From Candidatus Obscuribacterales bacterium (GTDB lineage Bacteria; Cyanobacteriota; Vampirovibrionia; Obscuribacterales; Obscuribacteraceae): a stretch of 64,000 nt of DNA. Shown here in pieces: positions 1 to 64,000 of this stretch. Below the pieces are notes generated by a model. That model searched no databases and was not told where the DNA came from. It worked only from the letters and a program-made list of their open reading frames with translations. The translations under genes and the position numbers were made by a program. Every line of letters starts with the position of its first letter. The stretch's first letter is position 1. The stretch covers positions 288,001-352,000 of the forward strand of contig CBDDIJ010000002.1 in assembly GCA_965228855.1 (NCBI GenBank). Direction: 5' to 3'.

Positions 1-270
1 TTCATTTTGAAACAGAAGGTGAACAAACACCTCGAGAGCGAGCCCTGACAGCAGTTTCCAGAATCGAACCGAAACCGGACCCCCTGAAGGTATTAAGCAT
101 TTGAAATGAGCTTTAATTCAAGCACCCGGAGTTTGTAATTTGAGTTACTTCTCAACGTGCCTCATTTAAGTTTAAAACCGATTCGCCCATCAACCAAAAC
201 AGCCCACAGTCTTCACTCGGATTCATCTACCGAGCGGGGCGCTGTCGCTAGTTCAAGAAAGGTGCTGTCC

Positions 271-1017
271 ATGCCACTCTTAAGCGTGCTGGCCCTCGCG
301 ACCAGCCTGCTCCTGGGTTCGTACTTCGCTCAGCGTCGTATGCCCAAACGCGCCCAGAGCCTCATTCTCGCGCTTTCTTTTCTCACCGGCGCAGCAATCG
401 CCGTTAATGGCGAGATTCCGTTCGGCTGCCTGATCGCAGCCTCGGGACTCGCTTTTCTCCTCGGCACAATCTGGCGTTCCAACTCAGGTATCGATCCGAA
501 GGCACGCCCGGAGTACCGTTTCTGTCCCAGTTGCGCCCACAAGCTCGAGCAGCGCGACTTCGAGGGCAAAGCCAAACTTGCCTGCCCGAGCTGCTCTTTC
601 GTTTATTGGAACAATCCCATAGTCGTCGGAGTTACGCTCGTTCCCTCCGAGGACGGCGATAGCGTCCTCCTCGTCAAACGCGGCGTTGCACCAAAGAAGG
701 GCTTCTGGTGCCTGCCTGGAGGCTTCGGAGAACCGAACGAACATCCCAAGGAAACCGCCGGCCGCGAAACCGGCGAGGAAGCCACGCTCGATGTCGAAAT
801 CGACCGTCTCCTTGCTGTCCATGCGGCTCCAGGCTCCAACCAGGCGCTCATCTTCTATCTCGCCAAACCGACGAATGTAAAACCGCAACCCGGCAGCGAC
901 GCTCTCGAAACGCGCTACTTCCGGCTCGACGACCTGCCTGCCGACATCGCGTTTTCCACTCACCTCGATGTAATCACCGAGTGGAAGAAAGCCTGGCTCG
1001 CACGCAAGTCGGCATAA
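271..1017 (+). CDS. NUDIX hydrolase with N-terminal membrane helices and zinc ribbon
   Basis: CPSC..CPSC zinc ribbon and Nudix box (PGG..EPNE.P.ETA.RETGEE); hydrophobic N-terminus; likely start ATG 271 within ORF 157..1017. Confidence 0.85.
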   Translation: MPLLSVLALATSLLLGSYFAQRRMPKRAQSLILALSFLTGAAIAVNGEIPFGCLIAASGLAFLLGTIWRSNSGIDPKARPEYRFCPSCAHKLEQRDFEGKAKLACPSCSFVYWNNPIVVGVTLVPSEDGDSVLLVKRGVAPKKGFWCLPGGFGEPNEHPKETAGRETGEEATLDVEIDRLLAVHAAPGSNQALIFYLAKPTNVKPQPGSDALETRYFRLDDLPADIAFSTHLDVITEWKKAWLARKSA

Positions 1018-1040
1018 ACCGCGGCTTTAGCCAGACTTTG

Positions 1041-1085
1041 AAAGAAGGACCGCAAAACCTGAGGGTGAGCGGTCCTTCTTTTCTT
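1041..1085 (+). terminator. Intrinsic terminator after NUDIX gene
   Basis: AAAGAAGGACCGC/GCGGTCCTTCTTT inverted repeat followed by T-rich tract. Confidence 0.7.
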
Positions 1086-1122
1086 CTTCTCAACCGCTGC
1101 TATTTCCCTTCCTTCCCAATCG

Positions 1123-1371
1123 CTACTATATTTTCTCGTACCTCTCGAGCGCTCAAAAGGCACGGATAGCAACACGTTCGAGGATTCAAACACACACAGC
1201 GGCTCTCACTGTCTATGACAGAATGACGAATTTCCGAAAAACCGTCTACGAGCCGTAGACAAACCCAGCCACCTGATCGAACACCAGCGCGTCAGGAAGT
1301 CCGTAAACCGCAAGCTGGCAAGCCTTCCGCCCGCTAGGACATCCCTCCAGAGAAACTAAATCCTAAAGTAG
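1123..1371. repeat. Octamer/52-bp palindrome module (copy 1)
   Basis: CTACTATA 1123-1130; palindrome 1210-1261 (gap 79); degenerate TAAAGTAG 1364-1371 (gap 102). Confidence 0.85.
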
Positions 1372-1775
1372 CAAGTTTGTTAGCGCCAGGTACGCTAGCC
1401 CGGAGCGCTTGAAATCTCTATCACCAGCAGCAATGAAACTCCACTCATAGTGGGATCAGGGCGTCTCTAAAAGCAGGCAGCAAGCGGTTTTTCGCATAAG
1501 AAGAATTAGATGAATTTCTGGTTATAAGCTAGAAAGGTCTGTTTACACTACGCGGGAAAGTTTCGAATCAGAGCGCGCGATTTAATAACCTCAACTCGTT
1601 CCCCCTTATCCCCGAGCTTCAGGTACGTCCCCCACCAAGCCCGGTTCCTCAAAAACAGCTGCAAGTCTTTTCCAGAGAGCGCGAGCTTTCCGGTTGGACA
1701 CGCGTCTATCCAGAGCAAGTGGAGACGCACTGCCGCTGTTTGGTTCACCACAACTCAGTCTGAGGAGATTCACGA

Positions 1776-2207
1776 ATGAAATCCGATTTCTCACGACCCG
1801 AGGGCGTCGAAGAAGACGATAGCGACTTCACATCGATGCTCGAGTACATCCAGCAGGGCGACGAGCAGATGGCGAATCGCGAATTCAGCGATGCCGAAAG
1901 CTCCTACAACGAGGCTCTCTCTGCGGCGTTCGGCTTCTACGGTGCCACCAGTGCGACCGTCCTGCCGCTCGTCCTCAAGCTCGCCGATGCCCAGCTGGCG
2001 GACTGCCAGGACGAAGACCACTTCTCCGACCTGACTCGCACCCTGCAACGCGCACTCGCCGTTGCATCGCTCAAGCACGGTCCGGAGAGCAAGGAGCTCA
2101 TCCCGATCATCGAGAAGCTGATCGCGGTTTACGACCTGCAGGGTGCGCATATGCTCAGCGGCGAACTGCTTCAGCGCCTGCAGGTGCTCAACGAAGTCCA
2201 AGGCTAG
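1776..2207 (+). CDS. Small TPR-like helical protein, paralogue 1
   Basis: GAGGAG RBS; TPR-like pattern; C-terminal YDLQGAHML motif shared with two neighbours. Confidence 0.75.
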   Translation: MKSDFSRPEGVEEDDSDFTSMLEYIQQGDEQMANREFSDAESSYNEALSAAFGFYGATSATVLPLVLKLADAQLADCQDEDHFSDLTRTLQRALAVASLKHGPESKELIPIIEKLIAVYDLQGAHMLSGELLQRLQVLNEVQG

Positions 2208-2429
2208 ACGCGCACACCACTCGTGGTGCACCCGAGAGTTCGAGCAAGCACGACACGTCAGGCGCTCCCAGAGCGCTCACGACACGCCACCATCTGCGGT
2301 GCCCTTGCGTTGGCATCACCGCCGGCGCATGCGTCAATTCTGATCCTTCCGCTGTCGCATTCCAAGCAGCGGTCACTCCCATGCACAAGCTGATGCTGTG
2401 CAGATAACAACGTAGAAAGGAGAAATACA

Positions 2430-2843
2430 GTGGCTTCAAAGTATTCCGCCGCCACCGTCGCCGAGACAGTCGCCAGTGGCGACAAGATGTTCGAAGACGG
2501 TCAGTTCTACCAGGCAGCCGCCAAGTACCAGGAAGCGTTCGTCATCCAGATCCAGCTCAACAACGGTAAGGTCGGAGCGTCCGACAAGCCGCTGATGGAG
2601 AAGATCTTCGACGCCAATATGGCCGGGTCCTTCACCTACCCGCAGCTCATGGCGAGCTGCCTGAAGATGGCGCGCACCATCCTCTTCCTCGCCGAGCGCG
2701 AACACGGCATCGACTCGCCGGAGCTCATCCAGCCGCTCGAACGCCTGGTCACGCTCTACGACCTCGACGGCGCGCATATGCTCGCCATCGAAGTGAAGCA
2801 GCGCATCGACGACATTCGCGCGCAGCAACAATCCGCAGTCTGA
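2430..2843 (+). CDS. Small TPR-like helical protein, paralogue 2
   Basis: AAGGAG RBS before GTG; ELIQPLERLVTLYDLDGAHMLA motif. Confidence 0.75.
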   Translation: MASKYSAATVAETVASGDKMFEDGQFYQAAAKYQEAFVIQIQLNNGKVGASDKPLMEKIFDANMAGSFTYPQLMASCLKMARTILFLAEREHGIDSPELIQPLERLVTLYDLDGAHMLAIEVKQRIDDIRAQQQSAV

Positions 2844-2893
2844 GCGGTTTCCGCTTCAATCCCGTTTCACCATAACTCAGATAGGAAACCAGT

Positions 2894-3310
2894 ATGACCA
2901 CACAATCGATCAACGATAAGGCGCAGGCCTCCATCGCCAGCGGTGATGAATCGTTCGCGGCCGGCAAGTTCGACAACGCCAAGTCGGCTTACGAGCAGGC
3001 TTACCAGACCCTGTACGGCGCCTATGGCTACAACAACCCGATTCTCGTTCCCGTCCTCCGCAAGCTCGTCGCGGTTCACTACTCGAAGAACGCGCAGGGC
3101 TCCTCCAGCGCGATGAAGGAGATGGGCAAGTACCTGAAGATCGAGCTCGCCATCCTGCAGCATGCGCACGGTGTGCGCGCCGCGGAGCTCATCCCGACGC
3201 TCGAGCAGCTCGTCATCTTCTACGACTTCGACGGCGCGCACATGCTCGCGGTCGAGGTGCTGCAGCGCATCGACGACATCAAGGCCAACCTCGAAGCAGG
3301 GCAGGACTGA
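2894..3310 (+). CDS. Small TPR-like helical protein, paralogue 3
   Basis: AGGA RBS; ELIPTLEQLVIFYDFDGAHMLA motif. Confidence 0.75.
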   Translation: MTTQSINDKAQASIASGDESFAAGKFDNAKSAYEQAYQTLYGAYGYNNPILVPVLRKLVAVHYSKNAQGSSSAMKEMGKYLKIELAILQHAHGVRAAELIPTLEQLVIFYDFDGAHMLAVEVLQRIDDIKANLEAGQD

Positions 3311-3405
3311 ACTGAATCCTCCCAACCGCCAAATCCAGGCGGCATCTTAGTTCACTTCCCATGCGGTTTTACAACCGCATTCACCCCCAATATCGAGGTA
3401 GCACT

Positions 3406-6400
3406 ATGAGAATTCTAAACCGAATACTGCTACCGCTGGTGGTGGCACTGATCGCTCTGGCGTCAGCTACTACCGCGATGGCTCAGAGTTCACAGACGTG
3501 GATGCCGGCGTTCAATCCCGACCAACACGTCTACATCGACCAGAAGCTTTCGGAACACGGCTCGAAGCCCGTGAGCCTGCCGAATCTTCCGTCCGCAATC
3601 GAGCAGGCGCAAACGGTTCACAACCTCAAGATCTATGTCGTCGCCACCGAACAGGGCACCGAGAGCGACGCATCATCGTCGCTCGCCGCCAAGAAGCTCG
3701 ACGAGTTGATCTTGCGATGGAGCAACGACGCGAATTTCCCCAAGGATGACTATCTCGTCATCATGTGGGTGCGCTTCAAGGACGACCCCGCCCGCGGCTC
3801 CGTCGCGGCGAACGGTGGCAACCGGCTTCGCGCCTACGGCATGTCGGCAAGCCACTTCAGCTCCGACAGCGGACCGGTCATTCCCGTGCTCAAGCAGCAC
3901 ATGCGCGAACGCCCGGAACTGGCACTGACGACCATCATCAGCAACGTCAACCAGGAAGTGACCAGCGCGATCGCCTCGGCGCAAGCCGCGAAGGAGCGCC
4001 AGGAAGCGCTTAAGGAGCTGCCCGGCATCCTGCTCAAGTGGGGCTCGCTTCTCGCCGCCCTCGGGCTCGGCATCTTCTTGACGTTGCGCTCGTCCAGGTG
4101 GAGCGGTCGGGCAAAGCTGCTGCGAAACCGTTTCGAAAACAACCTGCACGCAGTCGGCGAACAGCTCGCCAAGCTGAAAGCCGATCATGGTCAGTTTCTG
4201 CACGACCAGGCGAACTGGGCGAATCGGTTCAAGGGCGCGTCGCTCGAAAAATTGACTGCGGGCTTCCAGGCTTACAGCGAACTGCTCTCGGTGCATGCCG
4301 CGACATCTGCTCGACTGGCGGATTCCGACAAGGCGCGCCGCAAGCACTGGTTTCCGCGCATCCAGGGCAGTCTCGACGCTATCGAGCTGCTGAGCGAGAA
4401 ACCGATCGTGGTTTCGAGCAAAGCAATCGAACTCGAGATGGCGACGCTCTTCGGCGGTCTCACCGTCGACAAGACGGTCGAGCCGGGCAAGGTGTTCGCC
4501 AACGGCAGCGCTTTGTTCGAGACGGCAGATGCCGCGCTCACCGAGATCAAGCGTTGCATCGAAGTCAGCGAAACGGCACTCGCCACCGTCGGCGACACCA
4601 TCCTCTGGGTGGACGGTCAGCATGGGCGTTTCGAACAGGAACGGCTGACGCTGGCTCCCTATCAGTCGATGCTCGAACAGCTGGTCGCCGAGCGCAACCA
4701 GTTCAAGTCCGACGCGTTCACCGACCCGGTGACGCTGATTCTGGAAGTGCCCGGACTCACCGGTCTGGCTGCCGAGCTGAAGGCGACCATCGAAGAAGCG
4801 TTCAAGATCGCAGACAACATCGAAGCCGCCGGTCAACTGATCGGCGAAACCGTCAAGCGCGTCGAAGAGTTGCGCAAGACCGGCGTCGATTATCGCTTCT
4901 TCGGCTCCGAACCCCGAGTGCTCGACAAGCGCTATCGCCTCGACGAAGAAGGCGGAAACCCGGATCCCGTAATCCACGAAGCCGCCGGGCTGTTGATGCG
5001 AGCCTTCAACTTGCTCTACGCCGGCGCACTCGATCCGGCTACCGACAAGCTGGAGGATGCGCGACTCCGGCGAGAAGACGCCATCAAGGTCATCGACCGA
5101 GTCTTCGCCGCCAAGGCGAAGGTCGAGGCCGACGCGCACCTGGTGGGCGAAACCAAAGGCGCGCTCGACAAGGAAGTTAAGAGCGCCCGCGAAGCGCTCG
5201 CGATTCTCCAGCGTGACTTCCTCCCGGTCAACTTCCCGAACGCAGCCGGCGACTGCGCCGACGTCGACGTCACCATCGAGGTGGCTCTCGACCTGTTCGC
5301 GAAGGCAAGAAGCGCGTACGACCGCCAGTTCTACTTGCAGGCAGCCGGTCTGCTCAAGGAGAGCATCGACGAAATCGCCGCGGCGCGCTCGAAGTGCGCT
5401 GCCGTAGAAGAGCTTCTGGCAACGCTTACGAGCAATCGTGAGGAGAGCCGCAAGTTCGTTCCGGAAGCACGCGCGCACGCCGATCGACTCGGGCGCCTGC
5501 TCAAGGAGCGCGACTTCACGACATCGGCTGCAACCGATGCGGACCTGGCTCGCGCCGTCAAGGAAACAGTCGCGCTCGAGGCGATCGTCGTCCAGCCCAT
5601 CTCTGATTGGGTTGACGCTCACAAGCGTGCAACCGGTTTGAAAGAGAAACTGGTCGAGATCGAAACCGCCTGCGACGAACAGTTCCGGCTCTACGAAGAG
5701 ACCTACGAGCTGATCGGTACCCTGCCGGCGGACGTCGAAAGCGCGTATCTCGCCATCAACGAGAACACGCTTCCTCCCGCACGCGAAGCGCATGCGGAGG
5801 CGGCGGGCGAACTCGAGGCGCTCTCCTGCGCCGTCGACAAGCCCAAGAGCGACTGGAAGGCATTGAACGAACGCGCGGTCAAAGCGCACGCGCTCTGCCA
5901 GATTTGCCGCTCGAAGGCTGCTTCCGACGACCACAACCACAAGCAAGCGGCACTGCATCTGGCGTACTGCAAAGTGCGCTCGCGTCGCTTCGCTCGCCGC
6001 AAGCACAAGTACCTGACCGAAGCAAATCGGCTTTATGCCGAGGCGCAGACCGCGTTCACCAAACGCGACTGGGCGGGCGCTTCCAAGTCGGCTGTGGCGG
6101 CCTACAAAGAGTTTCTTAAGTTCGACAGGCATCAGAAGCGTCGAACCGCGACCCTCGTGGTCAAGGACGCTCCTGGCGGCGGCTCGGCATCCTCGCGGCC
6201 ATCCGCGTCCGGAAGCACCGCAGCTTCGGATGACGGCTACTCCACGGGCATCGCCATTGCCATCGGCATGAGCATGGGCTCAGGCAACCCGCAGCCTGCA
6301 AGCTCGGGCTCGTCGTCGTCGAGTTCGTCGAGTTCGTCGTCGAGCTCCTCGTCCGGCTCCTCCTACACGCCCAGCTACAGTTCCGACTCCGGCGGCTCGA

Positions 6401-6462
6401 GCATCAGCATCAGCTCGGGCGGCGGCGACTTCGGAGGTGGCTCCGGCGGCGGCGGCTACTAG
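3406..6462 (+). CDS. Large membrane protein: signal peptide, TPM-like domain, TM helix, long coiled-coil region, Ser/Gly-rich tail
   Basis: GAGG RBS before ATG 3406; signal peptide; GGGDFGGGSGGG-type tail typical of TPM-domain proteins. Confidence 0.7.
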   Translation: MRILNRILLPLVVALIALASATTAMAQSSQTWMPAFNPDQHVYIDQKLSEHGSKPVSLPNLPSAIEQAQTVHNLKIYVVATEQGTESDASSSLAAKKLDELILRWSNDANFPKDDYLVIMWVRFKDDPARGSVAANGGNRLRAYGMSASHFSSDSGPVIPVLKQHMRERPELALTTIISNVNQEVTSAIASAQAAKERQEALKELPGILLKWGSLLAALGLGIFLTLRSSRWSGRAKLLRNRFENNLHAVGEQLAKLKADHGQFLHDQANWANRFKGASLEKLTAGFQAYSELLSVHAATSARLADSDKARRKHWFPRIQGSLDAIELLSEKPIVVSSKAIELEMATLFGGLTVDKTVEPGKVFANGSALFETADAALTEIKRCIEVSETALATVGDTILWVDGQHGRFEQERLTLAPYQSMLEQLVAERNQFKSDAFTDPVTLILEVPGLTGLAAELKATIEEAFKIADNIEAAGQLIGETVKRVEELRKTGVDYRFFGSEPRVLDKRYRLDEEGGNPDPVIHEAAGLLMRAFNLLYAGALDPATDKLEDARLRREDAIKVIDRVFAAKAKVEADAHLVGETKGALDKEVKSAREALAILQRDFLPVNFPNAAGDCADVDVTIEVALDLFAKARSAYDRQFYLQAAGLLKESIDEIAAARSKCAAVEELLATLTSNREESRKFVPEARAHADRLGRLLKERDFTTSAATDADLARAVKETVALEAIVVQPISDWVDAHKRATGLKEKLVEIETACDEQFRLYEETYELIGTLPADVESAYLAINENTLPPAREAHAEAAGELEALSCAVDKPKSDWKALNERAVKAHALCQICRSKAASDDHNHKQAALHLAYCKVRSRRFARRKHKYLTEANRLYAEAQTAFTKRDWAGASKSAVAAYKEFLKFDRHQKRRTATLVVKDAPGGGSASSRPSASGSTAASDDGYSTGIAIAIGMSMGSGNPQPASSGSSSSSSSSSSSSSSSGSSYTPSYSSDSGGSSISISSGGGDFGGGSGGGGY

Positions 6463-6468
6463 TTTTTA

Positions 6469-6508
6469 CCGGTCCGGAACGCATGTCGTTCCGGACCGGG
6501 TCTTTCTT
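6469..6508 (+). terminator. Intrinsic terminator
   Basis: CCGGTCCGGAACG/CGTTCCGGACCGG 13-bp stem plus T-rich tail. Confidence 0.75.
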
Positions 6509-6516
6509 CACTTTCC

Positions 6517-6798
6517 CTACTATAGAAGACAGTCCATGCGAAGTCCACAGAGCTTTGAATAGACAGCATTTAGAGGAGCTCCCCTGCAAAACCGGTAAAG
6601 TTTGTCTACGCTTGTATGACGCAATTGCCAAATTCCGTCGCTCTCAGATAGCCAAACCCACCGTTTTCAATTCCTCGCAAATATTGAATCCACCAAAAAC
6701 CGCTGCCTATAACGATCCGAACAAAACACCGATACCATCGCATCTAGTAGTATCGCTGTCGACCCGAACAAAAACGCAGATACCATCGCATCTAGTAG
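6517..6798. repeat. Two-sided octamer/palindrome module between convergent genes
   Basis: CTACTATA 6517-6524; palindrome 6603-6654; TCTAGTAG 6743-6750 and a duplicated copy at 6791-6798 (48-bp period). Confidence 0.9.
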
Positions 6799-6894
6799 TT
6801 AAAGTTTGAAAACGGAAAGAGCAAGGGTTTCCCCTTGCTCCTCCGTGCGACTAGGAGTCAATCATCGGCGCATCGCGACACCGATGAAGTCCGC

Positions 6895-7746
6895 TCACAT
6901 CCCGCGACGGGTGAGGATGATGCGGTCGCCGTCGGTGCCGGCGATCTTCACCTTGCAGCGACCGACGGAGCGCGCGGCCGGCGGCACCTCGTTGGACGGC
7001 AGGTAGCCGACGATCGGGGCGTTCGACGGGCCGAAGGTGACCTCGACGAAGTTGCCGACGGACTTGCCCAGGGTGCCCAGCTTCGCGCGGTTGTCGGCGA
7101 GCGTGGACTCGAGAGCCGCCTGGTTGGCGCGCTTGGTCTCGGCGACGAGCGTCAGCGCGATGTTGAGGTCCTTGCGCGGGTCGGCGTCGGGGCGGATGCT
7201 CAGCACCTCGGCGGTGATCGCGTCGCCGACCGAAAGGTTGGCGATGAAGCGGTCACGGCTCGAGCGGTCGGAACCCGGCACGTTGATGGCGTGCAGGATG
7301 GCCTGATAGCCCGCGGCGGCGCCGTCGGCGATGGTCACCAGCGCGAAGTCCTTGCGGACCTCCTTGACGGTGACATCGACGGTCGAGCCGACCTCGTCCT
7401 CGCTGCAGCCCTTGAGCGCGGCGAGCACGCCGGCGTCCTGGAGCGTGCGCTCGCTGACACGGATGCGCATGCGGTTGGACTTGTCGCCCTCGGCTGGCGC
7501 CTTGATGTCGATGACCTCGACGGTGATCTCGGTCTTCAGCGCGGCAGCCTTGCGGCGGGCCTTGCGGTTGCTGTGGGTGCCGCCCGAGAACTGGTCGTCC
7601 TTGAGCAGCGTCATCTCGTCACCGACCTTGACCAGGACGCCGTAGTCGAGCGCCTTGTGGACGACGCCGGTCACGATCTGGCCGACGACGAGGTTGGTGG
7701 ACGGGGTGGTAGCGGTGGTGGTGGTGGTGGTGGTAGCGTTCGTCAT
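6895..7746 (-). CDS. S1 RNA-binding-domain protein (divergent ribosomal protein S1-like)
   Basis: S1 motifs (LVVGQIVTGVV...YGVLVKV; EVGSTVDVTVKEV..FALV; LSVGDAITAEVL); GGAGG RBS. Confidence 0.75.
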   Translation of the reverse strand: MTNATTTTTTTATTPSTNLVVGQIVTGVVHKALDYGVLVKVGDEMTLLKDDQFSGGTHSNRKARRKAAALKTEITVEVIDIKAPAEGDKSNRMRIRVSERTLQDAGVLAALKGCSEDEVGSTVDVTVKEVRKDFALVTIADGAAAGYQAILHAINVPGSDRSSRDRFIANLSVGDAITAEVLSIRPDADPRKDLNIALTLVAETKRANQAALESTLADNRAKLGTLGKSVGNFVEVTFGPSNAPIVGYLPSNEVPPAARSVGRCKVKIAGTDGDRIILTRRGM

Positions 7747-8382
7747 ATGACTTTCCTCCGGATACGGGTTGATTGGTCGCCGCGGTGCACTCGCAGCTAA
7801 ACCGGTAACAGGAATCAGCCTGCTCAACCTTGAGCAGACCGGTGACAGAAGCTCAACAGGTTCCGTAGCCCATCGAACTCCTTTGCCTCTCTACGACCAA
7901 AAACGCGCCCCGAACTGAAAGCTCTCCCCACTGTTGCGCGAAAAGCGCATGTGAATTTGCACGAGGCAGTGATTCAGCTAGTGGTTGTGAGGTTTGAGCA
8001 GTTGTTCGGAACGAATTAAGGGTTTACAAGAGGTAACTGACCCTAACCATTAGGGGCGTGGAGTTCCAAGTTAAACCTGGTGGGAATTGCAGGCTCTTTT
8101 CTCAAGATCTAAACCAATATCATCGGCATTGAATGCCGCAAAGCCTCTGCGGCTAAGACATTCGAGCTAGACCAGCCGAATCTCGCACCAAGATTAAACC
8201 GAGTTTAACGGCTCGCGCACCTCGCGCTCCGTTTAATCTCCGCCGCTATCGCACGCTCGCGTGAAGCGGTTCCAGAATACGCCGACAACAAAAAGGCGAA
8301 TATCAAGTTTGCTCTCGAATGAACCAATGCCGACAGCCAAATATGCTTCGAACAATCCGGAACATAACAGCTTTGCTCACAA

Positions 8383-9276
8383 CTACTTCAATGACGACTC
8401 AGACAATGTCGGATGAAGGTTAAAGGCATCTGTCACAGGCTTACCATCAATATCACCCGGCAAAGGTATATCCAGCAACCAGAGCGCCGTTGCAGCGGTA
8501 TCATATGTGGTGACTTTCTTGTCAATTTTATAGTCAGGTTTGACACCGCAGCCCCATACAATCCAGGGAATTGTCATGTCTTCAGGACTATTGCTGCCGT
8601 GAGTTTTGGCGTGGCCACCGTGATCCGCGCTCAAGATAACAACGCTGTCATCCTCAATTCCCGCATCCTTGATCGCGTCTACTATGATTTTTAACGCCTT
8701 ATCCTGTTCCTCGAACGCCTCGATCTGCTGCGGTGAGCCCCATCCGTAGGTGTGTCCGGCGCTATCGGAGTCGGCAAAGTGAATGAAACATAGATTCGGT
8801 TTTCTCGCCTTGATGTAATCGGCAGCGGCGATTGCAGAATCGATCGAGCGATAAGATGGCAAAGAAAAATTGTTGAGACTTTTCGCCTGATACAGGTGAA
8901 TGAACTTGGGTTTGTTCACGAACATCGCTGTTGTGAGTTTATTATCCTTAGCCAGTTTGAAAATCGTTGGAGAAGTAATCATGCCTCTCTGCGGCTCCCA
9001 GTCATTCCACAAAACTTTGTGCTTGTTCGGTCCGTAGCCAGTCAGCATCGAGGTGTGCGAAGTGAGAGTGATACTCGGGTAAATTGTCTGCGCATCCCAG
9101 GTGACGGCGCCCTTTTTCGCCAGCTTCATCAATTCCGGCATCTTGCACTCTTTCATAACAGCAGGTTTTCCGCCGTCATAACTGATTATGAAAACGTGCT
9201 CCGCCTTTCTCTCAGCCGACGCCGGACTGCACGCCGCAAAACTAATTACGAATAAAGCCGATAGAAACCTGCGCAT
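8383..9276 (-). CDS. Secreted alkaline-phosphatase-superfamily nucleotide pyrophosphatase/phosphodiesterase
   Basis: IISYDG, PSITLTSHTSMLTG, DSAGH, SADHGG motifs; signal peptide. Confidence 0.9.
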   Translation of the reverse strand: MRRFLSALFVISFAACSPASAERKAEHVFIISYDGGKPAVMKECKMPELMKLAKKGAVTWDAQTIYPSITLTSHTSMLTGYGPNKHKVLWNDWEPQRGMITSPTIFKLAKDNKLTTAMFVNKPKFIHLYQAKSLNNFSLPSYRSIDSAIAAADYIKARKPNLCFIHFADSDSAGHTYGWGSPQQIEAFEEQDKALKIIVDAIKDAGIEDDSVVILSADHGGHAKTHGSNSPEDMTIPWIVWGCGVKPDYKIDKKVTTYDTAATALWLLDIPLPGDIDGKPVTDAFNLHPTLSESSLK

Positions 9277-9474
9277 GTTAGTGACTCCTGACTTGAGCAT
9301 CCGCTCTGGCTGACGACCGGTTTGCATGGTGCCAGCAAATCTACTTTAGCCGGTTTCGCTGTCCCCATCTCGTTTTGGAACTGCAGAAACAGCTTCGAAG
9401 TGACACCAACAAGCCTCCATGCTATGTTGTTTGTCGCCCGCAGCAAATATTATACGTGGCAACCCAAAGAAACA

Positions 9475-10965
9475 ATGGATAACTCACCGAAACCAAAACA
9501 AACTTTCGCAGTTACAATCGACAATTGCGACAAAGAGCAAATTCACATCCCTGGCTCCGTTCAAAGCTTCGGCGCTCTTATCGCTTTTGACTCGCAACAT
9601 CTCATTACCAGGGTCAGTGAAAACATTGAAAGTTTGATTGGTCAGAAAGCGATCGACTTGCTCGGAAAGCCGCTCGGCTCAATTATGGAAGACGGCGAAA
9701 TTGCCAAACTCGAAAGCGTCGACAATGACACGTTCTTCAGTTGCGTCAGCCTTCAACTTAAGGCAGGCGGGCCAATGACGGCCGTAGCACATGCGACCAA
9801 CGGCGAAAGTTACATCGATATCGTGAGCGACCCGCTCTCTTCCAAAACGGATTTCTTTCCGGTCATGCGCGAGATGGCGTCCGAGTTCTCAGCCGCGGCA
9901 AACGAGCAGCAGCTCGCACAGATCATTGCCGACAAGGTGCGTTTTATTTCCGGGTTCGATCGCGTAAAAGTCTACAAATTCGATGCCGAATGGAACGGCG
10001 CCGTCATCGCCGAAGCCAGAAAGCAATCCATGCCATCTTATAAGGGATTGCATTTTCCTGCTTCCGACATTCCGAAACAGGCACGTGAACTCTACATACG
10101 AAACCGACTGCGAGTGATCGCCGATGTAAACGATCCTCAGTCGCCGCTCGTCGAACGAGCAGATCTCAAACCGCTCGACATGAGCTTCTCCTTTGTTCGC
10201 AGCGTATCGCCAATCCACCTGCAGTATCTGAGAAACATGGACGTAGCAGCTTCTATGTCGATCTCGCTGTTTGAACGAAACAAGTTTTGGGGACTGATAG
10301 CTTGCCACAATGAAAAACCGCGTGCATTCAATCTGCATGAAGCGACGCTGTTTTATTCACTATCCGAATTTTGTTCAAACCGGCTCAGCGACTTGTACAG
10401 GATAAATGCTGGAGAGCAGAAAGAGGCGTATCTTTCGATAATTCAAGATCTCGTTTCCAACTTCAACCGCAATCGCAGAATCGAGTCACTGATTCACGAT
10501 AAGCCATCCGTAGACGATTTGATAATCAGCACCGGGAATGCCGTCGTCCTCGGGAAATCGATAGTAAAGAAAAACGCTGCGCCGGACGATTCCACCCTAC
10601 ATGGGCTTATAGCCTGGCTTGAGCGCGGCGGCGAAGATGTCTTTGCTTGCGACGACCTGCCGTCGAGATACGGCGAATCAATCGGTTCATACGCTTGTGG
10701 GCTGCTCGCCGCCAAGATTCCAAACGTTCCGCGCTCCTGGATCTTGTGGTTTAAACTTGAAATCACCACCGAGGTCGAATGGGCGGGTGACCCGTTCAAA
10801 CCAACAGAAGACAGCCCTTTCGGCGCGCGACTTTATCCGCGAACGTCATTCGAACTCTGGAAAGAAAACCGCAAAGGTCATTCGTCACCCTGGCAGCCGT
10901 GGGAGCTCGAGGCGGCACACTTCCTCGCCAAGATGCTCGGTCCAATCGCCGCCGCCGACGCCTAG
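9475..10965 (+). CDS. bphP: Bacteriophytochrome photosensory module (PAS-GAF-PHY) without output domain
   Basis: N-terminal NCDKEQIHIPG (biliverdin-binding Cys), PASDIP, SPIHLQYLRNM, WAGDP and PRTSF tongue motifs. Confidence 0.9.
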   Translation: MDNSPKPKQTFAVTIDNCDKEQIHIPGSVQSFGALIAFDSQHLITRVSENIESLIGQKAIDLLGKPLGSIMEDGEIAKLESVDNDTFFSCVSLQLKAGGPMTAVAHATNGESYIDIVSDPLSSKTDFFPVMREMASEFSAAANEQQLAQIIADKVRFISGFDRVKVYKFDAEWNGAVIAEARKQSMPSYKGLHFPASDIPKQARELYIRNRLRVIADVNDPQSPLVERADLKPLDMSFSFVRSVSPIHLQYLRNMDVAASMSISLFERNKFWGLIACHNEKPRAFNLHEATLFYSLSEFCSNRLSDLYRINAGEQKEAYLSIIQDLVSNFNRNRRIESLIHDKPSVDDLIISTGNAVVLGKSIVKKNAAPDDSTLHGLIAWLERGGEDVFACDDLPSRYGESIGSYACGLLAAKIPNVPRSWILWFKLEITTEVEWAGDPFKPTEDSPFGARLYPRTSFELWKENRKGHSSPWQPWELEAAHFLAKMLGPIAAADA

Positions 10966-10981
10966 CACGTCTCAACGCTTC

Positions 10982-11043
10982 CTACTATGTCCTAAACCTG
11001 AACCTGGCTACCTGGCTTGAAGCTTTACCATGTTCTATAGTAG
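10982..11043. repeat. Octamer pair without central palindrome
   Basis: CTACTATG 10982-10989 and TATAGTAG 11036-11043 between convergent genes. Confidence 0.6.
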
Positions 11044-11135
11044 CTGATCCTTGAAAAGGAACAGGACCGGCATGAGGCTCCGCGATTCAACCTTGATTGG
11101 TCGATGTCGCGAAGCCGCCCGGTTCCTGTTCTGTA

Positions 11136-11639
11136 TCACGAGTGCTGCATGACGAGAGCGTCACAACGCTTGCGCAGCGGCTTGTTCGCGTCGGAGTTGA
11201 AGTCGGCTCGCAGCTGGTGGATGCGTTGAATCGCGGACTTGTCGTCAGCACGAATCTCTTCCACCGAAACAATCGAACCAACCAACGCGACAAACGCCAC
11301 AGCTTTATTGACACCATCGATAGCACCATTCGAGATCATCAGTTTGTTTTTTTCTTCTTCGGTGCTGATGCCAAAGCACTTCACACCGTCCTTGGCGAAA
11401 CGCGCAACAACCGCCGGTCCCTCGATGGGATTCTCAGCGAATTGATCGATGGTGCCGTCTACCAGCGCGACATCGAAGTCGGTGGCGAGGGTGACATCGT
11501 TGTCGTCTACATCGACGGCTAGCAGCGTTTCGAGATTGCGAAAGCCGACCACGCATTGAACCTGGTGACCTTGCGCCTGCAACACTTCGGATAGACCTTT
11601 CGCGAGAGCGCGAAAGTCCTCGACTATTAGAACTTTCAT
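11136..11639 (-). CDS. Atypical response-regulator receiver-domain protein
   Basis: MKVLIVED start, DVALVDG phospho-acceptor region, ST and K motifs; AAGGAGG RBS. Confidence 0.75.
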   Translation of the reverse strand: MKVLIVEDFRALAKGLSEVLQAQGHQVQCVVGFRNLETLLAVDVDDNDVTLATDFDVALVDGTIDQFAENPIEGPAVVARFAKDGVKCFGISTEEEKNKLMISNGAIDGVNKAVAFVALVGSIVSVEEIRADDKSAIQRIHQLRADFNSDANKPLRKRCDALVMQHS

Positions 11640-12391
11640 GATTGCCTCCTTTTCCGGTTGCCCGGAATTAGAGGGACTACTCGTCGAAAACGGCGGGTAT
11701 CCCACTGGGTTTCGAGCTCAATCCACAAACACCGGACGGCGCTATCAAACACGGGGCAACGAGCCGGGTGCGTGATATCTAAATTAGTTGCGCAGAGATA
11801 GGTGTTTGTAAGTTCAGCTCAGGTTTGAATTGAAAACATGTGCAGCCCACCATAGACCTCTCGATCTCCTATGGCAATATCAAGATTAAACGGAGAAGTG
11901 TGATTAAGAAGTTCCGCGCACGACATTAGATCTATGTTTCGGGAACAGCTTGATGATTCGGGAAATTGAACTTGCAAATGTAGTGAACTAGCGCCGCTAG
12001 CGGACGATTGATCCAAAGTTCGCGCTATCAATGCAAACCGTTAACACCGGTTAATCTTCAAACTTAAACTGCGACACTCGAGAGCCTCCGACTTTTGAGT
12101 ACAAATATCAAAAGAGATTTTGCCGGAGAGGCAGTCATCATGGCACTTTTCGCACCAACGTCATCCGACGTTTTGATATTTCGAATTCGTTGATCTGGAT
12201 TGGACGCAGGACTATTCTTGGTTTATCTCTCTTCCGCACATTTTTCGAGCGTTATTTCCAGCCCAGCCAAACTTTGACAGACTTCCGGCTCTCCACTCGT
12301 CCCACCGAATCGGGATGGGTCTCACTGACGCTGTAAACGGTTTCAAACCAATCCAAACAAACCCCAAGACCATAGGGAGTAAGGTGATGCT

Positions 12392-12709
12392 ATGAACGCC
12401 ACATTCCACAAGATTCTGCGCAACGGCCCGCTGTTTCTCGACCAGAACGGCTGCTGGCACGTCAACCGCTCGTCCGAACTCGACCTTGAAGGCAAACTGC
12501 TCAACGGTCATCCGAGCGAATTCGGCTACCTGTCAGCCATCCGCGAAGTCGCTGATGTCGAGACCGAGGAAAGCTTCAACGGCACACGCGTCGAGTACAT
12601 CGGAATCGCCGAGATCGTCGAAAGCCTTGCCGATTTCGCTGACGCCGACTTCGCCGAACAGTACCGAGCGGTCGCCCGCCTGGTTCGCGAATACGCCAAC
12701 AATCTGTAA
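12392..12709 (+). CDS. Hypothetical protein
   Basis: AAGGTG RBS; C/G3 codon bias. Confidence 0.7.
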   Translation: MNATFHKILRNGPLFLDQNGCWHVNRSSELDLEGKLLNGHPSEFGYLSAIREVADVETEESFNGTRVEYIGIAEIVESLADFADADFAEQYRAVARLVREYANNL

Positions 12710-12800
12710 GGAGACGAACTCAACGATGGAAACTGACGACAGCGAGCCAATGACAGAACCGTAGAAGCCCTGCTTTTACGGTTTTGTCCTCAACCTCCCC

Positions 12801-12950
12801 CTACTATATTCCAGCGTACTCCGCGACACCCCCAGATCCTTCTACAGCACGGCTCTCCGAGACTTACGCTTATGAAACCAACACCAGAAATTGCGATTTG
12901 GCTATCACTCGTTGCCGGATTGACAGAAATCCGGCAACGACTCATAGACA
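12801..12950. repeat. Octamer/palindrome module
   Basis: CTACTATA 12801-12808; palindrome 12899-12950 (gap 90). Confidence 0.85.
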
Positions 12951-12961
12951 AAACCAATGGG

Positions 12962-13195
12962 TCATGCCCGTTTCGTGAGACAGAGCAAACGGACACCCAC
13001 AAAGCGTGTGCATTCTATAACTGGCAAACAAAACATACAGAAGAGCACGCTAAGGCAAACCAAGAATCCGGCTACTGCCGCTAGACCGAAGAATGCCAAC
13101 GCGAATATGTTCATGAGCGCAGCACCACCACCGGAACAATAGGTGGCACCAAGAGCGGCGGAACAAACAATGAGAATAATGCCGGTTTTTGTCAT
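12962..13195 (-). CDS. Small membrane protein
   Basis: Two hydrophobic stretches; AGGATGG upstream. Confidence 0.5.
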   Translation of the reverse strand: MTKTGIILIVCSAALGATYCSGGGAALMNIFALAFFGLAAVAGFLVCLSVLFCMFCLPVIECTRFVGVRLLCLTKRA

Positions 13196-13609
13196 GAATC
13201 CATCCTATCATCGCTTCGATTCCAGCACCAAACAGCGCCGACTGACGGCCTCGCCATAAGCCGAGCGCGTTGAAGCTATCGGCAGATCAACGAAAATGGT
13301 GACGAGTCTCAATTTCGATATTGGCTTATATCCGATGCGGCTTTCTCGCCATGAGCTTCACGCGGAATTAATGGTTAATTCGAATGCTTAAAACACTGTC
13401 AGACACTCTTTCTTATTGACTCACCGCCTTAAAGAAGTCAGGTTCAGATTATAAATCTTAGATTCTGTTTAAACCCAAAGAGCCTTAAACCAAGAACATC
13501 TCCGCTATCTCCAATTAGACACTCAGTGACAAGCGTCACTCTGATTTCTGTTTCCAGAACCTGAGTACATCAGCCGTTCGCTCATGTACTCCAAACCAGG
13601 GAGAAGACT

Positions 13610-14410
13610 ATGATTCAAATCTCCAGAATCGACGTTCGTCACGGACTGCTCACAAACAGCGGCGTTTGCATCGGACGCAACGTTGAACAGGTGGACATCG
13701 ATCTCACGACGGCACGGAGCGCAAAAGCCAGAGACCTGCTGGAACGCGGCGTCTCGCAAGCCCGGATGTACAACATCGACGCGTCACGCCGCTCCTTTTG
13801 CGACGCATCGGAAACTGCGCGTCGAGACAAAGACGGCTTCGTTGAAGCGGCAGCTGGAACGCTGCTCGCGCTGCAAGCCGACGGTATGACCAACACTTCA
13901 TCCCAGTCGTACTTCCTGCAACAGGCGCTCAAGGCGCTCGACTTCGAGATCTTCGGATGGTCGCAACAGTTTCTCGACGATGCCGCACCGCGCGACGTCT
14001 CCGCTCCGATCCTCCAGCCGCGCAACACTCTGCGCGAACTGATCGTTGACAATCTCGAGCAGTTTAACTTGCGGCAGGATAGCTTGCTGATCGCCGAAAC
14101 CCGGACCAACATCAACCGGCTCCTGGCGCAAGGAAACTGGCTGCAGGCTGGCAATGTCGCAAAAATCGGCATGGAGAACGCGACCGAGATGTTCGGCGAA
14201 AATCACTGGTGGGTTGCGGTGATGCTCGTGCGACGCGCGACGGCTCTGCTGCGGCAACAGCAAGCGAAGATGGCGCAGCCACTGGTCAAGCGGGCGGCTT
14301 ACATCTTCGCCGAATGGACAGACTTCACCGCGGGCGGTGGCGTCTTCAAACAAGAGTTGGACATTCTCACGACCGCCGAGAGCGACCTTCGGTTGTTCGC
14401 GGTTGGCTGA
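13610..14410 (+). CDS. TPR-like hypothetical protein
   Basis: GGGAG RBS; kinesin-light-chain-type TPR pattern (MFGENHWWVA). Confidence 0.65.
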   Translation: MIQISRIDVRHGLLTNSGVCIGRNVEQVDIDLTTARSAKARDLLERGVSQARMYNIDASRRSFCDASETARRDKDGFVEAAAGTLLALQADGMTNTSSQSYFLQQALKALDFEIFGWSQQFLDDAAPRDVSAPILQPRNTLRELIVDNLEQFNLRQDSLLIAETRTNINRLLAQGNWLQAGNVAKIGMENATEMFGENHWWVAVMLVRRATALLRQQQAKMAQPLVKRAAYIFAEWTDFTAGGGVFKQELDILTTAESDLRLFAVG

Positions 14411-14474
14411 GAGAGCAGCGTTTTCACAACGCAATTTTTTTCTTCCACCACAACACTCTCGAAAGGTCACTACC

Positions 14475-15494
14475 ATGAAAATCGTTCACAAGCTGTTCGA
14501 CAGCAGCGCGACGAACCTCGTCGCTTTCGCCGAATCGGGCGAGGGTTTCACCGAACTCCGCAACCACGGCATGTTCGTGAGTGGAAGCTTCCTCGACGGC
14601 GACCGCTTCGAGGACTTCTTCGCGAAGCGCGCCGAAGGCGACTACGGCTTCTCGCACGTCGGCATGCGCAGCTACCTCACTGGCGTTGGCGACACGTCCG
14701 AGACTCGCAAGGAGCTGGAGGCGCTGTTCGTCGATATCCAGCGCAACTCGCTGCGCCGCGTGACGCGCGGGTGCAAGGAACAGGAAGCGCTCGAGATGCG
14801 CATCGACGGTTCCAGTGCGTCGTGCGTGCGCACCAGCAAGGACGGGCGCTACATCGCTATCGGCGACGGCGAGGGCGTCTTCGAGTTGTGGAACATGGAC
14901 GGCAAACCCTATCGGCTGATGGTTGCCGACCTCGGACACGGCGCCAGCATCAGCGATATCTGCTACAGTCGATCCAATCTCGACGTCCTGGTCGCCACCA
15001 CGAGCGGTGACCTGTGCCTGGTTGACACGGCGCGCAATGAGTCGGAACTGCTGCACTGCGAAAACCAGCTCCCGTTCTACAGCATCGACGGGCAGCACGA
15101 GGGCAACGGCTGGGTCTGCGGCGGCGACAGCGAGGTGCTCTGGTTCATCCAGACGAAGGGCGTCGGCATGGACAAAACGGTCCACGCTGAGGAAATCCCG
15201 TTCCGGCTGGAACGGCGCCAGATGTTCACCGGCGTGCCCTTCCACGTCGTCCCCGGCATGCTCAACAGCTGGGTGGGCTGCATCCGCACCGGTGTCGGCA
15301 GCTATATTCGCCGCGTCCGTTTCCTCACCGACGAGCTCGTCTGCGTGATGGGTCCGGAGGCTACCGAGGTCTGGAGCATCGAAGGGAAGGAACCGCAGGT
15401 GGTGGCGCGCAAGCGTCACGATTCCGATTGCCGCCTGCTCGGCTTCGGCGGCACGGAGGAGCTGGTGACGGTTTCCTTGGGGCGCCCGATGTGA
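14475..15494 (+). CDS. WD40/beta-propeller-like protein
   Basis: SKDGRYIAIGDGEGVFELWN-type WD repeat; AAGG RBS. Confidence 0.7.
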   Translation: MKIVHKLFDSSATNLVAFAESGEGFTELRNHGMFVSGSFLDGDRFEDFFAKRAEGDYGFSHVGMRSYLTGVGDTSETRKELEALFVDIQRNSLRRVTRGCKEQEALEMRIDGSSASCVRTSKDGRYIAIGDGEGVFELWNMDGKPYRLMVADLGHGASISDICYSRSNLDVLVATTSGDLCLVDTARNESELLHCENQLPFYSIDGQHEGNGWVCGGDSEVLWFIQTKGVGMDKTVHAEEIPFRLERRQMFTGVPFHVVPGMLNSWVGCIRTGVGSYIRRVRFLTDELVCVMGPEATEVWSIEGKEPQVVARKRHDSDCRLLGFGGTEELVTVSLGRPM

Positions 15495-15564
15495 TTGTTT
15501 GACCGACAGCCGCCGGGGAAGAAGCTTGGAATGCTTCTCCCCCGGCGCGCTTTCAAAACCCTCT

Positions 15565-15733
15565 CTACTATATTCCGGCGTATTGAAAACCCTCCTACTA
15601 TATTCCAGCGTATTCAAAAATCACGCAGAATCCCGACTCCAGCTGCATTTAACCAGCGGACCTCTAAACGTTGACCCGATTTGTCTACGCTACGATGCCG
15701 GAATTTCGAAAATCCGTCTACGCACCATAGACA
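15565..15733. repeat. Octamer/palindrome module with 30-bp duplicated end
   Basis: CTACTATA 15565 and 15595 in a 30-bp tandem duplication; palindrome 15682-15733 (gap 79). Confidence 0.9.
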
Positions 15734-16087
15734 AACAAATACTCAAACATTCTTCAAGGAAGACGCGATAGCTCGCGCACGCCATTCGCTCTGGCGGGCA
15801 ACAACTGAAAGCCCGCCGGGAGCGCGAGCTGCTGGACATTTTGCCCAGTTGTAAAGAGATATTATTTGCAACACTGTTACATCCATAACAGTGATTCTGT
15901 TTTAGATCTAATGGCAAGTTGAGTTTATAACCAACAAAAAACTCTTTCAGCCAAGACTATCACCCACAAACCAATCGGCTGCAACTTAACTGGAAATCGC
16001 TTGAGCACCATCTGTGCTGCGGTTTCTGCTCGCCTGCGTTCACGCGGTGCGAATTCTTCTTACTCCAACGGAACGAAAGGTAAGACG

Positions 16088-16540
16088 ATGTTCCAATCGA
16101 AGAAAACCTTCCTCGCCGCCCGCCACACCAACTCGTTCGACCAGAACGCACAGCGCGCGCTCGGCTACCTCGCCAAGCTCAACACGCTGCAAGCCAACGC
16201 CTACGATCGCGGCGACGGCGCCGGATTCGACGCCTGCCTGCGCGCCAAGAACGCCGCCGTCGTCGCATTCGCAATCGCACACCGCGAGCGGCGCTACGGC
16301 TTCGCCACCGACATCATCGACACCATCGATGTCATCGCCCGCAACGTCGTCACCATCAACGCCGAGGAGGACTGCGGCACCATCGTCAGCGGTCTCGCCG
16401 ACGCGGTCGCCTACCTCACCGAGCGCCTCCCCGGCGTCTGCACCATCAGCGGCGGCGGCGTCGTCATCCTCCGCGGAGACCACGTCACCGCCGCGATGCG
16501 CGACATCGTCGCCCACAACGACAACCGCAAGGTCGCCTGA
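16088..16540 (+). CDS. Hypothetical protein
   Basis: AAGG RBS; extreme C-ending codon bias. Confidence 0.75.
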   Translation: MFQSKKTFLAARHTNSFDQNAQRALGYLAKLNTLQANAYDRGDGAGFDACLRAKNAAVVAFAIAHRERRYGFATDIIDTIDVIARNVVTINAEEDCGTIVSGLADAVAYLTERLPGVCTISGGGVVILRGDHVTAAMRDIVAHNDNRKVA

Positions 16541-16756
16541 GCGACCTCCCCGATGAGAGGCGGTGCTTCCAGTGCCGCTTCTCGTCTGCGGTTCGGCATA
16601 TTCGAAACTGAGTTCCTCGTCCAGAACCTACTCACCCACCCATCCGGTTTCTGGTCCCAATTTGCTCCAGCGCATAAAACCGCTGGCGCTGCTCGATTTC
16701 GGAAATAGCTGAGCTGTAAAACATCAACCAACCCACAAACCCAAAGGAACTGAAAA

Positions 16757-17209
16757 ATGACCAAGACCACCCCTCCCACCGTCACCGAACTCCCCGCTGC
16801 GCTGCACATCCCCGTCAGCGTGCTGGCCCAGATGCCGGAGAAGCTCCGCCTCCTCGGTGTAACGATCCGCGCCTGCTCGAAGGTCGTCGGCGCCTCTCGC
16901 GACAAGTTCCGCGAGGGTCACGAGCCCGTTCGCGAAGCCTACAACGACGCCAACGGCACGGCCAACTGCATCGTCAACGCCATCGCCGAGCTCTCCGCTC
17001 AGGAATCGCCGGAAATGGCTCCGGTCATCAAGTCGGCGCGTGCGGCCCAAGCGCTCACGAGCTCCATCTACAAGGTCTGCGGCAACATCCACAACGATGA
17101 CTGCTTCAAGACCACGTTCGGAGACGTCGCTACGGTGAACGCCACGGTCAACGCTCTCGGCGCCTGCGGCGACGAGATTCGCGAAACGCTTCGCAAGTTC
17201 GGCTACTGA
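16757..17209 (+). CDS. Hypothetical helical protein
   Basis: AAGGA RBS; C-ending codon bias; followed by hairpin 17216-17249. Confidence 0.75.
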   Translation: MTKTTPPTVTELPAALHIPVSVLAQMPEKLRLLGVTIRACSKVVGASRDKFREGHEPVREAYNDANGTANCIVNAIAELSAQESPEMAPVIKSARAAQALTSSIYKVCGNIHNDDCFKTTFGDVATVNATVNALGACGDEIRETLRKFGY

Positions 17210-17267
17210 GCTGACGGTGGGAAGAGGGCGCATGCGCCCTCTTCTCACCAAACTCTTCGAACCCCGC

Positions 17268-17857
17268 CTACTATGTCATCTAATGATTCCCTGGACCGTC
17301 CCAGCCCAGGCCTGTTAGGTTTCCAGGATCAGCGCTAATTCAGCCCTCCATTTTGTCTATCGTAGAATGCCGGATTTCGCGAAAAGCGGCATTCCAGGAG
17401 CGACAAATCGCCATTCAAGGCATCCACTGACATCAACAGCCAAGGTCAAACAAGTACGCCTGTATGGCTTTGGGGGCTCCTCAAAGTACTTCCTTCTATA
17501 GTAAATAGGGGACTGATTCAGCCCTCCATTTTGTCTATCGTAGAATGCCGGATTTCGCGAAAAGCGGCATTCCAGCAGCGACAAATCGCCTTTCAAGGCA
17601 TCCACTGACATCAACGACAAAGGTCAAATAAGTGCGCCTGTAAGGCATTTCGGACTTCTCCAAAATACTGCCTTTTATAGTAGACAAGGACATTCAGCAC
17701 TCCATTTTGTCTATCGTAGAATGCCGGATTTCGCGAAAAGCGGCATTCCAGGAGCGACAAATCGCCATTCGAGCATCCACTGACATCAACAGCCAAGGTC
17801 AAACAAGTACGCCTGTAAGGCATTTCGGATTTGACGAGATACTCTCTTCTATAGTAG
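17268..17857. repeat. Three tandem ~177-bp copies of the palindrome+octamer module
   Basis: CTACTATG 17268; palindromes 17354-17405, 17532-17583, 17708-17759; TATAGTA[AG] at 17497, 17676, 17850. Confidence 0.95.
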
Positions 17858-17914
17858 CAAAATTTTAGAAAGAGCGCAGACCGGGGGGGGTCTGCGCTCA
17901 GGAAAAAACGTCGG

Positions 17915-18499
17915 TCAGCGGCGCTTGCCGGACTGCTCCTTCGCCTTCATGAACTTGTACATCCGTTCCCAGTTCGCGAGGAAGAGCTTCGCTCGCGACT
18001 CTGATTTGATGAAATCCATCTCGTTGGCCTGTTTGCTTGCGGAGTTGGAGAGGTTCCAACTACCGCTGTAGGTCCACAGACCATCGATAACGGTGTACTT
18101 GTGGTGCATGATCTGTCCGTATGATTCGGACTTGCCGATCACCACCTCGATGCCCGCCGCTCGCAGTTTTTCCACCTGCTCCTTAGCGTCGGGTCCACCG
18201 CTCTGCGACTGGTCCAACAACACTCGGACAGTGACGCCGCGAGTTTCCTTCAGCCATATCAACTTGGCGGTGATGTCGTCATGGGTCAGCGAGTACGCTG
18301 CCATGTTGACCGACTTCTGAGCCTTGTCGAGAAACTTCAGGTAGGCGTCGATGCCGTTGTCGTAGGGCGTAAACAGCGTCTCGATATAGTCCTGCGGGTC
18401 GACACCATCGCGCGGCATCTGATACCCGTAGTACGTGCCAGCACCAAAGGTGGTGGCAAGCAAGGCGAGGCTTAGTAAGATGTTTCTCAGCATCTTCAT
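17915..18499 (-). CDS. Phospholipase D family (Nuc-like) single-HKD protein with N-terminal anchor
   Basis: MHHKYTVIDG...SGSWNLS motif; hairpin terminator 17872-17899. Confidence 0.88.
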   Translation of the reverse strand: MKMLRNILLSLALLATTFGAGTYYGYQMPRDGVDPQDYIETLFTPYDNGIDAYLKFLDKAQKSVNMAAYSLTHDDITAKLIWLKETRGVTVRVLLDQSQSGGPDAKEQVEKLRAAGIEVVIGKSESYGQIMHHKYTVIDGLWTYSGSWNLSNSASKQANEMDFIKSESRAKLFLANWERMYKFMKAKEQSGKRR

Positions 18500-18587
18500 G
18501 GAAGAAGTCTTTCGAAGTTGGAGCGTTTTCGCTCTCAGTAATTGAAAGACGGGGAGACAGACAGCGCCTGCCTCCCCGTAAAGAAAC

Positions 18588-19958
18588 TTACTTCGCCGCC
18601 ATCAGCGCTTCGATGTCGGCGACGGTTTTCGGCACACCGGCAGTGATGACTTCACAGCCGTCCGCGGTGATCACCACATCGTCCTCGATGCGGATGCCAA
18701 TGCCGCGATAGCGCTTGGGAACGAGCTTGTCGTCCTTCGGCAAGTAGAGACCCGGCTCCACCGTGATCACCATCCCTGGTGCCAGGGGGAGAGCCTTGCC
18801 CTCTTTCTTCTCGACGCCACAAACGTCGTGCACGTCGAGACCGAGCCAGTGACTCGTCCCGTGCATGAACCAGCGCGCGGTGTGAGCCAGACTCTTCTCC
18901 GTGCCGCGCGATTCCGCCGAGGCCACGGCTTTGTCGTGGGCGCTCTTCTTGAGCATCTTCTTGGGCAGGATGCCCAACTCGACGAGACCGCGACGAAGCG
19001 CGTTGTCGGCAGCCGCGTGCACCTTGTTGATGGAAGCACCCGGCTTTGCAGCGCGAATGGCAGCCAGCTGAGCGGCAAGAACCACATCGTAGACTTCACG
19101 CTGAGCATCACTGAACTTGCCGTTGACCGGATAGGTTCGGGTGATGTCTGCCGCGTAACCGCAGTACTCGAGACCGGCGTCGACGAGCAGCAAGTCGCCA
19201 TCCGCGAGCGCTTCCGCGTTGGTGTTGTAGTGGAGAATCACCGCATTGTTTCCGCCGGCGGCGATGGTGTTGTAAGCGCGCTCGGGAGCGCCCTTCGCCG
19301 CACCGTAGCCTTCGATGATGCCCTGAATGGCATACTCGAACATGCCCGGACTGACCTGCCGCATCGCCTCGCAGTGCGCCTGCGCCGAGATTTCGGCGAC
19401 ATGACGCATGAGGTCGAGTTCGACCGGTTCCTTCACATGCCGCATGGCATGCAGGATGTCCTCCGGGTTATGCAGCGACGCCTGACGAACCAGCCAGAGC
19501 GCGCGGAACTTCTCGTCGATCTTCGGGTTCCGGTTGAAGCGGTAGAAGACGTCGTTGACGCCCTCCAGCAGCTCCTCCATCACCGAAGAGAAATCGTCGA
19601 CACTGTGCGCTTCGTGACAGTCGAAGTTCGCCCTGGCACCGGCGGTGCCCAGACGGCGTCCCGTCCAGGTTTCACGCTCGGCGTCCTTGGGACGCACGAA
19701 CATGATGAAACGGTTTTGCCCCTTCGACTTCTTGAACACGAGCACCGCACCCGGCTCCGAAAAACCGCTCAGGTAGAGGATGTCGGACGACGGACGGTAG
19801 GTGTACTCGGTGTCGTTACTGCGAGTCATCTCGGGATTGCCGACGATGATCGCAACGGAATCAACCGGAAGGCGATTGAAAAACTCTTTTCGCCGCCCGG
19901 CGAAGAACGAGCGCGCCAAGCGGGGTGCGCTCGCCTTCGGGGTAGTTGTTTTTGCCAT
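18588..19958 (-). CDS. pepP: Xaa-Pro aminopeptidase (M24B)
   Basis: LLVDAG, ADITRT, HGTSHWLGLDVHD, TVEPGLY, GIRIEDD motifs. Confidence 0.95.
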   Translation of the reverse strand: MAKTTTPKASAPRLARSFFAGRRKEFFNRLPVDSVAIIVGNPEMTRSNDTEYTYRPSSDILYLSGFSEPGAVLVFKKSKGQNRFIMFVRPKDAERETWTGRRLGTAGARANFDCHEAHSVDDFSSVMEELLEGVNDVFYRFNRNPKIDEKFRALWLVRQASLHNPEDILHAMRHVKEPVELDLMRHVAEISAQAHCEAMRQVSPGMFEYAIQGIIEGYGAAKGAPERAYNTIAAGGNNAVILHYNTNAEALADGDLLLVDAGLEYCGYAADITRTYPVNGKFSDAQREVYDVVLAAQLAAIRAAKPGASINKVHAAADNALRRGLVELGILPKKMLKKSAHDKAVASAESRGTEKSLAHTARWFMHGTSHWLGLDVHDVCGVEKKEGKALPLAPGMVITVEPGLYLPKDDKLVPKRYRGIGIRIEDDVVITADGCEVITAGVPKTVADIEALMAAK

Positions 19959-20152
19959 GTGTTACCTCTCTTTTTCGATTTCTCGAAATTAAGAAACCGC
20001 GGGGAGCGCCGCTTGGCGCTCTCCGCGGGGTTTGCCGGAAATCGGCACTGGGAGGGAATCTCCGAATCAAATGGGGAAGGAGCCACAAATTGCAGACTAT
20101 GCGCGAACAAAACACTCGCGCCTAATCACTGCAATCAATGACCTCCTGCGAA

Positions 20153-22816
20153 CTACTCAGCAGCCTCGATCGAACCGGCGACCACGGTGACGGCGTGATC
20201 CAGGTCGAAGTATTTGCGAATCGCCGCATCCACTTCTTCCTTGGTGACCGCATCGTACTTGGCCTTGAGACCGTCGATCTCGGCAGCGCCCAGACCATAG
20301 ACCTCGAGGTTCACGAGAGCCGAGGCGAGACCGGCAGTGCTCCGCAACGAGACGACGAACGAGCCGTAAGCCCGTCCTTTCTCATCGGCGAGTTCTCGCT
20401 CGGTGATGCCGCTCGCGCGATAGTCGTCGACGACCTTGCGCACCAGTCCAATGGCTTTCTCGATGTTCTCCGGGTTAACGGAGAGCGTGATTTTCCACGG
20501 GGCGAAGCCGGCGGTAACGTTCTCGAAGCTGCAGGTGATGCCGTAAGTCAGACCGTTGCGCTCGCGCACTTCGAGCCCGAGCCTCGACGAAAGCGTGTCG
20601 GCACCAAGCGCCGCATTGGCCAGACTGGCGGCGAAGTAATCGGGATCCGTGCGCTTGACGGCGGCAGGCAGACCGATAGCGATATCGGTCGATGCTTTGC
20701 CGGCGATTGGAACGTCGATACGAGCCGCCTGAGCGGGAACTTCGACAGCCGAAACAGCAATCGGTTTCACCTCTGCGCCCTGCCACTCGGTGAGCGACGC
20801 CGGAAGGATTTCGAGCACCTTGTCCGGATCGATGGCACCGCAAATGGCGAGAACCAGCCCCCTGGGCGAGTAGTTCTCGGCGTGGAATTTGACCAGGTCA
20901 TCGCGGGTGATACCACGCAACTCGGCAAGCAATTCGTCATACGGCTTGTCGTGATAGACCACGGACTTGTCGTAGAGCTCCTGCGAGAGCCGCGCGGACG
21001 CGACAGACTCGGTATCGGAGCTGGTCTGCATGACGAAGGCCTCGAACTCCTTCAGACTGCGGTCGAGCTCAGCCTGCGCGAAGAGCGGGTGGCGCAGCAC
21101 ATTCCCGTAAAGTCCGAGGAAGGCGACCAGGTCATCCCGTACGACGGTAGCAAGACTGCCCACCGTGAACGGTCCCGTGCGGAAACCGATACCGGCACCC
21201 ATGCCTTCCAGTTGCTCCGCGAGTTCGGCTTTGCCGAGCTGTGCAGAACCCTTGGTGAGCATATACGAGACGAGCTCGGGGACAAGCGCCTTGTCGTAGG
21301 TGCTGGCTGCAGAACCGGCGCGCAGCGCAGTCGCCAAGGAGACCGTCTCGCCGGGAGTGGCGAGAGCGAGCACGGTCAGACCATTGGGAAGTACGTGCCG
21401 ACGAACGCGTTCTGCATACGTCGCCGACTCCGCAGAACCGGACACAGCGGACTCAACACCGCCAGTGGTGGCAGACTCAACGACAGCATCCTCGCCGGAC
21501 TCCGCCTCGGCAACCGGCTGGAAATAGCCGGTCGTGCGGTTATCCGAGTTAAGATACTGGGCAGCGACACGCGTGACGTCCGCGGCGGTGACGGCGTCGA
21601 AGTTATCGTCGTAATCCAACGACCACTTCCAGTCGGCAACGGATTCGCCGTCGCAGAGCAGCTCGGCGAAGTCGCTCGAGTCGTCGTGCTTCAGCAGAGT
21701 CGCCTTCCGATTCGCCTGTTTCACGCGCTTGAGGTCGCGCTCATCAGCCGGACGTGACACCAGACCCTCGAGCTCGGCATGAATTGCCGCCTCCAGAGTC
21801 CTGGGCTCGACGCCCGGCGCGCAGGTCGCCTGCACGATGAACAAACCGGGGTCTCGGTTCTGCCCTGCCTGAGCGAAGCATTTGACTGCCAGTCCGGTAT
21901 CGACCAGCGCCTTGTAAAGACGGCTGGCACGCTTACCGCTCGAACCGAGAAGCGCCGCCGCCACCGACAGGGCGTACGTGTCGCCATGCGCCGCCTGGGG
22001 AACGTGGAATCCCATCCAGATCTCGGGCATATCATTGCCCTTGCGCCGAATGGTGAAGGTGCGCTCGCCCTCCTGCTTCGGTTCGGTTGTGTAGACCGCA
22101 GGAATCTCGTGCGGAGAAGGCGCGATCGCTCCGAACAGTTTCGCAACCAGAGCCAGAGTCGCCTCCGGATCCAGGTCGCCGGCGACGATCAAGGTCGCGT
22201 TATTCGGGAAGTAGAACGTGTCGTAGAACTGCTGCATGCGCTCCATCGGGACGCCTTCGACGTCCGAGCGCCAGCCGATCACCGGGTGGTGATACGGATG
22301 TTCGCGGAAGGACATCGCCATCAGTTCTTTGTACATCACGTCCGACGGGTCATTTTCGCCGCGCTCGAACTCGTTGCGAACCACGGTCATCTCGGAGTTG
22401 CGGTCGTCCCTGGTGAGGACGAGATTGCGCATGCGGTCCGCCTCGATGGCGAGAACCAGCTCGAGATGCTCCTTCGCCACCACCTCGTAATAGTTGGTGC
22501 GGTCGAAGGACGTGGTTGCATTGTAGAGCGCGCCGATCGGCTTGAGCAGGTCATCGATGCCGTTGCCCTTGCTCGGGTGACGGTCGGTCGTGCCCTTGAA
22601 CATCATGTGTTCGAGAAAGTGCGTCGAACCCGTGTAGCCGACGGCTTCGTTGCGGGACCCGACGCGATAAACGATCATTGCGGTCACAACGGGCGCCGAG
22701 TGGTTCTCGACGAACAACACCTTCAGCCCGTTCGACTTGAGCCGGTACTCGACCACGGCACCCTGTGAGGCGACGAAATCGAAACCAAGCCCTGACAATA
22801 CAGTTTGGTCTTTCAT
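20153..22816 (-). CDS. M16 family zinc protease (fused active and inactive halves)
   Basis: HFLEH inverted zincin motif, NATTSFDRTNY, second M16 domain pair ending LREREG-like/TYG. Confidence 0.93.
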   Translation of the reverse strand: MKDQTVLSGLGFDFVASQGAVVEYRLKSNGLKVLFVENHSAPVVTAMIVYRVGSRNEAVGYTGSTHFLEHMMFKGTTDRHPSKGNGIDDLLKPIGALYNATTSFDRTNYYEVVAKEHLELVLAIEADRMRNLVLTRDDRNSEMTVVRNEFERGENDPSDVMYKELMAMSFREHPYHHPVIGWRSDVEGVPMERMQQFYDTFYFPNNATLIVAGDLDPEATLALVAKLFGAIAPSPHEIPAVYTTEPKQEGERTFTIRRKGNDMPEIWMGFHVPQAAHGDTYALSVAAALLGSSGKRASRLYKALVDTGLAVKCFAQAGQNRDPGLFIVQATCAPGVEPRTLEAAIHAELEGLVSRPADERDLKRVKQANRKATLLKHDDSSDFAELLCDGESVADWKWSLDYDDNFDAVTAADVTRVAAQYLNSDNRTTGYFQPVAEAESGEDAVVESATTGGVESAVSGSAESATYAERVRRHVLPNGLTVLALATPGETVSLATALRAGSAASTYDKALVPELVSYMLTKGSAQLGKAELAEQLEGMGAGIGFRTGPFTVGSLATVVRDDLVAFLGLYGNVLRHPLFAQAELDRSLKEFEAFVMQTSSDTESVASARLSQELYDKSVVYHDKPYDELLAELRGITRDDLVKFHAENYSPRGLVLAICGAIDPDKVLEILPASLTEWQGAEVKPIAVSAVEVPAQAARIDVPIAGKASTDIAIGLPAAVKRTDPDYFAASLANAALGADTLSSRLGLEVRERNGLTYGITCSFENVTAGFAPWKITLSVNPENIEKAIGLVRKVVDDYRASGITERELADEKGRAYGSFVVSLRSTAGLASALVNLEVYGLGAAEIDGLKAKYDAVTKEEVDAAIRKYFDLDHAVTVVAGSIEAAE

Positions 22817-22921
22817 CTTAGTGTTTCCTAGGCTTTCGCCTTGTTATAAGAGGCCGCCGGTGAATGCCAGCGCCTCTAAAATTCTGAGCGGTGAGTGCGC
22901 CCAGCCTAGCGGTTAACGGAA

Positions 22922-24397
22922 TTACGGCTTAGCGTTCAATTTCTGCTCCAGGAAGCGCACAGCCGCCTGGAACTGATTGTCATTGACGCTGCCGTACGAC
23001 CCCCAGCCCGACTTTTCCAGCCGGATGGCCGGCTGAACACCGTTGCTGATGGTCTGCCCGGCGTCACCAAGAAAGGTGCCTGCCGGAGTAAAGGCTCTGA
23101 GGTGCGTGATCCTCAGCTTGTGCCCATTGCCGATGGGCAGATAAGTCTGACCGATGCCCTTGCCGAAAGTGGTGGTACCGATGGCGGTGGCGACTCCGTT
23201 ATCGATTAGAGCAGCCGAGAACATCTCAGCAGCCGAGGCGGAGTTACCGTTGACCAGCAGGACAACCGGTCTGCCCTTGAGCAGATTCGGCGGTCGCTGC
23301 AACATCGGCACCGGAAAGTCACGAATCAAGCCATAGTTGGCCCTGAGCAGGATCTGGCTGCGGGTGATGTCCACGTGCGTCAACATGTAGCCGCCTTTCG
23401 GCATGCGCAGGTTGATGTTCGTGACATTGCCTTCATCCATGAACAGCGCCGCTGTGCGCACCGCCTCGTGAATGAAACCGCCGGGATTGTCGCGCAGGTC
23501 GATGACGAGCGCGTCCACGTCGGTGAGTTTCTCCATCGCCTCCTGCACTTGCGAGTGCACTGACCACTGGTCGAAGGTTTCGATGCGAATGTAGCCCACC
23601 CGACCGGTAGCGGGAGCGGCAGGCTTACCACCACCAGCGGTGCCATCGACAACCTGCAAACGGGTCACCGGAAGCCGCCCCTTCTTCTTTCTGGCATGCT
23701 CCAAACTGTGAACCGGTGCAACTTCCAGCGTTTTGACGACCGACTGCGGAACTTTGCCTCGAGCAATCGTGACGGAAAATTCCTTCCCGTCGCGGCGCAT
23801 GACGAGCGTGACCGTTTGACCTTCGTCGCCCTTGAGGGCATCGGATAGCATTGCGATGCTCCAGGTGGATACATCCTTGCCGTCGATGGAAACGAAGTCG
23901 TCACCGTCTTTCAGACCAGCCAGCTCACCGGGGCCGCCAGGAACCACACGCTTGAGCGTAAGTTGCGAACCACGAGCTGCCAGCTCAACACCGACGCCGA
24001 TGTAGTGACCATCAGCCCGTTCCTTATCGCGTTCGACAATCGAAGCGGTGAGCAGTTTCGTATACGATTCGTCCAGATGTTCGACCATTTCACTTGCATA
24101 TTTCAGCGCGTCGTCTTCGGTCTTGATCAGGTGGTCGTACTTGTGCTCCCACTGGTCCCAGTCTTTGAGCCGGGACTGGTCGTAGATGTTGTCCCTGGCC
24201 ACGCTCCAGGTGTTGTGGTACAGCTCAATCGGCGTGACATGCGGATCGTAGATGAAGTAATGGGCATAACTCAGTACGATGGTCGCTGCCGCGAGCAGGA
24301 CGGCCATTGTGCTGAGCCCAAGAACGGAGAGCCCTTTCGACAAAAGTCCTCGCTTCACCTCAAGTCGAGGAGCGAGAAAAAATATTCTCCTGAACAT
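22922..24397 (-). CDS. S41A carboxyl-terminal processing protease (PDZ), paralogue 1
   Basis: DLRDNPGG, SASAAEM, TTFGKG motifs; PDZ; TM helix. Confidence 0.92.
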   Translation of the reverse strand: MFRRIFFLAPRLEVKRGLLSKGLSVLGLSTMAVLLAAATIVLSYAHYFIYDPHVTPIELYHNTWSVARDNIYDQSRLKDWDQWEHKYDHLIKTEDDALKYASEMVEHLDESYTKLLTASIVERDKERADGHYIGVGVELAARGSQLTLKRVVPGGPGELAGLKDGDDFVSIDGKDVSTWSIAMLSDALKGDEGQTVTLVMRRDGKEFSVTIARGKVPQSVVKTLEVAPVHSLEHARKKKGRLPVTRLQVVDGTAGGGKPAAPATGRVGYIRIETFDQWSVHSQVQEAMEKLTDVDALVIDLRDNPGGFIHEAVRTAALFMDEGNVTNINLRMPKGGYMLTHVDITRSQILLRANYGLIRDFPVPMLQRPPNLLKGRPVVLLVNGNSASAAEMFSAALIDNGVATAIGTTTFGKGIGQTYLPIGNGHKLRITHLRAFTPAGTFLGDAGQTISNGVQPAIRLEKSGWGSYGSVNDNQFQAAVRFLEQKLNAKP

Positions 24398-24463
24398 AAT
24401 TGCGTACTCCAAAAGGAAGCGGAGCCCGGCTTCTGATGCCGAGCTCCGCCTGATGAAACGCGC

Positions 24464-25855
24464 TTAGTTGTCCTGGTTGAGGAACTTCAGCGCGAAGTCG
24501 AGCTGGTTGTCCGTCGGCGTGCCAGGGCGAAAGCCCTTGCCGGGAACAACCGTGTGATGCGGCTCGATGCCATGGTGAGCGGCGCTGCCGTCACCGACCC
24601 AGGTGCCGTTGGGCGTGAAGTACCGCAGCGTGGTGATACGCAGAACGGTTCCGTTCGGCATCGGCATGAACAGCTGTCCGATGCCCTTGCCGAAGGTCTT
24701 CTCGCCGATGACGGTGACCCGATTGTTGTCCTTGAGCGCGCCGGTGAACATCTCGGAAGCCGAGGCGGAGTGCCCGTTGACGAGGAGCACGATCTTCTTG
24801 CCGGCGGTGAGGTCAGCGTAGCGCTGCTTCACCTTCACCTCGGTCGTGCCGTCCGATTCGTCCAGATCCTCGACGAGCATGCGGTCCTTCTGCAGGCGAT
24901 AGGTGGTCTTGCTGTATCCACCGAAAGGCACGCGGTTGCGAATCGAGACCACGTCACCTTCGGACAGGAAGAGCGAAACCAGGTCGATGCAGATGTCCAC
25001 ACGACCGCCGGGATTGCCGCGAAGGTCGATGACCAGCGACTTCGCATCCTGCATCGACTTGAGCGCAGCGGCCATCTCTTCGATGGTGTCGTCCTGCTCG
25101 AAGCTCGAGAGCGCGATGTAGCCTACGTCTCCGTAACGCTTGGTGAGTACGGCCGGCGAATTGACGACACCACGGACGATGTCGAGCTTACGTTCGACGC
25201 CGGCGCTCTCGACCACGAGAGTGACGGGAGTGCCGGGCTTGCCCTTGAGCTCCTTGACGATGTCCTTCAGGTTCTTGTCCTTCAGGTCGACGCCATTGGC
25301 GCTCTTGATGGCATCACCAGCCTTCATGCCGGCCTTGCCAGCAGGACCATCATCGAACACTTTGTCGATAACGGGATAGCCGTCGGCGTTCGCCTGCGGC
25401 AGTACCTCGCCGGACTTGTCGAGGACGGGCTTGCCGTCTTCGTCGGCCTTGTAGCCGAGCCCGACGCCGATGCCTGCGAAGGTACCGGACATCTCCTGGC
25501 GCATGGCCTGGACTTCCTCACGACTGTGGTAGTGCGTGAACGGGTCCTTGAGACTGTCGAGCATTTCGTTGGCGTAACGCACGGCATCTTCTTCGGTTTT
25601 GATCTTGCCGTCGAACTTGTGCTCCCACTGATCCCAGTCCTTCATCTGCGAAGGGTCGTAGGCGAAGCCGGGAGCGACCTGCCAGACACGGTGAAACAAC
25701 TTCTCGGGCGAAGCCGCGAAGTACTCAGTCGCGACGAACGCGCCGAGTGCGACGAGGAACAGCGTGACCCCGAGAGAACCGAGCCCCATGAACTGCAGGG
25801 CTCGCTTGAAGAAACTCTTGCGCTCTTCCGGCGCAGGTCCAGGTGCGAGAAACAT
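24464..25855 (-). CDS. S41A carboxyl-terminal processing protease (PDZ), paralogue 2
   Basis: DLRGNPGG, SASASEM, KTFGKG motifs; PDZ; TM helix. Confidence 0.92.
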   Translation of the reverse strand: MFLAPGPAPEERKSFFKRALQFMGLGSLGVTLFLVALGAFVATEYFAASPEKLFHRVWQVAPGFAYDPSQMKDWDQWEHKFDGKIKTEEDAVRYANEMLDSLKDPFTHYHSREEVQAMRQEMSGTFAGIGVGLGYKADEDGKPVLDKSGEVLPQANADGYPVIDKVFDDGPAGKAGMKAGDAIKSANGVDLKDKNLKDIVKELKGKPGTPVTLVVESAGVERKLDIVRGVVNSPAVLTKRYGDVGYIALSSFEQDDTIEEMAAALKSMQDAKSLVIDLRGNPGGRVDICIDLVSLFLSEGDVVSIRNRVPFGGYSKTTYRLQKDRMLVEDLDESDGTTEVKVKQRYADLTAGKKIVLLVNGHSASASEMFTGALKDNNRVTVIGEKTFGKGIGQLFMPMPNGTVLRITTLRYFTPNGTWVGDGSAAHHGIEPHHTVVPGKGFRPGTPTDNQLDFALKFLNQDN

Positions 25856-26585
25856 GATGTTTACTCCAGAGTTATTGCTCGTCTTGGCGAGCGAAAAGGC
25901 ATACGCTCGAAAGCGCCGATTGCATAACTGCATTCGGCGCTACCTAGGCGTATGCGTCTGATGCTCGACGGAAGCCGAGCGCGGGACACACCACGAGCAC
26001 TGAAACGTGCCGCGGTATGGGTCGAAAGAAACCGAGCGACACGTCAATGTCACCACTGGTGACACCACCATGTCATACCGGAGCGGAACTACCTGCCGAC
26101 AACAAGCACTCAAGCCCGATCATGCGATAGCTGCTGCGAGGCAGTCAGTCAGTCGATCTCGAGCGCGTGCACGACCAGACGATGCTACCGCCGGTAGAAC
26201 CACCTTCAAGCTCTTAGAACAGAGATGTGATTACGAGTGCTGAGTCAGAAATAGTCCTGGGTAGATAAGCAGAGATATGCTTGAACATAAGAAATAGACG
26301 TGAAGATCAGCAAATTAACTAGATCCAGGTTTACTCCGGAGATAAATAAACGCGCTGTAATTTGACACGCGCACACAGAATTTATCGCAGAGTTAAAAGC
26401 TCCCCCAGTTAAGGCTTTTAGCAATATCGCGAGAATAGCTTATATGCCAAATCCTTCTTGACATCAGTAATGACGGGGGTTTCCGGCTTAGCGCAGGTTC
26501 GTTAATCGCTACCACAAACGCGTTTTATTTTTCTCATAAATAGCTAAAATACCCTAAGCCACAATTTCGGAAAGGTCTCCCACGA

Positions 26586-27053
26586 ATGTCACTCAATCAC
26601 CATCTTCAGATTTTCAGAACCAACTCGCTAATTAATCACGTTAGCGCCCTCGTGCTGACTACAGGAACGGCGTTATTCGTTTCTGGCTGCTCGGCCTCGG
26701 ACAAAACTGCCACAGCAAATGACGCCGAAATTCTGAACGACGCAAACGCATATCATGCAATCTATGACTCGAAAAAACCTGTTCTCGTCGAATTCTGCGC
26801 CCCCTGGGCTGAAAGCTCAAAACAAACGGCGCCGATAATGAGCGATCTTGCAGCCGAATTTACCGACGTGCGTTTTGTGCGCGTAGACACTGACAAAGCG
26901 CCGCAGACCATGCAGATGTTCGAGATTGAAACTGTTCCAACCTTCATTCTAGTAAGCAAGAAATGCAAGCACGGAAAACAACTGACCGGTGTTCATACCA
27001 AAAGCGAACTGGCAGCATTCATCAGCGAAAGCTACGCTGAGTGCCACGATTGA
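26586..27053 (+). CDS. Thioredoxin-fold lipoprotein lacking CXXC
   Basis: KPVLVEFCAPWAESSK, VPTF cis-Pro loop; lipobox-like VSGC. Confidence 0.8.
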   Translation: MSLNHHLQIFRTNSLINHVSALVLTTGTALFVSGCSASDKTATANDAEILNDANAYHAIYDSKKPVLVEFCAPWAESSKQTAPIMSDLAAEFTDVRFVRVDTDKAPQTMQMFEIETVPTFILVSKKCKHGKQLTGVHTKSELAAFISESYAECHD

Positions 27054-27075
27054 TTGTGCGCCGTTTATCGATCAA

Positions 27076-28455
27076 TTAACGCGAAGATGCGACGTTGCCT
27101 TTGAGGATATGTTCACGCGCCTCACCGACCACGTAAATAGATCCGGTAACTACGATAACTTCGCCTTCCTTAGCCACTTTGCGCGCTTCATCAATGGCCT
27201 CGGCAACACTGTTTGAAACATGAACATCAGCATCAGCGGCACCGAATGTGGTGACAACTTCTGCAATGTCCGAAGGATTCATTGAGCGCGGATTTTTCGA
27301 TCGAGTCGCTATACAGAGGCTGCTCATGCTCTCTAGCTGTTTCCAAATCGCACTCATGTTCTTGTCCATGTTCAAACCAAGAACAAAGATGCACGACTTC
27401 ACGTCGAAGAACTGCTTGATTGCATCAGCCAGAGCCTGAGCCGACTCGTGATTATGAGCGGCGTCAACGACTATGATTGGCTCTCCGTTCTTCTTGCCGT
27501 CTTTGAAGCCACTGAGTATCTGCAGTCGTCCGGGAACAACCGCTTTCTCGAGTCCCTTCCTGATGTGCTCATCGGTAATATTCACGCCTTCTTTCCGCAA
27601 CGCCAATGCAGCGGCAGCGGCTGTAGATGCGTTGCTCACCTGGTGAGAGCCAAGCATGGGCGTAAACAACTCGAGCGAACCAAACTCTTTTGATTCGAGC
27701 GAGAACGTCTGCCCGGTTATGTCTTGCTTCTCAGTGCGGATTTTGTACTCGCGCGCAACGTCTATAAGCGTCGCCTGCACCTCGCCACAACGACGACCGA
27801 CAGCCGTTCTTGCGCCCTGGTCTTTCTGCGGAGCGAGCACGGCGATACACTTCGGCGTGATGATTCCAGCTTTGTTCGCCGCGATTTCGGTTGGCGTCGA
27901 GCCCAATATCTCAACGTGTTCGAGACTGATAGGCGTGATCACAGCAACATCTTTGGTAGCAAATACGTTAGTGACGTCATACCGTCCGCCGAGACCAACC
28001 TCGACTACCTGCCAGTCGATCGGCGGGTTGCTGTTTTTGGCCAGATGAAAGAATAATGCGGTGAGGACGCCAAAAGTTGAGATATTGTTGTTTCCAGCAG
28101 ATTTCTCAGCTTCGATAATCGGTTTGATCTCCGCGACGCCTTTGGCAAAACGCTCAGGGTCGACATTTTTGCCGCCGAACGCAATGCGCTCGCAGTAGTC
28201 GTGCAGGTGTGGGCTGGTATATAGCGCAGTATTCAAACCGGCTTCGTTCAGAATGTGAGCAATCATCGTGCTCGTACTGCCCTTGCCTTTGGAACCGGCG
28301 ACGTGCACCGTGTGGCGACCAAGTTGCGGATTCTCCATACGCTCCAACAGCGCCCGCATCGACGGCAAACCCATCGTCGGACCGCGCGCGCCGAACGTGG
28401 CTCTTTCCATGTCTGGAAATTGTTGGATGTACGCTATGGCTTCCGCATAATTCAT
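27076..28455 (-). CDS. folC: Bifunctional folylpolyglutamate/dihydrofolate synthase
   Basis: HVAGSKGKGST, YTSPHL, EVGLGGRYD, DAAHN, TGSIYVVGE motifs. Confidence 0.95.
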   Translation of the reverse strand: MNYAEAIAYIQQFPDMERATFGARGPTMGLPSMRALLERMENPQLGRHTVHVAGSKGKGSTSTMIAHILNEAGLNTALYTSPHLHDYCERIAFGGKNVDPERFAKGVAEIKPIIEAEKSAGNNNISTFGVLTALFFHLAKNSNPPIDWQVVEVGLGGRYDVTNVFATKDVAVITPISLEHVEILGSTPTEIAANKAGIITPKCIAVLAPQKDQGARTAVGRRCGEVQATLIDVAREYKIRTEKQDITGQTFSLESKEFGSLELFTPMLGSHQVSNASTAAAAALALRKEGVNITDEHIRKGLEKAVVPGRLQILSGFKDGKKNGEPIIVVDAAHNHESAQALADAIKQFFDVKSCIFVLGLNMDKNMSAIWKQLESMSSLCIATRSKNPRSMNPSDIAEVVTTFGAADADVHVSNSVAEAIDEARKVAKEGEVIVVTGSIYVVGEAREHILKGNVASSR

Positions 28456-28696
28456 AAGATTTATTGCCTGCGCGCTTCGTTTTTGACGTTTCCGCTTGAA
28501 AACAAAGTGCGAACTTTTCTAGGTTACTGGTGCTTTTTAGACCCTAAGCACCCACATTGAGGAATACTCTCCGACAACTAAACCGTATTTCGTTGTCCAT
28601 TTCAAGCCTTTTCAAGCCTTGTCAGGTGGCATTCTTCCAGCCCCGGCGCAAGGCGGTCTTCGCACGCCCAATCCACTAACACTCGAGAACCAGAAT

Positions 28697-29914
28697 ATGA
28701 GCTCATTGCGCTCCATTTTGGGTGCCATCGGCACTCTGTTTTCTGGCGCCGTTCATAACCGGCGTTTGGCGGCCTCCAGGCTCGACGGACTCGGTGAGTC
28801 CAAAATCCGGGCCGGCGCGACGAAAATCACGAGCGATTTCGAAATCGTCGACCTCGCCTCCGGTGCTCCCGCATTCAGCACTCCTGAAGAACTCAAAACG
28901 AAAGCGGTGGAAGCCATTCTGGGCAACCACAATCAATACTCTGACCCGGCCGGCGATCGAGAACTGCGCCAGCTCATCGCTGCCCAGACCGGTCGCACAA
29001 TCAACGAAGTCACCATCACATCCGGCACTTCGGCTGCTCTGGCCGGCGTGCTCCTGGCGCTGGTTGAGAAAGGCGATGAGGTTATCGTCTTCGCGCCGTT
29101 CTTCGAGAGCTACTCCAGCGCGATTCGCCTGGCGGGAGCGACGCCGCGCTACGTCAACCTGGTCACGCCGGACTGGACGCTCGATGAAGCGGCGCTGCGG
29201 GCAGTTTTCAGCAAGCGCACCCGCGCCGTGATCGTCAACTCCCCGCACAATCCGACCGGGCGCGTGTTCAGCAAAGCGGAGTTGGAATTGGTGGCGCGGC
29301 TCTGCGAGGAGCACGATTGCTTACTGATCAGCGACGAGATCTACTCGAAGCTGACGTTCGATTCACCGACTCACGCGGCCCCGTCCCTTGCGGAAACGGT
29401 ATGGAACCGCGGTCGCAACATCATCATTGATGGGCTCTCCAAGGCTTACAACGCAACAGGCTGGCGAGTCGGTTACGTGATCGCGCCGGCGCCTGTTTCA
29501 GAACAGTTTCGCATTGTCCACTCAATCATGGGACTGTCCGCGCCTACGCCTCTTCAAATCGCTGCCCGCGGCGCGTTCGACCCGGCCGTGAATTGCGCTC
29601 TGACTGAAACCGTTTTCGCCTGTCGCGAGGCACGAGACCTGCTCTGCAATGCCTTGCAAACCGCTGGGTTCAAGCTGCGAGTTCCGGAAGGCGCGACCTA
29701 CGTTTTTGCTGACGCCACGCATCTGGGCGCCGCGAACTTGGACGACGCCCGAGACCTGCTGATCAGCCGCACCGGCGTCAAGTCCGTTTCCGGCTCCTGC
29801 TTCTTCGATGAAGCCGCACCCGCCGCCGGACAATGGCTGCGCTTCTGCTTCGCGCGCGACCTCGCGCTAATTCAGATAGCGGCTCAACGCCTGCAACTCC
29901 TGCATGCGCGCTAG
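28697..29914 (+). CDS. PLP-dependent aminotransferase class I/II
   Basis: NSPHNPTG, SDEIY, SKAYNATGWRVGY motifs. Confidence 0.92.
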   Translation: MSSLRSILGAIGTLFSGAVHNRRLAASRLDGLGESKIRAGATKITSDFEIVDLASGAPAFSTPEELKTKAVEAILGNHNQYSDPAGDRELRQLIAAQTGRTINEVTITSGTSAALAGVLLALVEKGDEVIVFAPFFESYSSAIRLAGATPRYVNLVTPDWTLDEAALRAVFSKRTRAVIVNSPHNPTGRVFSKAELELVARLCEEHDCLLISDEIYSKLTFDSPTHAAPSLAETVWNRGRNIIIDGLSKAYNATGWRVGYVIAPAPVSEQFRIVHSIMGLSAPTPLQIAARGAFDPAVNCALTETVFACREARDLLCNALQTAGFKLRVPEGATYVFADATHLGAANLDDARDLLISRTGVKSVSGSCFFDEAAPAAGQWLRFCFARDLALIQIAAQRLQLLHAR

Positions 29915-29977
29915 GCCCGAAACTGCGAACAGGCGACTTCCCACCAGGGATTTCGCCTGTTCCTCCTCCAGATCTGT

Positions 29978-30544
29978 CTACTATAAGTTTTGGTATTACT
30001 CCATTTCGCCCGAAGCCCACCCCAGCATAGCTTTCAAGGCTTGCATAGCATCGAGCCCTCCTGAATTTTTCCGATTTGTCTACGACTCGTTGACGGATCT
30101 CGCGAATTCCGGCAACGAGGCGTAGACAACGTCCTTCGCTCTGAGCCCGAAGTCATCCGAACAGATGCTCCGATCAAAACGCTGCAAATTTGATTGCAGG
30201 TTTCGAACAAAATGCTGCAAACCAATTTGCAGGTCCTTTCGCTCTGAGCCCGAAGTCATCCGAACAGGTGCTCCGATCAAGACGCTGCAAATTTGATTGC
30301 AGGTTTCGAACAAAATGCTGCAAACCAATTTGCAGGTCCTTCGTTCTGAGCCCGAAGTCCTCCGAACAGGATACGATCAATCGACTAATTCGGCTGTCTA
30401 CGCCAGAGCGACGGAATTCGCGAGATCCGTCAACGAGTCGTAGACAAAGCCGCTATTGGGGAGCCGGAAAGATGCAAACAAGGTCCGTAGAACCGCCGGT
30501 CACGAGGCATTCGGGGGACAGCGACAAACTGTCTTGTATAGTAG
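29978..30544. repeat. Double-palindrome module enclosing ~102-bp tandem repeats
   Basis: CTACTATA 29978; palindromes 30077-30128 and 30395-30446; TATAGTAG 30537; internal repeat units start 30131, 30233, 30336 (partial). Confidence 0.92.
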
Positions 30545-30831
30545 TAAAACGAGGCAAGGTTAGCGCGAGCTCATCTAGCGCTTATTTTCGTATTTACGCC
30601 CATAAGCATAAGAGTTCGCGCATGCATTACATTCCAAACTCATGAGCTTTTAGCTAGGTTCTAAGCATCTATTTCAACCCATCGCCGCGCGATAAAGGAC
30701 TAAACCTCCTTCAAGTTTTGAAAGAACGACAGTCGCAACAAATCAAAGCTGTTTGAGAGAAATCTTCGACGGTTGGTTTGGCACGGTTTGAAACGGATTT
30801 TTTGGTTCCACTAACCAGAAAGGAGTACAAG

Positions 30832-32064
30832 ATGGCAACCGACGAATTGCCTTCCGACCTCCTGCAGCAAGCCCGAGAACTCTCTCAAGATGCGCTTGTC
30901 GTTCCCGACAGCGTCGAGGGTTTGGCTCATAAGCTGCTGCAGGCACGTCAGGAGGGCAGACCTCTTCGGGTGAAGCTTGGTGTCGACCCGACGTCGGCTC
31001 ACCTGCACCTGGGTCATGCAGTCGTGGGGCGCGCATTGCGTCGCTTCATGGAGCGTGGACATCAGGTGGTGATTCTCATCGGCGGTTTCACCGCGCGGAT
31101 CGGCGACCCCACCGGTCGCAACGCTACGCGCCCGAAACTCACCGCAGACGAAGTGGCGCAAAACGCCACCAACTTCCTCGCGCAACTGCGTCGCGTCCTG
31201 GATGTCGACAAAGTCGAGGTGGTCAACAACGCCAGTTGGTTCGACACGATGTCTCTCCCCGAACTCCTCGAGCTCGCCGGAAGACTGACAGTCAATCAGC
31301 TTCTCGCCAAGGACGACTTCCGCACCAGAATCGCCAACGGCGACTCGCTCGCATTGCACGAGTTTCTCTACCCGGCGCTGCAGGGCTTCGATTCCGTCCA
31401 GGTCCGGGCGGATGTCGAACTCGGCGGCACCGATCAGCGCTTCAATCTCCTGATGGCCAGGCAGATTCAGCCGTCCTTCGGTCAGGAACCGCAGGTCGCG
31501 ATGATGCTGCCGATTCTCGAAGGCATCGATGGAAAGCGCAAGATGTCGAAGTCGTTCGGCAACGCGATTGCCCTGGACGACACCGCCGACGACATTGTCG
31601 CAAAGTGCATGCGCATTCCCGACGATGTCGTGCTCAAGTTCTTCACGTTGGCGACCAACATGACGAGCGACGAGGTCGAGGCGGAGAGAGCGATTCTCGC
31701 AAGCGGCGGCAATCCCAAGGATGCGAAAGAGCGCCTCGCTCGACGCATCGCGACGGAACTGCAAAGCGCTGACGCAGCCGAGACAGCAATCGCCGCATGG
31801 CAGAAGGTGCACAGCCTGCGCGAGCTTCCGGACACCATGCCGGAGCGCGTTCAGGTCGAGCCCATCGGTCTCGTCAAACTGCTCGTCGAGAGCGGCATGG
31901 CAGAGAGCAACACCAAAGCTCGCCGCCTGATCACCGACGGCGCCGTCAAACTCGACGGCGAGAAGGAAATGAACGTCGAGCGAGTCCTGGAGCCGATTGC
32001 GGAAGGAGGAGCGCTTGTCGTTTCCGTCGGTCGCAAGAAGTTTCTCAAGCTCATCGGCGGCTAA
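30832..32064 (+). CDS. tyrS: Tyrosine--tRNA ligase
   Basis: GVDPT, HLGH (HIGH), GGTDQ, KMSKS motifs; C-terminal S4 domain; AAGGAG RBS. Confidence 0.97.
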   Translation: MATDELPSDLLQQARELSQDALVVPDSVEGLAHKLLQARQEGRPLRVKLGVDPTSAHLHLGHAVVGRALRRFMERGHQVVILIGGFTARIGDPTGRNATRPKLTADEVAQNATNFLAQLRRVLDVDKVEVVNNASWFDTMSLPELLELAGRLTVNQLLAKDDFRTRIANGDSLALHEFLYPALQGFDSVQVRADVELGGTDQRFNLLMARQIQPSFGQEPQVAMMLPILEGIDGKRKMSKSFGNAIALDDTADDIVAKCMRIPDDVVLKFFTLATNMTSDEVEAERAILASGGNPKDAKERLARRIATELQSADAAETAIAAWQKVHSLRELPDTMPERVQVEPIGLVKLLVESGMAESNTKARRLITDGAVKLDGEKEMNVERVLEPIAEGGALVVSVGRKKFLKLIGG

Positions 32065-32429
32065 AGGCTGCCTGGAGGACGGCTCTCGGAGTCGTCCTTC
32101 AGGTCAGCTTCGGTTGGCAACAACCGAAACGTGACAGGTTCAAACGTCACGATCGCAAAGCTGCAAGCGGTTTTCCGCAAGCAGAACGGCGATGAAAGTT
32201 TGAACAGGCGAGCGCACGTTCGCCTTGTTAGTCGCATGTAGTCTACATGCACGGGTGAGGGCACCTCGGAGCTTGCCTTCTTGTCGGTTGGGAGAAAGCG
32301 TAAAAACTTTCTCGGCCGTACGCCACACCCCGCAGAGACTGGGGGAAGGAGAGCAATCTCCTTCTCGGTCTTTCTGCTCCAAACAAACAATTGGGCGCAA
32401 GCCCGCAACCTAAAACGGAGCTGAAAGAT

Positions 32430-32903
32430 ATGACTACAAACAACATCCCGGCGTTGAACGCCAATTCGAAAATCGGTGAAATCCTGATCGTTCTTGGTTT
32501 CGCCACGCAGCAAGCTGTCGACGACACGTTTGCCTACCAGCAAGCCGAACGGGCCGCGGGAAACAATCCCGGTCTGATCGGTGAGCTGTTCGTCGCGCGG
32601 GGCGTCTGCACCGCCGAACAGCGTGACCTCGGCATGAAGGTCCAGAGCCTCCTCAAGGAAGCTCATCAGAAGACCGGAGAGCTCGTCTCGCTCGACTCCG
32701 AAGCGCGCATCGGCAAGATTCTGATTGCCTTCGGAAACGCCACGCCGGAAGCGGTGGAGGAAACGTTCGCCTGGCAGAAAGCCGAACGAGATGCGGGTCG
32801 CGACCCGGGTCTCATCGGTGAACTCTTCGTCCAGCGCGGCGTCTGCACCGCAGAACAGCGCGACTTCGGCATGAAGGTGCAGGGTCATCTGCGTCGCGGC
32901 TAA
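32430..32903 (+). CDS. Stand-alone tandem MshEN (T2SSE_N-like) putative c-di-GMP-binding protein
   Basis: Four [KRL]IG[EK]xLxxxG...Q motifs arranged as two ~80-aa internal repeats. Confidence 0.75.
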   Translation: MTTNNIPALNANSKIGEILIVLGFATQQAVDDTFAYQQAERAAGNNPGLIGELFVARGVCTAEQRDLGMKVQSLLKEAHQKTGELVSLDSEARIGKILIAFGNATPEAVEETFAWQKAERDAGRDPGLIGELFVQRGVCTAEQRDFGMKVQGHLRRG

Positions 32904-32988
32904 ACCGCATCGCACCCCCGCATCCTGAACTAAACACAAGGGAGAGAGGAGCCCCCGCTCTTCTCTCCCTTCGTGCTCCCCAATCCGC

Positions 32989-33126
32989 CTACTATATTTT
33001 TTCGTATAACGCATTTCGGCAAACGCCTTCAGGTCTTTCATTTTCAAGGATGCGGACTTCGTATTCTGATCGTTTGTCTACGACAGAATGCCGGAATTTC
33101 AAATATTCGGCAACGCACCGTAGACA
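32989..33126. repeat. Octamer/palindrome module
   Basis: Terminator 32938-32971, CTACTATA 32989-32996, palindrome 33075-33126 (gap 78). Confidence 0.88.
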
Positions 33127-33232
33127 GCGGCAGTAGACTAAACTTATCAGTGGTTCGTACAACCAAGTCCACCGGCAGCCTGCGCACAAGGTCCCATCAG
33201 CAGCTAGCGCTCAAGTTTTCTCACACCTGCGG

Positions 33233-33496
33233 CTAAACATGCCCGCTCATGTCACTCAGGAGCCTCAAAGGTCGGCCAGGCCCTCCAATCTCGGACCAGA
33301 AATCTCTGATGTAATCGTCGACTTCGACGTCGAGACCCTGCAGCGAAAGCCCGTTGAGTGAGACCGTGCAATCGCCGTTTTCACATCAATCGGCCACGAG
33401 CGTGCCGCCGGAATCATAAACACCTATCCTCAATTCAAACACATCGCCAACTGGTACGACGACGCTCAAGCCAATGAAAGGCGAATTTTTCGGCAT
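33233..33496 (-). pseudogene. Short reading frame interrupted by in-frame TGA, between two palindromes
   Basis: Manual translation MPKNSPFIGLSVVVPVGDVFELRIGVYDSGGTLVAD*CENGDCTVSLNG...; TGA at 33386-33388. Confidence 0.35.
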
Positions 33497-33499
33497 TCT

Positions 33500-33678
33500 T
33501 GTCTACGCCTGGATGACGCTTTAAGCGAATTTCGTCTACGCACCGTAGCCAAAATGCAATTTTGAGAAACCACTTCAATGGCAGACCAGCCCAAAAGTCC
33601 CTCCCTGTTTACAATTGCCCTATAAAGCTGATACGCCCGCATATAGTAGTAAAGCTTTGGAGTAGTAAAGCTTTGGAG
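33500..33678. repeat. Palindrome/octamer module with 17-bp duplicated end
   Basis: Palindrome 33500-33551; TATAGTAG 33642-33649 (gap 90); AGTAGTAAAGCTTTGG(A)G repeated twice. Confidence 0.88.
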
Positions 33679-33685
33679 AGCCAAA

Positions 33686-33826
33686 ATTCGTAAGGTGGCT
33701 CCACCGGTTGGTTGCAACTTCATCCCAGCAGGGTTTTACCTGCGTTGGCTGGTCTATGGAGAACCAGGCAGTCTTGGCTAGACGATGGGATTCCGCTTGC
33801 AGTGCCGGTGGCGCCGCCTTACGAAT
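33686..33826 (-). ncRNA. Degenerate tRNA-like cloverleaf (33721-33792) enclosed in a long closing stem
   Basis: Minus strand AATCCCA-TC-GTCT AGCCA AGAC-T-GC CTGGT TCTCCATAG ACCAG-CCAAC-GCAGG TAAAAC CCTGC-TGGGATG; outer ~22-bp stem 33686-33707/33805-33826. Confidence 0.6.
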
Positions 33827-33847
33827 CTTGACCCTTTAGTGAAGAAA

Positions 33848-33909
33848 ACAGTTTCCCGGTGGACCGAGGTCCACTTGCCCGAAGGCAAGCCGCGAGGCCG
33901 GGAAACTGT
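33848..33909 (-). terminator. Multibranch hairpin/terminator 3' of NADAR-like gene
   Basis: 12-bp ACAGTTTCCCGG/CCGGGAAACTGT stem enclosing three hairpins (one cUUCGg on minus strand), followed by U-rich tract. Confidence 0.65.
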
Positions 33910-33926
33910 CGAATCAAATCGGCCGG

Positions 33927-34394
33927 TTAAGCCCGATTCTTGAACTCGTCGCGAAGCTCCGTGAGAATGCGGACGAACACCGAAGCCGGAAAGACAGTGT
34001 CTTCAGGTTCGGGGTGACCGCAATCGTGGACGATGGGACGCGGGTCGGTGGCTACGAAAGCCGTCGCAATCGCGGGATGTGCCTCCAACTTGGCACGAAT
34101 CGCGCGCTTGATCAGTTCGACGTGCTTGTCGGAGCCCAGAGCAAACGTCTCGCCACCATAGGTGGTTTCGGTGAGCTTGCTCTTCTTGCCCATGTTCTTG
34201 ACCACGATGCCGTAGAGCTTGCGAACCTTCTCGCGCTTCTCATCCTCGAGGAAAAGAAGGGAGACGTAGAAGCCCTCGACCGAAGCATACTCGACACCGT
34301 CGATGGTGAACGGGGTCGGTGCGAAGTTCGACATCAAGCGCCCGATTTCTTCATCGGAGCGCGAGTAGACGTTCAGTGCGTTGTTGCTGTTCAT
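33927..34394 (-). CDS. NADAR-like (YbiA-related) stand-alone protein
   Basis: SNFAPTPFTIDGVEYASVEGFY...RAKLEAHP...ILTELRDE pattern; AAGGAG RBS. Confidence 0.75.
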   Translation of the reverse strand: MNSNNALNVYSRSDEEIGRLMSNFAPTPFTIDGVEYASVEGFYVSLLFLEDEKREKVRKLYGIVVKNMGKKSKLTETTYGGETFALGSDKHVELIKRAIRAKLEAHPAIATAFVATDPRPIVHDCGHPEPEDTVFPASVFVRILTELRDEFKNRA

Positions 34395-34786
34395 GACACG
34401 CTCCTTTTGGTTTGGTGTGGGCACTTTCGTCAGAACCTGCTTTCACGACTCTTCGAGCGAAGAGAAGCGAATGCTGAGATAGCCAGATAGATATGAGCTA
34501 CTTGGTTTTTCTGGTCCTTGAGAGAAGTGTGGAATTGAATATAAGAATCACCATAGAATCATGAGCTTTCAACAATCAATAGTTTTAATAAACCGCCTGG
34601 AGCCGCTCAAGCTCAGAAAAATCGGTATCCGAACCAAGCAAAGGGCTATATTTTGGGGCGTTTTCAAAGATCATTCAAGCTCGTGAAACCAAAAGCGCTC
34701 ATGGGAATTCCACGCACATTAAACCACTCTTAGATATTCGCGCAGCTCTGCGACCAGGTCGGTCCGGTCGATTTCCAGATCCGCCC

Positions 34787-34911
34787 CGTCAATCCTAGAG
34801 CGACGGTTTCAACCAATTCCGTCGCGCTCTCATTGACAGACCGATTCTAAATCCAGCCCTGTCAATTCTAAAGCGACGATTTCAGCAAATTCCGTCGCCC
34901 TCTCATTGACA
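34787..34911. repeat. Two 52-bp palindromes of the TGTCAA...TTGACA variant
   Basis: 34787-34838 and 34860-34911; same length and inner CGACG/CCGTCG boxes as the main family. Confidence 0.8.
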
Positions 34912-34953
34912 GCCGACTTGAGACCTATTTGTTTGACAGACCGAGCTTTTACC

Positions 34954-35973
34954 CTAACGTCCCAGCAACTTCTTGCCTGTGACATAGTCTTCGCGAATCT
35001 GCGTAAGGATGCGTTCCAGAACTTCACGCGGGAAGTCCGTTCCCGGCTTATCCGGATGACCGACATCATGAATGATCGGTCTGGGGTGCGTTTCCATAAA
35101 CGCTTTCGTCAGCGCCGGGTTCTGCTCAAATTTAGCTTGAATAGCCCTTTCGACCAATCTGTGATGTTCCTCGGAGCCAAGCTTAATCGTCTCCTTGCCG
35201 TACGTGGTCACCTTGAGACTGGAACCGTTGCCGACCTTCTTAGCCTCGAGTCCCCACATCTGCGCAATCTCCGCCCGGCGAACCGGATCACGGTACAGAA
35301 GCGAACTGTAAAATCCCTCAACAGACTCGTAGCGCTTGCCGTCCAGCGTGAACGGCGTGCGAGCAAAGTTTGAAATCTCCTGACCGATTGGCTCAGCGGA
35401 ACGGCTCCATGCGTTCAAAGGAGCCAAGTTTGCTCTGGCAGCATCGTCAGCAAACATCACGGTTTCCTTCGGAACCACCGCGGTCAGTTCAGAAGTTTTC
35501 GCTGCAAACGGAGCCGCCGCCTTAGTTTCAGCAGCCATTGTCGTAAGCGGTTTAGTATCGTCGATTAATCCAAAGTTGTCCAGCATCTTTCTGGTCCCAC
35601 CAGCGCCCGCGGCACCGGGAAGCGCTCCCAGAGCAAATGCGTCAAATGCAGCCGCGCCGATGCGTTCTTTAGTCGACGAGATGGAATTGGTTTCACCAGT
35701 CGCCAGCGACCAACCGGCCTGCACTGTTGCAGCAGCGCCGGCACCGAGAGCCATACCGTATTTGATACCACTTCCCCGCGTCGCAACTGCCACACATCCA
35801 CCCACGGCCAGCGATACCGCCGCGCGTGTGAGAGACTCGCCCGGATGGTCCGCGGCGTCGGTTGCACGCTGTTTAAATCCGCCCCAGATGCCGCTATCTT
35901 CCTGCAGCTTCGTTGAAGCTGAGGCGATATTTGTCTGGCGGCTTATAGATTCCTGAATTTCGGGAGGCAGCAT
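34954..35973 (-). CDS. NADAR-like domain fused to hydrophobic Gly/Ala-rich N-terminal region
   Basis: SNFARTPFTLDGKRYESVEGFY...QAKFEQNP; colinear with 33927..34394 protein. Confidence 0.75.
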   Translation of the reverse strand: MLPPEIQESISRQTNIASASTKLQEDSGIWGGFKQRATDAADHPGESLTRAAVSLAVGGCVAVATRGSGIKYGMALGAGAAATVQAGWSLATGETNSISSTKERIGAAAFDAFALGALPGAAGAGGTRKMLDNFGLIDDTKPLTTMAAETKAAAPFAAKTSELTAVVPKETVMFADDAARANLAPLNAWSRSAEPIGQEISNFARTPFTLDGKRYESVEGFYSSLLYRDPVRRAEIAQMWGLEAKKVGNGSSLKVTTYGKETIKLGSEEHHRLVERAIQAKFEQNPALTKAFMETHPRPIIHDVGHPDKPGTDFPREVLERILTQIREDYVTGKKLLGR

Positions 35974-36057
35974 CGAAAGAAACTCATGAGTTGATGCTCA
36001 AATCATAAGCCAAGCGCACCGCCGCCACACTGGGGAAAGTACGAAGCTATCGCCGGA

Positions 36058-36134
36058 TACCTCCAGCGGGAGTCGAACCCGCCTTGGCTGACTCTAAAAT
36101 AGTCAGGCTATCCTAACCGCTGGAAGATGGAGGT
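36058..36134 (-). tRNA. Atypical tRNA/tRNA-like RNA: Glu-type body, anticodon arm about 4 nt too long (apparent loop ATTTTAG)
   Basis: ACCTCCA/TGGAGGT acceptor stem, D-loop AGCGGTTA, T-arm GCGGG TTCGACT CCCGC; CTGACT/AGTCAG stem; no encoded CCA; TATGCT just upstream. Confidence 0.75.
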
Positions 36135-36228
36135 GTCTCTAGCATAGCCGATTGACGGGAAACAGATCGAGCGCAACTGTTCCTGCCCAAAATTGTTCCA
36201 GCTCGAACAGTTTTTGTTCGAAACAGCT

Positions 36229-39200
36229 CTAGCGCGACGCCACTGTTCTTGCGCGATAATCGTTGACCAGCTGCTCAAATTGCTGGCGATTGAATAGCGT
36301 TTGGAACCCGGGATGCTTTTCGGTACCGAGCGATTTCCATTGAGCCATCGCCTCATCTATCGATTTATTGCCTGCGACCACATCGTGAAACGCGTTGACC
36401 AGGCCGGTTCTGTCCTCTCCATGGTAGCAATGGAATAAAACATTTTTGCCTTCGCGCTGCGCTTGACCAACGACACGCTCGAATTCAGCGAGGTTATCCA
36501 GAAGCTGATTGTAATTAGGCGTGCCGCGCATAGGCCACTCCGTGGGAATGCCGAGGTTGCGCACGTCAACCTGTTTTCCAGCAAGGTCGGCAGCCCATTT
36601 AGCCTGGTCGGCAACGCTCTGCAGTTCATCTCGTCCGCCCGGTCCGCCCCGCAAATCAATCACGACATCGGCGTTGGTTTGCTCGATCATTCGAGCGAAT
36701 TCTTCGGGAGATTTCGTCGCACCAGCTCTGTATAACCCTTCCGAAACCTCTGTGACGGGCTGAGGTCTGCGTCCTGGAACTCTAGGCGTCCTGATTCCTT
36801 GTTCTTTCAAAACGCGATTCGTGAAGTCGTTGACCAGCGAGCGATTGTTCGTCGGATGGCTTCTGAACGGATGTAGCATTGCGATATCGACGTTCCGTTC
36901 AGGATCCTTGGTGACATAACCGGGATTACCAACGAGCGCATTGAGTTCGTCAGTCGTGAATCCCATCTGCTGAAGCGCTGGACTATCGAAGATTTGCGGC
37001 AAAACGCCATCGTGTGAATAAATGAATTTCGCATCGAAGTCAAAAACCGATTGCAACTTTTGCTCAGGCAGATAGCCGCCGAGGTGCGCAACTATGACGG
37101 GAGCACCAGATTCCTTGATCGCCTCGGATAAGGGACGCGGAGTCGTTCCGACGCCCTCCGCCAGCGGCTTCATCAAAAGTTTCTCGGGCTGTCTGCCGGT
37201 GAACGAATAGTCATCCAGGTAGACAACTACTTTGTCCTTAAATTTTGATGGATCCGCCTGGAATTCGGCAGCGGACACGAAGTTCTGCGAGCGCAAATCA
37301 GCGGTTCGTCCGAACAAGTGGTGGATAAGGTTGCTTGATCCATTTTCCTCCATGCGTGTGAGTACAACAACATCGTCCATGGTCTTGCCAGGCGGCAGTG
37401 CGTCCTGAATTCGCCGGTTCAGATTTTGCATTTCCTGCAACATCGTTTCGTACGTATTCACTTTCATTGTGTCGCGCAGAATGGTCGCGGCAGCTAATTT
37501 CTCGGCGTCGGTTAGCTTCTCGCCAGTCGTACTGCCAGGCTCCGGCGGTTTTCTATAATTGTCGAGGAAGCTGCGAACGTCTTTGTCGCTAACCATCGAG
37601 AAATTGTTCTTGCTTGCATCGTAAATCGGACGGCTGATTGCCTGATCGTAAATGTTTTCAGCTGAACGATTTCGCGTGCGCTGTGTGCGTGCCGGAAGTT
37701 CCGGACGTAGAATTTCCATGTTTGGAAAATCCTTCGCAGCATTATCGAGTGGTGCTCTGAGAACTTGTTGTATTGCTTCTTCGTTAGTAAGGTTTGGATT
37801 CTCTGCTTTAAGTCGTTTCGCCTGCTCAACCATCTCTGCCATTCGGGTTTGCATCGTCTCGGTGCTGCCAGTCAGCTTAGCCACACCTAGCTCCCACGTG
37901 TTCAGTCCGGAATTGAAACCGTTTAAATCAGATGCGTAAACCTTTGGAAGCTGGCGCAGGAAGTCTGATTGCGCGCCACTCAAGGAAGCAAGATCATCAA
38001 GCACGAGCACCGGATTTGATGGCGAGACTCCTTCGCGAATAGTCTGTGCATTGAGAACCTTGATTTCGACTTCCATGCTTGTATTCGTGCGAAGAAGGTA
38101 GGCTAGAGCCGCGCCGGAAGAATTTTCCTCCGATGCAACCACCGTAATTTTGCGAACTCCCTGCTCTTGCAACTTGCCGATCTGCTGTTGCAGTTTATCC
38201 AGTTGACCATCAAGAGCTTTGCGATGCAGGTTGGGAATGGACTGTTCCAGCAGTTCTAGAGCCAGTCCTCTATCTTGTGGTGGCACTTTGTCGAGCAATT
38301 CCAGGAATTGATCGCGACCAATTGGCGGGCGATTTTGAATTTCAGCAAGCTGTTCACTGACCTCGCGGATGCGCGCCGGATCAACAGGTTGGTCCTTGGC
38401 TCTGACGGGAGCGTCCGTAACCGGACGATTACGATCCGTGACATTGTCACCCTCGACTCGTGGCTCCGTCTCAGTCGGCTTCACCTCTTCCTCGACGCGA
38501 GCGGGCTGACGATGCGGCTCTACTTGACCGTCCGGAGTGGTTGGACGTTCGAGAGGCGTCGCCGGTCGCTCTGCCGGTGGAGTGATACCATCGCGCGATG
38601 GTACGTCTGTCGTTTGTGGTGCAACGTCTGTCGTGCCCGGGGGAACCTCTGTCGTTTGAGGGGGAACGTCTGCCGTCTGCGCCGGTCCGTCTGTCGTGCG
38701 CGCGGGAACTTCTGTCGTGCGACCTGGTACATCCGGAGTGTGTCCGGGCACGTCGGGCGTCACGTGGGCAACCGGCGCATCGACGCCTTGAAGAGCTTGA
38801 TCGGCGATGTTTTGTAGAGGCGAGCGTTCTCGAGAGGCCACCGTTCTCAACGCATTCCAGCCTTTTCCAGCCACCACCATACCCGGTGCCAGGAGGATCG
38901 GACCGAGGCTGCCGCCGAGTGCACCGAATGCGGTGCTAGTTGTCGCCTGCCGCAAGAACGAAGCAACGTCCCGAGCGTCTGCGCCAGCCTGAATTGTTCC
39001 CGACAAACCACTTCCCGCCATACCCGCCAGAGTGTTTTCCGGAGTGCTCATGACTATCTGCTTGAGCAATGTGCGGCTTTGCTCTTCAACAGACTCGGCC
39101 AAACTGTTTTTCAACAACGCGGCAACAGCCTTCTCATCGCCGTCTTTGGCAATCTGTTTTGCAAGCGACAGGATCGCATCGTCCGAGATTTTGCCACCAT

Positions 39201-42200
39201 TCGCCAAGCCTTGCTTCAACAGCGCTTCCGTACCCTCTTTCAGAGTTGTTTCCGCGCCTTCTCTAAGCAGATTCTTACCAGCACCTGCCAAAACTTTCTC
39301 TGCGGCAGCCTTTCCAACGCCGGCTCCAAGGAATGCGGTGAAGCCTTCAGCGAAGCCGGTTCCCGCGTCGAGAAACGCTTTACTACCCCAATCGTAGTCA
39401 CCGCCCATGATGGCAGACTTGGCGCCGACTTTGAACAACGCGGCACCGGCGCCGGTGTAGGCAAGCAGTGACAAACTAACGCCACCAGTGAAGAATGCGC
39501 CACCGACCGACACAGCCGCGATGGTCGTATCGACTACAGCGTTCGCCAGTCCTTCTTTAGAGTCTGCGTGCATGTCGACCAGCTTATAAACGTTTGCAAC
39601 ATGGTCGCGAATCTTAGCCGGGTCCTCAACCATCGTCCTGGCAAGCTGGTTGATCTCATTGTCCAACTGATAACCGGTTCCATCCCAGGCGGCATCAACA
39701 AAGGAGCTGCCTATACCGGAACGGCTTATGGAAGCGTCGTTTTGCGCGTAGAGGAACTCGCCGCGCGCGTCACGAACAGTCGATTGCCGCTGCACCTGGC
39801 GCAAGTCTTTGCCGGAAAGCTCGGAGACCAAATCCGCTGAGAGATCGGTACCATACTTACGCGCATACTCGTCCTGAACTCTCTGCACGCGGCTGCGAAC
39901 GATCTCGTCTATTTCCGCTTCTGACTTACCTTCCTGACGCAGCGCAGTGCGATCCGTTAGTTGAGCAAATGTGTCTTTGATTTCCTGCTCGCTGGTGCCC
40001 ATGCCAATTTGGTACGACCGAAGTTTATCCTCAGGTCGCATCTCGCCCTGCTGCATCGATGCAAGCGCTACCTTGCGCTCGTCCTGACTGAGGAAACCGA
40101 GAACACGATCTTGGAACGCCTGGTCTTGGAGAATACGCTGTCGCTCATCACCGGTGGCGTTCTGAATATCGCGATAAGAGCCTTGCTCGTCGTCGTCAAA
40201 AACTCCTCGGTTGAGATCCATCTGTCTTTCGATCGGAATGCTCCCCGTCTCGATCAACGGTTTAGCATAGCGCTCGTAGTCGTACGATCCCATTGCTCGC
40301 CTTGCAGCATCCTGAAAATCACGCGCGAACTTTCTGCCTTCTTCGGTGTCGGGCGGATGAATAATTCGCTCTCGAAGCGTCGGATCATTTTTGAACGCTT
40401 CCTGGATATCCCTTATCACTTGCGCTTCGTCTGAATCAAAGTGCGACGCATGCAAGTTGAGTTTGTCCATGATGGACATTTGCGGTTTTTCACCACGCTT
40501 AACCTGATCGAGTAAACCGAATGCGACTTTCTGTTCGCTCGAATCCAGCGAATCACGCAATTCCTGATTTAACTTCAGGTAGAAGTCCCGTGCTTCTTTG
40601 TTGGTAGTCGACTCGTTGCTGCCTTCTCGATACAAAGCCTGCTCACGATCGCTCATTCTCTCGACGGCCTTGTACATTTGCGCTTCGTCGTTGTTGTACC
40701 AGCGGCGATTGTCCGCGATCGTCTCGAGGATCGGTCGTCTGTTCTGCTGCGCTTCTTCGAACGTAGGCGCGTCTTTCATCGCGTTGATTCGCGTCATTGC
40801 GCGCTGAAGCTCAGACTCGGATAAATAAGTTTTCAAAACCTGTTCGACACGTTGCACTTGCATCGGATCGTTGCGAAGCTGCTGCCAGTCTTCCTTCGAC
40901 ATATCTTCGATGGAACCGATTACTTCATGCATACTCGAGTCGTAGACTGTTCCACGATGCGCGGACAAGCGTGAAACCAGCCCGCCACCCTTGTTAGCGA
41001 TCATGTCCTCCCACTTCGCCAACTCATTAACTTGCGAGTCACCGGAGTACCATTGCCCCGCTGCTCGTTCCAGCGCACCATGGGTCTTGGTGTAGTAGTC
41101 CATCGCCTGTTTCCGTTCATCCGCATCAACTTGCGGCGCCGGTTGCTCGTTTCGAGCTAACGCTCTACCTGTGGTGTACAACTGCCTCTCGCGATCGCTC
41201 ATATTGGCGAGCGAGTGCTCGATTGCTTCTTCGTTGTCGCCCAGCCATGAACGGTTGTCGTCTACCTGCGTGGACACCGATAACTTTCCGTGCTCCGCAT
41301 AGTCGCGCACGTGCTGCAAGTTCGTATCCGTGACATTGCCGCTAAGTCCAAACGTGAGCGCGTGATACCAGTGACCTTCAAATGCGTTGCGCATCGCATC
41401 CTGACCTGCCGGAGAGGCAAAATAGTCGCGCACTTCTTTGGGTGCGCGGCGCATCGCTTCCTGAAACATTGTCGGATCGCCTGACGTAACAGCGCGGTCG
41501 GCCAGGGTTCTCGTATCTTGCGGGGTGCGTTTGTCGTGACCCTTCAGATAGACATCGGCCGCTGCTTTCGTATCCGCAGACAAATGCGGGTTGTTCATGA
41601 CCGCGTCACGAAGCGACATGCCATAGCGTCTGCGATATTCAGCATCGGTCTGCGCGATTTCCGTCGAGCTCATCGTTTCAAGCGTGTTGCGCACGACCTT
41701 TTCCAGCTCGGAATTAGATCGTCCTGTCCACTCGCCGCGCTCCGTCAACGCTACCCGAATCGTGCCCGCGTTGTCGGCGCCATCAGGACGATGGAGAAGT
41801 GCGTTGGCTTTGTCCAGGTCGGAGCCTTCCATCTCGTCTTTGAACTCGGCTTCCAGAGTATGACCGTACTTCTTCCCGTATTTCTCGTTCCAGATTTCCT
41901 TGATCATCTGGCGCTCTGCAAACGTTTTGTTCTCGAGCGTGGAGTAGATCGTCTGCTCGTCTGTGCCGGCACCTGTGCCACCATTCATCGCATACTCGAT
42001 AGTGTCAGCAGCAGCTTCCATCGAGCGATGATTTACATCTTGCCTGGAACCATCAGGTTTTCGCCACTGCCGGTTCCCCTCAGCGTCTTGCTGGAAGTAG
42101 GTACCGTCTGATTGCACGGATAGACGGCCCTGCCAGTTAGTTTTACCGTTCGTCCAGTTGGTACCATCGGTGGTGGTCCAGGTTTCGTTTCCTTCCGTGA

Positions 42201-44349
42201 ATTTGTTGATCTGACCATTAGCGTCTCTTTCGTAAGTCCGCTTCACGCCTTTAGCGTCAACAGTTTCAACAAGCTGGCCGGCCTTGTTCTCCAGTCGCGT
42301 GGCGCCTGACGGTTCGCGATAAAGCGTATTACCGTCAAGTTGTTTTGCGACCGCCGTTTCACCCTGAATCGTATTGTAAGTGCCATCCGGACTGACCCAA
42401 ACAGCTCCCTTCCATTTTTCGCCGGAGCTGGCAGTCCAGTTGTCTCCATCGCTGCTAGTCCAGACTTTGCCGTCCACAGCTTTGATTTTCGATAACTTTC
42501 CGTTTTCACCATACTCGTATTCGCGAGTCTGTCCGTCCACTGAAGTAGTCGAGACCACTCGCCCCTGAGCATCCATGGCAACTTTACTGTTGTCCGGATT
42601 TGTTACGGTGAAGCGCTTCGGCACTCCGCGCTCGTCGTATTCATAACTGGTTCTGGAACCGTCGGCGTTGTCGCCGCTAGCGAGTCGCCCGTTCTTGTCA
42701 AAACTGAGATTTCGTCCATCGGTGAGTGCAAGAGTACGATCGCCGGATGCAGTGTCGCGCATCTCGGCTGAACCGTCTGGGCGCACGTTGACGCTCATAG
42801 GTTTTGTTTCGCCACTGGTCTCATTACGCCAGTTGACACCGTCCGTGGTGCTTAGTTTTAGACCTTTGCTGTCGGAGAAACCGTTTACCTTGCCCTGCGC
42901 ATCATATTCGAACGCTCTCCAGTTGCCGCGAGCGTCTTCCACACGGGTGATTCGACCGTCGACAGCCGTGATGTTGGAGCCATCGCCTTTGAAAACCTTG
43001 ACCTTACCGTCTTCACCAACCTCGCGATAAATGCCGTCCGGCGTTACTTCACGCCGCCCCTTAAAAGTTTCGTTCTTCTCATTCGTCCAGCCGCCATTCT
43101 CATTCGCCCGCCAGGTGCCGGTCTTATCGGTCATTTTGCTCATGCGACCTTGAGCATCATACTCGAAGCTGCGCACATCACCTTTTGCATCCTTGACGGA
43201 GGTGATCTGACCAGCGTCGTTTCTCGTGACCACGGACCCGTTGTCGCTCTGGCGCTCTTCTCTGGTCTGACCGCCTTCTGTGATGCGCTGCCAGCCGTCG
43301 GTTTTCCTCGCAATCTCCTTGCCGGCAGCCCACTTCTCGTGAATCGTGCCATCCTGATCTACGGATATCTCGACGTTTATCGTCGTATTCTGATCCGACC
43401 TTTTCCAGGACTTCCCGTCCGAGGTTGTCCACTGAGAGCCGTCCGCGGCAGTCATGGCCTTCAGTTTGCCGTCCTCGCCGTATTCGAAACGACGTTCTGC
43501 ACCATTTTGGTCTTTAACGGCAGTGACGTGCCCGTCCTTATCGCGCGAAACGGTGGAGCCGTCCATCTTGAAATTGGTCGTCTCACCGCGGGCATTCTTA
43601 ACGGTTTGAGTCCCATCCTCTGCGACTGAAACCTCTCCCGATCTCGTCTGGTTCGAGCCCTGCTTATGCCAATTGGTGCCGTCAGGACTCTGCCAGACGG
43701 CGCCGTCGGGCTCGACAATACTTGCGAGTTTTCCGGTGGCATCATAGCCATAGCCACGGCGAGCTCCAGCACCATCTATGGTGGCAGTCACCCGGTGCTT
43801 ATCGTCGAACAAAACCTGAGAACCGTCGCTGTTCGTTTTCTGGCGCTCGCGTCCCTGTTCATCCAAGCTGCTGACGCTTCGATCTGCGTTGCGTCGCAAT
43901 TCACCGCCATTTTCCAGTTTGAACGAGTACGTGCCGTCCGGGCGAATTTCTACGTCTTTGACGGGAATCTGCTCGCCGCCTGGTTTGAGTGTGAAACTTT
44001 TACCGTCAGCGCTGCGTGTCCATTCTGTGCCATCGGCTTCTGCAATGCGAGAAACTTGACTCTGTGAATCTTTTTCGACTGTAACCGTGTATCCGTTTTC
44101 TCGAGTAAACGTCTCCGGCGCTGTCGCTGGTTTTGAACTTGAGTCGAGCTGGCTCAGAAGGTCACGATCCGAAGCTAAACCAGTCGGTATCTCAGCGGCA
44201 GGCGCGGTTGTTCGAGATGTCGAATCCATCGACGAAAGCGCTTCATCAACCATCGCCTTGCCGGCGGTAGTTTCAGGCGCGGCGTCAGGCTTGACGGCCT
44301 TTTCGGGCACGGTCGCGCTCGCATCGGTGGAGGGATTCGGGGGAGTCAC
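36229..44349 (-). CDS. Giant multidomain protein: YD repeats, annexin-like repeats, hydrophobic segment, PRTase-like regions, C-terminal Cys-dependent tyrosine/dual-specificity phosphatase
   Basis: RxF[EG]YDxxG repeats; GAGTDEQTIY..YG..LE annexin signature; YLDDYSFTG; HCYHGEDRTG CX5R motif. Confidence 0.8.
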   Translation of the reverse strand: MTPPNPSTDASATVPEKAVKPDAAPETTAGKAMVDEALSSMDSTSRTTAPAAEIPTGLASDRDLLSQLDSSSKPATAPETFTRENGYTVTVEKDSQSQVSRIAEADGTEWTRSADGKSFTLKPGGEQIPVKDVEIRPDGTYSFKLENGGELRRNADRSVSSLDEQGRERQKTNSDGSQVLFDDKHRVTATIDGAGARRGYGYDATGKLASIVEPDGAVWQSPDGTNWHKQGSNQTRSGEVSVAEDGTQTVKNARGETTNFKMDGSTVSRDKDGHVTAVKDQNGAERRFEYGEDGKLKAMTAADGSQWTTSDGKSWKRSDQNTTINVEISVDQDGTIHEKWAAGKEIARKTDGWQRITEGGQTREERQSDNGSVVTRNDAGQITSVKDAKGDVRSFEYDAQGRMSKMTDKTGTWRANENGGWTNEKNETFKGRREVTPDGIYREVGEDGKVKVFKGDGSNITAVDGRITRVEDARGNWRAFEYDAQGKVNGFSDSKGLKLSTTDGVNWRNETSGETKPMSVNVRPDGSAEMRDTASGDRTLALTDGRNLSFDKNGRLASGDNADGSRTSYEYDERGVPKRFTVTNPDNSKVAMDAQGRVVSTTSVDGQTREYEYGENGKLSKIKAVDGKVWTSSDGDNWTASSGEKWKGAVWVSPDGTYNTIQGETAVAKQLDGNTLYREPSGATRLENKAGQLVETVDAKGVKRTYERDANGQINKFTEGNETWTTTDGTNWTNGKTNWQGRLSVQSDGTYFQQDAEGNRQWRKPDGSRQDVNHRSMEAAADTIEYAMNGGTGAGTDEQTIYSTLENKTFAERQMIKEIWNEKYGKKYGHTLEAEFKDEMEGSDLDKANALLHRPDGADNAGTIRVALTERGEWTGRSNSELEKVVRNTLETMSSTEIAQTDAEYRRRYGMSLRDAVMNNPHLSADTKAAADVYLKGHDKRTPQDTRTLADRAVTSGDPTMFQEAMRRAPKEVRDYFASPAGQDAMRNAFEGHWYHALTFGLSGNVTDTNLQHVRDYAEHGKLSVSTQVDDNRSWLGDNEEAIEHSLANMSDRERQLYTTGRALARNEQPAPQVDADERKQAMDYYTKTHGALERAAGQWYSGDSQVNELAKWEDMIANKGGGLVSRLSAHRGTVYDSSMHEVIGSIEDMSKEDWQQLRNDPMQVQRVEQVLKTYLSESELQRAMTRINAMKDAPTFEEAQQNRRPILETIADNRRWYNNDEAQMYKAVERMSDREQALYREGSNESTTNKEARDFYLKLNQELRDSLDSSEQKVAFGLLDQVKRGEKPQMSIMDKLNLHASHFDSDEAQVIRDIQEAFKNDPTLRERIIHPPDTEEGRKFARDFQDAARRAMGSYDYERYAKPLIETGSIPIERQMDLNRGVFDDDEQGSYRDIQNATGDERQRILQDQAFQDRVLGFLSQDERKVALASMQQGEMRPEDKLRSYQIGMGTSEQEIKDTFAQLTDRTALRQEGKSEAEIDEIVRSRVQRVQDEYARKYGTDLSADLVSELSGKDLRQVQRQSTVRDARGEFLYAQNDASISRSGIGSSFVDAAWDGTGYQLDNEINQLARTMVEDPAKIRDHVANVYKLVDMHADSKEGLANAVVDTTIAAVSVGGAFFTGGVSLSLLAYTGAGAALFKVGAKSAIMGGDYDWGSKAFLDAGTGFAEGFTAFLGAGVGKAAAEKVLAGAGKNLLREGAETTLKEGTEALLKQGLANGGKISDDAILSLAKQIAKDGDEKAVAALLKNSLAESVEEQSRTLLKQIVMSTPENTLAGMAGSGLSGTIQAGADARDVASFLRQATTSTAFGALGGSLGPILLAPGMVVAGKGWNALRTVASRERSPLQNIADQALQGVDAPVAHVTPDVPGHTPDVPGRTTEVPARTTDGPAQTADVPPQTTEVPPGTTDVAPQTTDVPSRDGITPPAERPATPLERPTTPDGQVEPHRQPARVEEEVKPTETEPRVEGDNVTDRNRPVTDAPVRAKDQPVDPARIREVSEQLAEIQNRPPIGRDQFLELLDKVPPQDRGLALELLEQSIPNLHRKALDGQLDKLQQQIGKLQEQGVRKITVVASEENSSGAALAYLLRTNTSMEVEIKVLNAQTIREGVSPSNPVLVLDDLASLSGAQSDFLRQLPKVYASDLNGFNSGLNTWELGVAKLTGSTETMQTRMAEMVEQAKRLKAENPNLTNEEAIQQVLRAPLDNAAKDFPNMEILRPELPARTQRTRNRSAENIYDQAISRPIYDASKNNFSMVSDKDVRSFLDNYRKPPEPGSTTGEKLTDAEKLAAATILRDTMKVNTYETMLQEMQNLNRRIQDALPPGKTMDDVVVLTRMEENGSSNLIHHLFGRTADLRSQNFVSAAEFQADPSKFKDKVVVYLDDYSFTGRQPEKLLMKPLAEGVGTTPRPLSEAIKESGAPVIVAHLGGYLPEQKLQSVFDFDAKFIYSHDGVLPQIFDSPALQQMGFTTDELNALVGNPGYVTKDPERNVDIAMLHPFRSHPTNNRSLVNDFTNRVLKEQGIRTPRVPGRRPQPVTEVSEGLYRAGATKSPEEFARMIEQTNADVVIDLRGGPGGRDELQSVADQAKWAADLAGKQVDVRNLGIPTEWPMRGTPNYNQLLDNLAEFERVVGQAQREGKNVLFHCYHGEDRTGLVNAFHDVVAGNKSIDEAMAQWKSLGTEKHPGFQTLFNRQQFEQLVNDYRARTVASR

Positions 44350-44533
44350 TTCGATCTGTTTGTTCTAGTAAGTCGGACTGGACAAAAAGGCTTCCAAACT
44401 TCTGTATCCGAAAGGACCAAAAATTTCCCACCCGATTCATTAAAACTTTTGATTTGGAGAATCGGATCTGCATCTACTCGTAATGACATATATTCCCGAA
44501 AACCGCCAGGAGAAAACCTCCGGACGCGCATTG

Positions 44534-44850
44534 CTACTATATGCGGGCGTATCAGTATAATCGCGACGACGCAGTAAAGGACGGTTTTTTGGGCAAACGA
44601 CTTGCCGACCACTTATGGCTTTGTCTACGACTCGTTGACGCTTTCCCGGAAATCCGTCGCTCTCTCGTAGACGATGGGGAGAGCTGACTCAAAACAGCTT
44701 TTGTCTATGGTGGAATGACGGATTCAGCGAAATCCGGCATCCCGCGATAGACAAACAACGGAATTTGAAGAGATGCTTCTTTCAAGATACCTGCAATGTC
44801 CCACCCCCACTACGCTCCGGGTGAAAACTTTTCACTCCGGGATATAGTAG
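44534..44850. repeat. Two-sided module with two adjacent palindromes
   Basis: CTACTATA 44534; palindromes 44622-44673 and 44702-44753; TATAGTAG 44843; terminator 44865-44890. Confidence 0.92.
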
Positions 44851-44915
44851 ACAAAACTGGAGGAGGAGAGGCGAAGTGAATCGCCTCTCCGGTTTTCATG
44901 GCCCGCCGAGGTCCG

Positions 44916-46031
44916 TTACCGGCCGGCGAGCTTGTTGAGGATGCGGTCGAACACGTTCGGCGCCGGCATGTCCATCACCGAGGTGATGTCGTGCGCGATG
45001 CCGGTCATGCCCTGAAGCGCAGCCGGATCGCTCTTCACGCCAGCGATACCGGAGCGGAAGCCGTGAGCCTTCCAGGCGATCTCCTGAATCTCCGGATCCT
45101 TGAGAGCCTCAAGCAGACGCTTGCCGTTTGCCGTCCGCGCGATGAGCGGATGGCTGCTCCACACGGTCGGGTCCGGGTAGAGAACGCGACGGTCGTCCTT
45201 GAGGTTCTGCCGGTCGTTCGGGTTCTGCAGCCAGTACTCGACGAGCTGCGACTCGTAGCCGGCGACCATCGGCTTGGCACCGATACCGGTCGTCAGATAC
45301 TGCTGGAACAGGTCTTCCGAGCTCTGCTCCATGAATCCGAGACGCGCGAAGAAAGTCGCCAGCTCGGGCAGGATCTTCTCGATCGAGACATCGTCGGGCA
45401 CCTCGCCGTTGTTGATCGCACCGGCGAGTAGCGCGGCGAACATGGCGCCGGAGTTGCTGACGTTCGGATCGGTCGTGCGGATGCCGATCTTGCCGTTCAT
45501 ACCGGTCATGCCGATCGACGACCAGGTCGCACCATTCTTGATCAAATCAGCGAGCTTCTTGAAGTCGCTGACGTAATAAGAACCGCCCCGCTCGGTGACG
45601 ATGCCCTGCTTCTCGAGCGCCCTGGTGAGCTCGGACCAGGTGTAGATGACGAGCGGCGAGTTGAAGATGTTCGCCGAGGTCAGCATCAGCCCGTTGCGCT
45701 GCTTGTAGAGCGCGAGGGCGACCTGGTTGGACGGCCACAGGAAGTCGTCCTGCGGAGTCAGAATGAGGTCGCGAACCATCTCGATGGAACCGGCCTTGCG
45801 CGCGTCGAGTGTGATGCAGTAGCGATCGTTCAGAATCCGGATGACATCCGGGTCCTTGAGGAACGAGGACTTTTCACCGCCGAAATAACCGCGAACCGTG
45901 ATCGGAGTACAGGAAGGCTGACGGCTCAGCACACTCCCGGTGTCACCTCCGAAAAACTTGATGGCGAACACAGCCAATATGGCGAGGACAAGAAGTCCCA
46001 CGCCCAGTCCGATGCGGACAGTATTGTTCAT
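44916..46031 (-). CDS. Membrane-anchored substrate-binding-fold protein
   Basis: N-terminal TM; GGEK, DFLWPS, TDPNVSNSG, HGFRSG motifs typical of SBPs in vWA/XpaC/TelA operons. Confidence 0.75.
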   Translation of the reverse strand: MNNTVRIGLGVGLLVLAILAVFAIKFFGGDTGSVLSRQPSCTPITVRGYFGGEKSSFLKDPDVIRILNDRYCITLDARKAGSIEMVRDLILTPQDDFLWPSNQVALALYKQRNGLMLTSANIFNSPLVIYTWSELTRALEKQGIVTERGGSYYVSDFKKLADLIKNGATWSSIGMTGMNGKIGIRTTDPNVSNSGAMFAALLAGAINNGEVPDDVSIEKILPELATFFARLGFMEQSSEDLFQQYLTTGIGAKPMVAGYESQLVEYWLQNPNDRQNLKDDRRVLYPDPTVWSSHPLIARTANGKRLLEALKDPEIQEIAWKAHGFRSGIAGVKSDPAALQGMTGIAHDITSVMDMPAPNVFDRILNKLAGR

Positions 46032-46639
46032 GATCCAGTCTCCTCAGATCGGGCTTCGATAATCGGGAAGCTGAGTTCGACCTCATTGCCGCCCATGACG
46101 AAAGCGATATCTTTGACATGCAGCCGCTGATAGAGCTTGTCGAGCGACCGCTCCATGCGAGGCAGAGTCTCGTTCTCCGCCTCCAGACGAATGGATTCGG
46201 GCAGCTCGATTCCGCGAGAGACGACGAGCGAGTAGCGCTTCAGCCAGCCCTCGATAGGTTCGAGATACGAAACCAGGAACGGTTGAGCGGCCTGAAACTT
46301 GTTCCAGTCCAGCTCGATCGCGTCGGCGATCTTCGTGGACATATCCACGATCCGGCCGACGATGTCGCGCTGCTTGCCGGCAGGGAGCGACTGAAGCATT
46401 TCCTGCATGCTCTTGATCTTCGCGCGCCCGGAAGCCATCGCTGCCTTCTCGGCAGGCGTCGCTTCCAGCTTCTTGCCCATCGGACCTCCAGGTGCCAACA
46501 GCAGCACTGCTGCGCAAACAGCGACAGCAGGCAGAGCACTCCAGAGCAGTCCCAGGTCAATCAGAAAAACACACGCGGCATACGTGGCGGCGGCAGCGAT
46601 GCCGGACGCCAAACCCACATTGCGGTCTAAGGCATTCAT
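46028..46639 (-). CDS. XpaC-like (5-bromo-4-chloroindolyl phosphate hydrolysis family) membrane protein
   Basis: Two N-terminal TM helices; FLxxYL...Y helical core; operon context. Confidence 0.65.
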   Translation of the reverse strand: MNALDRNVGLASGIAAAATYAACVFLIDLGLLWSALPAVAVCAAVLLLAPGGPMGKKLEATPAEKAAMASGRAKIKSMQEMLQSLPAGKQRDIVGRIVDMSTKIADAIELDWNKFQAAQPFLVSYLEPIEGWLKRYSLVVSRGIELPESIRLEAENETLPRMERSLDKLYQRLHVKDIAFVMGGNEVELSFPIIEARSEETGS

Positions 46640-46652
46640 GACCAGGTGCTCC

Positions 46653-48263
46653 TCAGTTGTAGCCCTTCGCCTTGCGGAAGGCGTCGATCAAATCCTTCTT
46701 GCCGTCGAAGACACGGCCCGACGAGAAGTTGGCGAGGTCGTTGAGCTGACCGGGGCTGGCGTTGCCGAACATGATGGAGTAAACCGGGATGCCGCCCAGA
46801 CCCAGGTTGGCGAACTCCTGCTTGACCGTGTCGATCGAGCCTGCCGACTGACCGTCGGTCATCAGGATGACGGCGGTCGAGTAGTTCTCCCACTTCAGGC
46901 CCTTGAGCTCCTGAACACCACGCACGATCGGCGCATAGATGTTCGTCTCGCCGCCGGCAGACTGGCTTTCCACCCAGGCGAGCAGCTCACGCAGCTTGTC
47001 GGGATTGTTGCCGACCAGCTTCTTCACGTCGCGCACCGAGCCATCGAACGGGATGACGATGGTGATGTCTTCCGGCGACGCCTGGAGCATGTACTTGGCG
47101 GAGAGGTCCTTGTCGAGCAGAACGCGCATGGCGCGCTCAAGCTGGTCTTCGCCGTCGCCCTGCATGCTGCCCGAGTAGTCGAGGGCGAAGATCGTGATGC
47201 TGGGCTTGCGGAAAGCGGTCTGGTAGAGCATCAGCGCTTCACGAACGACGTCCGCGGACGGCATCGTGATGGGCGTCAGCACGCGCGAGACGTCGAAGCC
47301 GAGCGACTTGTCGAAGACATGCGAGTCGGCATTGGCGACATTCACACCAAGACCGGTGCGGCGGCCGCCGGCGAGCAGCTGGCGCTGGATCGGCTCGGAC
47401 TTCAGGTAATCCTGCAGCTTCAGGAAAAGAGCTTCCTTGGCGGCATCACCCTTCGAGACATAGCCCAGCGGCGCGTCGGCGATCGTGAGACCGTCGACCG
47501 GATAGATGGCATAGAGCGGCTCCTGACCACGCGCGATCAGCGCCTGGTTGGTCTCGATGACAGTGGCCTCGTAGTTGACCATGGCATCGAAGTAGTCGTA
47601 CTGGTTCAGGAACAGGTCCTTGAGCCAGCCCGAGCTGCCGGAGGAGCGGTTGACCGTGCCGAGGATGCTCTTGATCTTGCTGCGCACCTCCGGCTTCTGC
47701 AGGTCCGCCGAGGTCAGCACATCCGGGTTGCCTGCGAAGGCGTACAGATAGCCGATATAGGCGGCGGTACCCGAGTTGCTCTGCGTGGCAGAGGTCATCA
47801 TGTACCGCAACTTGCCGGTCTTGGCGGCGTCCAGGATATCGGCGACCTTCACGTCCTTGCCGACCCAGCCGAGCCGCTCAGCGACCGACTTCTTCACGCC
47901 GATGACGACGGGACTGCGGTAGATGCTCTCCGCGTATTTGACCACGCGCTGCTTGTCGCCCAGCGAGATCCACATGCTGTGCGCCGGCATGACCGCGTCG
48001 TACTGCGTGCCCGTGCCCTTCTCGAGCTCGAGCATGATGTCGACGGAGCCTTTGTACGACACGTTGATCGTGACGTTGTTCTTCTGAGCGAAGTCCTTGA
48101 TGATGGGAGCAAGGCTGCTTTCGTTCTCGGAACCGGCGACGATGTTGAAAACTTGCGTGGGCTGCGACTGCTGATTCGCCGAATTGTTCGACTCGTCCTT
48201 GCATCCGGACAGAGCGAGAGCGGCGCCAGCGATCAAAGCCATGAAAATGGCTCTTACTTTCAT
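46653..48263 (-). CDS. Lipoprotein with substrate-binding domain and C-terminal vWA domain
   Basis: Lipobox LSGC; SATQSNSG; MIDAS DYSGSM, GETNIY, ILMTDG. Confidence 0.9.
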   Translation of the reverse strand: MKVRAIFMALIAGAALALSGCKDESNNSANQQSQPTQVFNIVAGSENESSLAPIIKDFAQKNNVTINVSYKGSVDIMLELEKGTGTQYDAVMPAHSMWISLGDKQRVVKYAESIYRSPVVIGVKKSVAERLGWVGKDVKVADILDAAKTGKLRYMMTSATQSNSGTAAYIGYLYAFAGNPDVLTSADLQKPEVRSKIKSILGTVNRSSGSSGWLKDLFLNQYDYFDAMVNYEATVIETNQALIARGQEPLYAIYPVDGLTIADAPLGYVSKGDAAKEALFLKLQDYLKSEPIQRQLLAGGRRTGLGVNVANADSHVFDKSLGFDVSRVLTPITMPSADVVREALMLYQTAFRKPSITIFALDYSGSMQGDGEDQLERAMRVLLDKDLSAKYMLQASPEDITIVIPFDGSVRDVKKLVGNNPDKLRELLAWVESQSAGGETNIYAPIVRGVQELKGLKWENYSTAVILMTDGQSAGSIDTVKQEFANLGLGGIPVYSIMFGNASPGQLNDLANFSSGRVFDGKKDLIDAFRKAKGYN

Positions 48264-48804
48264 TCGATTTTTCCCTTTACGTGAGTTGCGGGTTTATCTT
48301 CAGACTGTCGTTCGCAATCTCCCAACAGCCGAACTGACTCCACCTCGCGCTTGCAAGAGGAGTGATTTGTTCGATCGTTTGCTGTTTTGGGAAGAAGTGG
48401 TTTCAGTAACCAGAAGTTGAGAGATTGGCGATATCAAAAACTGTCATTGGAACACTGCCAAATACCCTCTATGTTCATGTGTATTACAGCTTTACATCTT
48501 CACCTAAGTTAATTAGATCCGCGAAATAATGGGGCAAAACAGCCATTGACAACGGGTTCTACGATCTCGCTAAAAGCGGCGATCAAAAGACATGTGCCAT
48601 CGCTAATCAATTCCACGAGGTCGCGCACATAGCGCTACCCTCTTCTGAAGCGGTACTCATTATCCGTTTCAGCCAGAATTGAAACAGCTCGAAGCGGCGA
48701 TTGTTTTGCATCGAGTTGAGAAGTCGCCACTAAATTCGGTATCACTTCAAAATGAAATTCACCTATTCAGGCGCTTTCAAATTTTCTTGAGAAACCATTC
48801 GGCC

Positions 48805-48856
48805 TGTCAAAGAGCCAGCGATGGAACTCGCAAAATCCGTCGCTCTGGGTTTGACA
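48805..48856. repeat. 52-bp palindrome, TGTCAA...TTGACA variant
   Basis: TGTCAAAGAGCCAGCGATGG...CCGTCGCTCTGGGTTTGACA in a divergent intergenic region. Confidence 0.75.
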
Positions 48857-49238
48857 CGGAAGGCGTCTAGATTCCGAGGCTACTTCCTGCACTCTAAACT
48901 ATCAGGCAAGGTTACTCGCCAAGCTGCGCTAAATTGGAAGCGCGGAACTCACCACACTGCTTGACTTCCAAACTTTTGAGCGCACTGCGGCATTAAGCTG
49001 GACGACAGCAGAGATGCCAGGTAGCTCGTTGCGCGTTTATTTATTTAGAAGACGTTGAACCGGTCTTGATATGAGATCTAGTGTGAGCGTGCTTTTTATT
49101 TCCGTCTCCAACCCAGAACAAAAACCTTTCCTCAACTACCCAGCTAAATTACAGCTCTTCTTGTTTGCCACACCGCAAGCAGGAGTTCATCTAGGTCTTG
49201 GAAACAGCTACTCAGTAGCGCCTCAGGAGATACAGTCA

Positions 49239-49985
49239 ATGAGCCTACTCCAACTTCCGGGTCGAATCTGGCACACGGCGTCGTTCGCATTCATGCGGCA
49301 CGTCATGTGGGCGATTCGACCTCCGACTTACATCGTTTTGCTTGGTGGTCCGGGCGCAGGCAAAGGCACGCTTGCAGCAGAGCTCGCTCCGGCCCTCAAT
49401 CTCACTCATCTCTCGACCGGCAACCTCTTCCGGCGCGAAATCGCTCAGGGCACCGCTCTCGGCAAAGTGATCGAACCGATCATGAATGCCGGCGGTCTCG
49501 TTCCTGACGAAATCACTCTGGCAGTGATGGCGGAAGAACTGAGCCGCAAACGCAACTGGCGCGGCGCAGTGATCGACGGTTTCCCTCGCACCGATGCGCA
49601 GGCGAGACTGCTCGACAATCTCCTCGGTGACTGGTCGCAGCGCGTGAAGTTCGCGTTCTTCCTTGACGCTTCGAAGGAGGACCTCGAAGTTCGTCTCTCC
49701 GGTCGCCGGATGTGCTCGAACAGGGAGTGCAATCGCACCTACCACGTCGTTTTCAGCAAGCCGCAGAAAGACGGCGTCTGCGACAAGTGCAATCATCCGC
49801 TCATTCAGCGCGATGACGACAAGCCGGAAGTGGTGGCACAGCGGATCGACAAGTTCAACGCAACGAACGGTCCGATCCTCAACCACTACCAGCTCAGTCG
49901 CTGCCTCCGGCGCATCAAGACAACCAACACGGATCCGAAGGGTCACGTATTCCGCGTGGTCATGGACACTCTCGCCGCAGCCTGA
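49239..49985 (+). CDS. adk: Adenylate kinase with Zn-lid and short N-terminal extension
   Basis: GGPGAGKGT P-loop, HLSTG, GLVPD, DGFPRT, QRDDD; AGGAG RBS. Confidence 0.93.
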   Translation: MSLLQLPGRIWHTASFAFMRHVMWAIRPPTYIVLLGGPGAGKGTLAAELAPALNLTHLSTGNLFRREIAQGTALGKVIEPIMNAGGLVPDEITLAVMAEELSRKRNWRGAVIDGFPRTDAQARLLDNLLGDWSQRVKFAFFLDASKEDLEVRLSGRRMCSNRECNRTYHVVFSKPQKDGVCDKCNHPLIQRDDDKPEVVAQRIDKFNATNGPILNHYQLSRCLRRIKTTNTDPKGHVFRVVMDTLAAA

Positions 49986-50056
49986 GCAACTCACTTGATT
50001 CAAATGAGGGAACCGTTACCCTGACCGGGTTTCGGTTCTCTCATCTTCACGACCAT

Positions 50057-50300
50057 CTACTATATCATTTCGTTTCTAGTCAGCAGAAAACGACGACAGG
50101 AGCGGGTTCGAGAGCAACCTGCATTGTTCAGTCCGCCAGCCAACCCCGTTTGGCTACGAGAGAGCGCCGGAATTTTCGAATTCCGTCATAGCCAGATAGC
50201 CAAACTCGCTTTTTCTTGCCCGCCTTGAGGGACCGCTTCCTCCAAAAGCAGCACCAGGGCTTCTTTTTCCGCCTTAGCAATCTACCCTTCCATCTAGTAG
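50057..50300. repeat. Two-sided octamer/palindrome module
   Basis: Terminator 50004-50044; CTACTATA 50057; palindrome 50151-50202; TCTAGTAG 50293. Confidence 0.92.
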
Positions 50301-50356
50301 ACACGAAACAGCCACGAAAAGCGCTAAAATAGCTTTATTCGCAACGGACGGGGACA

Positions 50357-52330
50357 ATGCGCGAACATCAGATCGTCATCAATCTCAAGCGCGATCAATT
50401 CGAAGAAGTTCAAAGGCTTGCCAGGCTGGCAGGCTCTAAGTCCGTTAGCGCATATCTGAAAGAACGCGTGCTGGAACTTCTAGCACCGAATGCGGAGCCC
50501 GAACCTCAGGGCGGTCCGACCCTCGAAGAGATGCTCGATATCGATCACGAGCTTTCGAGAATGCACAGAGAGCTGCAGGTGTTTATCGCAGAGTCTTTGA
50601 GCAACAGCATTTATAGCGGCGATGATGAGCTGCAAAACGAATTTGACCCGGACGATTTCGACCAAACCTTCGCGGCTTTCCAGGAGATGGAGAGAAACAT
50701 GGAGGAAGAAATCGAGCGCATGAGTTCAGCGCCCGCCACCACAGGTGGTGGCGCCACACGCTCACAACAGTCTGATACGATCAGCAACAAACCGGTTGCT
50801 CCAAGCGCTCTGAATGGTCCACAAGCTTTCAAACGCGGCGAGTCACAGCGAGCAGGCACCGCGCACCGGAATCAAACACCGGGATCGAGGCGCTCGATAC
50901 CGGTCACGCCACGCGACCAGAGCGAAGTTGATTCCGACCAGGATTATCCAATCACCGGTTTTCCTCTGGCTTCAGAAAACATTCTGGACGCTTCGGCGGA
51001 AATTCCAGGAATGGTTGAAAACGAACCAATCGTACTGCCTCCGACACCTGGAGCCAATCGTAATCGCTCAAATCAACGAATTCGAATCATCCCGTCAACG
51101 CCTCCGCCCACTGCGGAAGAACAAGCAGCCCATTGGAAAGCGCAACAGCCGCCAACTCCAGCTCAAAAGGAGTCCGGGAAGAACGAATCATTCAACGATT
51201 CGCAAAATAGAGCGAGTAAAACACCGGATGCGGGTTCGGCATCTGGCAAGACACCGGCAGCACCTACGAATACTGGCGTTCCCGACGCTCTACCACCGTC
51301 GGAATGGTCCGGACATCCGGTTTCAAATTTCGTTGAGAGCGCCGGCATTTACACCAGTGCGTCCACCGAATCAATCTGGTTTACTCCACCGACTCAGGTG
51401 GTGAGACCGGGACCGCAGCCCGAGAATGCTACTGTGGAGAACTCATCCGGCTCCGTCACCGAGGCGCACGAGCCGCTTGAGACAAACGACGCGCCGGAGC
51501 CTGACACCAGCGACACCGTATCTGGTGCCGACACAGAAGCCTCACCGATCACGCAGAGCACCGCCCCTAGTGGCACGACAATCACAGAAAATCAACCGCA
51601 CAGTCCATTCGAACAACCGAACGATGAGCTTGAGGACCTTGCGGAGCGGGCTTTCGCAATTTCACCCAGACTTGGAGCGTTTAATTCGTCACCGAACACG
51701 CCGGCGGGAATACGAAAACGACAGGTCTCAGATCCACTAGACGAACTCATCGACGGGAACATAATGGAGGAAGCGCAGCGCTTGCGAGCGTCAAATCAGA
51801 TGCCATCGTCCCCATATGATGATGGCGTCGTCTACGCCTTCGGAGGTCCAGACGAAACGAGACCCGAATTTCCGCCAGAAGGTCGCGTAAATCCGTCGTC
51901 GCTATCACCCCAGGGAAGTGGCGAACAGAGAGCACTTCTGGTGGGCGCTAGTGCTGAAAACGAAATACAAACAGTTTACGACGCAGCAACCCAAGCAGAA
52001 ACACAGCCCGTGTCGAATTCAGAAGCGCCACTGGAAGCGCAGTCTGTTTCAGATCCAAATATGTCATTCGAAGCGCAGTCGACAAGCGGCTCCTTACCTG
52101 CAGTTAGAGGCACAGAGGACGAGCCGGTCCAGCAATCGGATGGCGCAACCTCTGACGCGGACTATGCGCAATCCAGTGAAAACACGCCCCCATCTTCTGC
52201 ACCAAGCCCGGACCCCAGCGTCCTGGGAGGCCCGCCACCAAAGCGAAAGCGGACGATGGACGATTCGACTTCAGGGGACGATGACGAAATAATCAGTGGT
52301 GGTCCTCCCCCTAAACGTCGAAAAAAATGA
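50357..52330 (+). CDS. Largely disordered acidic protein with ribbon-helix-helix-like N-terminus
   Basis: IVINLKRDQFEEVQRLARLAG.KSVSAYLKE; low-complexity body; repeated GGPPPKR C-terminal motif. Confidence 0.7.
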   Translation: MREHQIVINLKRDQFEEVQRLARLAGSKSVSAYLKERVLELLAPNAEPEPQGGPTLEEMLDIDHELSRMHRELQVFIAESLSNSIYSGDDELQNEFDPDDFDQTFAAFQEMERNMEEEIERMSSAPATTGGGATRSQQSDTISNKPVAPSALNGPQAFKRGESQRAGTAHRNQTPGSRRSIPVTPRDQSEVDSDQDYPITGFPLASENILDASAEIPGMVENEPIVLPPTPGANRNRSNQRIRIIPSTPPPTAEEQAAHWKAQQPPTPAQKESGKNESFNDSQNRASKTPDAGSASGKTPAAPTNTGVPDALPPSEWSGHPVSNFVESAGIYTSASTESIWFTPPTQVVRPGPQPENATVENSSGSVTEAHEPLETNDAPEPDTSDTVSGADTEASPITQSTAPSGTTITENQPHSPFEQPNDELEDLAERAFAISPRLGAFNSSPNTPAGIRKRQVSDPLDELIDGNIMEEAQRLRASNQMPSSPYDDGVVYAFGGPDETRPEFPPEGRVNPSSLSPQGSGEQRALLVGASAENEIQTVYDAATQAETQPVSNSEAPLEAQSVSDPNMSFEAQSTSGSLPAVRGTEDEPVQQSDGATSDADYAQSSENTPPSSAPSPDPSVLGGPPPKRKRTMDDSTSGDDDEIISGGPPPKRRKK

Positions 52331-52481
52331 GATTTTTACCATTGTTTTAGACGTCGTCCGTCCATACTATCAAGGTGTCAAAGGACGTTTCTCTTTTGCA
52401 GGCTTGAAGGACCCCTACATCACGCAAATCGTGGTATATCAATAGGAGCGCTTCATAGTCATCCCCGCCCAGGGCAACGAC

Positions 52482-52856
52482 ATGAGAAAAGGTCTCCAAA
52501 AGCCGGACAGTGACGACTCCTCCAAGGACAAAATGTCTACCGAAGGAATCAAAGATTCAGCTTCTGACGGAAACAATGGTGTTGGTGATATGAACGCAGT
52601 GATTGAACACGAAATTGAAGCGGCCTTCGCTCTTAACGAAGGCGCGGACTGGTCCCTGACCGGTATTATGAATCATCCCTCCGGTGTGGATTTCGCGTTG
52701 CAGCAAAATCTGGCACTGATGGAGAAACAAACCAGAGATTTGATTGAAAACGGTTCCGTTGAAGATCTTCTTGCCGCTCTTGAAGAAAACACAAGGCAGC
52801 TTCAGATGCTTCAAACTCGCATGGAAGGGCGTTTGAACTGGCTCTCGGGAAGTTAG
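52482..52856 (+). CDS. Hypothetical coiled-coil protein
   Basis: Intact ORF with upstream -35/-10-like boxes (TTGAAG...TATATC). Confidence 0.6.
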   Translation: MRKGLQKPDSDDSSKDKMSTEGIKDSASDGNNGVGDMNAVIEHEIEAAFALNEGADWSLTGIMNHPSGVDFALQQNLALMEKQTRDLIENGSVEDLLAALEENTRQLQMLQTRMEGRLNWLSGS

Positions 52857-52937
52857 AGAAACGACAAAAATTCAATTGTGATAACGGCGCTCGATATGAT
52901 TCGAGCGCCGTTGCGTTTTCCATGTTTTAAGAACGGT

Positions 52938-54542
52938 TTAGATGTAACCGACGTTCTTCTGAGAACCGGCTGGCGGCAATATTCTCAGGCGGCGCATTGG
53001 CTCGTCGCCGATGCTTCTGCTGCTGAGACTGAAGCGTTCGACAAGTTGATGTTGCAAACGGCGGATGTAACTTCTGCGAGGCGCGAGTTCCATCGGCTCC
53101 AAACGTTCCATAACCTTGTTTATCGCCTGGCGAGCCTCTTCCAGCGCCAGTTCTGTTTCATCGATATCGCCTTCGATATCGACGGAACCGATATCAGTGT
53201 CAAGATGCAACGCCTCACGCAAGACCTTTTGGATCTGCGGAAGGTTATTGCTCTTCACTACGTAAACCGGGATCTGGCGCGCGTCTGCCAGCGAGTAAAT
53301 CTTGGCACCAGTTCTCGCGTAACTCTTCAATGCCAGAATCGCATCGGCTTCGTCGATCGACTTAACCACTTCGACCGGCAAGGCGAGAGTCTTCACAACC
53401 CGCTCCAGAAGCCCTTTGCTGACAGCGTAAGGGTATATCTTCAAATGGGTTTCACTGCCACCATCAGCCGGAGGCGCTTGTTGAACCCAGTCAGATGTGA
53501 AAGCTGCAAGCCCTTCGACGTTGGCCACCACCGGCTCTACAGTGGAGACGACGGAAACCTCTCCGGTCGCGTCGTCGCGACGGCGAATTTCCGGATGGAT
53601 CTTCCAACCGCGGAGCAGTTGGTCAACCGCCTCGCCTACATTCTGATGAACAGCCAGAGTCTGACGATCAAGAATCTCTACGCAGATATCGAAAGTCGGC
53701 TGCGCCGCTCTTTCCAAAACTGTTTTTTGAGAACCGCGGCGGCGCGCTTCATCGTCGCCCAGAGTCACGGTTTGAATACCGCCGACCAAATCGACCATGA
53801 CCGGATTCTTCAACAGATTGTCGAGAGCGTTACCATGGGCGGTGCCTATCAACATGACGCCGCGCTCTGCGATCGTCCTTGCTGCCTGGGTTTCCTGCTC
53901 CGTGCCGATCTCATCGATAATGATAACTTCGGGTGTATGGTTTTCAACCGCTTCAATCATAACTGCGTGCTGCAAGTCAGGGTGCGGCACTTGCATACGG
54001 CGTGAGCGACCAATAGCCGGGTGGGGCACGTCGCCGTCGCCGGCAATTTCGTTAGATGTATCAATGACGATTACACGCTTGCCCATCTCGTCAGCGAGAA
54101 CGCGAGCCATTTCACGAAGTTTGGTTGTTTTACCTACACCAGGAGGTCCGAGGAACAAAATCGATTTCCCTGAATCAATCAAGTCACGAATGACAGTAAT
54201 GGTGCCGGTAATCGCGCGACCAACCCGGCAGGTGAGACCAATGATTTTGCCGGATCTGTTTCGAATGCAGGAGATACGATGGAGCGTTCTCTCAATCCCC
54301 GCGCGGTTATCGCCGGTAAACTCACCGAGCAACGCAATTGCCGCGACGAGGTCATCCTGGGTAACGTTGCTTTCGGAAAGATAGACGGAGTGCTTGTCGA
54401 GGTAACGAGCTTCCGGACGACGGCCAAGGTCCATAACGATCTCGTACAGACCGTTCGTGTCCTCTGCCAGGCTGTCGCGAATTCCCGGAGGCAGAATCTC
54501 CAGGAAGCTTGTTAGATCGTCAGCAGGAGGTATTTTTTCCAT
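52938..54542 (-). CDS. Ycf45-like AAA ATPase (SpoIIIAA-related) with C-terminal R3H domain
   Basis: GPPGVGKTT, DTSNEIAGDGD, EAVENH, IIIDEIG, GTAHG, RRLQH motifs. Confidence 0.92.
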   Translation of the reverse strand: MEKIPPADDLTSFLEILPPGIRDSLAEDTNGLYEIVMDLGRRPEARYLDKHSVYLSESNVTQDDLVAAIALLGEFTGDNRAGIERTLHRISCIRNRSGKIIGLTCRVGRAITGTITVIRDLIDSGKSILFLGPPGVGKTTKLREMARVLADEMGKRVIVIDTSNEIAGDGDVPHPAIGRSRRMQVPHPDLQHAVMIEAVENHTPEVIIIDEIGTEQETQAARTIAERGVMLIGTAHGNALDNLLKNPVMVDLVGGIQTVTLGDDEARRRGSQKTVLERAAQPTFDICVEILDRQTLAVHQNVGEAVDQLLRGWKIHPEIRRRDDATGEVSVVSTVEPVVANVEGLAAFTSDWVQQAPPADGGSETHLKIYPYAVSKGLLERVVKTLALPVEVVKSIDEADAILALKSYARTGAKIYSLADARQIPVYVVKSNNLPQIQKVLREALHLDTDIGSVDIEGDIDETELALEEARQAINKVMERLEPMELAPRRSYIRRLQHQLVERFSLSSRSIGDEPMRRLRILPPAGSQKNVGYI

Positions 54543-54606
54543 TTGTTTCTCCAATTGAATTGGTGCAGCATCAGTCAGGCGAACAAATTTGAAAACCACA
54601 AGGTTT

Positions 54607-56160
54607 TCATCCCGATTCAAGTAAAACTCTTAAGTGTCCATTTATAGAAAGAACCTCATTCTGAGCCACTCTTGCGCCCGGCACACACACCGGCATCCCT
54701 GGTGGACATGGAGCGAGGCAGTCAGCGGAAATCCGACCACCGGCGTCTTTCGCAAGCGCAATTTCAGTCGACGCGAAGAATGCTTCGCGCGGTGAAATCA
54801 CTTGCTCGATCGGCTGCGGTTTAGCCACGTCTATCATCGTACCGGTCGCGGAAGCGGAAGGCAAATCGTCCAGCGCGGCAATAACAAGGTCTATATCGCT
54901 TGAAACAGTTCCAGTTCCTAACATCAGCAAGCATCCGGAACCTAAAACAGCTTCGCAAAAAATTCCGCGTTCCACGAAGAAGTTATAAAGTTGCCTGCCG
55001 GATAGTAAGGGGCTGCCAAGTAAGACGTGGAGCGGATCGACGCCGCCCTCAGGTTCGTAAATCTTGAGCTTGGAATTCGCGGCAAAGCGGATGCGTGCTC
55101 TTAGATCAAGGAGCGAATTCAGCTTTTGCAGCCCTTCTTCAGATTCATGCACGAGAATTGCCTGCTCTATAGAAGATAGCAAAACATAGCTCGGACTTGA
55201 TGTGGAAACAAGTCGCAGTGCGGCTCTAACGTCTTCAGAGGAAACGTACTTCTGGGATGCGACATGGACGGCACCCGTTTGAGTCATCGCACCGATGGTT
55301 TTATGGAACGAATGGACGACTAGATCAGCGCCCGACTGACATGCGGTAACCGGCATCAAAACGGATGTTTCACGTTTACTAAACGCCCGAGCTTGTTCGG
55401 AAACGGTCTCGGTATCGTTTGAATCTGAAACGGGAGGCTGTAAACGGTTTAGGCCAGAAAAAAAGTGCGCACCTTGCGCCTCATCAACAATGAGCGGAAC
55501 TCCGTGCTTATGCGAAACTTCGGCAAGTGTCTTGATATCACTGAGCGCTCCGGCGTAGGTCGGCGATACGACCAGGACTCCGGCGACCGCATCCGGTCTG
55601 CCTTCGCTAAGAGCGGCGTCCAGTTGCCCGGGAGTGACGTTCTGCCAGACGGCCCATTCGGAATTCCATTCTGGCTCATACCATCTCGGTTTCAGCCCAG
55701 AAAGAACCAGCGCGTGAATAACGGAACGGTGTGCATTTCTTGGGACGAGCAGTTCAGTTCCCCGTTTTGCAATAGCAAGAATCGCAGCCAACAAACCGCC
55801 GGACGCGCCGGACACAGATAGGATGCTGTTTTCCGTGCCATACAGATTAGCAACACGTCTCTCTAGATCGCGCAGAACACCGGTCGGATAGGATAGATCA
55901 TCGAGATCATCCAGCTCCGTAAGGTCGAACTCAGATGCAAAGTCGTGGAACGACGATAGCCCGGGCAAGCTCAGACGCCCTTTGTGACCGGGGATGTGGA
56001 ACGATGCGGATTCACGCTCGTTGTGCAAACAAAGATTTTTGGTCAGAGTCCCCTTCAGTATCGGCTCTTCAAACAAACGGCGAAGGTGGAATTCCCTGTT
56101 TTGCTTTTCCAGGTGGCGCTCAGGCGCTTGGCTCTGATTGTCTGTTTGAGCGTGGGGCAA
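54607..56160 (-). CDS. Orn/Lys/Arg decarboxylase (class I, PLP)
   Basis: FHIPGHKG, PRNAHRS, VDEAQG, HSFHKT, STSSPSY, PPGMP motifs. Confidence 0.9.
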   Translation of the reverse strand: MPHAQTDNQSQAPERHLEKQNREFHLRRLFEEPILKGTLTKNLCLHNERESASFHIPGHKGRLSLPGLSSFHDFASEFDLTELDDLDDLSYPTGVLRDLERRVANLYGTENSILSVSGASGGLLAAILAIAKRGTELLVPRNAHRSVIHALVLSGLKPRWYEPEWNSEWAVWQNVTPGQLDAALSEGRPDAVAGVLVVSPTYAGALSDIKTLAEVSHKHGVPLIVDEAQGAHFFSGLNRLQPPVSDSNDTETVSEQARAFSKRETSVLMPVTACQSGADLVVHSFHKTIGAMTQTGAVHVASQKYVSSEDVRAALRLVSTSSPSYVLLSSIEQAILVHESEEGLQKLNSLLDLRARIRFAANSKLKIYEPEGGVDPLHVLLGSPLLSGRQLYNFFVERGIFCEAVLGSGCLLMLGTGTVSSDIDLVIAALDDLPSASATGTMIDVAKPQPIEQVISPREAFFASTEIALAKDAGGRISADCLAPCPPGMPVCVPGARVAQNEVLSINGHLRVLLESG

Positions 56161-56575
56161 TGCCTTCAGTGCAGCTCTTCACTGCTTTCGTTAGAGGTCA
56201 GGCCACGGGTCGCGGGATCGTAAGCCCGGCCAGTATAGCATGCGCACGCGAAAAGCCAGTCCCCCTGAGGGTTTTCACAACCCCACAAACAGATATCTCC
56301 ATGGACGATGCCGCAGATCCATTATGCGTCATAGTAGATAAGTGTCGAACAATAATTCGAAAAAACTTCGGGTTTTCCAAATTGTTAGTATCAGATTCGG
56401 TACCGCGTTAACAATGCGAGAATAACAGTGGGGCATTGGGCGCCTCCTTACGAGCCTGCCTAGTAGACGTTATGCAAGAACAGAAACCGGTATTGCGGTA
56501 GCGCCTGACGGCGCTACCCTGACCGCAAACTACAACTAAGCGACTTGTCCTACAGACACGCCGACGAAAGGCAAA

Positions 56576-56881
56576 TCAACAGGATTGACTGGCTCGGAGC
56601 GAACGAAGCTCCGACAGGCTGAGATGCAGTTCCGCTCCTCGGCCAACCAAAATCAGTCCTGAGCGCTCACCATGGGGGAAGGCGTCTTTACCGGACGCAA
56701 TCAGCGCGGCCCGCACCTGGTCACTCAGACGACAGGGAGCGATCGCCCCGTTGAAGGTTCCGTCGGTGATCAAATAGACCGAGTTGTTTCCCATGATCGG
56801 GTTGAGGGAGCTCAACTCGACGCCTGTGATCGACAGGATTTCGCCGAGATCAGCGGCAGCCCTGGAGACAACCATGTTCAT
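56576..56881 (-). CDS. Hypothetical protein
   Basis: AAGGA RBS upstream of ATG 56881; follows clpC-like gene. Confidence 0.55.
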   Translation of the reverse strand: MNMVVSRAAADLGEILSITGVELSSLNPIMGNNSVYLITDGTFNGAIAPCRLSDQVRAALIASGKDAFPHGERSGLILVGRGAELHLSLSELRSLRASQSC

Positions 56882-56977
56882 CAGAGAGTTTCCTTTGTTT
56901 GAAGATGGTGCGGAGAAACGCGAGGAAGGGAGCTGCGAACAGCCACCCTTCCCCGCTTCAGTCAAACTAGCATCGCG

Positions 56978-59466
<2,489 letters not shown>

Positions 59467-59935
59467 TTTGTTTGTCCCAAGCTGTGGCTACGGGTGTTTC
59501 CACCCAATGCCGTTCTAAGAAAGCGGTCGCCCGAAGGTGATCGCTCTTCTTGAGTTTCCTGAGAGTTCGGGCTCATCGAGAATTTTTCTCTGATGAACTC
59601 AAACACCAACACACCCACGGTGAATCAACCACCGCTGCGGCAAGAGGACCAAACCACCGGCGCGCATCCCGTCTCGAAGAGACTGGAACTCATAACTGGA
59701 GAGGCGCACAGATAGTCTGGTTACTGAAGCCGCGATATAACGTGTGAGGAAAAACAACAAGTAATTCCTGGCTATCAGATCAGAGGCCTGAGAGGCTAAA
59801 AACATATGTTACAACAAGCCTCTTTACAACCATTAACACTCAGAGCCCGCCGGCTTTTCAGGCGAAACAACAGGCGGAACGCGTGCACATGCGCATGAGA
59901 CGCGGTTCACTAACCTCGCGCTAACTAACGAATCG

Positions 59936-60339
59936 CTACTTTAAGCCGACGTATTCACACAAATCCTCCCAAGGCTCTCCGCGCATTTGTTATCGAAGAC
60001 TATCTACTATAAGCCGACGTATTCGCACAAATCCGCCTAAGGCTCTCCACGCAGCTGTTTCGAGAGCAAAGCACATCGCTCAACCCCCGCCTACTATAAG
60101 CCGACGTATCCACACAATCCTCCGAAGGCTCTCCACTCACCAGTTTCGAGAGCATCGCGCATCGTTCATTCCGCCATCCACCTTCGTTTGGCAACGAGAG
60201 AGCGCCGGAATTTTCGAATTCCGTCATAGCCAGATAGCCAAACTCGTTTTTTGATTACTGCTTTTGAAGGGGCGTTTCCTCCAAAAGCATCATTACGTCT
60301 CAGTCTCCCGCCTTAGACGTCTACCAATCCATCTAGTAG
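59936..60339. repeat. Two-sided module with triplicated left end
   Basis: CTACT[AT]TAAGCCGACGTAT starts at 59936, 60004, 60091; palindrome 60189-60240; TCTAGTAG 60332. Confidence 0.92.
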
Positions 60340-60419
60340 TCACATTTTGAAAAAAGTGTCGCTCCGGACTTGCTTCTGCGCAAGTTTTCGGAGCGACACG
60401 TCAAAGCCTTATGTCACCG

Positions 60420-61031
60420 TCAGAGGCTGGCGGCGAGCTCCTGCAAGCGAGCGACGACGGCTTCGCGATGGGCAGCGTGGGTGACGCGACCAACCATCTC
60501 ACGAGTGCCGTTGCCCAGATTCTTCGGATTCTCCCAGCGGACGCCGGTGACAGATTCGATCTTCTTGCGAAGACCACTCTGCTTGTCCTTGAACCTGGAA
60601 GCAGTGACACCACTGATGGTGACAGTCACGATGGTGGCGCCGTCGGTGGTGTTGACCGAGACCTTCATGGAATCATGATCGGCGACGGTCGTGTTCAGCG
60701 CCTGCGGCGATGGCGTTGTCGCGAGCGAGGTTTTCGAGCCGGCGCTCAAGTTCGGAGAAACGACCTTCTCGACTTCCAGTCCGAGCGCGCCATGGGATAC
60801 TTCATCGGGAACGGCGAGACAGTCCTGGGTGAAGTCGAGCGGGCGTTTCGACACGAACAGTGCGATGAGCGCGCAGACCGCACCGACCGCAATTTGCATC
60901 GGATCGCTCAGCGTCACTTCGAACTGCTGCGCGATGGGCTGAGCCACAAACCAAGAAATTGCACCGGTGGCAACAACCGCGAACGCGCGCGTCGACCAGG
61001 TGAGAATTCGAGCTTGACGACAAGTTCTCAT
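60420..61031 (-). CDS. Hypothetical membrane protein
   Basis: GGAG RBS; two N-terminal hydrophobic helices. Confidence 0.65.
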   Translation of the reverse strand: MRTCRQARILTWSTRAFAVVATGAISWFVAQPIAQQFEVTLSDPMQIAVGAVCALIALFVSKRPLDFTQDCLAVPDEVSHGALGLEVEKVVSPNLSAGSKTSLATTPSPQALNTTVADHDSMKVSVNTTDGATIVTVTISGVTASRFKDKQSGLRKKIESVTGVRWENPKNLGNGTREMVGRVTHAAHREAVVARLQELAASL

Positions 61032-61515
61032 TTAGTACTCCATCTATCTGGGTTTAGTTTTTGGGATGAAAGCTCCTCAGACCCATCGGGCTCAAGGAAG
61101 ACAGATTGAAAACGAAGTCAGGGATTTGTTCGAGTAGATACCTGAAAGGGTGAATTGGAGGAAGACAAGCGAATCTAGCCAAACAGGCTCACTCCCCTCA
61201 ACTCGCCTAAATAGAAATTTGCTTACTTGATAAATAAAAGCTCGTAATTTTATATATAGAGCAGAAGCACACACCAGATGACAAGCGCTAGCGACACCTC
61301 TTTTTGGGGATATTTACGGGGCAGCCATACCAGGCTGATCAGGTTGAAATGGCTCTAGCCGGAAGATTGTGTAGCCATCCTGAAGACGCCAACGAATGGC
61401 AGATGAAAGCAATCGACTAGCGAGGGTCGCGCGACTTGCCGCTTCTGTTGCCGCACCGGCGGAAATTGACCTCTTAGCGGTTTCACTCAGCGCAGGTCGT
61501 TTGCGCATTTGCGTT

Positions 61516-62145
61516 TCAAGACGACGAACCGAGCTGGTTCAAGTCGACCCCGTAGCCTAATAATTCGTGATGAAGCGCCTCCGGAGAGGTAAACAAAATC
61601 GCCTGCATTCCAGCTTCTCTGGCTGCAATTATGTTCTCTTCCAAATCGTCCACGAACAAACAATGTTTTGCAGCTAAACCGCTTCTAGCCATCACCTCAC
61701 CATAAATCGGCGCATCCGGCTTAGCATGTCCAACCTCGTATGACAGAATGAGTTCTTCGAAGTGCCGCGCCACATCATAGGTTTGCTGGATCCAGCCGTA
61801 ATGGTTTTCATTCGTGTTTGAGAGCAGGTAGAGTCTAAAAGCAGTTTTCAATTTGGTCAAAATCTTTACCATCTCAAGGTTTTCCACAAATGTCGCATTC
61901 CACAAAGTCGTGAATTCCGTCTCGTCAATCTCGGTTTTCAGCGCCCTGTTTAATTCGGCAAGAAACATCTCCGTGCCGATCTTTCCGGTTTCATAACCCA
62001 ACGAGCCGAGATGCCTCAACACCGGTTTGAAGTCATCGCCCTCAAAGTTCGCGCGCTTGCAGAAGCCCGCACAGACTGCCGACCAATCGAAATCGATTAG
62101 TACGTGACCCATATCGAAGGCAAAAAGTTTGATTTCGCTTGCCAT
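61516..62145 (-). CDS. HAD-family phosphatase (YihX-like)
   Basis: FDMGHVL, LSNT, KP, FVDD motifs. Confidence 0.9.
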   Translation of the reverse strand: MASEIKLFAFDMGHVLIDFDWSAVCAGFCKRANFEGDDFKPVLRHLGSLGYETGKIGTEMFLAELNRALKTEIDETEFTTLWNATFVENLEMVKILTKLKTAFRLYLLSNTNENHYGWIQQTYDVARHFEELILSYEVGHAKPDAPIYGEVMARSGLAAKHCLFVDDLEENIIAAREAGMQAILFTSPEALHHELLGYGVDLNQLGSSS

Positions 62146-62253
62146 TTATTGAAATTCTGCCTCCATCCCACGTCCGTTCGTCCATACAACACGAACCGTT
62201 CAAACCATTGCCCGGTCAGGGCTTTTATAGCGTCTATTTTACTCGCCCAGACT

Positions 62254-62506
62254 TGTCTATCGTACGATGACAGATTTCCGAATATCCGGCATCGTGGGAT
62301 AGACAAGATGGGTAGTGCATCACGGATGTAAGGGCAAAACAGCCGTGGACACTACATTCTAGCGCTTACCGCTTATGCTGTCTTATAGTAGATAAGGAAT
62401 CCGGCATCGGGGGATAGACAAGATGGGTAGTGCATCACGGATGTACGGGCGAAACAGCCGTCGGCACTGGATTCTAGCATTTAAAACATATGCTGTCTTA
62501 TAGTAG
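62254..62506. repeat. Palindrome/octamer module with ~115-bp duplicated right half
   Basis: Palindrome 62254-62305; TATAGTAG 62384; half palindrome to 62420; TATAGTAG 62499; terminator 62524-62569. Confidence 0.9.
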
Positions 62507-62581
62507 ACAAAGTCTGAAAAAAATCAACTAACGGACAGCACCACTTGTGGTGGCGCTGCCGTTAGTTGAAACGCTTGCCGT

Positions 62582-64000
62582 TTAGCTTGCCTTGCGGCGG
62601 CTGCGCGACTTGCTCTTGGTCTTCGCCTTGGTCGTCTTGCCCTTGCGGGGACGGCGGGACTTGCCGACGATGCCTTCGGCGACATCGCCTTCATCCGTGT
62701 CGATATCGATGGTGATATCGGTCGGACCACCGGTCGTGGCGGCAGACTCGACGATGTCGTGGTCGGCGTGAGCCTTGACGATCATCGCCTGGTACTTGCC
62801 GCTGAACAGCGTGGTGTCCGCGGTCTTCATCGCGCGCAGCATGTCGACGAAACGAACCGTGTGCGCCGGCACGAGTGCCAGAGCCGCCAGGTAGAGCTTC
62901 GCGAACGTGGTGACGCCATCCTGGATGGAGCCGCCGCCGTTCACCGTGCCGACGATGATGGCTTCGAGCAGGTCGGCGTGAGCCGCACCCGAAATCTCGC
63001 CATCGTCATGCACTTCGCCGCTCTTGCGCTTCGCCGACTTCTTGTTGCGCTGCTTGCGGATGCCGTTGGGCGGCATCGCGAAAGCGCCGATGATGCGCTG
63101 GTCGGCCTGGATCTTCGCGACAGTGAGTTCGTCGCCGATCTGCTTGCCGTAGAGCGCGCCCCAGAGGTACTGCATCACGAGCTGACCCAGCACGTCGCCG
63201 GTCGACTCGTGCATCGCACCACCTTCATCGCCAGGCAGGTCCTTGCCCGGGCACTGAAGGTACACCACGTGGTGACCGTTCTCGTGCCACTCGACGCCGA
63301 GGTCGAACGCGATGTGCTTGGTCAGACCCCAGCCGCCGCCCGAACCGACACCCATGTGGATCTCGTAGTTCTCCGGGTCGAAGTAGGCGTTGTCCTGGAC
63401 CGCCGGGTCGTCGATGTAGACCTTGATCGGGCGGTCCTGCTTCTTCATGCCCAGCGACTCGAGGAACTCGTACTGAGCCCGCAGAGCCACGTAGGTCACG
63501 ACGGCCGAGAACTTCGAGGACTCCTTCTCGCTGTCGAAGCTGTAGCTGCCGTCAGCCTTCGCCTTGACCTCGACCCACTTGCGCCCCTCCATCACGTACA
63601 GGATGAAGCGATGGTCCTTCAGGACCTTGGGGTCGGGGAGCGACTCGATGAAGTGGTCCTGCACTTGCTGCGGGATCGGCTTCTTCGCGTCCGGGATGGC
63701 GAGAAAGCACTTCACCGGAATGCGGTTGACCGCGTTCTGGATCGGCGAAGCGATGCTGGTGCGGATGAGGCTCTGCTCGTACACGATTTCGCCGTTCTTG
63801 GCGAGAACCAGGTAGAACATCGCGTGCCGCGGCTCCTGCGAGACGAGCTTGACCTCGTAGACGAGGCCGAACTTGCCTTCGTGCTCGGACAGAACCAGTC
63901 GGCTGGTGCCGGTGGCGCTGTCGACGGCGAGCTTCTTCTTGGCGATGTCGACAGCCTGCTCACCGGTCAGCATGACCTTGGGCAGGTTGGCGGGACGACG
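62582..64000 (-). CDS. M4/M36 (thermolysin/fungalysin-like) zinc metalloprotease, 5' end outside window
   Basis: PepSY-like pro-region, DNAYF, HENGH, GAMHESTGD, EVHDDG motifs; basic C-terminal tail. Confidence 0.85.
   Translation of the reverse strand, partial: RRPANLPKVMLTGEQAVDIAKKKLAVDSATGTSRLVLSEHEGKFGLVYEVKLVSQEPRHAMFYLVLAKNGEIVYEQSLIRTSIASPIQNAVNRIPVKCFLAIPDAKKPIPQQVQDHFIESLPDPKVLKDHRFILYVMEGRKWVEVKAKADGSYSFDSEKESSKFSAVVTYVALRAQYEFLESLGMKKQDRPIKVYIDDPAVQDNAYFDPENYEIHMGVGSGGGWGLTKHIAFDLGVEWHENGHHVVYLQCPGKDLPGDEGGAMHESTGDVLGQLVMQYLWGALYGKQIGDELTVAKIQADQRIIGAFAMPPNGIRKQRNKKSAKRKSGEVHDDGEISGAAHADLLEAIIVGTVNGGGSIQDGVTTFAKLYLAALALVPAHTVRFVDMLRAMKTADTTLFSGKYQAMIVKAHADHDIVESAATTGGPTDITIDIDTDEGDVAEGIVGKSRRPRKGKTTKAKTKSKSRSRRKAS

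Follow-up and report, generated by a model that had tools for sequence, protein, structure and literature searches.

We slightly favour the view that a PLD-nuclease/HTH protein, whose gene lies elsewhere in the genome, uses the 52-bp palindrome (52-mer) dispersed through this Obscuribacterales genome as its binding platform, and that the non-coding unit running from the 52-mer to a TAGTAG site is nicked and re-copied by this protein. The unit would then likely be a REP/RAYT-like replicator built on a PLD nuclease, by analogy with the way in which RAYTs are thought to act on REPs. If bound, nicked and re-copied in this manner, the 52-mer repeats would represent an undescribed kind of self-copying DNA.

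The 52-mer consists of two 19-bp dyads placed 33 bp apart, its halves read CG[TG]C...[CA]CA, and its flanks are inverted (TT...AA), with no target duplication seen. A genome-wide PWM scan, as had been proposed, yields 210 copies scoring >18 bits in the genome (G000), compared with 0 for a column-shuffled matrix, and 174 of these are found inside 1.1 Mb surrounding dnaA. The copies are extragenic, located behind genes and vertically kept, and most units have one arm only. Within the window, i.e., the 64,000-nucleotide stretch analyzed here, every start given for 16 copies in the preliminary description is correct, but that list lacked 52-mers at 34787, 34860 and 48805. Its statement that the spacers pair poorly holds at some 52-mer positions, where pairing is below chance, but not at others, where it is slightly above; the fold of the 52-mer DNA (–10.2 kcal/mol) compares with –8.8 for chimeras, and no covarying register was detected within the halves at index sums 19–23.

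Two-armed units are located at 1123..1371 (octamer 1123–1130, 79-bp arm, 52-mer 1210–1261, 102-bp arm, degenerate octamer 1364–1371; right arm and 52-mer related to the copy at C2:96190), 6517..6798 (octamer 6517, gap 78, 52-mer 6603–6654, gap 88, octamer 6743–6750, followed by a short duplication that ends in another octamer, 6791–6798), 50057..50300 (octamer 50057, gap 86, 52-mer 50151–50202, gap 90, octamer 50293; right arm related to 60189 and C2:833854 as far as the octamer) and 60091..60339 (octamer 60091, gap 90, 52-mer 60189–60240, gap 91, octamer 60332). One-armed units on the minus strand are those at 12801..12950 (octamer 12801, gap 90, 52-mer 12899–12950), 15565..15733 (52-mer 15682–15733, gap 79, octamer 15595, and additionally a 30-bp duplication that carries another octamer at 15565), 29978..30128 (octamer 29978, gap 91, 52-mer 30077–30128) and 32989..33126 (octamer 32989, gap 78, 52-mer 33075–33126); plus-strand counterparts occur at 30395..30544 (52-mer 30395–30446, gap 90, octamer 30537) and 33500..33649 (52-mer 33500–33551, gap 90, octamer 33642). 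The plus-strand unit at 62254..62506 (52-mer 62254–62305, gap 78, octamer 62384) is followed, after 7 unrelated nucleotides, by a truncated second copy (half 52-mer 62399–62420, gap 78, octamer 62499), which, judged from its sequence, is the typical duplication signature and accounts for the fifth gap of 78 in the original list. Three 52-mers (17354, 17532 and 17708; periods 178 and 176) form a tandem array at 17268..17857 with right arms of 91, 92 and 90 and a single left arm of 78, and a pair (44622 and 44702) at 44534..44850 has outward arms of 80 and 89 bp that lead to octamers at 44534 and 44843. The additional 52-mers, two at 34787..34911 with a 73-bp period and a degenerate one at 48805..48856, belong to a TGTCAA subtype that mostly lacks the octamer, as these three do. 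A second double-dyad family, with CTGCAA-N6-TTGCAG present twice at a 33-bp period, is represented at 30182..30335 by two copies (30182–30232 and 30285–30335).

All listed distances between palindrome and octamer are accurate (left, 79, 78, 90, 79, 78, 91, 78, 80, 86 and 90; right, 102, 88, 91, 92, 90, 90, 90, 89, 90, 91 and 78). The claimed bimodality is borne out for the 78–80 and 88–92 classes, although further peaks exist at 67 and 99–102. In a set of 417 non-redundant arms, drawn from a metagenome population as well as from G000 and G007, the spacing distribution is not flat but has a period of 11.4 bp, close to the ~11 bp anticipated, with a phase coherence of 0.77 versus 0.16 for the 99th percentile of uniform gaps. 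Contrary to the preliminary description, an octamer does not accompany every copy (33/210 have none within 70–105 bp), nor is the gap sequence free: A/T tracts recur at –47, –27 and –18 relative to the octamer, and TAC at –10. Neither fold nor covariation was found in the arm, and no pairing rule was found between arm classes. The earlier suggestion of a protein–DNA complex bridging palindrome and octamer is supported by the 11.4-bp phasing, by an arm devoid of covariation, and by the reappearance of this layout in a different genus, where the palindrome is another one.

The octamer proves to be half of an older, family-wide site, WAC[GT]-N8-TAGTAG, restricted to the origin domain and positioned 10–19 nt behind terminator hairpins. 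In the window, terminator-like plus-strand hairpins of an aminotransferase gene (29927..29962) and of adk (50004..50044) precede CTACTATA by 15 and 12 nt, respectively; tested genome-wide, TAGTAG is polar with respect to terminators, and the octamer faces the 3′ end of the gene in 98 versus 2 of 690 genes. The adk-like genes of G002, G005, G006 and G001 adjoin a TAGTAG site without a 52-mer. An architectural explanation, in which TAGTAG is a matS/ram-like signal of the origin domain, the double dyad a lineage-specific loop anchor, and the instability a property of the edges of tightly bound proteins, appears improbable to us, even though 32/35 TAGTAG sites of G061 lie in the 0.65 Mb around dnaA, with similar clustering in G012, G082 and G100, and the domain has higher GC3 in both G000 and G002 and shared gene content. 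An order-wide MerR-HTH gene, single-copy in 71/107 genomes and near the domain edge in G000, G061, G012 and G082, encodes the candidate binder; its RacA match (E = 0.003) makes this MerR/RacA-like protein a lead only for a TAGTAG-binding organizer. However, the architectural explanation accounts neither for a nuclease gene beside many unrelated dyads nor for duplications restricted to combined 52-mer and TAGTAG; moreover, the TAGTAG site is polar, and the RacA site is described in PMC4914108 as a GC-rich palindrome. Taken by itself, the TAGTAG site may nevertheless truly serve as a domain signal.

Judged from sequence comparison, the unit of 52-mer, arm and octamer is copied. A duplication begins just past the octamer in 95/241 arms (48/153 at lone elements), as opposed to 0/86 TAGTAG sites in other genomes and 5/89, 1/168 and 3/250 control positions. 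Distant relatives at ≥65% identity were identified for 31/241 arms (control 0), homology between distant copies ends at the octamer, and one two-armed unit has been copied whole onto another contig. In 131 tandem pairs, identity drops from 1.00 to 0.48 at the base immediately following TATAGTAG. At the other end, 51/166 duplications begin ≤10 nt from the outer edge of the 52-mer, a peak that may be enhanced by microhomology, with TT both preceding the 52-mer and following the octamer. Of the three options originally put forward, a platform that would direct cleavage at a fixed offset comes closest, since duplications and inter-copy homology stop at the octamer. The arm sequence turns over quickly: between G000 and G007, arm identity is 0.874, and that of the TAGTAG-site flanks 0.67 and 0.76–0.81, compared with 0.895 at third codon positions and 0.947 in the remaining intergenic DNA. 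No leading/lagging bias was observed (p = 0.67). Element positions are mostly stable between strains (111/120 placed loci, and 42/43 in a second comparison) and no clean filled/empty site pair was found between them, which argues that dispersal is rare or old.

SINE-like copying, in which a host reverse transcriptase would act on an RNA of the unit and the 52-nt hairpin would protect one end, would agree with one fixed and one variably truncated end, with the weak excess of pairing across the 52-mer, and with the four RT genes in G000, one of which adjoins an element. We regard it as very improbable, as the arm has neither fold nor covariation, the phasing is a property of duplex DNA, an Rfam search of the window returned 0 matches, the RTs are not specific to element-bearing genomes, and the association with PLD-HTH genes is left unexplained. 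The least probable of the alternatives weighed is an att/res/attC-like recombination platform that captures genes. The CTA-N7-TAG cores resemble tyrosine-recombinase sites, a few strain-specific genes are bracketed by elements, and gene order is shuffled within the domain. However, strain-specific genes are not enriched near elements (6/29 versus 92/368; 5/18 in G007), the region is colinear native chromosome, and arm classes follow no pairing rule. The Xer-like pair encoded in the region is found genus-wide, has altered catalytic residues and lacks a close homolog in G061, and serine resolvases are absent from G000 and G007 (0 PF00239; one each in G061 and G063, in G061 far from the domain).

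The preliminary description rightly noted that no cognate enzyme is encoded in the window. Our candidate gene lies 185 kb outside, at C2:103,074–103,847 of G000, where it is bracketed by two elements with outward arms. It encodes a 257-residue protein with a PLD-nuclease domain, a putative zinc site (CxxC) and a C-terminal XRE-HTH domain, close homologs of which were found only in G000 and G007 among 107 genomes. A G007 paralog (54%) sits between TGTCAA arrays; of the G000 paralogs, C2:1,042,618 is flanked by two arrays of the CTGCAA family and C2:917,966 has lost the catalytic motif. The HxKxxxxD and GSxN motifs and the Nuc fold are present in the candidate, and the structure model (pLDDT 90.9) has NucT, Zucchini and Nuc as best fold matches. 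His107, Lys109, Asp114, Gly121, Ser122, Asn124 and Glu133, as well as Cys59, His99, Cys156 and Cys159, are invariant in 33 sequences, a sample that favors conserved catalytic residues because homologs were collected by similarity. The protein is predicted to dimerize through its HTH domains: the homodimer model, with its interface in the HTH domain, scored 0.55 (best control 0.00; contact agreement ≥55%, pLDDT ≥79), and the score mark is reached by 20/30 solved pairs and 1/23 single chains. This score may reflect similarity to XRE dimers of solved structure. Beside the G000 PLD-HTH genes, no partner of the methylase or helicase type was seen.

The same protein could instead be a transcription regulator of the TrmB or C-protein type, with the 52-mer as operator, that activates an antisense promoter (–10 TATAGT) firing back over the terminator; the duplications would then be passive products of a stable activator–polymerase complex repaired by host enzymes. 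We consider this rather unlikely. It draws on the HTH match to restriction-modification (R-M) control proteins in 14/33 members, on the sensor role of the PLD fold in TrmB regulators (TrmBL2 is at rank 26 among the fold matches), on the presence of Ku twice, and on the bases before TAGTAG: TA precedes it in 65/75 phased sites versus 8/30 in G002 and 4/37 in other genera, both bases are conserved between G000 and G007 (0.96), and ordinary genes show an enrichment of canonical TANNAT hexamers upstream. According to PMC6978322, antisense initiation does occur near terminators. However, the invariant bases are TAGTAG and not the –12/–11/–7 pattern alone, the TAGTAG core being the older; TA could be inherited from a founder copy, and no –35 was found. 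Furthermore, the catalytic residues are invariant, the dyads are often downstream of, or on both sides of, the PLD-HTH gene, and 200 antisense promoters in one lineage would be without evident use. The activator-dependent promoter originally envisaged survives only in antisense form, given that the octamer faces the gene 3′ end. As to a sigma54 enhancer–promoter, no RpoN gene was found (0 PF04552 in 5/5 genomes).

In the copying mechanism that we prefer, each dyad would be bound by one HTH dimer. With one HxK motif per chain, activity would require two dimers to bring their PLD halves together, so that the nuclease would switch on only on the double dyad. The arm, bent by its phased A/T tracts, would loop the nuclease onto the TAGTAG site, where the DNA may be held or melted by a host protein or a terminating RNA polymerase. 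PLD nucleases, as described in PMC2853115, cleave via a 5′-phosphohistidine and release a 3′-OH; a nick 0–10 nt beyond TAGTAG would leave a 3′-OH, with the enzyme linked to the 5′ end. If synthesis then ran through the arm and the strand was rejoined at the outer 52-mer edge, or sooner, full and truncated tandem copies would result, and rare excised copies would insert at other terminators.

At 13/30 homolog loci a perfect double dyad with a period of 32–34 lies ≤450 bp away (control genes, 6/463), these dyads being mostly of differing sequence; the other 17/30 have no perfect double dyad. In G000, the 44 copies of the CTGCAA family are grouped into 11 arrays. Arrays of the TGTCAA and CTGCAA families are fixed at 73 and 102 bp and have no phased TAGTAG, hence phasing is not general to the PLD-HTH protein family. 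The g16 genomes in which homologs occur are the two that have 13 TATGC double dyads apiece, and in G061 of this genus both PLD-HTH genes end 107–133 bp or less before such a dyad. Only 11/28 g16 dyads have TAGTAG within 170 bp, the phasing in G061 is looser (gaps 38, 54, 57, 57, 65, 66, 69, 72, 80, 89, 92 and 137), and G061 has genes and dyads, yet duplications at 0/19 TAGTAG sites. A third family (g54) has 1–4 copies per genome, which also fits plain operators. We tentatively propose, at slightly less than even odds, that PLD-family nucleases drive a class of non-autonomous DNA replicators in Obscuribacterales, in which each PLD-Zn-HTH protein reads its own 33-bp double dyad, is active only as a dimer pair on it, and here reaches over 6–9 helical turns to nick at a host terminator signal and copy the DNA between. 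If so, hundreds of diverged homologs would constitute a natural library of nicking and strand-transfer enzymes that are gated by a double site and cut at a distance.

In REP/REPIN-RAYT systems, as described in PMC3733652 and bioRxiv 2021.07.10.451892, short extragenic palindromes likewise number in the hundreds, lie behind genes, persist vertically, cluster in tandem and serve as IS targets; as with the 52-mers, one genome can have several families, and the partner gene does not itself jump and has its own repeats on either side. These systems differ in that the partner here is a PLD nuclease with an XRE HTH and not an HUH transposase (the RAYT considered earlier is not supported, with 0 PF01797 in G007 and in G000, which is 95% complete), recognition appears double-stranded (two dyads, 33 bp), copying takes in a variable arm that is in phase with a distinct host site, and copies crowd the origin domain. 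Each 52-mer half reads CGTC...CCA/ACA, the tag and tail of the CGTC REPs (dRS3), for which PMC3733652 gives no known transposase; here, however, the tags face inward, only 12 nt separate tag from tail, there is no 8–9-bp stem with a 4–5-nt loop and no covariation, and homologous systems use dyads without any CGTC tag. Assignment to GTAG REPs was rejected, as GTAG, the end of the octamer, is not at the foot of a 6–13-bp stem but 67–101 bp from the palindrome across an arm without fold. A DDE-transposase MITE was dismissed likewise (no 15–30-bp terminal inverted repeats with target duplication; most units one-armed), as was an integron attC or tyrosine att site (neither a dedicated integrase nor site-bounded gene cassettes were found).

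R-M control proteins bind paired dyads as XRE dimers, and TrmB, as seen in the TrmBL2 match, joins a PLD-like domain to an HTH, in reversed domain order relative to the candidate; in contrast to both, the candidate has intact catalytic residues, and its sites number up to 210 and are copied. Nuc, NucT, BfiI, Zucchini and Mokosh MkoB/C share the fold and the HxK-D-GSxN motif, one per chain, and BfiI, by the account in PMC2853115, has its PLD domain joined to a DNA-recognition domain; the C-terminal XRE HTH, the putative zinc site and the tie to dispersed repeats set the candidate apart. The matS/MatP and ram/RacA systems, as presented in PMC3330122 and PMC4914108, likewise place tens of sites in one chromosomal domain, whereas TAGTAG sites are asymmetric and tied to terminators, and their binder is a candidate only. 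In the type I-F CRISPR leader described in bioRxiv 2023.05.26.542337, inverted repeats and bending sites fold ~150 bp and the enzyme acts at a distant fixed point; there is no Cas1-type integration of a foreign spacer here, the addition being a copy of the element itself.

All 16 palindromes listed in the preliminary description are found at their places in the window, together with three further copies, and a matrix built from the window copies matches 210 sites in the 8.2-Mb host genome (a column-shuffled matrix, none). The 52-mer is best described as a pair of 19-bp dyads (GTC-N11-GAC frame), 33 bp apart, with an A/T-rich centre; its seven-base spacers take 164 different forms across 398 halves. 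The arm, i.e., the gap between the 52-mer and its outward-facing octamer, has length maxima at 67, 78, 90 and ~101 bp, with a period of 11.4 bp and a coherence of 0.77 (417 arms), which bears out the helical phasing claimed earlier. Phased A/T tracts are present in the arm, and neither covariation nor an RNA fold was found in it. A pairing rule of the 12/23 kind for the 78- and 90-bp gaps was rejected, since 27 of 62 two-armed units (52-mer, arms and octamers) combine them where ~22 are expected.

The octamer is the right half of an older host site, WAC[GT]-N8-TAGTAG (the TAGTAG site), which occurs without any 52-mer in four genomes of the same order (G001, G002, G005 and G006), also adjoining their adk-like genes. 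In G061, a single-contig genome from another genus, 32 of 35 TAGTAG sites lie within 0.65 Mb around dnaA, and the clustering is similar in G012, G082 and G100. Whole-genome counts in most relatives are not above those of a reversed-pattern control; the signal there is clustering, rather than total number. In the host origin domain (~1.1 Mb around dnaA), 98 of 690 genes have CTACTATA behind their stop, versus 2 with it ahead of their start. A hairpin on the strand of the converging gene accompanies 101 of 217 outermost sites, versus 30 after shuffling, and lies 10–19 nt away in 74 of the 101; CTACTA follows 40 of 130 predicted terminators within the domain versus 1 of 357 outside. U-tracts at the terminator-like hairpins are modest (four or more in 37 of 89). 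The analysis brings to light an origin-domain signal behind terminators that is conserved across the whole bacterial family, and a role of the octamer as sense promoter for the next gene is rejected. TAGTAG may resemble DnaA-trios, and CTACTA rolling-circle nick sites; the site profile holds no canonical DnaA box beside TAGTAG sites, and the 50 kb around dnaA (host contig C2:770–820 kb) contain a single match to this box. The order also has a widespread, single-copy, RacA-like MerR-HTH protein with a coiled coil and a disordered linker (C2:82,811-84,061; locus L319:14789-15634), whose gene lies close to the origin-domain edge in four near-complete genomes.

Among 107 genomes of the order, the element is abundant only in the host (131 loose-pattern matches) and in G007 of the same genus (106), and three others have a single match each. 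It is also present in 63 metagenome stretches ~92% identical to the host, and a search of viral contigs gave 0 matches. Most genes around the lone G006 copy and on two Acidobacteria-bin stretches show 91–97% protein identity to the host, and these sequences may be misbinned. Within the host, C2:77–1,121 kb holds 174 of the 210 copies. A plasmid or island origin of this region is rejected, as it contains dnaA and the GC-skew switch and is colinear with G002; it is native chromosome with ancestrally raised GC3. The elements are not the cause of the high GC, because G002 shows an equal GC3 contrast without 52-mers. The origin domain is family-wide (host C2:60–1,150 kb; G061 2.41–3.06 Mb; G002 contig C94), with raised GC3 (0.68 vs 0.56), common gene content and shuffled gene order. 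The stretch C2:1-55,000 has 66% GC and no continuation in G007, and is possibly a misjoin or foreign insertion. Relative to G002 and G006, the window carries an insertion between tyrS and adk (33,927-35,973 and 36,058-44,349) with two NADAR/GP30.3-like genes, a tRNA-Lys and a 2,706-aa RHS/YD-repeat gene; at 56,978-59,466, a ClpA/B-type chaperone gene is split over two reading frames (347 + 445 aa).

The units bear a signature of copying. Related sequence at a distant locus exists for 31 of 241 arms, the similarity spanning 52-mer and arm and ending at the octamer, and the same two-armed unit is present on two contigs. A repeat of upstream sequence follows 187 of 548 octamers near 52-mers, mostly past 6–13 unrelated bases; 51 of 166 such repeats begin at the outer edge of the 52-mer and the remainder mostly within the unit. 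In a controlled count, duplications follow 95 of 241 octamers in the host versus 0 of 86 TAGTAG sites in other genomes, and other control positions gave 5/89, 1/168 and 3/250. Identity between tandem copies falls at the first base past the octamer and is then 0.5–0.6 over ten bases. No effect of replication direction on the duplications was found. In the comparison of the host with G007, divergence of the arm outpaces that of third codon positions and is greatest to either side of the TAGTAG site. Element positions are stable, although 53 of the 147 breaks in synteny coincide with an element; beside elements there is no enrichment of strain-specific genes, and metagenome contigs of another strain show a single change between two elements, 466 bases being replaced by 114. 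The 52-mers themselves are insertion targets: two IS110-family elements, 52% alike and present as three identical and four copies, lie inside them in all seven cases (C2:774,696, 858,557, 1,120,766, 197,250 and 987,926; C5:861,234 and 1,461,455), one element at the outer box and the other at the inner box.

A search for host genes bracketed by outward-armed elements led to C2:103,074-103,847, which encodes a 257-aa protein and is one of five paralogs, all within the origin domain, that combine a PLD motif, a CxxC motif and an XRE HTH. Arrays of a second dyad family (44 copies at a 102-bp period, two of them within the window) flank the paralog at C2:1,042,618, and a G007 paralog lies between arrays of the TGTCAA family. 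Those at C2:67,368, 917,966 and 1,002,489 have tandem repeats and no perfect double dyad in their flanks; the second has lost its HKD motif, and the third occupies the place of a 52-mer in G007 and the metagenome strain. Of the 107 genomes, 52 contain homologs at E<=1e-12, some of these being just the PLD domain of a larger protein, and homologs above 50% identity are confined to the host and G007. When the best homolog locus of each of 30 genomes was surveyed for dyads within 450 bp, a perfect double dyad with a period of 32–34 was present at 13 of 30 loci versus 6 of 463 control genes; the 17 other periods, taken together, gave one at 5 of 30. At least 11 different dyads adjoin homologs; one of these dyads, searched across the order, has 1–4 copies in each of four genomes, all from one genus. 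With 368 sequence clusters at E<=1e-30 in a profile search, these protein–dyad pairs offer a ready specificity code. Across 33 sequences, neither the catalytic residues nor those of the putative zinc site vary. The structure model is confident, with NucT, Zucchini and Nuc as closest folds; modelling of the protein as a pair supports a predicted homodimer through the HTH domains (an intermediate score, against zero for the best control). PADLOC returned partial domain matches only (MkoC, MkoB, HTH, control proteins). The window also encodes a stand-alone NucT-like PLD nuclease (17,915-18,499, 194 aa), which is conserved in relatives without the 52-mer, carries no HTH and is not regarded as the partner.

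Binding of the dyads by the PLD-HTH protein is highly probable; its role as driver of copying is the weaker step. Drawing on the geometry, host site, copy signature, gene–repeat association and intact motifs observed here, we lean somewhat towards a nick-and-copy model in which the protein would bind the 52-mer dyads, a tetramer on the double dyad would gate nuclease activation, and the arm would loop the nuclease to the TAGTAG site, with a nick placed nearby and then rejoined. Such chemistry is plausible because the PLD nuclease BfiI forms a 5'-phosphohistidine and frees a 3'-OH at a single active site built from two chains (PMC2853115). A regulator acting at an antisense promoter, which shares the binding step with the nick-and-copy model, is an appreciably less probable role for the protein; it is helped by selection on TATAGT and by antisense initiation at terminators, which is already known (PMC6978322). 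If the nuclease does the copying, the system is categorically new; if it only binds, it is a variant of operator-repeat systems.

The layout is seen again with other palindromes. In genus g16, TATGC-N8-GCATA occurs twice at 33–34 bp in 3 of 107 genomes (13, 13 and 1 copies), origin-clustered in G061; TAGTAG lies 38–137 bp from this double dyad in 11 of 28 cases, and in the part of G061 examined 16 of 20 TAGTAG sites have no dyad. Looking for generic double dyads upstream of the TAGTAG sites of eight further genomes gave one weak match, in a tandem repeat, and none that was convincing. G002 has two PLD-HTH genes, and dispersed repeats of its own: a perfect palindrome of 28 bp, present at least six times in 20 kb, and a family of 38-bp tandem repeats (locus L204 on contig C3; C94:1-400, 44,567 and 91,620).

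RAYT, sigma54 and resolvase genes were searched for and not found. The att/res-like site first envisaged is contradicted by negative res, att and attC tests, and the tests run rule out a sigma54 or Rfam type. Two highly conserved Xer-like proteins (C2:369,775 and C2:923,144; L218, L219), found in 45 of 107 genomes, have altered catalytic Arg/His residues and are possibly non-catalytic DNA binders; the pair was rejected as partner, being genus-wide, with a close homolog absent from G061. A check of 36 strain-specific ORFs and of 109 ORFs from the G061 domain yielded no suitable enzyme. Lone retron-like reverse transcriptases are encoded at C3:2,800,508 (shared by every one of the genus's eight genomes) and C2:944,459, the latter truncated in G007 beside an element end.

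The element system is genuine and non-random; it is rich in mechanism and seems not to have been described. To our knowledge, the enzymes known to mobilise small repeats in bacteria belong to the HUH, DDE, serine, tyrosine or DEDD classes. The literature searched, mostly papers open without subscription, gave no report of a PLD nuclease mobilising small repeats, nor of the 52-mer repeat, a TAGTAG terminator site or a repeat-tied PLD-HTH protein. PLD-HTH proteins are a new candidate enzyme class for repeat families without a known enzyme, of which there are many, e.g., the CGTC REPs (PMC3733652). As REP/RAYT is described there, the 52-mer system, with neither a RAYT nor a tagged stem-loop, does not belong to it, and REP/RAYT serves as its working likeness (PMC3733652).
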